The notes: generated by a model from the letters alone, not told the origin. A DNA stretch of 64,000 nucleotides from Sphagnum compactum (GCA_965153455.1 OZ234494.1:9548001-9612000); one strand, 5' to 3'. Counted from the first letter of the stretch, positions 1 through 64,000 are shown. Program-made: numbers and translations.

Positions 1-2970
1 GCTGCTACACAGTTCGAGGTGATAATAGACGACACCTGCTATTGCGCGATGGGGGGAAACTCTGACCACAGGCTGTTACGCCTATTGTTGAACATCGATT
101 GTAACTTTGTTGAGCCACAACACACAGTTGTAACAAATTTTTTTTAACCTAGGTTCAAATATGATAAATCAAAAGCTGAAGAGTATCAACTTGCCCTAAC
201 AACAAATCTTGGAAACCTATGGGTTGTTGACTCAATCGGGCATTTGGGGGCAAACGGGTTAGCTGACCTACTACAGCAGTGCGTGGGTGCTGCAGCAGAG
301 TCTATTTCTGGCAACAAGCCTTCGGGAGGAAACTGCAAAGCGCGACATTGCTATAAACCCTGGTTTGATGCTGACTGCCGTATAGCGAAGCGTGAGCTGA
401 GGTTCTGGCTGAAAGCCAACCCCGATTCACATGCCGTTAAACATCAGGCAAGTAAACTCAAAAATTTATTAAAAAATAAAAGAATTTTCTGGGAAACTTC
501 AAGAGCTCAACATATGTGTACGCTTGCCAAGGTGGATGCACTCTCGTTCTGGAAAAAGTACCGGCCAAGGGCACCCATTGTGGAAAAAATTAGTGTAGCT
601 ACGCTTTTGGAAGGCTTTCGCGGGCTAGTTGGCCAGTCTCCGCCACCCATACGGCTGCGAATTGATCACTCAGCCCAGGTGACGGAACCTCCACCTGGCC
701 ACACCCTAAACACAAATATCACACTTGCTGAACTGCTTCAGGTGCTGAAGAAACTACAAAGGAATAAGGCTGTTGGTTTGGATGGTATGAAAGCTGAGTT
801 CATTTTGGATGCGGGAGAGCTGCTACACATGCCACTATTGACAACGTTCAACTGCTTTCTGGCGGAAGGCTTTCTAGAAGGCCTTTCCACTGGGGTGGTC
901 CACGCGCTCTTTAAAGGGGGCGATGCCTCCAAATTTGACAACTACAGGGGGATAACTATTGGGCCTATCCTAGCAAAGTTGTTCGCTATGATCTTTGACA
1001 AAAGGCTGAGCGAGTGGGCTGAACAACATGGGCTGCGTGCCAAGGGTCAAGCTGGGTTTTGCAAAGATTACCTCACTACTGACCAACTCTTCATACTGCG
1101 AATTCTGATAGAACAGAGCAAGGCAAAAAAGAAGCCACTTTATTGTTGCTTTGTGGACTTCAAAAATGCGTTCGATACTGTGTCGTGTGAAGTGTTGTGG
1201 GAGGTGTTGGCTAGCCTCGGGGTGGAGGGACGCTTCTTATGATGCCTACAGGCAATGTATACCAAGGATACTGTATGCATCAACCACCCAAGCGAAGGTG
1301 TCACCTCCAGCTTCAGGTGCCAATAAGGTGTGAAGCAAGGTTGCCCTCTCAGCCCCCTACAGTTTGGGCTATATTTGGATGCCTTGGAGGGGCGCTTGGA
1401 CGGCAGAGAATGCGATGCACCGACCCTAGTAAACGTGCGTGTATGGTTGTTGCTTTTTGCAGATGACCTTGCTTTGACGTCGAAGTCAGAGGTGGGATTG
1501 CAGCACTAATTAAACGCGTTCCAGTAGTTCTGTGCTGAACGTGGACCTACAGTGAACGTGCAAAAAAAAAAAGTCATGGTGTTCAACTTTGCTGACCCAT
1601 GCCAAGAGTTTGTGTTTGAAGGTGATGCTATTGAGTATGTGCAGACCTTCAAATACTTGGGGATCCTGCTCGAGACCACCTTGAACCTGGACAGTGTAGT
1701 GGAACATCGAACAGCTGCCAGTAGGCGCTCGCCGTTCGCATTGAACCGCTGTTGTGCGGAGCTACGTATTATGGACGTCCAGTTATGCTGTGACCTCTTC
1801 AACACGTTGGTGCGTTCCACAACAGGTTATGCCTGTGAGGTTTGGGTGGATTCCAAGAAAATAGAGGCTATTGAAGTAATGTACCGAGGGTTCCTCAAGT
1901 CCTTGCTTAGGATGCGAAAAACAACTAGCACATCCATCGTGCTGGCAGAATTTGGCAAATTCCCCTTTGAACACTTTGCATGGGGACAAGCGCTGTTGTA
2001 TTATAACCGTGTGAGCACGGTCACTAAAGACCGCATCTTGGGCAAGGCATAGGAAGCCAACTCGCTATGCTTGCTGCGGGAAAGAACTGTTGGGCTAGAT
2101 CCGTGAAAAAATGGCTACTCAAGAATCAGCCCCAGGAGGTGGCAGGTTTTCTGCCTTCGGTTCAACCGTCGTTGGAAACGACGTTTAAGCCTGCAACGAC
2201 CCGTGTGCTCCAGGCGAAGACTGCTCAACCGCCGTTGGGAATGGCTCCTGCGACAATGCACATACACTCGACCTATCTAGCAGGGGTGACAGGCTGGGCG
2301 GAGAGCCAAATACTTTGGTGCTATGCGCACAACGTATGGGTGGGAGTTCAGATGGCTCAGCTGGCTGCGCTACAACTAGTGCAGCTGGTTGGTGCTAAAT
2401 CTATGACAGGAGGCCCAATCAACTAGGAGGCTGGGGCCCCACCCCCTCCAGGTTTTCCCCACACAATATTGAGTGTAAAAAGGGTGAAGGATAATATGCG
2501 GCTGGCTTACATTGAAAATCTTTTTACCAACCGCGAGATTGGGACCAGCGTGCAGACAAAATACTTGTGCTTCAAGGGTATGTTGTACGAGAGCGAAAGC
2601 TACTTGTGTGACATCAGCTGCGTTCAGCTACGGAAAGCTCTGGCCCAGTTTCGATGTGGTAACACACAGCTTAAGGTAGTGCTAGGTGCGTGGAAGCGCG
2701 TGCCATACGCAAAGAGGCTTTGTCGAGGCTGCGATTTGGGGAAGGTTGAGGATGAAGAACACTTGCTTTTTGTTTGTCCAAATACATAGAAAGTTAGGGA
2801 ACGCTTTTGTTTGGCCCTACCCCACACCCACACTAGCACTCTTACTGAGCTCATGCAGATTACGAACACGGTCGCCCTGGCCAAGTTTGTGGCATGCTGC
2901 TAGTACCAGAAGACCTCCATGATCTACCTTTCGTCTAATGGACTCTTTGGTCCCAAACGGATGTAAAATG
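1..2970 (+). mobile_element. Degenerate non-LTR retrotransposon (LINE, RTEX/RTE-like): end of APE endonuclease, RT, C-terminal CCHC zinc finger; copy 1, cut by window start
   Basis: RT motifs KAVGLDG, NYRGITI, QAGF, CFVDFKNAFD, GVKQGCPLSP, LLFADD, FKYLG; C-terminal RLCRGCDLGKVEDEEHLLFVCP. Many stops and frameshifts (e.g. TGA at 1240). Confidence 0.92.
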
Positions 2971-4509
2971 TAAACAGTACTATGTATTGGCAATTTATTT
3001 ATTTTTGATTTTCAACATCATTCCTAATCCTTTTTCTTTAAATGAATTTACACTTACATATTATATGTTTTTCATTGTTTATCTAGTAAATGTCAAGGGG
3101 GATGACCTCGATTTATTATTGAGACAATAAAAGGCAAAAATAGATTTGTTTTCTTGACATCAATGGTCCTTTAAGACTTCTTGTTCTTGACTTTTAAATT
3201 CATAACTAAATGGTAATTATTTCAATAAATTATATGTAAAATAAATCAAGTAATGGGCATTTGAAATAATTAAAAAAAATAAGGGAAAAAAATCTTTTAA
3301 AGTTCTTGATTGAAAAAAAAATTAGATTACACACTTGAAACTTTTTTCTTGTGCATTCATTGTCCACATTAATTTTAAGAAATATATATATAATCAAAGT
3401 TTCAAATTCTAAATGACTTAAATAAACTTCTCCTAGAAAAATAAAATGAAAAGCCTTCATTAAGTGAATTCCATATTGTTTTGAAATTTAACAAGTCTAA
3501 AAGATTTGGGGTGTGACATTCGTAATGGGTCCACTCAAAGATGCCCATGCACTTTCAAGAACATCGAGATTGGAGACATGTTGCCAACCTCCTTGTTGAG
3601 AAGCCAGCCAGCTTTTGCACAACAAGGAGAAAGGTCCTCCTCTAGTCTAACTAACCTTTGTTGATTTGCTAATTAATTATTCTTCCTCTAGTCTAACTTA
3701 CCTTTGTTGATTTGCTAATTAATATCTTAATCTTTGTCAAATGGACAAATAATTAAAAATGGTTTGTTGATTCTCAAATTGAAACTTTGAAATTTAATTA
3801 AATATTCAACGATGGATTATCAAATTTGTCCAGGTATTGTATGTGGTGGACATCAATTGTGGGGACCATCAAAGTTTTTTTTTGTCCCATTTGTGATAGG
3901 CATCTTTGATTGGTCCATGACCAAAAAGAATTTATTCAAGCTTTGGACAGGCAAGCTGTTTAATTACACATGAGGTGCCCAGAATTTTCAAGAATTTTCC
4001 AAGAACTATGGCTTTGTAAATTGGGGGGCTTCCTTGGCTGACAAGAGACCAGGGTGAACTATCACCCACACTGATAGTTGTCACCTTCTTGAGTAAGCCC
4101 GTAAGTTGCCAAATTAAACCCAAGAAATGTTACATTTGTACTCAGAAAATGGGTGGGTCGATGTAATCAATTCATGGTAGATGTTTTAACTATGCTTGGC
4201 TATGTCATATGTTTCAAATAAAAAGGTGTTGTATATGGTGGTTAAAGATCATTTCTTTGAATGTAAAGCCTTGGGTTTAAATCATTTCCCTAATATTTGT
4301 CTTTTCTTTAGGACTAACTAGTGTGCCTATGTCAAGAGTGAACTTGTTACCCAAGCAATTTATCCTTTCAAGTTAAATTCACTAGAATTTCTTGTGACAA
4401 AAATTGCTTCAAAATTCAATATCTTCCACAACTTAGGTCTAAAGATTATGAAATCAGTTCAACTAAATCTGAGCAATTGAGGGCTTTTCAACAATATCAA
4501 GAATATGTT
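1..4509. repeat. Left arm of large inverted duplication (partner 34802-40330)
   Basis: The LINE and its 3' flank match the reverse complement of 34802-40330. Near-identical ORFs 3932-4123(-) and 35189-35380(+). The match ends at ...caagaatatgtt (4509). Confidence 0.95.
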
Positions 4510-4741
4510 AAAATTCCTTAATAAAAATCAGTTTTGATTTTGTTGAATTTTCATTGACCAAATTATTCAATATTCAATATCTCTTCCAATGTAGGTCTAA
4601 ATACTACCAAACCATCTTAATGCACCCCTAGTCATTAAGGGCTTTCCGATAGTACCAAGAGCATGACACAAATGGGGGAGGGGGTGTGTTTTGGGAGATC
4701 TCAAACGTGACAAACAAAACAAACTATCTTCTTTTAATACA
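4318..4741 (-). mobile_element. Non-autonomous Helitron-like element (same family as 11700-12181)
   Basis: Minus-strand 3' end ...cataggcacaCTAG|T at 4318. Shares gagatctcccaaa and other internal motifs with 11700-12181. The 5' end is degraded. Confidence 0.55.
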
Positions 4742-5044
4742 TGGGTGAAAACACATTAGAATATTTAATGAAGACATTTAAGACTCATTTGTGAAAGTTC
4801 ATTTCCAATGTATTTGAAATTTTGTTTAAAATATTTTTAAAATAAAAATGATTGAAATTAACATTTTCTTTTTCATTTCCAATTTCAAATCATTTGAAAC
4901 CCTATGCGATAAGACATTTTTAAATCATTTATAATTTCAATTCATTTCAATTCATTTCAAGTCAGGATACTATAAGGCATTTTAAAATCATTTGAAATCA
5001 TGATGCTATTGAAACTTGTTTTAAGGAATTCAACAAACAAATGT

Positions 5045-5600
5045 CATGCACAATCAAGTAGGAATCAAAATTTAGTCAATAGACACTCTATGGATTTGTC
5101 CAAATTATCATTATAAAATTTCATGCCTCTGAAAAAACGTGGAAACACCATTTGCTTTCAATCATTGTCTTTTTTATAGACAATGCATAAGTTAGAACTT
5201 ATTTCAAATGAATTTTGCAAACAAGTTTGTAGATCAAGGTGGGAATCAAAATTCATACCTTGAGGCTTTCAAGATAGACAATGGATTCAACCGATTCATA
5301 TTATGACCGAATTGTCAGCAAATCCCAAAAAAGTGACAATATCTCTTGCACTAAGCATCATGTGGGGTAAGCTTTTAGTAGTTGTCTGTTCATAGACAAC
5401 ATAGATATGACTTGGAAATTTGAACTTATTTAAGAAAAAATTAGCAAATTAGCATGCACATCAAGGTAGGAATGATATGTGTATGTTGACAATATCAAAA
5501 GAGATGGTTGATTCAAACCAATTATCATGCTCATGAAGATGTTAGTGAATACTACAAGTGAAAGCATCTTTTATAACTAAGATGATGAGGTGTAAATGAG
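5045..5600. repeat. Degenerate ~200-230 bp repeat units, recurring at 6190-6260, 13570-13689, 17186-17530 and 18290-18465
   Basis: Recurrent motifs tgcacatcaaggtaggaat, gcatcatgtggggtaa and gacttggaaatttgaacttattt. Confidence 0.6.
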
Positions 5601-6278
5601 TGTTCTGTGGTTCATTTCTAAAAAAGAGAACCTTTGGTTTCAATTTGGTTTTAAAAAAAATAAAATTGGAGCTTCTTCAGGTGTGAGTTTGAACCTGGTT
5701 TTTCCCGTTTAAAACCTTGCAGTTTTGATTTTCACACAATTTTTTCAAATTCAAGAACCTCTGGGTCTAATTCAAAACCAAGTTTGGTTCCATATAGATG
5801 TTACACATTTCTCTATGCTAGATATTGCACAGATAGAAAGTTTTATATCAAATAAAAATCAGGGTTTATGTAGATGTAGAGTTGAACAACAAATTGAAAA
5901 TTAATATTCAACTTTAAATTTGAGTCTACTTGTCAAATTTTCAAAAAAATTCAACTTGTCTACTTAAAGAATCTGCCCCTCTTTATAAGAGTTTTTTCAG
6001 AGTTTCGATTTTGAGTCTGGATCAAACAAAAGACTATTTTCAATGTCCAGTTCTTGTCAGTCCCCACAAAACGACATGAGCTCAACTCCAGGTCACAAAA
6101 ACTTGACCCTCAACCCCCCATTCTAACACTGAAATCTGAATACCATCACAACACTGGTCTGGACTTGGAGGACATATTTCCTTTTGAGGCAACGACTTCT
6201 GAAGTTGGAACTTATTTGGAAGAAATTCAAGAAACAAGCGTGCATGTCAAGGTAGAACAGGCCTACCTTCTTTCATCC

Positions 6279-6654
6279 TGTCACAGTGAACCAGCACTCA
6301 CCGGTGCCCCATGAAGGATGAATGGTAAAGTGATCAGGAAACAGTTTTCTGTTGGGTTCCAGTTCCCTAGCTAACCATCGTGGTTAGCTCAATTGCTTTT
6401 TTCTTTTCTACCTACCTACTAACAACCCACAAGCAGGTTGTTAGTAGGTAGGTAATAAAAAGGGCCCCTCACCTATGTATAATCCATCTACTTACCTAGT
6501 AGTTACCTATTTTCCTACCTATCTGCTTATATATGAGAACTATTTCCTACGGAATTGGTTACCAAGGTGAAACCAAATATTAACTCAGTTGAGGTTCATC
6601 CACAATTTATTATTAACGGACATCCAGTGGATGGTGTGCTGCTTCACTGTGGCC
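6279..6654. mobile_element. MITE with ~19-bp TIR and 9-bp TSD (Mutator-like)
   Basis: Left tgtcacagtgaaccagcac and right gtgctgcttcactgtggcc are imperfect inverted repeats. Perfect TSD ctttcatcc at 6270-6278 and 6655-6663. Confidence 0.8.
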
Positions 6655-9618
6655 CTTTCATCCTCTGTTCTTTATGAAGGTGAATCTTCCTTACATTAAA
6701 AGGGGAAGTGGTAGAATGGTCTCACCCGCTTTCATCTTCCATACTATCTGAAAGTGAATCTTCCTACACTAAAAGGGTAAGCAACTCATGGCTGCTTCCC
6801 ACTTGGGAAGATATGTCACTTAAGAAAATATCCCACTTAGGAAAATGGCTGAAATAGTGTCCAAACAATTTACTTAAATGACAGAAAAGCATTCAGATAA
6901 AATCTGTAGTGTATTTAGAGGGCACCTCATATGCATCAAATTCCCTCCTAGAAAATGGGAGGGATATTATGCCTACTCCTCTATAGTGGGAGCAACTCAT
7001 GGGTGCCTCCCACTATTGAGGAGTAGGCATAATATCCCTCCCACTCCTATGCCTTGTGATCTACATAGGTTTGGTTCATGATAAATTTTGCTTTATGCTT
7101 TAAAATAGGTAAAGCCCGTGGGTGGAGGACATTCCCAAAATGCACACAGGGCTGGACTCCACTATTGCCTTGTCCTAGGCCCTTTATTGTGAGAATGCCC
7201 CCATCCTAGGGCTTTTACCCTACACATAAGTTAATTGACATGAACAAGAGTCCACTTCTTTGACGGCCAATTTTGCATGTGAAAAGGCTTCCCTCTGAGG
7301 TTGAGAGGTTGTTCACTGGTTTGTGAGGTGGGGCCTCATATGTCCATACAAACCCCACTGTATTTGGGTGGCCATTTCCATCACTCAAATTGTGAGTCGC
7401 TGGGTCATCATGTCATAGTTGTGGTCAAAGGATGGCTGAATCTTCCGAGTTGAGAATAGAGATCCATGGAGATTCATTGCCTACTACCCCCCTCCAACTA
7501 GATCTGTGGTGAAAAGATTTTATTTTATTTTATTTTGTGACGATAATCTTTTCCCAAAAAACACGAAAAACATGACAGAATATTCCTATTTCATTATTCT
7601 TTTTTTTGGCATTTGTGTGAATTTTCACACAAACAAACCAATATGGCTGATACCCAATTGTTTCAACACAACAATGCCACAGAAGTTCATGAACCTATAA
7701 CAGTTAACCCTTAAACCAAGTATTAAAATTAAACACAATTCACCAATGATGGGCATCATGTAGACATGTAGGGGGGTCAGTTTTTTTCTTTGGGGAGGAG
7801 TGATTTTTTGTTTTATGTCTGTTCCCAATGTCTGTTCCCTAAGATGTTTCTAACAATACCTCATTTTTTATCCCATATTGTTTGACCATAGTTCAACTTC
7901 CAGGTATATAAGTTGTGTGCAGATTGGGGGGCGCAGGGAGGGCATGACAAAGCATGGTTTTTTTTGGGGGGAGGGAAGCATATTTAGGCTTCTACGTTAG
8001 GGAGTGCCCCATGTTCCAAAAATATTGATAGGCCAATACAATGGCTCCTTTAAAATTTTAAAAAAAAACCTAACTAACTGTAGGCGCACCCACTTCTCAC
8101 TAATAAATAGAACTATGAGTAAGTGCCCCCAGTTTATAATGGAGGTCAGATTGTTCAACAGAACTCATGCAAGATGACTTCCCCTGAGCAACGCCAAAGG
8201 CCGTTAATCTACTCCTAAAAACCTGCTGGTCCATCAAATAGTGCCCATAACAAATTGTGTAGGGTAAAGCCCTAGGGGAAAAAAGATTAGGGGCCCTATG
8301 TCCATCTATTAGTGCCCACAGCAATGTGTGTAAGGTAATGCGCCAAGGTAGGGGCATTCCCTAAATAAGGGACCAAGGGTGATGTGGTAGACCAAGTGTA
8401 GCCTCACATTTTAGGAATGTTCCCTCACATATGGGATTTACCCATTGTAAAGCACCACATGCGAGTTACCATGGACCTGAGCATATGTAGTTCACAAGGC
8501 ATAGGAAGAGTAGGGTTCTTAGATTGTAAGCATAAGATTCCTAAATTGGTGTAAGATCCTTCCCACTCTTAAAGAATAGGCGCATGAAACCTTGAATTTT
8601 CATGGATACAAGGTGCCATGTGAATTCACTAAAATTTTTTCTCTGAGTTCTTTATGACTCTCAAAATTAATTTCAAATATGACTCTGAAACCTTATTTTG
8701 GAACCAACGTTGCTTTTGTCCAGAATATAACTTTGAGAGCTGCAATAACATGTAAAGCACTGGAAGACCATGTTCTAACATATTTGAAGAACACGTAGGG
8801 TTTCAAAGTTCTTGTCTATCCACTCAACATCCCAATCCATGGTTAAATGGTTTAATTTTAATGGAATTTATTTCCTATAGAAAAAGAATCTAGAAAATAG
8901 GGCTTGCTTTTGCGTGATATCAAAAATTTGGACAGAAATTTAGCAAAGTTAGTCGAATTTACACTAGAAAATAAAAGAATTCAAAAAAAATTCCAAGTAT
9001 CTCTTTTGAAAAAATGACAAATTTTTCTGGGAAAAAGTAGATTCTCCCAAACGTAGACCGACGGTTTAGCTGCACTTGCTGAAATTCTCATAGTGGCCGA
9101 TGTCCAATGCATTTGCGGGCGGCGGATTGTGTTTTGTGCTGGGAATGTACCATACCATAGCACTTTTCTTTTTTTGGGGGATGGCGGGGCAAGGGGTGCG
9201 GAAGTTGTGTGTTGGGATAGGACCCGTGCTTGCTTGCTCACACCATGAGCAAGCAAGCAGGAAGGCTCTTGCAAGCAAAGCAAGCAGGAAACATGTTAGC
9301 AAAAGGTGATCGACCATTAGGGGACCTACAAAAAGCAACTCAGACAACTCAGACACGAAGTATTTGGAACACAACCATCCCTGCCAGCAAGTGCAACGTT
9401 TTTTTGTTTTGGGCAAAAGGAGAGGGCATTTACCAAACTTTATTTAAAAATAAATTCGGGATATTATAATCCCGACTCTAGAAAGTCCGATCAACTGTTG
9501 CAATCATAGAAGAGATTAAAAGAAACAAGCAGCAGTTGTGGTCATTAGTTTTCGGACATGGAAATTGCTGCAGAATGCTCAACAGTCAGTTTGGTGTGCC
9601 CTGCTCCCGCCCCCTGAG

Positions 9619-10246
9619 TCACTCGACTCGGTCCTGCTCCTCCTCCATGTTCCCTGTGCAATGATCACCCAAAGCCTACTTTTCAGTTTGATTTGCGCAC
9701 AAGCAGATTGCTCTGCTCCCGCTTGTACAGTTGCAAATAATAACAAATGAATCCATACGTATCTAATTCAAATAACAACCAAAGAATGGAAGGAGGTAAG
9801 AATCTATGATCGACAATAGACGCTCTTCTTGCATGCAGTATTCCTCCACCAGACTAAAAGAAAAACTACGATAGAAGCATTTGGATCATGCGTTGAGAAG
9901 ACTGAATTACACTACAGAAAGTGCACATAACTCTCCTATGCGTGTATAGAAATTGGTTGCCTGGTGGAGGAGGAACTCGTTCACGGCGGGCGATGAGCTG
10001 GAGGATCGCGACAAGCAAACTGCCAGCCTCGATAACAGTGCGAATCCCTTCGAGGGCCAGCATCCACGAGTAGCACATCGCGGCAAACTTTCTCTCCCGC
10101 CAACCTTGACGTGTAGAATGAGCAACTAGCCTGCAAACAACTTCCAGCTTCTCTCGTATCAATCGGATTCTGAGAACACAAGCGCTTCTGTCGCAAGAGA
10201 AGAGTGTTTGGGCGATCGCTTTTAACGACACTGGCAACGATACCAT
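9619..10246 (-). CDS. Candidate small spliced ORF in a CpG-rich island (unassigned)
   Basis: gccATG|gtatcg donor at 10243, ttgcag| acceptor at 10131. Possible ~50-aa products. No recognised family. Confidence 0.2.
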
Positions 10247-11699
10247 GGCGAAGAGTAGGAGAAAGTGGTGGGGGAGGGAGTATGGGACGGGGAGGCAGAC
10301 GAGGAGGTGGACAGTAAGGGGCCTGAAAAGTAAAAGAGTCAACAATGTCCTAAAGAAAGGAGTAGATTATCATAAAAAAATAAAATGACAGGGGGCATTC
10401 CCATGGGCTCATGAATTTAAATATTGTCGATTTCTACATCATGAGGGCTGATGAGGCGGATCTGAGGGCGTTCGGTTCAGAAAGCTCGCAATGGTATGAT
10501 CAGTGGAACAAAAAGATGTCTTCTCAATGCTTTCTCACTGCATCTAGGTCCCACTTCCTTGGTCAGGAGGAGAAAGGGTCGTCAACCCAAGTCCGTGGAA
10601 TAGGAAGTTGAAGAATAGGAAGCGGGGGTATGCTTGGACGGCCATGCAAGTTCGTCGAGAAAGGGAACTTCTATATCATTTCAATTGTTACTATTATTAT
10701 CACCAATAGCTAGTTTTTGTGAAATTGCGAAATTTTTGGAAGGTGACATAATGAAGGAATGTGCAAGCTCAATTCCTCAGCTGTCCATCCTTTTTCTCAA
10801 GCTGTTCCTTAAATTGTGCATCAAGATGTAATTTTTCATCCATTGTGAAAAGTTCCTGCCCAACTTTGATCCATTATGGAAATTTTATTCATCCATCACG
10901 CAGTTTCAAATTTTCAACTTGCATCTATTGGACAGCCTTTCAAGTCAAGTTTGCTTACTTTTCGTCCATTACATACAACATCCAAAATCTTTTAAAATAT
11001 TTCAAGCAAATTGACTACGAATGAAGATTTTTTGAAATGAATATCCAAGTTCAATTTGGAACACATGTTTTCCATGGTCAGTTCCCCTACTAGAAGCATG
11101 GGCCCATTTTGCTTACCTCGCTTGACGCCCTGCCGCCACATCCGTTCTTCAGCCGGGTAAGAAGGAGAAGGCCACGTTGCTCAGTCGAGGAAGGGTTCGT
11201 TGCCCCTTCTCCAGGTGGGGACAACCCTTGTTCCTCACCTCGTGAATACCTTGCTGCCGAAGCAGAGAAGGGGAAGGCCACGTTGCGTGGCTAAAACAGG
11301 CTCTTGTATAAGGTCCGAGCTGTCAGGGAATCACTCGGTTGGAGAATCGTCGACCTCGGGGCCCACACAACCTGCCATGGGACTTACCCAGTAGGTAGGT
11401 TTGATTAAAACTTGCAGATTACGAAATAAATCCCTTTTTGGAGTCCTATCCAAGCTCCCCGGCCTAGGGCTCTCACTCACAAACCAACAAACAAATTGTC
11501 GAAAGTCACGTTATCACAAAATAATCCTGCATGCGAATACAGTAGTACCTTGCCTCCTTAATTTTCGCTTTTTGTTACGTTGCCAAATTGCTGAAGGCCA
11601 CCTAGCTTGACCATCCTGTCCCTGTTGACAAGGCACAACCAAAACTCAATTGTCTTCTAGGGAACTGTTGCATTTTAAAATTTGAGATACAGTCATGTA

Positions 11700-12181
11700 T
11701 CTATGAAGTAAGGTAATTTTTCACATTGAGATCTCCCAAACCATGGCACTTCATGTCACACTCTTGGTTTCTTCAGAAAGTTCTCAATGAGTAGGGGTGC
11801 ACCAACTTGGCTGGAGAAAATTTAAAGCTGTGGTGTGGAAGTTATTCATTATTGAATCATTTTTAAATGAAAATTAAATAAAATCAAAACTTAAAACTGT
11901 ATTGGAATTTGGGGGTGTTCTTGGTATTGTTGGAAAGCTTTCTGCGAGTCAAAGTTAATAGAGTTTATTTCACAATTTTCAAACCTACAGTGTGGAAGAT
12001 ATTGATTTTGGAGTGGACTTTGTTGTTGCAAATTTAAAAAATTGCAAAATTTGGGTTTGAAAGGAAAAATCAATTGAGCCCTCAATTTTGGAACATTGCC
12101 AAATTTTAAAATTTTCAATTCTGAAAATGTGAAAAATAGAAAACATATTCACATTTGGGCCAATGGCATAGGCTACACTAG
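11700..12181 (+). mobile_element. Non-autonomous Helitron
   Basis: A|TCTATGAAG 5' end, ...gggccaatggcataggctacaCTAG|T 3' end with a degenerate GC hairpin, A-T target, no TSD. Confidence 0.7.
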
Positions 12182-12479
12182 TATACTTGAAGAATGAATT
12201 ATCATTATTCAAGTACTGTTGAAAGAATTTGACAAAACTATTATAGTTTCCCATGGGGCACCACTAGGCTACTTTGGGAAAGACCTTTACTTTGAGAATG
12301 CAAGCCCAATATCATATAACCCCCCTTGTGATCTTTCAAATGATCCAAGGATTATTCAATTTGAATAAGGTTTGATTCTTCAAATTTTCCTTGGAATATC
12401 TAAGGTTTTGAAACAATTTTCATTTTCTTTCACCTATTTTTTATTATTAGTCTGAGCACACTTTTGTTCTAGATAGGAC

Positions 12480-13375
12480 TCTGTTTGCCCAAGCTTTGGC
12501 CACTGCTCCCCATTTGTTTTTGGGTGGGTTTTTTGGGATGGGATATGAACATCTCTTGGGATGCTTCATACCAAAAGACCGATCCTCAGGGTTTTCGAAA
12601 CTATTTTAGGCTGCTACTGTTATTGCTCACGAGACTATCCTTAAATTAGTGGCCCTAGTGCTAGGGCTAACAGATTATTGGCAATGGCAAAAGACACTGG
12701 CGGTCTTCATTCTATTGTCGTAAGCGAGGTGTTTCTTCATTTTATTAATCAATCCATTGTCCTATAGTTTTAGGGGCCATTTTAGGAATACCTATCCCCC
12801 CATTAGTTTGGAGTATCAACCCTTGAAGGTTGTGAGGCCATCCCTTTTGGCATTTGAGCCTTCCTTGACCTACACCATGATTGGGTTGTGATGTAGGTCG
12901 ATGTTAAAAATGTTTTTAATATGTTTCTTAAATTGTTATTTTTAGAGAGTTGCGTGATGTCGAGGGGCTTCTGGCAAACACCTTTACCAGGTTGTTTTAT
13001 GGTGCTCATTCTTTTATCTATTACTAGCATGGGTGGCATGTGGAGGGGGTCACCATTATTGAATCATCTTTAGGCACGAAGTCGAGTGACCCCTTAAGAG
13101 GTCTTTTGTTTGCTTTTGCCCTTTATCGAACTCTTCTAAAAACCATTGTGCGGGCCCTTAACTACATCATTCCATCCCTAGCAAATGATACCCACATCAT
13201 GGGGCCTTTGAGTGAGTTTATCCACGCCTTTGACCACCTTTCAATTCAATTAACCCTAGTTGGGCTTATGGTCAAGGTGTCAAAATGCAAACTTTGGAAA
13301 CCATCAAGGATCTCTCCAGGCATAAATTTTTTTCAAGGCTACACCTTGGTCATAGATGGCTTACGCATTTTGGGT
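12480..13375 (+). mobile_element. Degenerate RT fragment of a CRE/SLACS-like non-LTR retrotransposon
   Basis: Reading through stops gives LLAMAKDTGGLHSIVVSEVF, FGVSTLEGCEAI, VDVKNVFN, SSLGTKSSDPLRGLLF, SLANDTHIMG. These match CRE-type GGxRPIxxGE / QFGV..GGxEA / DxxNAFN / GxxQGDPL / YxDD motifs. Confidence 0.7.
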
Positions 13376-14049
13376 TTTTATTTTGTTTTTTTCCACTTTT
13401 GAAAAAACATGGAGCATGTTTGTTTTTAGTAATGTTTTCTTGAAACTTTGAACAATTTGAGTACATGTTAGTTTAGGAATTGGAAACAGATTTAGACTTT
13501 CAGTGTTCAAGTGTACCTATTGTTGTTTTAGGTACCTGTTATTGGAAATCTTAATGGGAATAAAAAAACCTGTCAACAAAATCTAATCAATAGACATTCT
13601 ATGGATTTAACAAAATTATCACTATAAAATTACGTCTCCTTTAAAATAAAAAAACCATCCTTTGCAATTGAGCATCATGTGGTGTAAGCCAATGTTGGGT
13701 GGTTTTCATTTTTTTGTGAGAACCGGTCAGTTTTGGGTTTTGACATCATATTATGAGAACTTAATCAATTTTTTAATATATATATTTTTTGGGGTTGGTG
13801 AGAATTGATCAGGGTATCAAGATTTACAAAATTTCCAAATTCACTCGGTTTTCAAATAGGGCAACTTTTGCATATACAATAACATATATGGTTTTCAAAT
13901 CTGGTTTTGACAACTGGTTATTACATTTTCCAGAAATTAAAATTCCATTTAATAATTGATGAATAATTAATTATTTTTATTAATTTATTTATAAAAAATT
14001 AAAATGACGAAAATAGATGGAAACTTGTAAAAAAATGTGATGCAAAATT

Positions 14050-14700
14050 TACAACTCCACAACTTCATTGCTTTCAAAGCTCTTTCAAACTCCTCTAACT
14101 CCTTTTCTAAATTTGCATCAGTCTCAATAAAATCTACCAAGCTAGAAGGGGATTTACAACCTATCATAGGATCATTGGGCCAATTTTTGTTGACGAAAAT
14201 CAATTTGTCCAAATTTTCAAATTGTAAACGACATTCTTAAAACTAGTAAGGATTCTAGCTATAAATAGAAAAAATTATGTCTCAATTTGGGATCCAACTA
14301 TCGCTAAGATTTGTCTAGCACAAAATCAACTATACAAAACATGTTTTCATGTTTTTCCCACTGATATAGTAAACATTTGATGTCTTTAACATCCACTTGA
14401 TAACGCCTAAAATTAGAAGTTCTCTATTGATCAATTTTGTTGTTGGCTCACTTGTGTTAGTTATCAACTCAAAGATATCCAAACTATTATTCTCTTCAAT
14501 CGTTTGATAAACAGCACCCTTTTTAGATTCAACTAAAGGATGCAAATTGTAATGACATTTTAAAAACATAAGAAATAAATGTTCTATCATATTTTTGAAT
14601 AATTGCCTTACCTTGCTCACAACCAATAAGTGAGGACACAAAATAAAGAGTTTTAAACCTAAGGTCCAACATGTTAAGTGGATGTTAACAACTTTTTCGG
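14050..14700 (-). pseudogene. hAT transposase C-terminal (dimerization) remnant
   Basis: ENLDKLIFVNKNWPNDP, with degraded FPxV..A.QIL..VGSQIE upstream; frameshifted. Confidence 0.75.
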
Positions 14701-14833
14701 ATTTTGGAAAAATATTATAATGATTTGAATTTAGATGTCTTTCATTGCATAACTATACCATTAGTTGTGTTATAGATGATTACCCCCTCTCTTAGCTTGA
14801 GTTTTTGGATTTAAATTTAACTATATTATTGTA

Positions 14834-15618
14834 TCAAAAAATACAATGCATGACTTGAAAAGTTATTAAGTCAACTTTTTTGTTATCATTAAAACACAAT
14901 AAAATGCCCAACACAAAACATTTTTTCCATTAGGTTGTTAGAATAATCTTTGTGCATGTAACTTTTTAAAATTTTCTTAAAATTTTTCTTCATTACTTTC
15001 TGGATTCCTATTTCCTTCTGTTTGAACATTTACATTTTCTTTAAATTCTTACAAAGGTTCATTTTGGATCCTTACTTCATTCATAAATATATCACATGTA
15101 CTTTCATTTTCAAAATATTTTTCCATGTTTAATTTGAAATTAAAAATTATTCCCCCAATGATTAGTGAAAAAAAACAAAAAAATTCTATGATCTATCAAA
15201 AACCAGCATTCACAAACAATTACAAATTGTGACAAAGAATACAATGCATGACTTGAAGAGATGTTAAATCAATTTTTTTGTTATCATCATCATAATATAA
15301 TGTAACACAAAACATTTTTGTTATTGGGTTTCCAGAATAATCTTTATGCATGTAACTTATTTAAAATTTAAAAAAAATTCTTTTCATTACTTTCCAGATT
15401 CCTATTTCCTTCTGTTTGAACACTTACATTTTTTTCAAGTTCTTGCAAATGTTCATCTTCCATCTTACTTCATTCATAAATATATCACATGTGTTTTCAT
15501 TTTCAAAATATTTTTCCATGTTTAATTTGAAATTAAAAATTACTCCTTTGATGAATAGCAAAAAATATATACATTTTATGATCTATCAAAAACCAGCATT
15601 CACAAGCAATTACAAGAT
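14834..15618. repeat. Tandem duplication, ~395-bp unit x2, inside the hAT element
   Basis: aatacaatgcatgacttgaa at ~14839 and ~15238; both units end with aaaaccagcattcacaa..aattacaa. Confidence 0.85.
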
Positions 15619-15919
15619 GCAATATACCTTCCAAGCATTTACAAAAACAAAATAGATATGATTTTAAATTTTTTAGCAAAGGTAATGGGGTTTATGGTTT
15701 CTATGCAAGTTCAAAAAATCCTACAAAAATAAAGGAAAAAAATCAAAAATTAAAAGGCATACTATCAAAAGAAACAACACAAAATGTAGTGAAAAAAAAA
15801 ACTTCAAAAAAAATGGAAAAAATGAAAAAAAATGAAAAAACCTCACCTCTCGTCTTCAAATTTTGTTGTTCGGAGCTTTAACTTGCATAGGGTAAGAAGG
15901 GGGGGAGATATCATACTAA

Positions 15920-16860
15920 ACAAGGGAATAACAATAACACTAACATGAGAATAACAACAACATTGGCACAAGAAGAGCAACAATAAGAACTAGGCCAATA
16001 TGTATTTTAAAGAGATGCAACACCACCGTAAAAAAGAAGACAATAGGTAGCGCTAGCGTGAGATGAGTGCAAGACTTGGGCATTTGCACGAAATGGGTTA
16101 CAGCACTTGGGCACTTGTGCAAAGGGATCAACAACACTAACATGAAAGGAACGACAACATCATGAAATAAGAGTGGTAGATTAATGTGAAAAGAACAACA
16201 TACCAGCACGAAGAAGAACATTATACCAATGTGCAAAAAAAGTAACATATCAACATGTGAGAAGAGTAGTGTACCAGCATGCAAAAAAAGTAACAGGTCA
16301 ATGCGGAAAGAGTAACATACTAGTGTGAAGAAAATGGCAGACTAGTGTGAGAAAAATAGTAGACTAGAGAGAGCTTCACACTAGTGTGAGGAAAGTTAAA
16401 CATTAGTGTGAAAAAATCAACAACACCAACGAAGAAAAAATAACATCAACACATGAGGAAAGCAACAACACCCACTTATTAACAAAACAACAATTACACG
16501 CGAGGAGAACAGTGACACCTGCTAACAAAGAGTAGTAGCAACACATGAGGAAAGTAGTGGCATTAGCTTGCAAAGAGTAACAATAACATGCGATGAAAGC
16601 AACAATTACATGCAAAGAGAGAGCAACAACAACATGCAAGGAAAACAACAACAACATGTAGGGAGAGAAATGCCAACGTGAATAGTGGCACCAATTTGAA
16701 TAGTAGTGCCAACACTAATTGTAGCACCAATTCAACTAGCAATGCCAATGCGACGAAGAAATAAAATGCAAAATAAATAAGCAAGAATAACAACCAATAC
16801 AATAAAAAAACCACAACCAACACTAGAATAACACATCACTAACATTAAAAAAACATCATT
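15920..16860. repeat. Low-complexity CAA/AAC-rich tract inside the hAT element
   Basis: Repeated aacaacaac / agtgtgaag words; gives spurious L/V/F-rich ORFs on the minus strand. Confidence 0.7.
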
Positions 16861-19703
16861 GTGAAGAAAAACGAGGCTTAGGCTTTTTATACATAATTTC
16901 CATTAACCCTAACCTTAAATAGTGCCTTCGCTTCCCTAGACAGTGGCTAGTGTTTAGTAACCCTAAATTGAAAGAGTATGAAAATTGAATGGAGGTTTTC
17001 TAAGAGAACATGTTGGGTTCTTCAAATTTTTTTTAAAAAAAAATCGGTTTTCATGACTGATTCTCATTTATGTGAAAACTAGAAGTTGATTCTCAATCCA
17101 ATTCTCACAAGTAACTATGTCAACCTATTTTCACACTAAAAACCGAGTTGAAACTAGGTTACAATTTGAAAACCGCCCAACATTCCTGTAAGCTTCAAGT
17201 GTTGTCTTTTTATCAACAATACATTGGAAATTTAAACCCATTTTAAAAGAATTTTGGAAATAAGTGTGCACATCAAAGTAGGGATTAAAATTCATACTTT
17301 GATGGTTCCAAGATAGATAATGGCTTCAATAAAACCAGCATGGTGAAGGAAACATTAGCATATCGTAGAGCATCTCTTGCACTAAACATCATGTGGGGTA
17401 ACCTTTTAAAAGTTTTTTTTAAGGCTATGACTTGGATATTTGAACTTATTTTAAAGGAATTAAAAAAATAAGCATGCACATCAAGGTAGGAATGATATTT
17501 GTACCTTGACAATCTCAAAGGGTGTTTCCATGGTACAATGTTCACACTTCATGTTAAAATTGAAAGTACATATAGTATCAAAAATTTCACTCACTTTGAA
17601 TTTTTAAAAAAAATCACATATGGTTTATGTGGGCCTTAAAAATTAAAAATATATATAAACCATGAATATGCAATTAGTTCATAGTTTTTCCTTTATGTAC
17701 ACCAATAATTCAATAAAATTTATCTAAAACACCTTGTGTAATATCAGTTTATCAAATTTCATTAATTTAAAATTCTCATTTTATCTTTCTAGAATTATTA
17801 AAAAAACACTTTACCCATTTGCATATTTAATGGTAGAACATTTTACAACTTAAAAATACCATAATAATTAGCATTACTCATAATATGATGTAATATTGAA
17901 CGTTTATTTATCATCTAATACGAACATCATTACTTTAAGACAAACTGAAAAAAATTATGATAAAAATTGTTCATTAGGGTTGTAAATTTGCATGTGCAAA
18001 ATTTCATAGACAATTTTTTTAAAAATAATAGTTTAAAGTCCTTTTGATTAAATTATAATCTTTATAACAAGTTGTTGCAAGTTAAAATGTATTTTAATCA
18101 ACCATTGAATTGTTCAAATGTACACCAATGTAATAACATAATGAGAGTTTATGATCCGATCCACCTTTGATTCCACATTTCTATTACAATTTTTTTTTCA
18201 AATACTTAGAAAGTCACCTAAAAATGTTCCTTGCAACAATATGACTCATTTCTGTCTACACCACACATCTGAACACCCCAAAATAGATGTTGGATTCAAA
18301 CATATTATCACGATGATGACTCTCAAAATTTGTAAAAGCAAAAGCATCTTTTAACAACTAAGCACTTGGAGGTGCAAACTCAGGTACATACGTCTTGTTA
18401 TAGGTGATGACTTGGGAAGTTGGGATCATCTTAATGGAATTTAGGAAAGTAAGTCAAGGTAGGAACTTCCCCCCCAAAAAAAAAGAGATGATGGTTTTCA
18501 ACGAAACTTTGGGGATGATGAAAATACTATAGTTCAATGTTCCTAAAACTTTTATAGTAAATGGAAGGTGAGCATATGAGGTCAGTGGAAAAAGAAATTC
18601 TAGTAGTTCAATGGATTTTGGCCCCTAAGTAGTAGGTCTATTTTGATACGAGGATTTTTGAAAGATGATGTTTTGGCTTGTGTTGAAACTTGAGATTAGT
18701 TATAGAGTTACAATACCTTGAAGGATTTTAGTTTATTTTAGAGGGTTTTTTTGAAGAATATATTTTGACATGGTGAAATAATTGAATTTCCATAATTCTT
18801 TTTTCGCCTTAAGATGCTTTTTAATGTAAATGGCAAGGCCATAGTGTGACACACCCCTTGTTTCATTAGCCTACTTTTCGTTTGACCTCTCATGTGGTGA
18901 AATTTTATTTTTAAAAAAAGAAAAGAGGTATTATGGGATTGATCACATGGCTATGGGGGCAGGAAAAGCAGCTGCTATGGCTGTTATGGCCAGCGTATTT
19001 AATAGTGATCCCCAAAACCAAGCTTGCTGGATTCGGTCGGTCATTATGGCATCGGTACTAGGAACCTAAGTGTAGGGTAAAGACTTAGGTCAAGGGCATT
19101 ACCAAAATAAGGGCACATGACACAATAGCCGAGTGCATGCCCCATTTTGGTAATCTCCTTGACAAAGGGCTTTACCTGACATAAAGACCTGCCAGAAATT
19201 CAGTGGAGAAACCCAGGCGAAACAGGAAGGGGGCACTATGAAAGACAAAATGCCGTCCCAAAAATGGAGAAAAGGAGGCAAACCGGGAGGGGGGCGTTAT
19301 AGAAAACACGAAATGCCCTCCCTGCTCCTGGATGGAAAAATATGCTTTATAAGGTTACCTGCAGATACACTGCAAAATCTCTCGCAGGTCATTACAAGGC
19401 ATTGTACTATATCTGTTGGGCACTTTCCTCAGAGTTCACAGTAAGAGGTGCCATCATTCCTCAAAATGTGGGACCAACTGAAAATTGCATTCTTTAAGCC
19501 AGCCTTTCAAATTTAGGCATGGTTCTGGGGCCGGGGGGGTGTTTTGAGCTTATCCTTCTTTAGTGTTTATATATCTGTGAAAATCTCAAAAAAAGTTCGA
19601 GATATAATATCGTAATGTCAGGAAAATAGCACCAATACCCTGAGTTTGGTCATACACAGGCCGAGATTTTAAAAAACCTGCAGAAAAGTACATTAGCATT
19701 CAA

Positions 19704-20250
19704 GGGGGGGGGTGACACTCAGGAACCATTTTTGATGGTTCCTGAGTTTCGCCTTGTCTTTCTTTTTTCGTGAGCGCCTCCACCGCTGCTACATAGATTT
19801 TCACTGCTCCGACCTCTGTACAGCTATTATAACTTCTCTCGAACCTTGTGCATTGAATGCTGCAATTCAGCATTTCGTACTGAGATTTAATAAAATTTCC
19901 TTACTTTATGGATACCACTAAAAGAGGGGAGGGGGGCGGTGAAAGGGGATCTCTCGAACTTGGAAACCACGAAAAGAGGGGGGTGGTGGGTGATGGGTGA
20001 AAGGGGGGTGGTGGGTTGTGGGTGAAACATAGATACCACTAAAAAGAGGCGGGTGGTGGGTGAAAGGGGGGTCTCTCGAACCTGGATACCACTAAAATAG
20101 GTGGGTGGTGGGTGAAAGGGGGGTCTCTCGAACCTTGTGCATTAAATGCCGAGATTCAGCATTTCGTACTGAGTTTCGGCATTTCATACTGAGATTTTTA
20201 AAAATTCCTTACTTTACGGATACACTAAAAGAGGGGGGTGAAAGGGGGCC
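19704..20250. mobile_element. Small non-autonomous element with terminal hairpin and G-rich subterminal repeats; shares end motifs with 25702-30292
   Basis: Perfect 13-bp stem actcaggaaccat-ttttg-atggttcctgagt (19717-19747). Repeated gcatttcgtactgagatt...ggataccactaaaagagggg..gtgaaagggg blocks. Confidence 0.5.
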
Positions 20251-21230
20251 CAAAGACATGGTGAAGACAGGGTGAATTTACAAATATCTCTATTCTTCAG
20301 GGGAGGAGGGAAAGGTTGCCATCTTGAAAGTAATAGAGGTACTTACGAAATGATGCTCACTTTGAGCCTCACTCTGCCCTCTCATCCTCCTTTTAGAGTT
20401 ATCCATAATTTTCACAAAAGTGGGGATCATTTCTTAAAACTGAAGGTGAACACTCCCAAATGATCATAATAATTTCTATTCCAATCACACTACAACCTAT
20501 TTAAATTAAGGCCACATAAATTAGGGGCTACTTACAATAGGGTGATAAGGAGTTAAGGACCTACATACGAGCTACATATGATCTACCTATGGTCCTACTA
20601 AAAAGACTATAGTTTATGTTAGGGGTTACCTAGGGGACTATTTCAAGCATATTTAGAAACTACCTAGGGCCTACCCAAAGGGGCTATTTAAGATAAAGAT
20701 TATCAAAAGCTTACATAGTGATTACATAGAATGCTACATAAATGTTACTTAGGGACTTGACTAAGTTAGGGGTTATTTAAAGATTACATAATGAGATAGG
20801 TAAGGTCTATATAGAAAACTACGAATCAATCATAGATCGTCTCTTATGTGGGTCCCATGTAATCCCCGCTTGCATAGACTCCTAAGTAGGTCTCATGTAA
20901 TCCCTTTCACTATGAGTCACCTGAGGTACCTTTTAATCTAGGAAATCCATTAGCTAATAGTTAATGAAGGGAATGCACGTAGGGGTTTCCTAGATTACAG
21001 GATACCTAGAGTTCACTCAGCACACAACGGCAGAGCAGACAATGCTGATACACTTAAAAACTTCCACCTAAAGGAAGACAAACCCTGTACAAAAGTGGGA
21101 AAAAAACGAGTCCAAAATAAGCTCATTAGGGGAATTTAGCATCCTCCAGGGAAGAGGGTGAAACTAGTGAGTTGGTATCTAGATGCTAGATGAATTTAGA
21201 TTACAAAATAAAATTTCTTTTATTTCTGGA

Positions 21231-22853
21231 CTAGTGGGTACCCGTGACCTTCGGACATTGTGACATATGACATCACTTTCTCTTCTATTAACAATATTAC
21301 GAACTCTATACATAACAAAACAACATAATTCAAAATGTTTATTTTTGAAAAAAGGTGTAATTTGCAAGTCTAAGTTCAAATAATTTTCTGAAAATTTCAT
21401 CAAACCTTGTCATACTTGCAACATAAAAAATTTATAAAATAAACTCATGAACATGTGTGAAAACTAAATCCTTAAAAATAAATATATTGATTATTCGATA
21501 GTTACTTGCTGAACTCAATCACAGCCTATGATATATCATCCCTCCCCCAAATTACACATACCCACTAAAGCGCCCCCAACATACAACCCAAGGAGGACGA
21601 CCGGACGGACAGTGACCTTCGGGCACTGTGAAGTCCCCCGGTTTCTTTAAACTTGGTTCATTTTAGTTTTTTCTAGAAACTCTTTTTTTTTTTTAAAATT
21701 TATGTGTTTTTTGTTTTTATTATTATTTTTGTATACTAAAAATAAAGTGTTTCTTTTTCACTTTTATATTTTTGTTTATTTGGATGCAAGTTTGAAGTTT
21801 GGAGAAAGAAGACACACCTCATTCTTTTTCAAGCAGGGTTTTTTTTCATTATTATAAGTTTTATTTTTTCTTATTTTTTACTCTTGATTTGGTTTCTTCA
21901 TTTTTGTAAAAAAATTTCTTTTAAAATTATTTTACTGTATTTCCCTTTCCTTGTTTCATTTGTTTCCATCCTTTTTTATAGTTTTTGAGTTTTTACTTTT
22001 TTTTGTTTATGTTTGTTTCATGCTTTAATTTTTTCTATTCTTAATTTGTCTATCTTCATTTTTTTTAAATTATGCATTTATTTATTTATTTATTTTGTTT
22101 CTATTTTCTTTTTCAAAAAGATTCTAGTTTTTCTAATATGTTTTGTAATGAAAATAATTTTTAAAAACTTTTGTATTTTTGTTTGATTAGATACAGGTTT
22201 GAAGTTTGGAAAAAGAAGACAAACCTCTTTTTTTTTTCAAGTATGGTTTTTTTTCTCTTTCTTTTGCTGTCTATTTTGTTTTTTATTTTTTGTCATCTAT
22301 TTTTAAATTTTCTTTTAAGATGATTTTACTGTATTTCCCTTTTTTCATGTTTAAATATATTTATTTTATATGTTTTCATTTTTTTTCTATTTTTAAGTGT
22401 TTTAAAAAAGTTTCTAATTGTTAAAGTGTTTTTTTGTTTTTTTTTTCCTAGCTTTTTCCCTTAAAAAAAATATTTATTCAGTTTTTTTCTTTTTTGTTAC
22501 AACTTTGTTTCATTTTATTTATTTGTTAATAACTTCTTTTTTTTTAATTTGAAATTTCTTGTGTTGTTTTAAAAAGATTTCTTCTCTTGTTTCTCATTTT
22601 TTTTCAACAATTTTTAGTTTTTAAAAATTAGTTTGTAGCTTTTGGCAAATTGCAAGACTACAAGAGTTTTTCATAAACTACAGGATTGGATCACATGAAC
22701 ATGTGGATAAATTGTTGCCACCGCCATGAGTCGTCGTCGTCCTCCTCCTCTTCCATCATCTTCTTCTTCCAGGATGAAGAACTTGGATGACAGGACGAAT
22801 GACGGGACGGATGGATGGAAAGGACGACCACCCAAGGATATTATATAAGTAGA
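21231..22853 (-). mobile_element. Non-autonomous Helitron (T-rich interior)
   Basis: Minus-strand 5' TCTACTTATATAAT at 22853. Minus-strand 3' degenerate hairpin then ...acccaCTAG|T at 21231. A second related hairpin lies at 21609-21629. Confidence 0.6.
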
Positions 22854-24679
22854 CTAAACCAAAAGGTGGTGACACAACTTTGATTTTCGTTTTCTTCTTT
22901 GTGCTAATGGTGTGACATGCACTCAACACCCTCACACTTTTATGCCATAGGCTTTGCCCAAAATTGGATTTTCACAACTTATACAGTTCAATAAAAGGGA
23001 ATCTATACCTACTGTGAGTCTATGATTTAAGCCAGTCAATGTAACTTCTTGTGAGAAAAAAATTGAACTTTGGGAGATACTCCACAATGAATTAATAGAG
23101 CTAACAACAATATGTATTCATATAATACTGTATTTCTTCATTGGAAATTCCTGGACTGTTTTTTTTTTTTTGTTTGGAGTAAAGTGAGAGAGAATTCACC
23201 AAATTTTATTTATCAATGAAAAAGCAATGGACAGAATCTTTTCTTTCTTTTCTTTTAATTTAACGTCAATACCTGGACCAGAGAGATCCATTTGACGACC
23301 CAGCTTTCCTTCTCTCAGGAGAGACTGGAAGCAACCTTTGCAGGGGAGAAACAAGACAAACAAAGTTAAAAAGTGTGTGTACGGGAGAAACACGACAAAC
23401 AAGGTCAGAAAACTTTTTGCCTTATTCTCTGCTCCAGTTTCTATTCTGCACAACAGCTGTACCGGCCAACAACAGCAGAATGAGGGCAAAGACTTGCAAC
23501 GCAATTTAATAATGAACCGACTTGATTGCAGTGGATAGAGTTCAATCAAGAGGATGATCATATTGAGGCATGATCTCTTCATTCTTTAACAATAAAGGTG
23601 GCCATGAGCTTCACAGTACGTAATCCCTGCATGAAAAGGAGTTGCCCCCAAAATCAGAGGAAACTTTTCTCTTGATTATATGGCCTCAAAATACACGACA
23701 AAATCTCCCATGGGTTTTAGGTTTTAATTTTTTGCCTGAGGAGGTCACAATGTTGAACAAGTGTAGAGAAATTGGAAATGTGAATTGTGTTGAAAGATGA
23801 GGGGGAATATATATGTGTGTGTGTGTGTGTGTGTTAAATATATGAACGGATTCTTTGAGAAAATTATAAAATAATAATGGAGAATTTGAAATTGATGTTC
23901 TTAATCTCATGAAAATTAAGTCACCATCCTTTGCGAGTATGCATGGGATAAGGAACTTATTCCTAGCCCATCTCTCTTTGAAGCTTTGAGATAGTGCATG
24001 TTTTGGCATAGTGGATAAGCTAATTATGAGACAAAGTGGGGTCAAAGGCCTTTTATTGGAGGGAGGAGGTGTCCCTAAAATCAACAAAAACTGAAAGTGA
24101 AATGACAAAATAAATAAATAAATAATGTTTTCAGTAAGTAACCACAAATTTGAAAATGATAATTAAAGATTTGTGTTTCATATCTTGCTAAAATCTTCAT
24201 GCACACGGTGGTCATTTTCTCTACACCTTCTTGTGGATCATCACTCAAACATTGATGGAATCCAAATATTCTTTGAAAAAGTGTAATCTAAATTGTGAGA
24301 AGTGTCCTCACTAATAATGACGTGTAGAACTTCAAATTTGGCAACCACCCCTCACAACCATTGGATGAGTACTTCCTTATTGTGAATTTGTTCATTTTGA
24401 ATGCTTGTTGCTAGAAACATTAGTTATATCATGTCCTTCATATAGTAGTCCAAAACCATAGAAAGTTTGAGAAGAAGCTATCCATGCTAGAAGGTCCTTT
24501 GAGCATGGACATAATATCCTGGTGAAGATGTAAAGAAAATTATTTGTATAAATAATTGTACAACTTGTGGACTGAATAAATGTAACAGCTATGTTTTGAA
24601 TGTGATGATATGGTCAAATGTTTTCTAATATACTTTCGGATTCAATTGTCATATAATAAGAAGGGCTGAAATCCAATAG

Positions 24680-25215
24680 GGTTAAATTTTCAACAATTTT
24701 CAAGAGCATAAAATATGTTGGTCTGGGTGTGAATTGCTTCTTGAATATGAAGTATAATATTTCATGCAATTGTGATTCCTAATTTGTGTCCAATGACGGG
24801 ATATGCCAAAACAATAGGAAAAGATACTTTATAGTAATAAGCACTGAATGTGTATTTATATTGAAACATATGTTTTTTAAAGAGCAAGATTGTAAAGTTG
24901 CTTATTATTTTTACTTCAATGCTTGTGACTTTTTTCACATTTTTGTATGTAATAGATGTGACAACAATAGTTGCACTATTTATAATTCCTTCATCTATAT
25001 TTACATTTTCTGTGAAGATGACTAGCGCACCAATTGTGACATCATTTGTGTGGTTGAATGTCATATCATGTACCTAGGTTATGACATGGTGAACATTTGT
25101 TGCATTGGTGTCCATATTGACATGTAAAATTTCAAAGTTTGAAAAATATTTTTTCTAAGAATGATGTTGTTGTGTTTATGAACATCTTCTCTATGGGAGA
25201 AAATTAAGAATGGTG
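24680..25215 (-). pseudogene. PIF1-family helicase C-terminal fragment (Helitron-type RepHel remnant)
   Basis: HREDVHKHNNII, IGALVIFTENVNIDEGIINSAT, FPIVLAYPVIGHK.G.TI, and a degraded FTP..YxMLxK. These correspond to PIF1 motifs IV-VI. Confidence 0.8.
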
Positions 25216-26199
25216 GCTTTTTCTTTAGGTTTTTATTTAATGTTACATTTCTTTTTCTTTACCTTGTCATAAGTTAAAATTGTGACAAACTATCGTTTTT
25301 TGGTTTTTTTTTTTGTTTAAAACATGGTTTGACTAATAAATATGTTTCTATTTGGCCACAAATACCAAAAAGTAACATAAATTCATTGGCAAATTTAAAT
25401 GCTTATTTAATGACATCTGAAACACGCCCTAGGGCAAGGTATGTGTGTTGAGTATACAATTCATTGGCCAAATATTTGGAGGGTGAAAAAAACAGTAGGC
25501 TTGCTAGTTTTCTAGTTTACCTTCATATGGAGTTTTCTTACAATGTAATATTTCAATGCCAGCAGACCTGATGTTGTTTGAAGAAACAAATGACCTGGTA
25601 GTTGACATTAATGATCGATCATCTTCCAAATGATCCTAGGTATTTTACTAGGATACATTAAAAATCACTCACACTAAAGATATAAGTAAAGTCAGGTGAT
25701 TAGGGGGTGAAAATGGCCACTTTTGGCATAATAGCGCATCAAATGCTCAACTGGGAATGAAATTTTACAAAACAAAATAACTGGGACCCAAACTAGTTTT
25801 TCCACCAATTTTTGTAGTAAACTGAGTTTCATCCCCTCTTTCCTTTTTTTTGGTTGGAGTGATCTAGCAGCCACTAGTGCACCAGTTTAGGATGAAGCCG
25901 TTCAAGCCCATTTTGGGGATGAATCCCAGAACACATCTTCTTTCCCTACCAAGGGTTTTTTCAGCCCTCTTCTCTGCCCCAAATTTTTCCTTCATACCTG
26001 AGTCACCCATTTCCCGCTCATTCCATTGTGAACGCTCGTGAGACCTCTCAAGCTTTGAGGATGCGAGACGCAAGGCAAGAGGAGAGTGGAGAGCAGGAAC
26101 ATGGAGACCATAGACGCAAATAGGGGAAAACTTCATCCCATTCATAGAAGCGGGAGAAGAAAGGTAAGCTCCCTCCCTTCTCTTTAATTTTTTTTCCTC

Positions 26200-27050
26200 T
26201 ATGGTTGTTTTGTTGCGAAGAAGGCAACAACAACAATGTCGTTGCTTTCTCTATTTTTTTTGTTTGAGAAGAAAAAGAAGACGACGACAACTATCATTGT
26301 TTTTTTTTTGTTTGTTTGAGAAGAAGAAGAAGAAGATGGTAGTTGTCGTCATTTTCTTCTATAGTGTTGTTGCTGCAAAGAAGAAGAAGACAACGACAGT
26401 TACCATCGTCTTTTTTTTGTTTGAGAAGAAGAAGAAGAAGACGGCAGTTATCGTCGTCTTCTTCTTCTTTGGTGTTGTTGTTGCAAAAAAGAAGACAACA
26501 ACAACAACTACCATCATCTTTTTTTTGTTTGAGAAGAAGAAGAAGAAGATGACAATTGTCATCGTCTTCTTCTTTAGTGTTGTTGCTGCAAAGAAGAAGA
26601 AGACAACAACAGTTACCATCGTTTTTTTTTTGTTTGAAAAGAAGATGACAGTTGTCGTTGTCTTCTTTTTTAGTGTTGTTGCTGCAAAGAAGAAGAAGAC
26701 AACAGCAGCTATTGTCGTCTTTTTTTTGTTTGAGAAGAAAAAAGACGATGGTGTTATCATCATCTTTTTCTTTTTTGCACCAATCACCCTTCTTTTATGT
26801 TACTAGGAAGAAGGTGACTGCAACTTGTTGTTGTCACTCTTTTTTCTTCTCTGTTGGTGTTGTTGTGAAAAAGGCAATAGCAGTAAGTCGTCACCTTTTT
26901 TTTCTTTCCCTATCTTATTTATCTATGGGTATTTTGCTACAAAGAAGGTGCTGCCATCACCTTTTTTTTTCTTTTCTCTATTTGAAAAGAAAACAACGGC
27001 AATGTGTCATCGTCTTCTTTTCTGGTCCTTTTGCTACGAAGAAGGCTAAT
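26200..27050. repeat. Tandem array of ~100-110-bp units built from (GAA)n...(TTC)n inverted repeats
   Basis: gtttgagaag recurs near 26262, 26315, 26419, 26527, 26632 and 26727. Units contain gaagaagaagac...gtcttcttcttc stems. Both strands translate to KKKK..VVFFFF. Confidence 0.9.
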
Positions 27051-27664
27051 TCATCATAATTGCCAATTAACAATGATTCTTTGGTTTTTTGTAATGTTTA
27101 AAGTTGTAACGATTATAAGGAGACTAAAAAAAGTTGATGGTGATTTGGGAGCTCAAAAACAAAATGTTGTTCCATTAAAACCAAGACTTGTTGAATCAAG
27201 CAATCCATGTGGCTTAAAATTGGCAATGGTGACTATTTACAATTCAAATGATGAGATCTTTCCCAATATATACTGGGAATTTCGATCGAGAAGTGGTGGG
27301 TTAGATTGTTTTAAAATTTACATACATTAAATTGACTGCAAGAAAAAAGATTGTTCAAAAGAATTTTAATTCAATTATGCCCGCACCTACCATCATTTGA
27401 TGGAAAAAGTGGGATTTTTTTCTCAAATTTTTTTTATTACAATACCTGAAAGAAGTTAGAGTTTACAATAGTTGCATCTAATTATGTGATTTGATGTTTT
27501 GCAATATCTGTATTGTGTTGTGTGGTCTTTTTATGTTTAAGGTTTTAAGGTTAGGGTTTTTTATTACAAGATAAAGACTTAATTCTTTTATAATGTTTGG
27601 TTTAAGTCCGGAGCTTAAAACCAACTAGGCCTTTCAGCCACCACCACCCCCTTGTCCACCTAAT

Positions 27665-28200
27665 ATGGCTCAGAAGGACAAATAATGGATGAAGGTTGGG
27701 TCAAAATGGAAATGTAAAGTTGGCACTTGCATTGTCACATTTTTTACCAAATGGTTGTTGATCAAACATTTGAAGGAGGTGCATGGCTTAGTGGTAGAAA
27801 AGGCCAAACCTAAGAAACCTTCAACTTCTAAAAGAGGTCCTTGACATCAAGACCATGCTAAAATGAACGTTTACATCTTGGGAAATGCCATGGCCGTATA
27901 GAGGCGGAATGATCAAAAGGTTGTTAGTCGCGTTTGTGCCAAAGCCCAACATGAGTGGGATAAGTTAGTAATTGTTGTAGAACAATGTCCACCATTACCA
28001 AAACCAACTTTGGGTCAAATTAGTTTCAAAACGACTATTGTAGGTGTTGGGTCTTAATGCTTAGGGCATGGGAAGCGTGCCTTGAAATGTAACATCGCGG
28101 ATGGAGAAAAATGAAAATTTACAAGAGATGATCCGATCCACCTGTTCTACATAAGCAATTGAAAATGGCATGGGATGTCAAAAATTAGGAATGAAAATTC
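27665..28200 (+). pseudogene. Degenerate ORF with a C2H2 zinc finger (probably TE-borne)
   Basis: WKCKVGTCIVTFFTKWLLIKHLKEVH = C-x4-C-x12-H-x4-H, with several in-frame stops. Confidence 0.6.
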
Positions 28201-29179
28201 ACTAAAGTGAATCAACACAAGAATTGATAGATGTATTGGATTTCCATGAATCTACAATGATTCATGGAGGGTAAGAAAAAATAATAATCAATGTTTATTT
28301 GTTTTTTATAATTTTGTTTCATCCAAGGTGTGTTAAGGTTTAATTTGGTGGTTTTTGGTGTTTTTAGGATTTAAAGCACAACAAAGGAAGAGTTTGTTAC
28401 AAATGTAGTTCATGTTGAGATGTAATGCCGCCATCTGTACATTATTCGTCATGTAGCAAAGGTTGCAAATGCGGTAACTGTTTACTGAACTAAAATGGCA
28501 TTATAAATAATGATATGGTTTAAAGTTTCCATTTTATATAGTTAGCTAGGTTTTTTCAACCCCTTCATTTTTTGGACTACCCATTTTTTGAACTTTGGTC
28601 CTTTTATATATTATAAAAAACCCTTTCTTCATTGGGTTTTTTAGCATTTTTTGATCCACCCATTTTTGTACATCTTTTATTAGGAATCACATCACCTAAA
28701 GATTTTTAAAGAAATACCCACATTCTAATTAACTTATTGGCATTGTCATGAAACCAAACATGCAATACCTACATCCTTTCTATTTTAATTTCCATAATGT
28801 CATTTCAAATCTACAATACCCACATATAGGTCTCCATTGCAATATTTATGGGACTCATATGACATAATAATCTAGTCTAAGTATCAACAAATAATGTCAT
28901 AATTAAGGAATTACTAAAAAATATTTTAGATAATGTAAATGATTGATTATCATAGTTAGACAATCATTTATTTCTTAATATTAATTAATTGATTATTGGT
29001 TGAACCTTAAGTATTTAGATAATTAAAATTTAGATCTAAAAATTAAATTGATAAATTGATATTTAATTTATTATTTTAATTAGATTTTTTTATGTTGATA
29101 AGTTATTCAAATCATTATTTTAGATAATTATTCATGAGAATTAATTGTCATAAAATTAATTTAGGTATATAAATAAACA

Positions 29180-29520
29180 TATTGTGGGTACCCAAACCAC
29201 TTATTGGTTATTTTGAAATGACTTTACATGTGGGTATTGCATTTAAGGTTGTGTCTTCACCTAAAGTTGTTTAAATCACCTATGGATTATTTCAAAATGA
29301 ACTTGCATGTAGGTATTGCATTTAGGCCTTGGTCTTCATTCAAAGGCACCTAAACTACATATTGGGTATTTCAAAGCGACCCTACATGTGGGTATTGCAT
29401 TTAAGGTTGGGTCTTCATTTAAGGTTACCTAAATCACCTATGGGTTATTTCAAAACAAACTTGAATATGGCTATTGCATTTAAGGCTAGGTATTCATATA
29501 GTTTTGTAATACCCACACAC
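29180..29520. repeat. ~79-bp tandem repeat, about 4 copies
   Basis: catgtgggtattgcatttaagg variants at ~29227, ~29307, ~29385 and ~29465. Confidence 0.8.
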
Positions 29521-30867
29521 AAACTTACTTTCACCAACTAATTTTGACCTTAATTTTAAAAAATAATTAAATAAAATTTATAACAAAACACAAAGGAAAG
29601 TATGTCTTTTACCATTTGGTAATATGTCCAAGCTTATTTTTTTCATTTAAAATAAAATAAAAATAAAATGACATTGCATTGTTTTGCATATGTTTAAACC
29701 CTAAACCTAAATCATAATCCAATAGTATATATTTGTAATAATTATATGAAAAAATATTTTTTCTTTTTAATAATTTTTTTAATTCAAATGTTATATGTTA
29801 TAATATAAAAAAGAATAAACATTAAACTGTCATAAATGTTCACTAGGCTTATGTGGCCTAGGCTACTAACTTAAATGATCTAGGCTAAGCTACTAGGTAG
29901 TTAGTTAGGTTACTTGACAAATAACCTACTAACCTATTACTTATGCTAAGCTAGGTTGTTTAAGTTAGTTAGTGTTGACACTTTAGTTAATTTGACAACC
30001 TTGGTGATGAACTTCTATTGTAGCTGGTAATTTGTTCAAGCTGTAGATTCTTGGTTACTTTCTTTTGATTACTGTTGTGTTTCTTGGATGTTAGAATCAT
30101 GTACAACTTCTCAAAGTGTCAAAAGCACTGCATAACAACTTGGCCTTCACAAAGCTTCCAAATCTGCACAAATTATGGCATGGCTTTCAGCATTTCATGC
30201 TGACTTTTAGCATTTCATATTGAGATTTAATCAAATTTCTTTACTTTGAGGATACCACTCAAAGAAGGGATAGGGGGCGAAATAGAGGGTGACTTTACAT
30301 ATAACTTTACTAGTTGAGAAAGAAATCATAGTAAGGTCATGTGCCATTCAAAACTTTTGGGAACTGGGTAATGAAAAAGAAATGAACAAGCATATAACTT
30401 ATAGGACCATGCTCTATGAATTAGTCTTGTCCACCATTGAAAGGATTGAAGTAAGTAGCTCTAAATTCTAATAGAAATGCTTTAAAAATCAACAATTATT
30501 GCTAGGGAAAAATTCATGTCGTTATCCTTTCAAAAATGTTACTAATTTCATATAAGGAGGTATCCTTTGCCATTAAAAAAGGAAAATGTATTTGGTTTGT
30601 GTCTTATATTTCACTATGTTTGCTACCACCTTGTCATCAACCCAATAAAATGCAAGATTGGCATATATTGTTGTAATTTTTATCGAATGAAAACTAACCT
30701 TGCATTTTGAGAAACATTGCAAACTTGGTGTGATGAATACGAATGGACATGAAAGGTTCTTGTATATTATGTTACATGTAGATGTTATGTGTACAAAAAG
30801 TTGTACAACCACTTCCTATCAATAGAAAATGATCTCGGTGTAAATAATAATTTATAAATAATAAATA

Positions 30868-32249
30868 ACTTGGGCTCCACATTGTTATGCACTACCAATG
30901 ACAATGAAATGATGAAAAAATGGAAAGTCAATTCCATCTAAATGAAAATATTGAAGGATGTTGCATGCAACTTGAATTTAATTAGTTTCAATCCAAATTC
31001 AATTGAGTTCATATGCAATTGAACTTGAATTAGATTCAAATCCAATCGAATTGATTTCAAATCCAATTAAAAAGAAATGAAATGGAAATTGGAGTAAGAA
31101 GGTATTGGAATTTGCTTATCATTTGTGACTATGGTGTTGGAAAAAAACAACTATGACAAAACAAAAATTTGAAAAAACATCTTTTGATTCCATTGAGAGT
31201 TGATTCCAAACCAAATTTTATTTGGGTGGGACAAAACTTATTCACCTTAAAGTTGCACCCCTATACCAACTTCAATGCTTCCATCATCACTAGTGAAAAT
31301 TTGAGAAACAAAAAAACTCCAATGGGCTAATTTTAAATTCTTGAATTTGTGCACATACAATGTTTTTTAAAAACCTTTAAAAGACCCATTATCAAATGAA
31401 TAATTTGGCAAATGTACCAAGTTTATCACTTTGAATGTAAAAAATGGAAATTCTTTGGATTTATTAGGAGTTTATGGTTTGAAGTGGTTCAATATGTATG
31501 TAATTCAAAACAATATTGTTTCAATACTTTAAAAAGAAAATGAAAAGACATAATAACATGTGTTTCTTCATGGACTACCTTGCTCCTTTCATAATAACTA
31601 TATCATTCTTTCCCCATAGCCACATGACATGAAAAAATAGATCAACATGTCCATGTTATATAGTAAAATTTTAATGACAATGATAATCAAAATTGGTTTA
31701 GATGACAAAGGTATAATGTCCATTAGTGGTTATCACCATGATAATTATGGATGTTGTCCACTTGACAATTATGAAAACATTTCACAATTACCGAACTGCC
31801 TCACTCCTTTCACCAACCCACCTACATGGAATGAAAAGGCAAATTAACATGTGCCTTTTCATAATTGAATTTCATAATTTGATTGAATTCAACCCAACAA
31901 AATTATTAAAAAGAATTCAATTGAATTGAATTTGGATTGAATTGCATTGAATTGAATTTGATTAAATCTAATCAAATTTAGTTTAATTGAAATTTCAATG
32001 AAAACATTAACCCATGTTGAATCCAAAGGAGAAGAATATTGTGTTTAGTTCAATTGACTTCAATTTATGAATTTCATCAACATATTCGAATTCAATTCAA
32101 ATTCAATTGAGTTGCATTGAATTCAAGTTGCATTATGCAAATTCATTCAATATGAAATCGTTGAAATGAAACTTAATTTTTACGAAACCAACTCATCTTT
32201 TTCATCAATTCATGGTCACTAGTAGTCCACAACAATGTGGAGCCCAAAT
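30868..32249. mobile_element. Non-autonomous DNA transposon/MITE with long imperfect TIRs
   Basis: ttgggctccacattgttatgcactac... versus ...gtagtccacaacaatgtggagcccaa; inverted similarity continues inward through aattg/caatt-rich repeats. TSD not resolved. Confidence 0.75.
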
Positions 32250-34801
32250 TCAAATTGAAATTGGAATAATTAATGATGAACTTTTACTAAGGATCACTAA
32301 ATTTGGGAACATTTGCTAAGTTGATGTCCCATCTTGGAATGACTTTTCAAAACTCTAGCTTAGCAACAACCATAGTGGTTTCAAGTCTCAAAAACTTTGG
32401 AAATGTTAGATGGGTTGAATCTTCATTAATTCTAAAAAAGTCTTAAGTGGAAGGGGGAAATGTATTCTATTAATTTGACAAGAAAATAAATTAAAAGGGG
32501 GAAAAAATTGTCCATCCTGAAGTCATGTGGGAAGGTGATAATAAAAGATTGTTAGATGCCATTTCTCACTAAATATTAATGAATTTGATGTTTAGAATGA
32601 ATTTATTAAATTTCACTAATTTCATAAACATAACATTAATAAAAATAATGTAAACTTGTCAACTTTGATAAAATGTTTTGATGAATATATTTATCAAACT
32701 TGACAAGTCTACATGTATTTTTATCAAAGACTTGTGAACTTTAATTATAATTTAAAAATCCATGTTTCAAAACATAAATAATGTATTATTTCATAGGCCA
32801 TTAAGCCTAAAATTAAGGTTGTTGAATGAAAAGGTGAAACACAAATGCACTTGAATGTGAATCATGCACTTTTAAATAACAACATGCATAAAGAAATTTT
32901 AAAGTTTTCAAGATATGGTGTGATACATATATAGTGATAATAGGTTGAAAGAAATGTGATTTTCTGATTAATATGCAATTGATTTAACCAAGATATTAAA
33001 ATTTTGAGTAAAGTACAATTTGAAATCAAGAGCCAAACTTTTTTAACACATTTCAAGTACATAAAAAATGGGAAAAAATTATAGTCAAGAAAATTAAAAA
33101 TTGTTGTGATCAACATTTATGGTTTTTGCCTTTTTAAATTTGCACCCAATTTGCAAACATTGGTGTATTGACCACAAACTAAACATTTAAAAATCCTTTT
33201 CCCCCTTTATTGTTGATTTTTTTCTTTCATTTTTCCTTCTCATAAAGTTTGTATGACAACAAGTCATTCATGTTCCCATGGATTTAATTCAACTAATGAC
33301 ACATTGAAAGAAAATTGTATCCCTTACAAGATATTCATGGGATGTAGAATGCACCCATGATTTAATAAATTCCAAATATTTTCAAGATTTTTCAAATACG
33401 TTTGATTAATGTAATACAATGATAGTTTCAAACATGTTTGTACAACAATTAATGAAATTTGAAAATTTCATGTCAAAAAAAATTATTCTTGAATATTCCA
33501 AAAAAGAATTTATTTTCCTTCAATTTTTTAAGAAGTAAAATTGAACATTACATTTTTTTTACAAATAATATAATTAGTGTCAAAGATGCCAATGTATGAT
33601 GGTCATAACAAAGTGTAAATATAAAAATTACATCCATGTATAATAAATAATGCAATAAATAAGATGGATTATTTTGTTCTAGTAGGTCATGTTTGCATAA
33701 AAGGACAAGGATCACCAAATGAGTTTAAAAGGACATAAAAATCATTCAATCTCATCAAGTCATGCTTGTTTTATGCAATATTTTCATTTTTATGTTTTTC
33801 TACAATGTCAATAACGATTTTAATGGTCCATAAGTTGCAAGGATGTTTGAAATTCATATAATAAGAAACCATTAATTCTTATATTGTAAGTTTATTAAAA
33901 TTTATCATCAAGCAATGACATAATTTGTAATTAATGCACTGTTGGTGATTTGCCCATGTAATTAATGATGGTCCAAATTGAAATTTTAATTAACGAATCT
34001 TCAAATTTTGTTTTGAAACGATCACAAACTTAATCAATCATGAATACATAAAAGGATAATTTTTATTCAATACAAGATGCATGCAAATTTTTTTTCAATA
34101 TATTTATGACAAGAAAATTTGGATTGTCAAACATGCCATTATTCCAATAGATTTTTAGTTACCATTGATTTTGTCACAAGACATGCACAAAGTTATTTTA
34201 GTTCATTTATTCATATTATATAATATGTATGTAATCCTTTATTCAATTTTGTTGAAGATTGATATTATGAGATAACAAAATGTTGAATGTACCTCTTCAA
34301 GGGTGCAATTTTGGAAACAAGTACCAAAGTAATTAAAACCATTGTTTAATTTTGTGTATTTAAGATTTAAAAAAAATACAAATCAAATTGTTTTTATGCA
34401 ATGTTATTTTTAATATATTGATACACCTATTTTTAAAAATTGAATCAATCGAATGAATAAAAAAAACCTGTAACCATTGATTTTACAATGTAAAAAGATT
34501 CATACCTAGCTTTTCGGGAAAAAAATTAATATAAAATTTAACATAATAGTATAAAGAAAGCTTTAAAAGTTTATAAATATTTTAAAAAATATTTAAAGAA
34601 AAGATGTCAAGCATGTTCTTGAAAATAAACAATGGTTTAAGGGGGTGGGCATGGTTCATGATTGAGTCAAGTTTGCATCCTTAATCATTATTTGATCATT
34701 TTTCTTTTGTGCTGCATCTTCAAGAAATTTATCTTTTGCATCATCTTGTTTAAATACTTTGACAAATATGTGGGTTTTAAATGTTTAATTTTTTTTCCCT
34801 C

Positions 34802-37800
34802 AACATATTCTTGATATTGTTGAAAAGCCCTCAATTGGTCAGATTTAGTTGAACTGATTTCATAATCTTTAGACCTAAGTTGTGGAAGATATTGAATTTT
34901 GAAGCAATTTTTGTCACAAGAAATTCTAGTGAATTTAACTTGAAAGGAGAAATTGCTTGGGTAACAAGTTCACTCTTGACATAGGGCACACTAGTTAGTC
35001 CTAAAGAAAAGACAGATATTAGGGAAATGATTTAAACCCAAGGCTTTACATTCAAAGAAATGATCTTTAACCACCATATACAACACCTTTTTATTTGAAA
35101 CATATGACATAGCCAAGCATAGTTAAAACATCTACCATGAATTGATTTCATCGACCCACCCATTTTCTGAGTACAAATGTAACATTTCTTGGGTTTAATT
35201 TGGCAACTTACCGGCTTACTCAAGAAGGTGACAAGTATCAGTGTGGGTGATAGTTCACCCTGGTCTCTTGTCAGCCAAGGAAGCCCCCCAATTTACAAAG
35301 CCATAGTTCTTGGAAAATTTTTAAAAATTCTGGGCACCTCATGTGTAATTAAACAGCTTGCCCGTCCAAAGCTTGAATAAATTCTTTTTGGTCATGGACC
35401 AATCAAAGATGCCTATCACAAATGGGAAAAAAAAAAACTTTGATGGTCCCCACAATTGATGTCCACCACATACAATACCTGGACAAATTTGATAATCCAT
35501 CGTTGAATATTTAATTCAATTTCAAAGTTTCAATTTGAGAATCAACACCCATTAATTAATTATTTGTCCATTTGACAAAGATTAAGATATTAATTAGCAA
35601 ATCAACAAAGGTAAGTTAGACTAGCGAAGGAATAATTAATCAGCAAATCAACAAAGGTTAGTTAGACTAGAGGAGGACCTTTCTCCTTGTTGTGCAAAAG
35701 CTGGCTGGCTTCTCAACAAGGAGGTTGGCAACATGTCTCCAATCTTGATGTTCTTGAAAGTGCATGGGCATCTTTGAGTGGACCCATTACGAATGTCACA
35801 CCCGAAATCTTTTAGACTTGTTAAATTTCAAAACAATATGGAATTCACTTAATGAAGGCTTTTCATTTTATTTTTCTAGGAGAAGTTTATTTAAGTCATT
35901 TAGAATTTGAAACTTTGATTATATATGTATTTTTCTAAAAATTAATGTGGACAATGAATGCACAAGAAAAAAGTTTCAAGAATGTAATCTAATTTTTTTT
36001 TCAATCAAAAACTTTAAAAGATTTTTTTCCCTTATTTTTTTAAATTATTTCAAATGCCCATTACTTGATTTATTTCATAGATAATTTATTGAAATAATTA
36101 CCATTTAGTTATGAATTTAAAAGTCAAGAACAAGAAGTCTTAAAGGACCATTGATGTCAAGAAAACAAATCTATTTTTGCCTTTTATTGTCTCAATAATA
36201 AATCGAGGTCATCCCCCTTGACATTTACTAGATAAACAATGAAAAACATATAATATGTAAGTGTAAATTCATTTAAAGAAATAGGATTAGGAATGATGAT
36301 GAAAATCAAAAATAAATAAATTGCCAATACATAGTACTGTTTACAACTTTACGTCCGTTTGGGACCAGAGAGCCCATTAGACGAAAGGTAGATCATGGAG
36401 GACAGATTGTCTTCTGGTACTAGCAACATGCCACAAACGTGGCCAGGGCGACCGTGTTCGTAGTCTGCATGAGCTCAGTAAGAGTGCTAGTGTGGGTGAG
36501 GGGTAGGGCCAAACAAAAGCGTTCCCTAACTTTCTGTGTATTTGGACAAACAAGAAACAAGTGTTCTTCATCTTCAACCTTCCCCAAATCGCAACCTCGA
36601 CAGAGCCTCTCTGCGTATGGCACGCCCTTCCACGCACCTAGCACTACCTCAAGCTGTGTGTTACCACATCGAAACCGAGCCAGAACTTTCCGTAGCTGAA
36701 CGCAGCTGATGTCACACAAGTAGCTTTCGCTCTTGTACAACATACCTTTGAAGCATAAGTATCTTGTCTGCACACTGGTCTCGATCTCGCGATTGGTAAA
36801 GAGATTTTCAATGTAAGCCAGCCGCATATTATCCTTCACCCTTTTACACTCAATATTGTGTGGGGAAAACCTGGAGGGGGTGGGGCCCCAGCCTCCTAGT
36901 TGATCAGGCCTCTTGTCGTAAATCTAGCACCAACCAACTGCACTAGTTGTAACGCAGCCAGCTGAGCCATCTGAACTCCCACCCATACGTTGTGCGCATT
37001 GCACCAAAGTACTTGGCTCTCCGCCCAGCCTCTCACCCCTACTAGACGGGTCGGGTGTATGTGCATTGTCGCAGGAGCCGTTCCCAATGGCGGTTGAGCA
37101 ATCCTCGCCTGGAGCACATGGGTCGTTGCAGGCTTAAGCGTCGTTTCCAACAAAGCTTAAGAATATCCGAATGCTTTCACACCCAATTTCAAGTGGATTG
37201 AAATTGAGTGCAAACGCACGTGAATATTCATATATAATTTGAATTGTAATAAACATGCCTAACTTGCATGGGTCCAAACCCTATGCTTGGAATTAAAAAC
37301 CCCAAGCTAGTAAATTGAAAACCACTTGCTATAAGGCTTTGAAATCATAGGCTCCAAGACAAAACACAAAATCTACCCCATATTGATGAAATCTGCCCCA
37401 AACTAATGAAACATTCCATGAAGCAAGGCATATATTGATAGGAGTATGACCTTATTAATATTATGTAATAATTAATTAATATGGATTATAAATAATTATT
37501 GTCACTAAGCATATACCATAGTACATGGGTGGCTTTAACATAAATTAAATCATCTTTTATTTTGACAAATTTTTAAAAATTGTTAGCCTTCGATGTTGAA
37601 GATTTCAAAAATTCAAATTTGAATGCAATTGAGAACAAACAATAACCAAATAAAGAGAAATGCACTAGTGATGTACCAGTTGATCACGAGGATAATAGGA
37701 CCATTGTTTATGCCATTCCATACCATCTTCATGACTGTAATCATGGATGGATGATCATAATCTTCAAAGATCGTGCAATCATGATCATTGATTTTTTGTA

Positions 37801-40330
37801 ATATTAAATTGAATAATAGTCATGTAAGATGCATCCAATGATTAAAATTTAATTTTATTAACAAGTTCGGACTTCCCATTTGTACGCCATGTAACCATGT
37901 TTGCCTATTGACGTCACACATAAAAAATATGGAGAGCCTCCTTAGAGCATTATTGGTACTTGATGAAGAAGTCTAGCCCCAAATTGTAGTAAGGAGTCTT
38001 CCCAAAAATTGAGAAAATATTATACCTATAGTACATCACAATAACAAATGGATTGGGTTGAAATAGGTGCATGTGATGTTACACTAGACGTTGCATATAT
38101 AGTCACCTTACATTTATTTCCCTTGCTCATTATGAACTCTAATCTTTATAAGGATTATAAGTGTGGGCTTGGAGGGTGGGTGAGGGACCCGAGCTATAGA
38201 GTGTCACAACCCGACCACTCATAAAGTCACAAAAATCTCATTAAGTTCTTTCCCGCAACAAGCATAACGAGTTGGCTTCCCATGCTTTGCCCAAGATGCG
38301 GTCTTTAATGACCGTGCTCACACGGTTATAGTACAACAACGTTTGTCCCCATGCAAAGTGTTCAAAGGGGAATTTGCCAAATTCTGCTAGCACGATGGAT
38401 GTGCTAGTTGTTTTTCGCACCCTAAGCAAGGACTTGAGGAACCTTCGGTACATTACTTCAATAGCCTCTATTTTCTTGGAATCCACCCAAACTTCATAGG
38501 CATAACTTGTTGTTGGAACGCACCAACGTGTTGAAAAGGTCACAGCATAACTGGACGTTCATAATACGTAGCTCCGCACAACGGCGATTCAATGTGAACA
38601 GCGAGTGCCTACTAGCAGCTGCTAGATGTTCCACTACACTATCCAGGTTCGGGGTGGTCTCGAACAGGATCACCAAGTATTTGAAGGTCAGCACATGCTC
38701 AATAGCATCACCTTCAAACACAAACTCTTGGCATAGGTCAGCAGAGTTGAACACCATGACTTTTGTTTTTTTCACGTTCACTGTAGGTCCACGTTCAGCA
38801 CAGAACTGGTGGAACGCGTCTAACTGGTGTTGCAATCCCACCTCTGACTCCGACGTCAAAGCAAGGTCATCTACAAAAAGCAACAACCATACGTGCACAT
38901 TTGCTAGGGTCGGTGCATCGCATTCTCTGTCGTCCAAGTGCCCCTCCAAGGCATCCAAATATAGCCCAAACAATAAGGGGCTAAGAGGGCAACCTTGCTT
39001 CACACATTATTGGCACCTGAAGTTGGAGGTGACACTTTCACTTGGGTGGTTGATGCATACGATATCCTTGGTATACATTGCCTGTAGGCATCATAAGAAG
39101 CGTACCTCCACCCTGAGGCTACCCAACACCTCCCACAACACTTCACGCGACACAGTATCAAACGTTTTTTTGAAGTTCACAAAGCAACAATATAGTGGCT
39201 TCTTTTTTTCCTTGCTCTGTTCTATCAGAGTTCACAGTATGAAGAGTTGGTCAGTAGTGCGGTAATCTTTGAGAAACCTAGCTTGACCCTTGGCACGCAA
39301 CCCATGTTGTTCAGCCCACTCGCTCAGCCTTTTGTCAAAGATTATAACGAACAACTTTGCTAGGATAGGCCCAACAGTTATCCCCCTGTAGTTGTCAAAT
39401 TTGGAGGCATCGCCCCCTTTAAAGAGCGTGTGGACCACCCCAGTGGAAAGGGCTTCTAGAATGCCTTCCGCCAGAAAGCAGTTGAACGTTGTCAATAGTG
39501 GCATGTGTAGCAGCTCTCCCCCATCCAAAATGAACTCAACTTTCATACCATCCAAACCAGCAGCCTTATTCCTTTGTAGTTTCTTCAGCGCCTGAAACAG
39601 TTCAGCAAGTGTGATATCTGTGTTTAGGGTGTGGCTAGGTGGAGGTTCTGTCACCTGGGCTGAATGATCAATTCGCAGCTGTATGGGTGGCGGAAACTGG
39701 CCAACTAGCCCACGAAAGCCTTCCAAAAGCGTAGCTGCACTAATTTTGTCCACAACGGATGCCCGTGGCCGGTACTTTTTCCAAAACAAGAGTGCATCCA
39801 CCTTGGCAAGTGTACACATATGTTGAGCTCTTGCAGTTTCCCAGAATTTTTTTTCTTTTTTAATAAATTTTTGAGTTTACTTGCCTGATGTTTAGCGGCA
39901 TGTGAATCGGGGTTGGCTTTCAGCTAGAACCTCAGCTCACGCTTCGCTATACGGCAGTCAGCATCAAACCAGGGTTTATGGCAATGTCGCGCTCTGCAGT
40001 TTCCTCCCGAAGGCTTGTTGCCAAAAATAAACTTTGCTATAGCACCCACGTACTGCTGTAGTAGGTCAGCTAACCCGTTTGCCCCCAAATGCCCGATTGA
40101 GTCAGCAACCCATAAGTTTCCAAGATTCATTGCTAAGGCAAGCTGATACTCTTCAGCTTTTGATTTATCATATTTGAACCTAGGTAAAAAAAAAATTGTT
40201 ACAACTGTATGTTGTGGCTCAACAAAGTTACAATCGATGCTCAACCGTAGGCGTAACGGCCTGTGGTCAGAGTTTCCCCCCATCACGCAATAGCGGGTGT
40301 CGTCTATTATCACCTCGAGTTGTGTAGCAG
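34802..40330. repeat. Right arm of large inverted duplication (partner 1-4509), interrupted by a 1.09-kb insert
   Basis: Reverse complement of 1-4509 except for 37152-38243. Confidence 0.95.
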
Positions 40331-40740
40331 CTTGCCAAATTGCAGGTGAGCCAACAATATAATCGACAGTGCTACGCCTCCCATTTGCCAAGTAAGTGAA
40401 CTCCCCTGATTCGTTGCCAGGTGTTTGGCCGTTTAGGATGAGAGCAACCCAGCGTCACAACATAGGTCCAAGAGCTCGCGGCCCCAGCCGCCAACACTGG
40501 CGTCGCGGTTCTGTCACTTAGCCACAGCACTTGGTTGCTCAGTCTCAGCGAGCTCAGGCACTTGTAACATTCACAAAGGTCTCTAGTGTCAATGGTATCT
40601 AGTAACGTTGCAATTCGCAGATTAAAATCCCCTCCCAATAATACTATGCCCCCTAGAGTTTGAACTTCAGCAATATCTGCTGCCAGGTTTTGGAACAAGG
40701 ATTCGCTCTCGTGTTTGGAGCCAACAGGGGCAACATACAC
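36345..40740 (-). mobile_element. Degenerate RTEX/RTE-like LINE, copy 2, 5'-truncated within the APE domain
   Basis: APE motifs VYVAP, LLGGDFN, STVDY, SDHRP; RT and CCHC finger as in copy 1. Confidence 0.92.
37152..38243. other. ~1.09-kb unrelated insert replacing ~82 bp of LINE copy 2
   Basis: Homology to copy 1 stops at position 2171 on one side and 2088 on the other; 2089-2170 is missing here. Confidence 0.85.
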
Positions 40741-42120
40741 TTATAATCACTAATGATCTCAATTGAATGACAAACCACCATGTCGTCATGTGAAGGTTGG
40801 TCAACAAATATTTGTATAGCTTGCCTTGTGGATTCTTGTTGAATTAACATGGGAGTGAGATTTAATATAAGTGATGAGTTGTTGATGACAATATTTCTGA
40901 TTCCGTATCAATAATAACTTTTGGAGTGGAATTGGTGTGTTTATCTCCTAAAATGTCTAAAGAATTTGCAGCCTCCACAAAAGTATTAGGCATGTCGAAA
41001 GCATTTAAAGCTTGTCAATGATTGAATCTGCATGAATTGTTGTCCAGAAAAGGGAAAATATTAAGTAATGATTTCAAGAAATAATTGGAGTTAGCATATA
41101 AAATACATGAAAAAGTATGAAAATTTACCTTTTGGAGGAGTTGTAATTTCCACATGTTTATAACATGGGTTGTTAGATTTGTAGAAATTCAAAATATTAG
41201 TAAGTGCAGCATTGCAAACTAAAACTATTTCTCTATAATTACAATGAATTGAACTAATGTTAAAGCCCCAACAATTGAAACTTTGAAACACCCCATTGCT
41301 GCAATGTTGGCAGGAAGAAGGGTTATAGGTGGGGCTAGTGTTGTAGCAAATGCATAACTATGGGAACGAATTAAATGATTTCATCCAAATTTCACAATAG
41401 ATAACCATACATTATTTTGGGCCAATGTTGTCATAGCCAATTCTATCATGGTTAGGGAATGCATTTTTTTGGAAGTATTCCCATATACAATCCATTTGCA
41501 ATGGCAAATTGACGTAGCTCATTATATGAAGTTTTTTGAAGTGATTCAAAACATTTTGTACAAATTGAAAGTTGTGGAAAGTTTGACAATAATGGTGGAT
41601 GCAACAAAATTCCTCCGATTGATAATAACATACCTTCAAAAATCTTGCATGGGGGTTGAAGCGCATAATGGTTCGAAAGAGCTAGTGGGAGGTCTACAAG
41701 AAGTTGAAATTTTTGCCTCATGAATTCTAAACATAATTCATTTGGGAAGTGTTTAGGCAAAGATGACATGGGAACAAGATTGTCACAAACAGAACAAATT
41801 GATTCATCCATTCCTGTTGTTAAACACAATTCAGCCATATCAAATATTTGATGAAGGCAAGATGATTGAACATGACCAATAACATTTTTAGCATCCAATG
41901 ATTTGAGATAAGTTGACATGTGTAATCTTCGGACATTTTCTTCTTTGGTTTCCTTTACACGTTGATTTTGAATATATATCCTAAATTGTTTTTGTTGTTG
42001 TTTTCAAGTTGCAAGAGATTCTTCTGCATTTTTTTTGTGTGCATAATTGTTTTGTTATCTAGTCGACATTCATATTCGATTTAAGATTCATTTGCACATC
42101 GTTTACGCATTCAATTTTGT
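40741..42120 (-). pseudogene. N-terminal part of a Helitron-like Rep/helicase gene (DUF6570-type domain)
   Basis: ICSVCD...ICTKCFESL...FAIANGLYMGILP, SLTMIELAM, LLP...FKVSIVG, FYKSNNPCYKHVEI, MVVCHSIEIISDY. Truncated by the LINE just before the expected FPxLFPxG motif. Confidence 0.75.
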
Positions 42121-43419
42121 TGCAACACTAGGCAATGTTCACATGTCATACATGGTTTAGATGAATCCATTCAATTTTAATATGTTTGCACAACAAGAAA
42201 AGTTTTGAAGGAAAGTTTGGCTTGATACCAAAGGGGCATACTATAATACTTCCTTTGTTGGGTGAAGGGATTAGGGGTGTAGTGGAGAAAGGGGGTACAT
42301 TGGATGAAGCTAATGGCATGTTGCAAGTTGGGACAGATAGTTGCAGACCATGGAATTCTACATGGATGAAGTCATGGGTTCCCAATCTCCAATTGTTTCA
42401 ACCAATTCCAATATGTCAAGATCTTGGCTCTTTTGTTGGTGTCACTATATTCTTGGAACTTGCCATTGTGTCTTCCTTGACTTTCAATACATACTAGAAA
42501 TGGTAGTTGGTTCTGGCAGTCAATTGTAGCAAATCATAATCCATGAATTTTGTATGTTGTTTCCTATAAGGTCAATTAAATACATTTCAACAAATAAATC
42601 TTAAAAGTATTTTAAATTATGACAATCACATGCTTTTATTAGGGATACTTGCATTATGGATTCATGATGACATACATGTGGAAGTCTTTTGTTAGTGATA
42701 GTCTTCCTCTAGACCTGAGCCACTTGAGTATATTGAGTTGTTCATAGGAATATCCATGACAATGTACGAGTAACACATGATTACCATAGGAAAATGGAGT
42801 TAATTATGCATCTTATGAACACATGTTGTTGATAAAAATGTTGGGAAATTCCCTTCTTGGGGTTCAAATGAATTTGGCACTTGTTTCTAATGGTTGAGAA
42901 CAACATCCATGGTCATTTCCCTCATGCATAACATTAAAACTTTGTATGTTGGGGTCTTGTTGTTGATTGTCTTCTTTTGAAGCAAGGTTAATTTGATGAG
43001 TAGATCTTTCTAAAGTTGTATTTTTGCTCTTCAATATTGCCTCAAAAGGGTCTTTACCTATTTTTCACTTCCTTGCCGTAGAAATTACCAATATGTGAAT
43101 TACAACAATACAATGATGTCAAAGATAATTGCAAAGTACCTTTGGAAGTTGCACTATCATACCATCTAGACACCATACACATAAAATCTATACTACTAAG
43201 AAGATCAAATTCTATTTGAATATCTTGACAATGCAACCAGATCTTGATAATTCACAAAAAACTCATGACAAACCTTTGGAAATAAGGAGCACAACATGGT
43301 TTTAAAAATAATGTGTGAAAACTAGTTATGAAATTTCTCCTACATTAAGGAGAGCCCCAACTTGACATCTAATAACACATGATAGTGAGAATTTGAAAAT
43401 CAAAACTTGCATTGTGCAT

Positions 43420-43890
43420 AAACATATTTTGTGGTGCCTTATGCCGGTCATTAATAGAAACCTCCATCTTTTTTTGTGAGCATTATTCAAGCCAAGATCG
43501 TTGCAAAATGTAAACATCCCACATTGCAAGTTGTTTTAGCATAATCAATTCCCCATACCAAATCACTTTCAAAGATGTGTCAGTTAATGAACTTTCTTAA
43601 TGTTGATAATGACAAAAAGGTCAAAACCTAAATAAGCATCCACATTTGTTTGATTGCATATTCATTCTCCTAAATCATTGCATCCCATAATTTGTCATTC
43701 CCATTCTGTTGCAAATACCTTTCCAAGGGCTACCCACAATAACGCGAGTGAATGCATTGTTGAATTCTATGTCTTTTGTGATTCCACCATCAAGCACCAA
43801 GGTTACCAACCTTCTCATTTCCATAGCCTCAAAACCTGTGAAGTGAAATTGGCAACTAGATATATGTAAGTTTGTGTTCATGTTTATTGT
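43420..43890 (-). pseudogene. TOPBP1: BRCT-domain fragment of a TOPBP1/MEI1-like gene, two exons
   Basis: LHISSCQFHFTGFEAMEMRRLVTLVLDGG...FTRVIVGSP|gt (donor at 43718), then VYILQRSWLE*CSQKKMEV. Resembles plant MEI1 LVGFEASEMRKLVNMVRRGGG..THIVVG / WLEDC (recalled). Confidence 0.7.
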
Positions 43891-45578
43891 CAAGTTATTT
43901 TCAAACTAGATTGAGGTTCAATTATTCAATTGTTAATAATCGGTGTAATCCGATCTCCAATATGCATTCATATGATCGCATTAACATTAAGATGAAGAAA
44001 CATGTCCCTTTTGATTTATGCTACATACGTGCTATTATAATATTCATTAATTCATGAAATTCGTTGTTTATAATATTATACATTGTATGCATGGTTTGTT
44101 TTAAGTTTTGGGATATACAAATTTTGATGCATATTTTGAAAATTAGCAAATATTGTTGACTTTATATTACCCAAAAAAAGAACAGAAATTGATTTGACCT
44201 AAAAGATGTCCAAGTAATCAAATCTAGACATTAGAATGAGGAAAATGAATAAGGCATGTTGCAATTTAACTTAACTACCTACATTGACATGAAAAGACAC
44301 ATGAAAAGGCACATGCTAGTGTCTATGGAAGCCTCTTTTGTTGCAAAATATGTGAGAACCAACCAACCAAAACATTCATCTCCATGATAGTAAATGTAGA
44401 TTATGAACCCATTTCATGTGCCATTTCATGTGCCTTTCCAACCATCTCCCTGCTCATACTACCTTAACATGTGTTACATTCTACTTCCATTTATCTTTCC
44501 TTTATAGTGGTCATTGTATCATGCATATGCAAGTAATGTTGAAATGTTTTTAGTGCTTATGTCTATTTGTTGTTAATTTTTTGTTGCATTTGTGGTTTGT
44601 TGCACGTCTTTTATGTGCTTTTGAGTTTATGTTCTTGGTGCTTCTTTCTCATGAGTAGAAAGTTCAAAAATTTGCTTGAATAATGTTATTCCCCAATGCT
44701 TGTTTTTAATTTGGTGTCATTCACTTATGCAAAATTTAATGATAAATTGAAGTCTTTTTGTTTTTTACTCTTGTCCATTTTTTAATGTTCCACACCACTT
44801 TTTTTGTAGTGTAAGAATCTACCTAAGTTTAATTTCCGCATTAGATTTTTAAGAAAAATCATCTGGTGTAGATGTTGAATTATGGCTTGAGATGAATTTA
44901 ACATTTTTTTCTTCCCAAGTTCAAGTTTGTGATATAGTAGGCATTCATGAACTCAGGATGTTAAGAAACAATTCATGATATTAGATCTATCCTATATTGA
45001 AAATTGCAAGTTGCATTTCACTTGGAAATAGTAGTCTTTGATTTATTTGGGGCATAGGAAATTATTTGAAATATCAAGTTTTTGAACACCATCATGATTA
45101 TTAATGAAGGGGAAACATACCAAACAATAAATCAACAAACTTTGTTCTTAAGAATAGGAAATAAGTTTATCATTATGGGAGAGACCAACCTAGTAATTTG
45201 GCAGAGATTCCAAGGGAGCAGTATAGCGCAAGGGTTTGCTTGCCCCTAGCAATTGCATTGACCCACCTTGTACTTTGAGATGGATCATTTGTTTTATGTA
45301 ACTTGGTAACTTCTGTTATTGACCATACTATAAACATATTTGTAAAAATATTGGGAAAATTTTGTGAGAGAAATTGAATTAACAATGCTTATAAAAAAGG
45401 TGGAGTCTTTGTGAACTTTCCAAGCAACACAAAGAAAATACAACAATTTTTTGGCCGCCAAAATACAAAATGGCCTCTCTTTTAAAATGAGTGGCCTCTC
45501 CAAGTGTTCAACTAAGCATTGTAATTCCAGAGTGCACAATGGCATGAAGAACAAAAGGGAACATGAGGGCATTTTCAC

Positions 45579-46133
45579 CTCATTCCCATGCATGTCCATT
45601 GAAGTCTTTAGTTCAACCTAACAAAAAAGAGGCTCATGACCTTTTCCAAGAATTAAATCCAAGAGCTACAAAAAAGTGAAAAATGTTGATAAATCCTTTC
45701 AGCCAATGAATGTCTAAACAAAGTTTATTTTCAAGATTAACTGAATACATACAAAGTACTATCCTCAACAAACATCATGTGGATCATAGATAGTTCACCA
45801 AGCAATCCAACTTGTCATTACATAAACATTGAAAGTCACCAATGGGAACTTATGCTAAATCACCAAAATTGTTAGCTTGAAACTATAGGCAAAGGGTGGT
45901 ATAAAAGTCACACAATATTACATAAATGTAGAACATCCAAAACAATTTACATGCAATCCCTATTGATTCTCCAAATGTTCTATTTGTCACTTTGGGTCAA
46001 GAGTTAGAGCAATATTTACCTTGCTGATTGGAGAAGCAATTGGGAAGAATATAACAAGGAGTACATAGACCATTGGTGCCATAGTTGCACCAACCGCCAA
46101 CCTAAATTTGGAGCAAATTGCTTGAAGTACAAT
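45579..46133 (-). pseudogene. DUF21/CNNM (CBS-DUF) gene fragment, two exons (46020-46133, 45579-45665)
   Basis: ag|IVLQAICSKFRLAVGATMAPMVYVLLVIFFPIASPISK|gt and ag|LLDLILGKGHEPLFC*VELKTSMDMHGNE|gt; canonical splice sites, one stop. Confidence 0.88.
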
Positions 46134-46769
46134 CTAACATCATCTCACATAGCAAATACAATTCTCTTAACCAAGTGGTCTCTTAGAGAATTATAAAGTA
46201 TTCTAGAAAGATACAGATAGTTGAAAAGAAGACACTTGGACATAATGATTTGTATATGCTTGCCAAAAAGCCCAACTCAAAGGTAGGACCCTTTACAGAC
46301 ATGAATGGCTACAGAATGGAGGGTAGAATTCTAGCAGTGAGAATGGCAACACTTGTATTACTCCCTAGGGGTCCTAGTGGAAGTACTCCCTCACAACAAT
46401 TTTCATTGGCGAAAGATTTTTAATTACATTAGTTATAGCTAGAAAAATCAGTTGGAGGTACTGCACCTACCATGCTTCACATACGAATTAGCATTTTCAT
46501 AGGCCAGTTATATCATCAAACCTCTACTATCCAAAACAACTCCTAGCATTGCATGATTAATTTATGATAATTTCAACAATCCTCCATTTATTGAAACTTT
46601 CTTTGCATATTTTAAAATATTATATTCAAACTCCAAAGTTATGAATATAACATGTATCAATTCCTATTGGTAAGAGGAAAAATTGAATTCACCTCCCCAA
46701 ACATGAGAATCAAGGCAATAACAACCCCACATATTCACTTTTGAAATCTGTCCATAATCCTTCACCTAT

Positions 46770-46928
46770 ATTACATTATTGTCTATTGTTGCTTTTTGTA
46801 ACAACAGTAGTCATAGTTGCATAGAAAGTGTGACTCTTAGCAACCTTGTTGAAGTCAAAGATAATGTTACCTTCTTGCCAATCATTATATCTATCAACAC
46901 CAACACCACATTCCAATCCTGCTCCCAC
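46770..46928 (-). pseudogene. IF2: Plastid translation initiation factor IF-2, last exon fragment
   Basis: cag|VGAGLECGVGVDRYNDWQEGNIIFDFNKVAK resembles the IF-2 C-terminal EVxAGLECGIGxDDxxDWxEGDIIEAFN. Confidence 0.85.
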
Positions 46929-48086
46929 CTGTATAGTTGACCACTAGTTCAATATAAGTAACAAACAACAACAAATCTTGTCCAACAATTTGGTTTTCAA
47001 TGGACTTCAATTGAACTAGAAATTTCACAATGTTTGCTATTGTGAATAATGTATCTTCCTAACTTTCACCAATTGGTATGAACATGTTGACAAAATTGCA
47101 GTTACAACACTTTTGCATTCAAGGGTCTAATTGTTTGCCTAATGGATCAATGGACATGATATCTTCAACAAGAACACAATGCTAGGAAACACAAATACGA
47201 TGGGCTAAAGATTAAACCACCTACTATTAACAAACATGTACCTTGCCCTTACCAATAGTTGCCAAGGTCATGCACTTGATGTTGTGATGCATCATATAGA
47301 TAGTAAATACAAAAGCATTGTTGTTAAAACACTTGGGACCAATATTCTCCTAATGTGTTGTGAATAAAGTAACTAGATGATTTCCCATTTTGAACTTCCA
47401 CTAGTCTACCACCTACTTAGCAAATTCCTTGATATTCCTTGGATTTTTCCTTTGCAGGGAACATGCAGTCACTGTTATGCTTAATTGTTTGAAATTGTCA
47501 TTCTTGTTCCTTTTTTACCTCTTTCAGATTTGAGGACGACAAATGTGGGGCACAAATGTTTACATAGATGATTCTAACAGTGTAGCATGTAAGAGATCAA
47601 CATACATGAAAATTCTTTCACACCTTGCTTACTTTCTTGTGTCCAAATGTTTGCTTACATGCATGTTTGTGTTAGTCCATGTTGTTTTAGGTAAAGGGGA
47701 TGCTTTTGAAACATTTTCAATTAGGGTTTTGGCTCCTAGACAATGTGTACATATGTGACACCCACTTAATTCTTGGTTTGGTGCAATGTAGTTTTGATGC
47801 ACACATGTTACTACATTCCCACATCCACTCTTTCACTGCGTCCTATTTCTGAGCTTCATGCCACAATTCAGATCTTTCCACCTCAAGAAAGTGTCCTTCT
47901 AGTCCCTCCAACATTTTAAGTTTGATGTAGTATGACCAAACTTGTTAAATGTTTACAAATTTTCCAATCCTTATTTTATGAAGTGTGGGTTGTTCTGTTG
48001 TGTTTTACTGTTTCCTGTTGTCCGCAGATTACAACATTGTGACATTAAAAATCCTTATTCCCAGTTTGTACTAAAATGCAGATGGG

Positions 48087-48266
48087 TGTTGGAAAAGTAA
48101 AATAGAGGAAATGAATTAAATTTTATTCATAAAAGCTTATATTTGAAGGAACACAACCTTCAATATCTAAAGGTCTAGAAAAGTTGTGTCTTTCTATGAA
48201 TGTCTTTTTATAGTAACTAACCATATGTACAAACTATTGAACTATTGTAATTATATGTATCTAACA
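48087..48266 (-). repeat. Copia 3' LTR (180 bp)
   Basis: tgttggaaaag...tatctaaca; direct repeat of 53172-53355. Confidence 0.95.
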
Positions 48267-51200
48267 CTCCCACTAGTTCATTAATTGTACTATCATTTAA
48301 TGTTCTATAGTTCATCCAAAGCTTGAAATCTTTTTCACTTGTAATTATGTGATGCTCCCACATGATTAAATTGCCTTGGAAAGTCTTTTGTTGATTGAGT
48401 TTGGATTTACCATTATGCCTCCCACTCCAAAGGCTATCAAGGATTGGTAAATTATGAAAGGCCCGAACAACAAAAGTTGGTGTAAAATGTGTTTGAGCCA
48501 TGAAGGCCTGAATTTTGGGTGATGATGACTCAAGGGAGGGGTCTTGGAGCTTAAAAATAGGAAAAGAAATCATCCCCAAGGCCTGAATACAAGAATAATG
48601 GCGCTATTTAAATACAATTTTAGTAAAAATATCCGCAACCATTTCAATAGTTGGAATATATTCCAGTGTAATTTGTTGAGCCAAAATTTGATCTCTAGTA
48701 AAATGGTATTGAGTGTCAATATGCATACTGTAGGAATGAAATTTGGGATTGGCAGTGAGAGCAATTGCACTATGATTATTTGAATAAATTTATTTGGTGT
48801 GGTTTGTGGAAATCCAATTTCCGAAAGTAACTTATGAATCCAAATGGCTTCAATTGTGGTTTTGGATAAAGCCATATACTCCAATTCAATGCTGCATAAA
48901 GCTACAAATGTCTGTTTTTTGCTAGACCAAGTGACTACACCACCTGCCAAGAGAAAACAATAGCCTGGAAGTAGATAGTTTTGTATCTTGATCACGGCCC
49001 AATCTGCATAAGAAAAACCATAAAAAAAATTCCCATTAGCTTGATGTGGATACTGATGCCAAGATTGGCAGTACCTTTGATGTAACGCAAGGTGCGCTTA
49101 GTTCCTTGCAATGTCGAAGGCCAGGAGTAGAAAGAAATTGAGCTAGGGGAGTTGACAATGTATGTGGTGTCTGGTTTGGTATATACACTATTGTGCATCA
49201 GGCTGCCCATTGCTTGGGCATAAAGTACAAAGGCCATTTGTCCTTGTTCATCTGGGGAGTGTGGATAGTCATATTTGGAAAGTCTATGTCTAGTTTCAAG
49301 GGGAGTGGAAATAACATGAAAATTGAACATGTTGTATCAGGGTAACACACCATTTAAATAATTATTTTGTGAAATAAGAAGCCATTTGTTGATTCGGTTA
49401 TGGATGATCCAAAGACCAACAACATAATAGATGTCGCCTTCAAAAGTCATCTCGAACTCCTTTTCGCGAGTCAACAACTTGGCAGCAAGAACCAAATTTG
49501 GTGTGACCACAATCCCATCATCCACATATATGGCCAAAATGATGAAATTATCATTATCATGAACTTGGATGTATATGGTTGGATCTGCTTCAGTTTGTTT
49601 AAAATTGATGATGAAGAAAGGTGTCCAATCTTTCATACCATGCCCTTGAAGATTGGCATAGGATGTAGATGGACTTTTGCACTTCACAAACTTGTTGAAG
49701 GTTTGACTTTGGGATGTCTAAACCTTCAAGAAGTTTCATAGATATGTCTTCATGTAGGATTCCATGTAGGAAAGTTGTTTTGATATCAAATTGGTGAACC
49801 TCAAAATCAAAATGTGCAACTAATGTTAATAATATTCTTATGGAATTTATTTTTACTAATGGGGAAATAGTTTCTCCAAAATCTAGGCTTGCAGTATGTG
49901 TAAACCCTTTTGCCACAAGGCATGCTTTATATTTATTTATATTACCATGTGGATTATATTTTATTTTGAACACCCATTGCTAGAGACAAGTTTTCTATCC
50001 TTGGGCAATGTGGTAAGGATCTAAGTGTTATTTTTCTTGTAAGGAATCTAACTCTGATTGGATGGCCTTTTCCCAATGTAAGCCATTTGACCCACTAAGG
50101 GCTTCCATATATGTGGTGGGTTTTGAATTTGAAAATCTTTAATGAAATAAGGCTTTAGGACATTTACTAGTACCTAGGGTCAATTTTCCTTGAATTGTTT
50201 CTATAAGTCTATTGGGCTTTTTAATGACTCTTTGTGTTCGTCTGGGATTTTGTCTCAAATGGCTTTTTTCATGTGTTGTTAATATTTCAGGCATAGATTG
50301 GACTTCATGTTAGTCATCATTAGTACTTAATCTGGAAATTTCTTCCATGATACTAGGATTTGGGTTAAGTACATGATTATTTGGAGATGGAAAATTATCA
50401 TAATTAATTAATGATGCAGTTGAATCTATTGGTGTGATGTGACTAAGTGATGTGTTCATAGGATGAATTGGAGAAGGTAAAGGAGAAGGTAAATTGGGAA
50501 TAATATTTGAACTTATAGGATGAGGAGGACCTATGAAACTTTTGAGAAATTTTTTACTAAAAGGAAGTCATGCATTTGATTGAATGGTTTTATAGGTATA
50601 TCCTTGTGTGGCAAATAGATAGAGGTTTCATAAAAAATAACATCTTTGGAAATTATAATTTGTTTTGTGGATTTAACTTGGATTTTATATGTTTTAGATT
50701 GTTCACTATATCCAAGAAAAATGCATTCATGGGAATGTGATTCTAACTTGTGTTGGGATTCTTTAGGAATTAATGCATAGGCTATACATCCAAAGATTTT
50801 CAAATGTGTAAGTGTAGGGGAAATTCTTATCCTAACTTCATAAAGGCTTTGATTTTCTAAAATGGCTTTTGTCGGACATCTATTTTGAAGGTAGTTGGGA
50901 GTTAGTAATGATTCCCCCCAATAAGACTTTGGTAAGAGAGAATGGAAGAGCATAATGAGGACTGCCCCAATCAAAGTCTTGTTCTTCCTTTCACAAACTC
51001 CATTTTGTTGAGGGATATGAGGTGTGGTGAATTGGCGTCGAATACAATGATTTTGAAAAAAGTTATTGAATTCATTAGATTTATATTGATCGCCATTATC
51101 AATTCTCAACATTGTTATCTTTTTCCCAATTTGATTTTCAACTTTTGCTTTATATTGTTGAAATTTGGAAAACACTTCAACTTTATTTTTAAATTTTCAA

Positions 51201-53159
51201 CTTCAAGATTTTGGTGTGTCTAGACCTATCATCTATGAAGGTAACAAAATACATACACCCTAAAAAAGTAGGAGTTCTTAAGGGATCACATACATCACTA
51301 TGTACTAATTCTAAAATATTTTGAGCTTTGGAGGCTCCTTCCTTAGGAAATTTAATATGGTGTTGCTTGCCTTTAATACAAGATGGACAAATTGATAACA
51401 TTTTTCTCATCAAAGGATCCCAATCCCTTATACATAAACTGGATTTCTTTTAGTTTGTGTTGATTTATATGACCTAGCCCCATATGCCATAAATATGCTA
51501 TGTTGAGGTGTGTGAGATTTAATTTGGTTTGTATTTTATTTTCTTGTTTGTTTGTTTGTAAAGATCTGCTTCCAAGATATATTTAGCAATTTGTTGACCA
51601 TGTGAATTTTTAAGAAAGCAATTACCAGATTTGATGAGGATTTCACCACTAGCATGATCAAATTGCTTTGTTGAGAAAAGGTTCTTTCGGATTCCCGGCA
51701 CATGCAACACATTAGTTACTTCTTTTATAGTACCATCATTTAGTTTTATGCAAACTTCCTCTTGTCCAATTATTTCATCAGTTGAATTATCCCCTAAATA
51801 AACAAATTGGCCTTTCTCCCACTTACTATATGACACAAATGACTCAATGTCATGGGTCATGCGGTTTGTCACTCCGGTATCAACATACCAAGTGTTATCA
51901 CTATCATCAACCATTATCAAAGCTGCCACATACAATTGATTATGTTTGGTAGCTATATTGGAGCATGTTACTTGGCTTTTCTTTAGCAATACATACTCTG
52001 CAATCTTTAATTTCATGACCCATTTTCTTACATTTGAAACATCGAATTTTCTTCCTAGGTGTTTCAAATCTTGGGTTATTACTTGTTGAGGGATTAAAAT
52101 TATCCTTACCTTTTAAGGACTACTGGAGGAAAGGTGGTCCAACTCTTTGGATCCTTCCTTTGGGGTAATATGGCCTTTTGCCAACATACAAGGCTGACAT
52201 ACTATCAGTTGTATGAGTTACATTTTTCATTAGTACTTCTTCTTGAAGAAGGTCTGTGATGAGGGATTGCAAAGTAATATTAGGTTGCCTCCACATGGAT
52301 TATAAATGTCCTATATGATAAGGGCATAGATCGCATTAAGGATAAAATTGCATTGTCATCTGTTACTGGAGCACCGACAGCTGACAATTGTTCTAGTAAG
52401 GATCAAAAAGATTGAATATGTTTGACGACACTTTCACCTTCTTTCATTTTTGTCTTTTAAAAACATTTTTGGTGATTGCATCTTGACTTTCAAACATTCT
52501 AATTGATTCTTGCCAAGCATCATGTGATGTAATTTTTGATTGTACATTGGAAACAACGTTGTTATCTAAGCAATTATTAATGACTTAAATGGCTATTGCA
52601 TCCTTGTCATCCCATTCAGCAATACTACCTGTTCTTGCAGCTGGTAAGACTGCAGCTCCTGCGGCAATTTGAACAACTGTAGGAGCAATGGGTTTTGCTT
52701 ACGTACCATTGACGTAAGGCCATAATTTTTCTGACTTAAATAACAAAGTTAATCTGTGTTTCCATATGTTGAAATAAGTTCCATCAAATTTCAGAATATG
52801 ACTGATGTCAATTTTTGTGTTCATTGACATCTTTTGTCAAATTCTTCAGATTCTTAAATTTATTAATTTTTAATCAAGGCATTCAGATTCCACTTTAATT
52901 TTCTGGAATTATTTATTTGTAACATAGTATGTTCATTGAAACATTTAACAAATGTTGTAAAGGTATTTCCTTCTCTGAAAAATGTGCTGTATGTGCCAGG
53001 GCCCAATTTGACACCAATTTCTCCCATTGCTTGTTGATCCATGCTAGGAGTATCAAATCTGCAATATTAAAGAACTTCCTTTAATTTATTTAAAGATGAG
53101 AGAAATTCATATCAGCATGATTTGACCAAAAAATTACTTTCATTACTTTAAATGTCTCA

Positions 53160-53171
53160 GCTCTGATACCA
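53160..53171 (-). promoter_or_regulatory. Primer binding site (tRNA-iMet)
   Basis: Minus strand TGGTATCAGAGC immediately inside the 5' LTR. Confidence 0.95.
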
Positions 53172-53355
53172 TGTTGGAAAAGTAAAGTAGAGGAAATGAA
53201 TTAAATTTTATCGATAAAAGCTTCTCCTGTATACTTAATGAAGGAACACAACCTTCATTATCTAAAGGTCTAGAAGAGTTGTGTCTTTCTATGAATGTCT
53301 CTTTATTGTAACTATGTACAAACTATCGAACTACTGTAATTATATGTATCTAACA
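53172..53355 (-). repeat. Copia 5' LTR (184 bp)
   Basis: About 10 substitutions plus small indels versus the other LTR, counted by eye. Confidence 0.95.
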
Positions 53356-53528
53356 ATGGGCTCATGTTTGTGTAGTGTACACATTAATGCTGAGGAACAG
53401 TCTTAGATCTCATCCCTGGGGAGGGGGAAGTGAGTTATGTATCTAACAATGGGCTCATGTTTGTGTAGCGTACACATTAATGCTGAGGAACAGTCTTAGA
53501 TCTTGTCCCTGGGGAGGGGGAAGTGAGT
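53343..53528. repeat. 93-bp tandem duplication spanning LTR end, TSD and an HDC1 exon start
   Basis: 53343-53435 and 53436-53528 are near-identical (tatgtatctaacaatggg...ggaagtgagt). Confidence 0.95.
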
Positions 53529-54159
53529 GCAGCTACAGAGTAGAATGCTGCCAAATCATCAAGGTCAGTGTTCGGCCCATTTTTTGCACATGCAAACTTT
53601 TCAACCTGGATGTGAGACGTTTGGTACAATATGTAACATGGGCATGGAGTTCGGCTGTGGAGGTGCAATTATGATTTTTGTGAGAGTGCTATCTGCCAGA
53701 GGCCAGGTTTTGAGTGGTGTACATAGCAACTAATATCCACACTAAAGTTGAGCTTAAAACTTTAGTGATTGTGCATGGGGATACATTATGTTTCTTATGT
53801 TGATATTTTGACATGTCAATGAATGGATGCCAGGCAGGAGGTGGGAGCATAGTGCTGAAACCATGTTTGACACACACCTGATGTTGCCACTACCCTTGGT
53901 CCTGCTGCCTCGGAATGGACTGTTAGCACCAGAGCTGCATGTTCAGTGAGCAACCCCATTCTGCATCTCTCCTGTTCACCTCTATAAAGACAGCTTCACA
54001 ACATAGGCACTCTGGCGGTGTTAAGCTTCCTGCTACTCCTGGGAATTGAATGACATTCAGGACTGACTTACAGACCTTTCACCAGAAACATTCATATTTC
54101 ACAAGTAGGGCACAACATGCTGTGGTCCTGGATGATGGAACAGAGGGTTTTGACTAACA

Positions 54160-54490
54160 TTTGCACTCCATCCTTGCTCATTTTGCAAGCTCCAGTCTGC
54201 TCCTGTACTCATCAACATCTCCACGGCATCACCATCACCAAGACAAACTGCCACATGCAAGGGTGTTTCCCGACCAGGAACATCATGCCTGTCAATAACT
54301 TTAGACACATCATTGCTTGCTGCTCAGCTTCCAGATATTGTGACTCCATGGAAACCTCACCAAGTCTTGCAGGCTCCAGTAATGTGGAAAGGATGCAACA
54401 CAGGGCAGCATGGTCTCACTGGGCCACAGCAGCGTGTACTTGACTATGTGCATACATTGCATGATCAACTCCTACAAACTGAGCCGTATG
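54160..54490 (-). pseudogene. Plant ANKRD13-like ankyrin-repeat gene, N-terminal fragment
   Basis: YAHSQVHAAVAQ*DHAAL...GEV...SKVIDRHDVPGRETPLHVAV...LMSTGADWSLQNEQGWSA; one stop and one frameshift. Confidence 0.9.
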
Positions 54491-56795
54491 GTCTTCTTCC
54501 AGTTTCCAAGTTCTTCACAGATGTGAAGACGGTTCACAATACTTCCCTATAGATGATACCAGGTGCCTACCACTAAAGCCTGCCTAATCAAGTCCTGTTG
54601 CTCATCAGTAGCACACCCCACAGATACCTCCAACAATACCCTAGACACAATTGTCACAGTCTTAACCAATGCTACTTTCATCATCACTAGCAACAGACTC
54701 CCTACTGTTGATATCCCTACACATGATCCCACAATCCGATACTGTGACCATGTTCAACAAGTGTTGAAGCTCTCCAAGTCCTGTAAACTTAGGTCAGAGT
54801 CTTCTTAGGGTTTGCTTTGACACTAGCAAGACACAGTTCAAGCAAGCCCAGTCTTAACACCACTGGAATTGAAGAATCATCCAGCACATGCAAGACCCTA
54901 CTACCACCTTCTCAAGGCTGCCAATCAAGTTCTCTGACATAGCTGCTGGCCGCCAACCAGCATCCATGCCACATTCCTTAGAATCACAAAGCAGGCTTGC
55001 TGTTACACCCTTGATGCACCAAATAACTGCCACATTACCCTTATTGCATGTCAGTCAATGCCCTAATCCCTCCCTCTCACTGTGCTCCTGTCGATTGGAA
55101 ACTACTCTCTCTCTCTCTCTCCCTGTCTTCCTTCTCTCTTGTGTGCTCCATCGCCATTGGCGTTGTAATTGCCAAAGCAATCAAACAAGCTTCTCAGAAA
55201 CTGCATTACATGACTCCTTAATACACAAACTCTCTTTGTCTCCCTCTTCTCCATACCACCTCCTCTGATGCTCCACTGTATCTTACAGTTTTTGTCTCAC
55301 TCTGAAAAACACTTCTCTCTTATCATCCTTCCTACAATTGGTATGTCTTTAGGAAGACTCAAACAGATTAAGCCACCATGATCAAGGCCCCCCCCCAAAA
55401 AAAACAGAAACAACAATGCAAGAACATCAGAACACTATCGTTACAAGTTTTTTTAGGGGCAAAAAAAAAATTCTGCTGCTGCACTGCAGCTACAACAACA
55501 AGAAGCCAGAAGAAGCCTCAAATGCTCAAAACTAGCTCAAAGAACACCACTGGGTGATCAGATCCCAAAGGCAGGGTCTGCCAGTGCCACAACCAAGCAA
55601 TCAAGAAGAAGAATTCAAGCCCAGCGGTTTGCAAAGGTTCCTGCATCCCTATTCTTTTCTGGCCCTACTGGATTTGGAATGTGGTAGCCATCCAAAGCCC
55701 CCAGCACAACACCAGGTCCATTTCATACTGCAGGGCAGGGGCAGCTTAGTTCTCACACAGTGCCTTGAGCTGTGGCCGCACCCTCACATCAAACACTACT
55801 AGCTTAGGGATTAGAAGTAATGGCAGTATGCACTAGAGCGATATTGCTATTCTAATGCTTGCTATCATGGCTGTTAGCAGTGACTGACACGAGGAGCAGC
55901 AGCAACAATTTCAGACAATCGGGTTAGATTATTAATTCCTACAAGCTTGGAAGTTGCAACATGTACCTCTATGGCTTGATAGGGAGAAGGAGCAGGGCCA
56001 TTGGGAAATCACTGGCACTAGAAAAGTAAAGACAATAGATCTACCCTCTGGTATTTTTTGTCCATTCAATAGTCTATACAGCAACCACAATTGCTTCCAA
56101 GAAGCACATACAACAAAATAGATTACTCCTTTCAACCACATGCACATTGAAAAGACTCTTATTTCTAGCATAAGTTCCTTGGTTCTAGACCAACTTCTGC
56201 CATAGTTTGCAAATGGCCTTCCTTTATGAGAAACTGTCTGCTGAAGGGGGAAGGAAAAATGCAGCAAGAGGACTAATCCAAAGCAATGATTAAGATGTAA
56301 TCAGATTACATCTGCCTGCTCTAATAATGGTTCAATCATCTAAATAAAAGGTTTATTTCTAAAAATTATATGAGGCAAATACACAGCTCTGATACATCGT
56401 ATGATACTCCAGCAATGTAGCTTAATGAAAAATCAATAATATCTTTCTTGTCAAAATTAAATACGTATATTTTCCAATTTCATTACAAGAAAGCAAAATA
56501 ATTGAATTAAATAGTCTACTTACTTCAAAATGCACCATGTTGAGTGATTTCTTCCTCTTGCATGTCCGCTTCTTGCATCAACAGCTTTACACCAAGTAAT
56601 TGTAGAGAAATTCCATGACTCAACTTTTTGTCAATAAAAGTAAACCTAACTGCCCCAATCTTCCACTCACTCCAATTACTACTTTTGATATCTCGTGAGA
56701 AACACATAAAAATCTCCATATGAATTGTATTATTCAAAATCTCTTTATGAATTATGACAGCATGACCTTGGCCATGACACATCTGAATTGCCCAC

Positions 56796-56927
56796 CTTGT
56801 TGATTGCAATAACAATTGGTAAATTAGCAACCTTGGCATGAATTATGGCCTCCATCATCAGCATCCACCACAATAATTGCAAGACACATGTAGCGACAGT
56901 CATATGTCCCTTGTAGGGGACTTGTAC
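56796..56927 (-). pseudogene. IF2: Plastid IF-2 GTPase-domain fragment with internal deletions
   Basis: VQVPYKG...CV [LDTPGH..RARGA missing] AIIVVDADDG [gap] EAIIHAKVANLPIVIAINK|gt. Confidence 0.85.
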
Positions 56928-57622
56928 CTCAAGTTCATGCACATGCTTCATCTGGTTTTCTGACTGTTGTGCCTGCATCCAGGTGATTTCATGCTGTAAT
57001 TGTTACATCTGCACCACCAGTCACAAATGCCCACAAAGAGTCAATTTTCAACATAATTAACTCATGCTCTTGTTTTACAGCAAGGTCTGCCCAGCCTGCC
57101 TGATTGCTTAGGATCCATTATCCACAAAAACCCTGAATCAACCTTGAGTTGGCCATATTAGTCCATATTACCTTGACATCAGATTTGGCCTTGTGCCGCT
57201 CAAGATGCTGGGACTCCTGCTCCCACCGCTGCTTTTTTAAGGCTATCAACTGATCTGTGATCTGCTTCACCTTCTCTTCATATTGTTCATGTAGACTGTT
57301 TCTTCTCCTCAAATCCTCTGGGAGCATTCTTGTCAATAGCCTCCAATTCTTTTTCAATGCCTCTACTTCCTCCTCGTTCTGTCTCATCTGCAGTATACGA
57401 ACCATGTGAGGAAGTGATGTGGAGCTACAACCACCAAGACCCGCATGCAAAAATACCCTAAAAGTTGTTAGCTGTAAACTCCACTCATCAAACCTGTTAA
57501 GCAGAGATAAGGCCATTGATGAGAAAAAATTTGGGTATTGAGCAGACCTTTGCTTCAAGCTCAAGCATGCGGGATTCATACTGCTGAGTCAAGTGCTTGG
57601 CCTCTGCTTCTAAGTTCTTTAC
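56928..57622 (-). pseudogene. Kinesin-4-like coiled-coil stalk fragment, three exons (57548-57622, 57172-57387, 56928-57008)
   Basis: KHLTQQYESRMLELEAK|gt, LHEQYEEKVKQITDQLIALKKQ...KAKSDVK|gt, QLQHEITWMQAQQ. The pattern fits KIF4/KIF21-type stalks, but coiled coils are hard to assign. Confidence 0.6.
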
Positions 57623-59386
57623 CTGATGAGGAGCTGCAGTAAGCATACCAATTGCTATCTCCAAATTAAATCTGAAATTTAGGCAATGTTGCAAACAAAA
57701 ACTAAAATCTATTCACAAAGAATTTCTTGAAATTCAAGTACACTGAGACTCATGCAATCTGATTGCCTCAACATGAGAATGCTGCTTTCATTTTCAGAGG
57801 TTGATGTTGTCAGTGTGCCCTCACATATCAAAGCATGCTTGATGGCAGCTCTCCAGTCTGTAAGTTCACATCTCCAAGCATGCCATGCTCAATGCGCTTG
57901 CAGGAGTTACTGTTGAACACAGTTAAGGCAAGGTGTAAAAGTGGCACAAGCCAGGAAATGGTATGGCATGTGCGGCTCAGTGACTACTCAACTGGCATCT
58001 TGTCCAATTTTCCTGTAGAAAATGGTAGGGCATGAAGGACACAGTACACAAACCCTACAATCCACTGCCCACAGAAAAACTCAGATCATTTGCTACCTGA
58101 GGTTTCCACCTTGTTCTACATGACAAATGGTAATGTGCTGCAAAATGGTAGTCCAAGTAGAAGATTAGTTATTTGGCTATCCTACTCTTTGTAAGCTACT
58201 ATAGTACTCAGGAAAATGAGTAATACTTTCTCACTGCTCTGCCTTGATGAAAGCGTCATTTCTCATACAGCTCACCACCAACTAGCTTGGAGTGGTCATA
58301 AATCCATTCATTTTTCTGGTTGATGAGCACCATGTCCTCAAATTCAGCATCCCAGATGACATTGGCATCACTAACACGGTAGTGTTGCAAATAAAAGACA
58401 CATTGCATTGATGTCCTTTCCAAACCAATCTGCAACGAACTCCCATTCTTTGAGACACAGAAGCACAAAATACCAACACCTTATCCTCACTTCAAGTTGC
58501 AACAAGCTTGTGATGGTAAGCTTCATTTTCATTGTAGCTTTTTAGCACACTAGTTACCTAAGACTAGAAGAAGATGGATCATAAGATGAGCCTCATGAAA
58601 ATGACATTGAGAAGTATACTTTTCTCTTTCTCATGAGCCTTTCCTCTTCACTCCCAAATTTGTACAAATTCTAGCTCTTACAAACATGTACCTACCTTTT
58701 CTTGCACAGGTGAGTTAATACCTACAAACCAACAACATTGTTCCATAAGTAAAAAAAGTGGTACCTTAAGTGCATTTTGGATTATCTGAACACCAACTTT
58801 TTAATCAAAATTTGCAGTTGGGAGCTTATCAAGATCTCATGAGGCATACAAAAGTGCCACACCTCCACCTAGAGACAGTCACACACAAACAGATGAGTTT
58901 TCTAATCAATACCCACAATGAGCACACACAAGCAAGACTGGGATTACAAAACTCTACAGTTAGGCAATATTTAAGCGATGATCTGTGCTGGGGTGAGACT
59001 CATACTGGGAACTATGTGTTCCTCCACTGCTGCCTTGGTGTCACACGTTCTTCTCATTAACCTCTACTTCACTTGCTCCACCAATCTGCTATCAGTAATA
59101 CCATCTGAGTGACCCAAACAAAAGGCAAGCACAAAGGCTCCCCAAGTATGAAATGGAAAAAAATACTTTTACATGTACAGATTTGAGAACTTTTGCATCC
59201 CTCCCTGATCTACATGAGTTGACTACCTACATATGCATCTATTATATGCATTGGTGCGGCACAACCTTGCATGCCCAATGGTGATGGTCACATTGCGCTG
59301 TGAGGCATTCTACCACTGTCAGCCAGGTTTTTCTCCAGCAGTAAAATGAGGAGAACTTGAAAGTGCAGAGAGCAATGATATACTAC

Positions 59387-60299
59387 CTGATCTGCAGGTG
59401 TGAAGAAGTTATATTTACAGGTGCGGCAGCACTGTCTTCATCCACTGGTGTAACCTCCTTCACAACAACGTTACTCTGCTCCTCCTGTGACGGACTCCAC
59501 ACGGCAGCTTCAGAGCTTTGAAAGCAACTCTGGGTCTGTCTAGCTGCAACTTCAGTTTTACCCTCTCCCGCAACTCTCAGCTGGACCTTGTCTTCATTCA
59601 TGCCCAATTGTGATGGTGCAACCAGATGGAAGGCAATGCTTGCTGACTGCCTTTTATCTATAACAACATGATTTGTCACACTCTCAACACTTGATACTTG
59701 TGAGTCTATCTCTGATGGTAAATTCTCCTTCAATGACTCCTGTTCATTGATATTATTGGCCTTGTTGCACTGTCCTGAATTAATGCCAGTGTCCTGTAGA
59801 ATCCGGCCTGCCACAGTAGCCAACAGCTCAAAAAACCCTGTGCGGGCAACCACTGCTGACTGGCACCATGCAGCTTCTCCTCAGCCCTGCACACACATCA
59901 ATGCACAACCTGAACATCAACATGTTTGTTCATATCCAAAGCTTGAAATCCATATATCAATCAGAAACAAAGGGGAAAATGAAGAGCCTTGCACAGTTAC
60001 AGAAATGACATGAACGAGCAAATAAATGCATCCTGCCTCACTTACAGGAAATCAAATGAGGAGAAGTGTGAAGAGCAGGTAAAATCAGACTCAAAACAAA
60101 AGAAAGTGTCTACAGAAAAACAAATGCTGCATATTATGCAACAGCTTCAGATGGAGACAACCAGTAAAGACCCATGGAAGCAGAAAGGGAACCCATTGAA
60201 AGAAGCAATCAATACCCGAGAAGAGCGCATCGCCCGGGGTAGTGCAGGCCCATCATATCCAGGAGACCCACCACTGAATCTGCGTCCTCGAGCTTCCAT
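59387..60299 (-). pseudogene. TRP: Telomere repeat-binding protein (TRP/TRFL family) 5' fragment, two coding exons (60216-60299, 59387-59886)
   Basis: MEARGRRFSGGSPGYDGPALPRAMRSSR|gt...ag|G*GEAA...FFELLATVAGRILQD. Matches the family motifs GY..P..PRA.RS.R and F(D/E)LLATVAGKLL; premature TGA. Confidence 0.8.
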
Positions 60300-61768
60300 C
60301 TTCCCCTCACACTACTACCCTTGCATCCAACTTGACATTCTTCCAATGGAATTACACAATTGTTGTCATATATGATCTCTTGAATGCAAAAACCGTGTTC
60401 CAAAATTCAATATCGTGTTCTCAGGATTGTTGTTCCATAGGGACTTCAAATGTTGACCACCAGACGTACAGCCCACAGCCAGAACAAAAATTATCTTCAG
60501 ATATTGTTCCCCATTTTGGTGGATTCTTCTGTACAGGAACAGAACAACACAAAAGCAACATTCAGTAAACTTGGCAGTTATGAAGCTTCCAAAATTACAG
60601 AAATAGTCAAATTTACAGCCTCTCAGAGATCTCCAGTAGACAAACACACAATCTGCTTCATTTCCTTGAAGAAGGTGAAGGAAAATCAAAGAATTCCTAA
60701 AGATTGGAACAAAACCCAATCATAGGTTCTTCCAACTCAGTCTTGCAGCAATGGCTGTGGTTCTGGAACCATTGAAGAAGACACATAACTGCATATTACT
60801 CCTTTGAAATCTCAGTGCCAAACCCCAATCAGTGGTTCCTTTCTTGTTTCCATGGTGCTTAACCAACTTCTCAATCCAATCAAAGAACAAAGGACCAAAG
60901 AGGCTCAAACAAAAGAGGCCTGCACATTTGTGAGATAACATGAAGCAGCACCACAACAGTGAAAACAAACAATGCATTATTCCAAGACTGGCATTGAACC
61001 ATGGCAATCCAACAGCATGGATGTCCATGGTGACTTCATAGCATGCTCATTGATCTAATGGGTTACACCTGGGGGGCAGCTTAAATCACAGACAGAAAGT
61101 GTTCAATCTGTTAATTGGTTGCATCCCAGAGAGTAAAACCTCTCTATTGGTAGTCCTCAGGATCACTGCAAAAACCTTCCGGGAATGAGGGTAACAAACA
61201 GGATCAAAGTTCTGACGTACTACCTACAACTCTTAAAAACCCATACTGTAACTCTTTTATGTTTCTCAACACACTTTCTTCAAACAGAAGCTCTCTCCCA
61301 AAAAAATTCTGACTCTACTGGGAAAAACAAATATTCTGAACAAAAAAAAGCGCAGCAGCAGCAGCATCTGACATCATCATCATCATCATCCTACCACCAG
61401 GGCAAATTTTTTTGTGAAAAATAAAACTTATTAGTGACATAATAATAAGCAAGAGACATTTGAGATCTCAACAAGCTCAACACGACTACTGATACAGAAA
61501 TTCCCCCTCCCCACAAAACAAAGAGAAGAAGCAATAAGATGCTTTCTCCCAGACAGAGAGAGTACTGCCTGCCATGCCACTCGCTCACATACATGCTTCC
61601 TTGGAAAACCATTGTTGTTGTTGAATTGGCAGGCAAAACCTAACCAACTAACCAGAAAGTGTCCTCCTTCACATGGACAATACTTCTGCTTGTTCTTCTT
61701 CATGTAGCAAAGACTTGCAACCGAGAGAGAAGCTCTTCCTAGCGAGCGAGAGAGAGAGAGAAACATAC

Positions 61769-62127
61769 CCAGGACTCCTTCCCTGGAATGGAACGACGAA
61801 AGAAGAAATTCATAATCGCCATAGAATCCTCTGGCATGTCCATCCAGAGCTTCAACCCTAATTCAGCAAATGACAAAAGTGCAGCATAATCACCCTGCAC
61901 AAAAGAAATTCAGCCAACATTGTCAACCCACTGAAATATCCCACTTCAATCAGCTTAGGTGAAAAACTCACATTACTGAAGATTCAAGAAAATAAGTCCA
62001 GAAACCTCTGCACAGGCAAGAAGCATTTTCGCAAGTGCTTGCCTTTTGGAAAATGACAGGCTCTTAGTGAGGCCAAAATCCAGAAGAATGGGCTTAAAAG
62101 GGGGCTCCTTGCTCACAAGAAAATTTC
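61769..62127 (-). pseudogene. ABC1/UbiB atypical kinase (ABC1K11-like) fragment, two exons (62006-62127, 61769-61894)
   Basis: ag|GNFLVSKEPPFKPILLDFGLTKSLSFSKRQALAKMLLACAE|gt, 111-nt intron, ag|GDYAALLSFAELGLKLWMDMPEDSMAIMNFFFRRSIP..|gt. Confidence 0.88.
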
Positions 62128-62189
62128 CTGCATGCACCCATACCCTGGTCATGAAAGAATGATTCCCAGAATTGTTTGCAGAATTTGCA

Positions 62190-62745
62190 ACAGTTGGTTG
62201 CATGCGTGATGATCATCCTGTTATCCCTTGTCCAGCAAATGTGTCTGCGAAAACCTGTATATTGGCATCAGGAGGCTCACCAAACAAGTCACCACCATAA
62301 TTCTGATCCAAAGAATCATCAGGTGGGTCCTGCAACCAGGAGATCATCTCATCATCTTGGATGTTGATGATTGGTGATGTCACCTGGTGGCCCCCAGCTG
62401 CAATTACAAAAGAAGTAGTAGTTTCATCATCATCACTGTTCTTGTTGCTGGCTGCTGCCACTTCCAGCATCTCTTGTGTCATTGATGGCAACACACCATC
62501 ACCGTCCTCTTCTATCTCTTGTCCAACACCCCAACTAGATGCATAACTCAGCTGCTGTGCATTACAACCTTCAGCACTCACACCTTGCATCTCAAAATGC
62601 CTATTTTCTACATCCCCATTTTCCATCCAAACCATTTCCAGACTGTCTTGGTCAGGCCTGCATACACAAAACCAATAGCCCAAAAGAAAGAACATCATCA
62701 AAGCCCAACTCTAAGTCTAGTTCCCCATCTCTTTTTGCCATGCAG
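62190..62745 (-). pseudogene. PIF: Phytochrome-interacting factor (PIF)-like N-terminal fragment lacking the bHLH
   Basis: RPDQDSLEMVWMENGDV (degenerate APB-like ELxWENGQ) and QDDEMISWLQDPPDDSLDQNYGGDLFGE (PIF EDEMxxWLxYPxDD motif). Confidence 0.75.
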
Positions 62746-64000
62746 TGTTGCCAACCAAAACCCATGAAGAAAATTGCATTGCAAAACCTCACGAACCAAC
62801 CAGGGATATATTTATTTGAACACACAAGAACAAGAACATGACTTGGATTGAATAACAACTTGATGCCAGACTTCTTGCACAGCCAGACTTCTTACGCAGA
62901 TGCCAAGTCAGGGAGGTGATCTCTTCTTTGGTGGTGGTGGATTGAATCGCCTTTTGCTTTGACTGCTGCTGCTGGCGTTGTGTTTGTCACAGCATCGAGC
63001 ATTCACCAATCCAGCAGGTATGCCATTTACAAAGACTCATGTGGCTCTGAAATCCAATTGAAAGTCTCCTGGGTTTGCAATGCAGTAGCTTCAGACATTA
63101 TGCAGGAGGAAGAGGAGAAGGAGGAGCTCAGAATCACACAGAAACAAAAGAAAAAGAAGAAGAAGAAGAAAGAAATACTGTAGCAAGAATTTCAGGGGAA
63201 GAAAGCTCAGCACACACCTTGCTTGAGGGATTTCTTCTCAAGCTCTCACTATTATCTGCTGCTGCAACACACCACCTTGCTTGAAGGATTTTTCTCAAGT
63301 TTTCATGACTTTGCACTATTTGCTGCTGCTGCTGCTGCACACCATCTTGGTTTTTTGAAGGATTTCTGAAGACCTTTCAATGAGTGCTCCATAGCTTCTA
63401 TTGGGTTTGAGATTTGGAGCAAACCTATGCTTTTCTTGACACATAGGTAGTGAGTGTCCTTGAGAGCGTGTGTCAAACAGTTGAGATATCCCACATATTG
63501 GGTCTGAAATCTAGTGTTTGTGGTGGTTTGCCAACCCCCCACCCCCCAACAGATCAGTAACTAGTAATTCCACAATCCCAAAACTTGCACAAACAAGGCT
63601 GCCACAGCAACAACAAAAGCAGCAAGAATTGGGTGCATTGTGATATCAATTCTTGACTTCTTGAAAAGCTTTGCGGGAACACACTGGCCATCATGGGTAC
63701 CATCCAGCAGCAACAGTAAACACTGCCTACATGCAAGTGAAGCTTTGTTCCAATGCAAAGAACAGGCCTCTATGATCTCCATGGAAGGAGAAATACTAGA
63801 GCTGAATCCTATCTTCAAACTCAGAGCCAACACTCTCACTGTTGTTGTTAGCATCAATGTCCAAAAGATGGTGTAAAGAAACAAGGGCTGCACTGCAAGT
63901 TTCAAGAAGAATGACTGCCCTGCCTGTATTTGTGAAACAGAGCAATCCAAGAATCAGGATCACACTGCATGTCTGATGCACATATCTACATCAAAAAGAA

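Follow-up and report, generated by a model that had tools for sequence, protein, structure and literature searches.

The window, by which we mean the whole 64,000-nucleotide stretch of Sphagnum compactum DNA analysed here, ends in a 20 kb patchwork of broken, intron-bearing pieces of unrelated genes, and our analysis confirms that this patchwork is genuine and transcribed. The earlier note, made from the sequence alone, had counted ten fragments in it. Homology supports eight of these (PIF, TRP, kinesin, ABC1K, an ankyrin exon, IF-2 twice and, weakly, CNNM; Table 1); a BRCT-like piece is marginal, with one PDB match, to a TopBP1 BRCT domain at E 0.29, and no Pfam match across 43678-43905, and the HDC1 piece falls away, its ORF at 46187-46420 on the plus strand having no Pfam match. 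Part of that candidate area, at about 46316-46329, is matched by RNA reads in plus-strand sense that derive from a different gene. Every supported piece lies on the minus strand and every one is an incomplete gene, so that the description of the fragments as uniformly incomplete stands, and the description of all but HDC1 as minus-strand is right for the supported pieces but loses its exception. Introns are kept, with their splice sites, in the PIF piece (intron 1), the TRP piece (intron 1), the kinesin piece (one intron) and the ABC1K piece (one intron), as had been read, and the suggested bryophyte host is borne out by relatives that bear Sphagnum names.

Table 1. Features of the mosaic and of its left flank, in window coordinates.
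Feature	Position	Strand	Evidence
LINE-like retroelement (RT, endonuclease-like ORFs)	34802..40907	-	RVT_1 1.7e-14
DUF6570 N-terminal-region relic of Helitron-type protein, frameshifted	41091..42003	-	Pfam and Atlas
BRCT-like (TopBP1-like) exon piece, marginal	43678..43905	-	single PDB match
CNNM/DUF21 exon piece, weak	45990..46133	-	Pfam CNNM E 0.007
IF-2 C-terminal exon piece	46824..46931	-	PDB matches, E. coli IF-2
Copia LTR retrotransposon inside the mosaic	48087..53355	-	LTRs 48087-48266 and 53172-53355; target-site duplication ATGGG
Ankyrin-repeat exon	54102..54323	-	Pfam Ank E 1e-5
IF-2 G-domain exon piece (NKxD region)	56766..56855	-	PDB matches, E. coli IF-2
Kinesin (kinesin-4-like coiled-coil) fragment	57169..57610	-	two exons, intron kept; tblastn P0009-P0014
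Segment past the TRP junction, without assigned source gene	57620..59196	-	crossed by contig L002; splicing in models P0016 and P0051
TRP 5' fragment, 2.57 kb	59197..61761	-	blastn to parent-type loci, protein matches
ABC1-kinase internal fragment	61765..62142	-	Pfam ABC1, sequence reading
PIF 5' fragment	62143..63026	-	start codon, exon 1, intron 1, first 174 codons of exon 2
Exon upstream of PIF, used by array-type transcripts	63425..64000, continues past window	-	match to transcript contig L006

Toward the right end of the window a 5' part of PIF, an internal piece of ABC1K and a 5' part of TRP abut directly, at 62143/62142 and at ~61761. The PIF piece consists of exon 1 (63026-62898), intron 1 and part of the long exon 2 (62656-62143); tblastn with the PIF protein P0001 places residues 1-43 at 63026-62898 and residues 45-218 at 62656-62141 with 93% identity (E 5e-103), and matches of P0001 and P0034 to the piece run at 92-100%. 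Because the parental exon 2 is one continuous ORF in P0028, the PIF break falls in mid-exon, and it joins 15 nt ahead of an ABC1K exon. The ABC1K piece, in which Pfam finds PF03109 at E 9.5e-7 within 61976-62212, runs from those 15 nt of intron through an exon (62127-62004), an intron and a second exon (61894-61769) to a few nt of the intron that follows. Six Hi-C DNA reads from another copy match as far as 62142 and diverge beyond it. The TRP (telomere-repeat-binding protein) piece holds an upstream region, the 5'UTR and exon 1 (coding 60299-60216, residues 1-28 at 96%), intron 1, exon 2 (59886-59387) and 190 nt of intron 2. Its second exon matches P0080 at 59904-59638 (E 4e-42), P0080-P0082 share 94-96% protein identity with it, and in blastn the whole piece is 95.5-95.7% identical to three parent-type loci (L003, L004 and L005), with which it is collinear for 2575 bp, 1.2 kb of upstream sequence included, before homology stops at 61761 and at 59197. 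Three in-frame stops occur across the pieces, two in PIF (63005-63003 and 62215-62213) and a TGA in TRP (59883-59881). Identity to the TRP parent is 96.2% in exon 2 versus 97.8% and 98.4% in the introns, and by this comparison the TRP piece has evidently evolved neutrally. At 59197 TRP gives way abruptly to sequence without an identified source; this segment contains an exon (58870-58832) of annotated array-type gene models (P0016 and P0051), which splice 59387 to 58870, and a 38-nt dispersed repeat lies at 58491-58528. Upstream of PIF, positions 954-1529 of a metatranscriptome contig (L006) equal 64000-63425 at 97%, and the GT donor there is spliced to 60530.

Further left, the two kinesin exons, 57610-57545 and 57390-57169, match at 91% and 65% (tblastn E about 2e-20 and 5e-6), and the main exon shares only 65% identity with the closest kinesin annotated in Sphagnum, the same figure as for the Marchantia kinesin. 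IF-2 accounts for all six PDB matches of the G-domain piece (best E 0.0035) and for 7 of the 9 of the C-terminal piece (best E 0.0048); E. coli IF-2 as query finds residues 480-509 and 854-889 in them, respectively, at E 0.003 each, with no further hits beyond these two, the next best having E 12. At 46855 and 46860 in the C-terminal piece all 11-12 RNA reads carry other letters, and the same is true of the variant sites listed across the left part of the array (43.4-48.1 kb), which holds few pieces, has little RNA depth and has a G+C content of 32-35%, versus 40-46% in the right part.

The neighbourhood includes several transposon sequences. The DUF6570 gene that the earlier note had placed beside the array is indeed on the same strand as the pieces and 1.7 kb from the leftmost of them, but it is a frameshifted relic: Pfam finds DUF6570 at 41091-41357 (E 0.019), and the adjoining ORF at 41455-42003 has no Pfam match at E<=1, with 22 of its 30 Atlas matches in clusters labelled DUF6570. 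The mosaic lies upstream of this relic. On the relic's downstream side, a few hundred bases away, ends a LINE-like repeat whose right limit near 40.9 kb is set by its ORFs alone; an inverted copy occupies 1-4509 (blastn 93.5-96% over 40331-38244 and 37151-34802). A copia element (RVT_2 3e-28, integrase SH3 domain 2e-26), absent from the earlier reading, takes up 5.3 kb of the 20 kb array.

Polyadenylated transcripts arise from the minus strand of the mosaic. PolyA RNA, with the first mate on plus, covers 53655-60991 and 61659-63649 at a depth of 3.5-33; reads were accepted at 90% identity or more and 597 of 1639 are 90-95% alike, and therefore transcripts of the parents add to this depth. At sites that distinguish two versions, the window's own letter is carried by 18/31, 37/68, 30/54 and 30/55 reads. 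Relatives demonstrably splice at the inherited GT-AG sites, the L006 transcript having canonical GT-AG joints. Here such splicing is suggested by depth, which in kinesin is 37 at 57349 in the exon versus 1-4 at 57399-57530 in the intron; none of the splice joints listed comes from the RNA run.

Judged by its shared junctions and mutations, the mosaic is evidently old and its structure common to Sphagnum lineages. A metagenome contig from another Sphagnum source (L002) spans the 59197 junction at 96% identity, and the CGA-to-TGA stop in TRP is common to the window, L002 and L006 and absent from the three parent-type loci. Array-type gene models, predicting short hypothetical proteins, are annotated in S. 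fallax (BDL97_02G068000, P0016) and S. jensenii (P0051), and array-matching contigs reach about 99% identity for several kb in organism B and 93-97% in organism C. The mosaic also appears to be low-copy: neither Hi-C depth, at about 0.2-5.7 per bin without excess over the flanks, nor a metagenome scan, with five loci of which two are array-type (one DNA, one RNA) and three parent-type, gives a sign of many copies. The earlier note had suggested a search for copies with the same junctions; the 59197 junction does recur, in array-type copies that look orthologous across species. The PIF and TRP pieces are 93-96% identical to their parents versus 65% for the main kinesin exon, and such unequal divergence suggests several events, against one common age.

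Taking these observations together, we favour, at roughly one chance in two, the reading that this is a fixed transduplicate mosaic, apparently low-copy, assembled in a Sphagnum genome from DNA copies of dispersed genes; that the pieces are intron-bearing DNA-level copies in a single orientation agrees with what had been proposed. Pieces of genes on other chromosomes would have been copied as DNA, with introns and in two cases promoters, and strung together, all pointing the same way and with hardly any filler between them. RNA synthesis probably begins upstream of the window, with the captured 5' regions of TRP and PIF as possible further start sites; transcripts would traverse the pieces and be spliced at sites inherited from the parents, giving polyadenylated chimeric RNAs with short ORFs only, presumably non-coding or junk-coding.

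What carried out the copying is a more tentative matter. A Helitron-like rolling-circle element that captured the pieces step by step and has since decayed is our leading and unproven candidate, held at somewhat less than even odds, with the remaining probability divided among copying by repair synthesis independent of any transposon, another transposable element, and in-situ gene relics. Intron-bearing host pieces, mostly in one orientation, are what Helitron cargo consists of and what is found here. The DUF6570 relic, on that same strand and close to the leftmost piece, also points to a Helitron. One published study reports Helitron-like elements in a Sphagnum genome (PMC11417382). The window itself was scanned for signs of such an element. 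Helitrons are recognised by a RepHel protein, with Rep/HUH (Helitron_like_N) and PIF1-type helicase domains, and by a 5'-TC start and a hairpin followed by CTRR-3'; they insert between A and T without target-site duplication, and copies share ends and internal junctions. None of 60 ORFs scanned with Pfam matches Helitron_like_N or PIF1 helicase, the ORFs being at least 45-80 aa so that badly decayed Rep or helicase remains could escape; ORF 24765-25073, helicase-like by eye, has no Pfam support and no PDB match. A hairpin-plus-CTRR scan of 24-64 kb gave two minus-strand candidates, versus 0.24 expected by simulation. Both are weak, with 6-bp stems and CTGA; the one at 49198 lies inside the copia element and the one at 35238 inside the LINE-like repeat. 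Between 36 and 64 kb there are no inverted repeats of at least 40 nt, the array's right end being beyond the window, and of 14 short inverted pairs (70-90% complementarity) none is at a segment border; nor was a target-site duplication found around the cargo within the window. Further points against a Helitron vehicle are that cargo upstream of the transposase is not the usual position in Helitrons, that the left and right parts of the array differ in base composition and in density of pieces, and that nothing indicates additional copies. The ends of a Helitron or a TIR transposon that the earlier note had proposed to look for did not turn up here in convincing form, and we regard the Helitron idea as unproven and not refuted, because the element's 5' end would fall beyond the window.

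Could the mosaic have arisen without a transposon, by double-strand-break repair with repeated template switching, whether synthesis-dependent or microhomology-mediated? The junctions are abrupt and free of transposon sequence, the ABC1K/TRP-upstream junction falls where both partners have a similar CT-rich stretch, the overlap at PIF/ABC1K is at most 1-2 nt, the mosaic appears to be single-locus, and the searches that found no terminal inverted repeats, target-site duplication or Helitron ends fit as well. We nevertheless consider this origin unlikely, since repair does not predict one orientation for eight or more pieces and the unequal divergence of the pieces suggests more than one event. 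Known plant filler DNA is short and draws on few donors, and an array of about 15 kb with ten or more donors is unlike it.

Another possibility, and to our minds quite an improbable one, is a fractionated duplicate block or a set of in-situ relics, in which older pieces such as kinesin and perhaps the IF-2 G domain would be native, left over from a whole-genome or segmental duplication, and younger ones added later. The low identity of the kinesin piece to its nearest Sphagnum gene is in keeping with this, and the S. fallax tags 02G068000 and 03G066500, on chromosomes 2 and 3 and close in index number, may hint at homeology. Against it, TRP and PIF are 93-96% identical to their intact parents, foreign pieces lie between the two IF-2 pieces, and the distant IF-2 query found no intermediate exons. 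The IF-2 C-terminal piece moreover looks young, because the gene behind the RNA reads that match it is 90% or more alike. Parental locations point the same way. The S. jensenii records concerned measure 30.9 Mb for the array-type model, 24.9 and 24.0 Mb for the TRP parents and 23.0 Mb for the nearest kinesin; since these differ in size they are different chromosomes, with the TRP parents' chromosome differing from those of array and kinesin. That the placed parents (TRP and nearest kinesin) are on other chromosomes argues against the fractionated block that had been offered as an alternative.

The proposal from which this work began, that the whole 20+ kb is cargo of one giant and still recognisable Helitron-like element with the DUF6570 gene, we now find distinctly doubtful. 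It accounts for the shared orientation of all supported pieces and the relic, and for intron-bearing pieces from dispersed parents. It does not survive well against the frameshift in the relic, the failure to find Rep or helicase among the 60 ORFs or any termini, the seemingly single-copy and orthologous state of the mosaic, or the copia and LINE-like insertions and the change in base composition that separate its parts. That the junctions are mere assembly chimeras is scarcely credible, as no support for it was found (short Logan contigs span only some junctions), the independent contig L002 runs across 59197, the same chimeric structure recurs in the independent transcript L006 and in gene models of two species, and the organism B contigs are nearly identical for several kb.

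Transcribed gene-fragment mosaics are an already known type of plant genome feature, and the transduplicate mosaic described here can be set beside three systems. Template switching by LINE reverse transcriptase yields chimeric retrocopies, which likewise fuse pieces of several genes, and LINE-like elements are nearby; unlike such retrocopies, and unlike processed pseudogenes, the pieces here keep introns (in PIF, TRP, kinesin and ABC1K) and untranscribed upstream sequence (1.2 kb in TRP), and the three junctions inspected showed no poly(A) tracts. Pack-MULEs and Pack-CACTA elements are TIR transposons whose cargo of gene fragments frequently takes in 5' ends and promoters and is frequently transcribed. 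The mosaic resembles them as a transcribed assembly of fragments with 5' ends and differs in that the window, which stops short of the right end, revealed no TIR or target-site duplication. Helitrons of maize and other plants carry gene fragments, and the captured pieces yield chimeric transcripts. Unlike plant Helitrons, the mosaic shows no termini, Rep/helicase or copy family, and its cargo would be upstream of the relic. What it has in common with them is unlinked, intron-bearing pieces that abut in one orientation, chimeric spliced RNAs and the relic of a Helitron protein alongside, and what further sets it apart from them is that the structure is old, fixed and common to different species, in a host that is a moss.

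Stop-to-stop open reading frames (ORFs) in this nuclear peat moss DNA, whose nearest database proteins bear Sphagnum names and which recurs in sequencing runs labelled moss or 'moss metagenome', were examined singly by homology searches. The earlier note had described a packed array of partial, intron-bearing gene fragments, and that observation is confirmed, because every supported piece is incomplete and on the minus strand (see table). P0034, a 793-aa full-length form of the phytochrome-interacting factor (PIF) whose sequence includes the bHLH region, gives the same alignment picture as the PIF query P0001. The 165-aa telomere-repeat-binding protein (TRP) ORF at 59386-59880 has no Pfam or Atlas match; a representative search places it as the N-terminal exon of telomere-repeat-binding proteins that carry Ubiquitin_TPR1 and Myb domains. 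Its exon 2 is 84-88% identical to P0080-P0082 by tblastn, or 91-94% in the search tool's own alignment. With E. coli IF-2 as query, a distant sequence of low power, the G-domain and C-terminal pieces were the sole two matches and no intermediate exons were found. The CNNM piece is weak (Pfam E 0.007) and the BRCT piece marginal (E 0.29), and the HDC1 piece that had also been proposed was not found by Pfam among the mosaic ORFs scanned. A Pfam search of 30 further ORFs on both strands in and around the mosaic returned nothing relevant. Two stretches of about 40 nt (45625-45667 and 55668-55707) are matched by 34-59 RNA reads whose two ends both enter unrelated sequence, and at the former three differences are fixed across all 55-59 RNA reads. 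Both stretches are small parts of exons from expressed genes located elsewhere, so there are more donors than the ten named.

Gene pieces of the mosaic and transposon-derived features of the window
Feature	Coordinates	Strand	Basis or content
LINE-like repeat, two inverted copies	1-4509; ~34802-40900	plus; minus	RVT_1; endonuclease-like ORFs
Relic of Helitron-type N-terminal domain	41091-42003	minus	DUF6570-like
copia LTR retrotransposon	48087-53355		180-nt LTRs; target-site duplication ATGGG
Kinesin, two exons	57610-57545; 57390-57169	minus	homology
TRP exon 1	60299-60216	minus	Sphagnum TRP proteins P0080-P0082, 96%
PIF 5' piece	aa 1-43, 63026-62898; aa 45-218, 62656-62141	minus	tblastn P0001 (584 aa), 93%, E 5e-103
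ABC1 kinase (ABC1K), two exons and intron readable in the sequence		minus	Pfam E 9.5e-7
Ankyrin, one exon		minus	Pfam E 1e-5
IF-2, G-domain and C-terminal pieces 10 kb apart		minus	homology

At the right of the mosaic the joins can be placed to the base. Read on the minus strand, the PIF frame extends as far as ...ATGACCAGG; 16 nt (GTATGGGTGCATGCAG) come next and then the ABC1K exon. The PIF break lies inside the parent's long second exon, since P0028 is an uninterrupted genomic ORF of that parent. Six Hi-C DNA reads of another ABC1K copy match the window as far as 62142 and diverge beyond it, so the ABC1K piece begins 15 nt ahead of its exon. Three parent-type TRP loci from the metagenome scan (L003, L004 and L005) are collinear with 61761-59197 at 95.5-95.7% identity and unrelated to the window outside those limits. 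The upstream end of the TRP piece is a few bases past the second ABC1K exon, within a CT-rich stretch similar in both partners, and its downstream end is 190 nt inside TRP intron 2. No spacer or transposon sequence therefore separates PIF, ABC1K, TRP and the next segment.

The mosaic predates the split of these Sphagnum lineages, because several independent records share it. A contig from another source, L002, corresponds to 59978-58172 at 96% identity and spans the 59197 junction. An alignment of 259 nt shows the CGA-to-TGA stop at 59883-59881, together with one other change, in the window, L002 and the transcript contig L006, and neither of the two in L003, L004 and L005. Gene models of the same chimeric structure, with TRP exon 2 spliced to a non-TRP exon at 58870, exist in S. 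fallax (P0016, BDL97_02G068000, 118 aa) and S. jensenii (P0051, 141 aa). Logan contigs also match, those of organism B at about 99% identity (e.g. 25 differences in 3324 bp) and those of organism C at 93-97%. Organism C contig depth over the CNNM and IF-2 C-terminal pieces (45651-47651) is 1.5-3.9, versus about 70-90 in bins to the left, and this segment has been either deleted or strongly diverged in that lineage. Raw Hi-C reads reach a depth of about 0.2-5.7 per bin and show no excess relative to copia or the flanks, which excludes a high-copy element while leaving one copy indistinguishable from two or three. The mosaic behaves as a single locus.

The parents are dispersed. In S. jensenii the genes are spread over records of different length: 30.9 Mb for the array-type model, 24.9 and 24.0 Mb for the TRP parents, 23.0 Mb for the nearest kinesin and 15.6 Mb for a more distant TRP paralog. 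One alternative had been that the array is a heavily fractionated duplicate of a single syntenic block; this is contradicted by the separate records, and we reject a simple fractionated block because the parents placed in S. jensenii are on different chromosomes. The kinesin piece is the odd one. Its main exon shares only 65% identity with the closest Sphagnum kinesin in the annotations and the same with the Marchantia kinesin, in contrast to 93-96% between the PIF and TRP pieces and their parents. Either the pieces are of very unequal age or the real parent of the kinesin piece has escaped annotation. There is also a hint, from the similar index of S. fallax tags 02G068000 and 03G066500, that this piece could be an in-situ homeolog relic; a literature search on Sphagnum synteny gave nothing usable on a chromosome 2/3 homeology.

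The mosaic is transcribed. In a poly(A) RNA run, X22 (about 12% of the data, reads accepted from 90% identity), depth is 3.5-33 over 53655-60991 and 61659-63649, 0.3 in 60992-61658 and about zero across copia. The first mate is on the plus strand in almost all reads, which in the usual stranded libraries means minus-strand RNA. Because of the 90% threshold, parent transcripts add to this depth: 619 reads match at 99% or above, 423 at 95-99% and a further 597 at 90-95%. Where two versions can be told apart, about half of the reads carry the window letter (18/31, 37/68, 30/54, 30/55 and 26/45), and window-type RNA therefore exists. Depth is 37 in the kinesin exon at 57349 and 1-4 in the intron at 57399-57530, which suggests that the inherited kinesin intron is in use. 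L006 (2079 nt, from a metatranscriptome-like source) joins 64000-63425 to 60530-60215 and then continues from 59887, its joints being canonical GT-AG sites of the window; in the relative that gave it, PIF, ABC1K and the TRP upstream region are removed as one 2.9-kb intron. The RNA mapping that had been proposed thus recovered minus-strand, polyadenylated RNA of window type, with no X22 splice joint among the joints listed, most of which come from short sides (20-42 nt) of organism C contigs and were left out of the evidence. On the same strand, 55 kb from the mosaic, the stretch 8466-8742 matches the initial 277 nt of L006 at 92% identity and stops at a GT that corresponds to the L006 splice point; it resembles a paralogous first exon or a promoter-bearing repeat.

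The coding parts are decaying. Relative to P0001 and P0080 there are three in-frame stops (63005-63003, 62215-62213 and 59883-59881), where the parent residue is arginine each time. Identity to L003 is 96.2% in TRP exon 2, 97.8% and 98.4% in the introns and 94.9% in the upstream region, a comparison that gives no sign of purifying selection on the TRP coding parts. Although all three stops are CGA to TGA, heavy methylation-driven decay is rejected on CpG counts: the TRP piece and its parent each have 27, and CpG transitions make up 6 of the 63 changes specific to the window.

Transposons are abundant in the window. The LINE-like copies at 1-4509 (plus) and 34802-40331 (minus) are 93.5-96% identical, lie 30 kb apart and flank AT-rich DNA of 26-36% G+C. 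The copia element, unmentioned in the earlier note, accounts for 5.3 kb of the mosaic span. Its LTRs share about 86% identity in a gapped comparison and 94-95% in the ungapped blocks, though its target-site duplication is clean. An organism B contig links 48086 directly to 53457, as an empty site would, even though B elsewhere is about 99% identical to the window. A 93-nt tandem duplication (53343-53528 area) covers the LTR end, the target-site duplication and flank. At 58491-58528, 38 nt with two AAGCTT sites reach a summed contig depth of 556-673, versus about 50-130 in most bins, and have loose ends on both sides in the DNA runs and the RNA run; this resembles a conserved motif or the central part of a short dispersed repeat. 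The tract at 26168-27059, with open frames of 130-210 aa on both strands, was rejected as a gene, being long, of low complexity and rich in runs of A and T.

What assembled the pieces? The mosaic is a real one, of the transduplication type, and a Helitron-like vehicle is our best single guess, with a probability of roughly 0.4. The single orientation of the pieces, their DNA-level copying from dispersed parents, the chimeric RNAs and a DUF6570-like relic that shares their strand and lies 1.7 kb beyond the leftmost, BRCT-like piece all speak for it. Helitron-like elements are reported in a Sphagnum genome (PMC11417382). Against it, the relic is split across two frames, a LINE-like repeat is only a few hundred bases away on its downstream side, and the left and right halves of the mosaic are unlike in base composition and expression. 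Pfam found Helitron_like_N and PIF1 in none of 60 ORFs. The ORF at 24765-25073 (minus), taken by eye for a PIF1-helicase C-terminus, was rejected, with irrelevant weak matches in Pfam and none in PDB. A scan of 24-64 kb gave no credible Helitron end, both hairpin-plus-CTRR candidates sitting within other repeats, and inverted-repeat searches inside the window gave no terminal inverted repeats. The further copies that the earlier note had proposed to look for did not appear in Hi-C depth or the metagenome scan. Of its giant cargo-carrying element, then, orientation, DNA-level pieces and dispersed parents stand, and Rep/helicase and ends were not found in the window, nor extra copies in those two data sets; a still-recognisable giant element is unlikely. 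A retrocopy is rejected since introns and promoter are kept, and assembly chimeras since the same structure recurs in independent contigs, one transcript and the S. fallax and S. jensenii annotations.

We consider it very improbable that a Helitron-like element of more than 22 kb built this mosaic of exons from ten or more genes in an early Sphagnum ancestor and that the mosaic was afterwards retained over millions of years, spliced and polyadenylated, as a transcription unit possibly acting on its parent genes. If that were true, the parents acted on would be those of PIF light signalling, TRP telomere binding and the ABC1 kinase, the mosaic could work through a regulatory RNA or by yielding short N-terminal peptides, and this would be domesticated transposon cargo in a bryophyte. 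Captured-piece mosaics are among the ways in which plants gain new exon combinations and regulatory RNAs. Grasses offer well-described examples, and a literature search that was not aimed at showing absence found no description in mosses. The value of this locus lies in its base-level junctions, the known parents of two pieces, its presence in several Sphagnum lineages and its expression. It is a dated case on which the formation of such mosaics in bryophytes can be tested. For annotation, the 'hypothetical protein' models of S. fallax and S. jensenii are read from a pseudogene mosaic. The mosaic works like the gene-fragment cargo of maize Helitrons and of rice Pack-MULEs, and the ends, transposase and copies by which each of these is defined were not found in the data covered.
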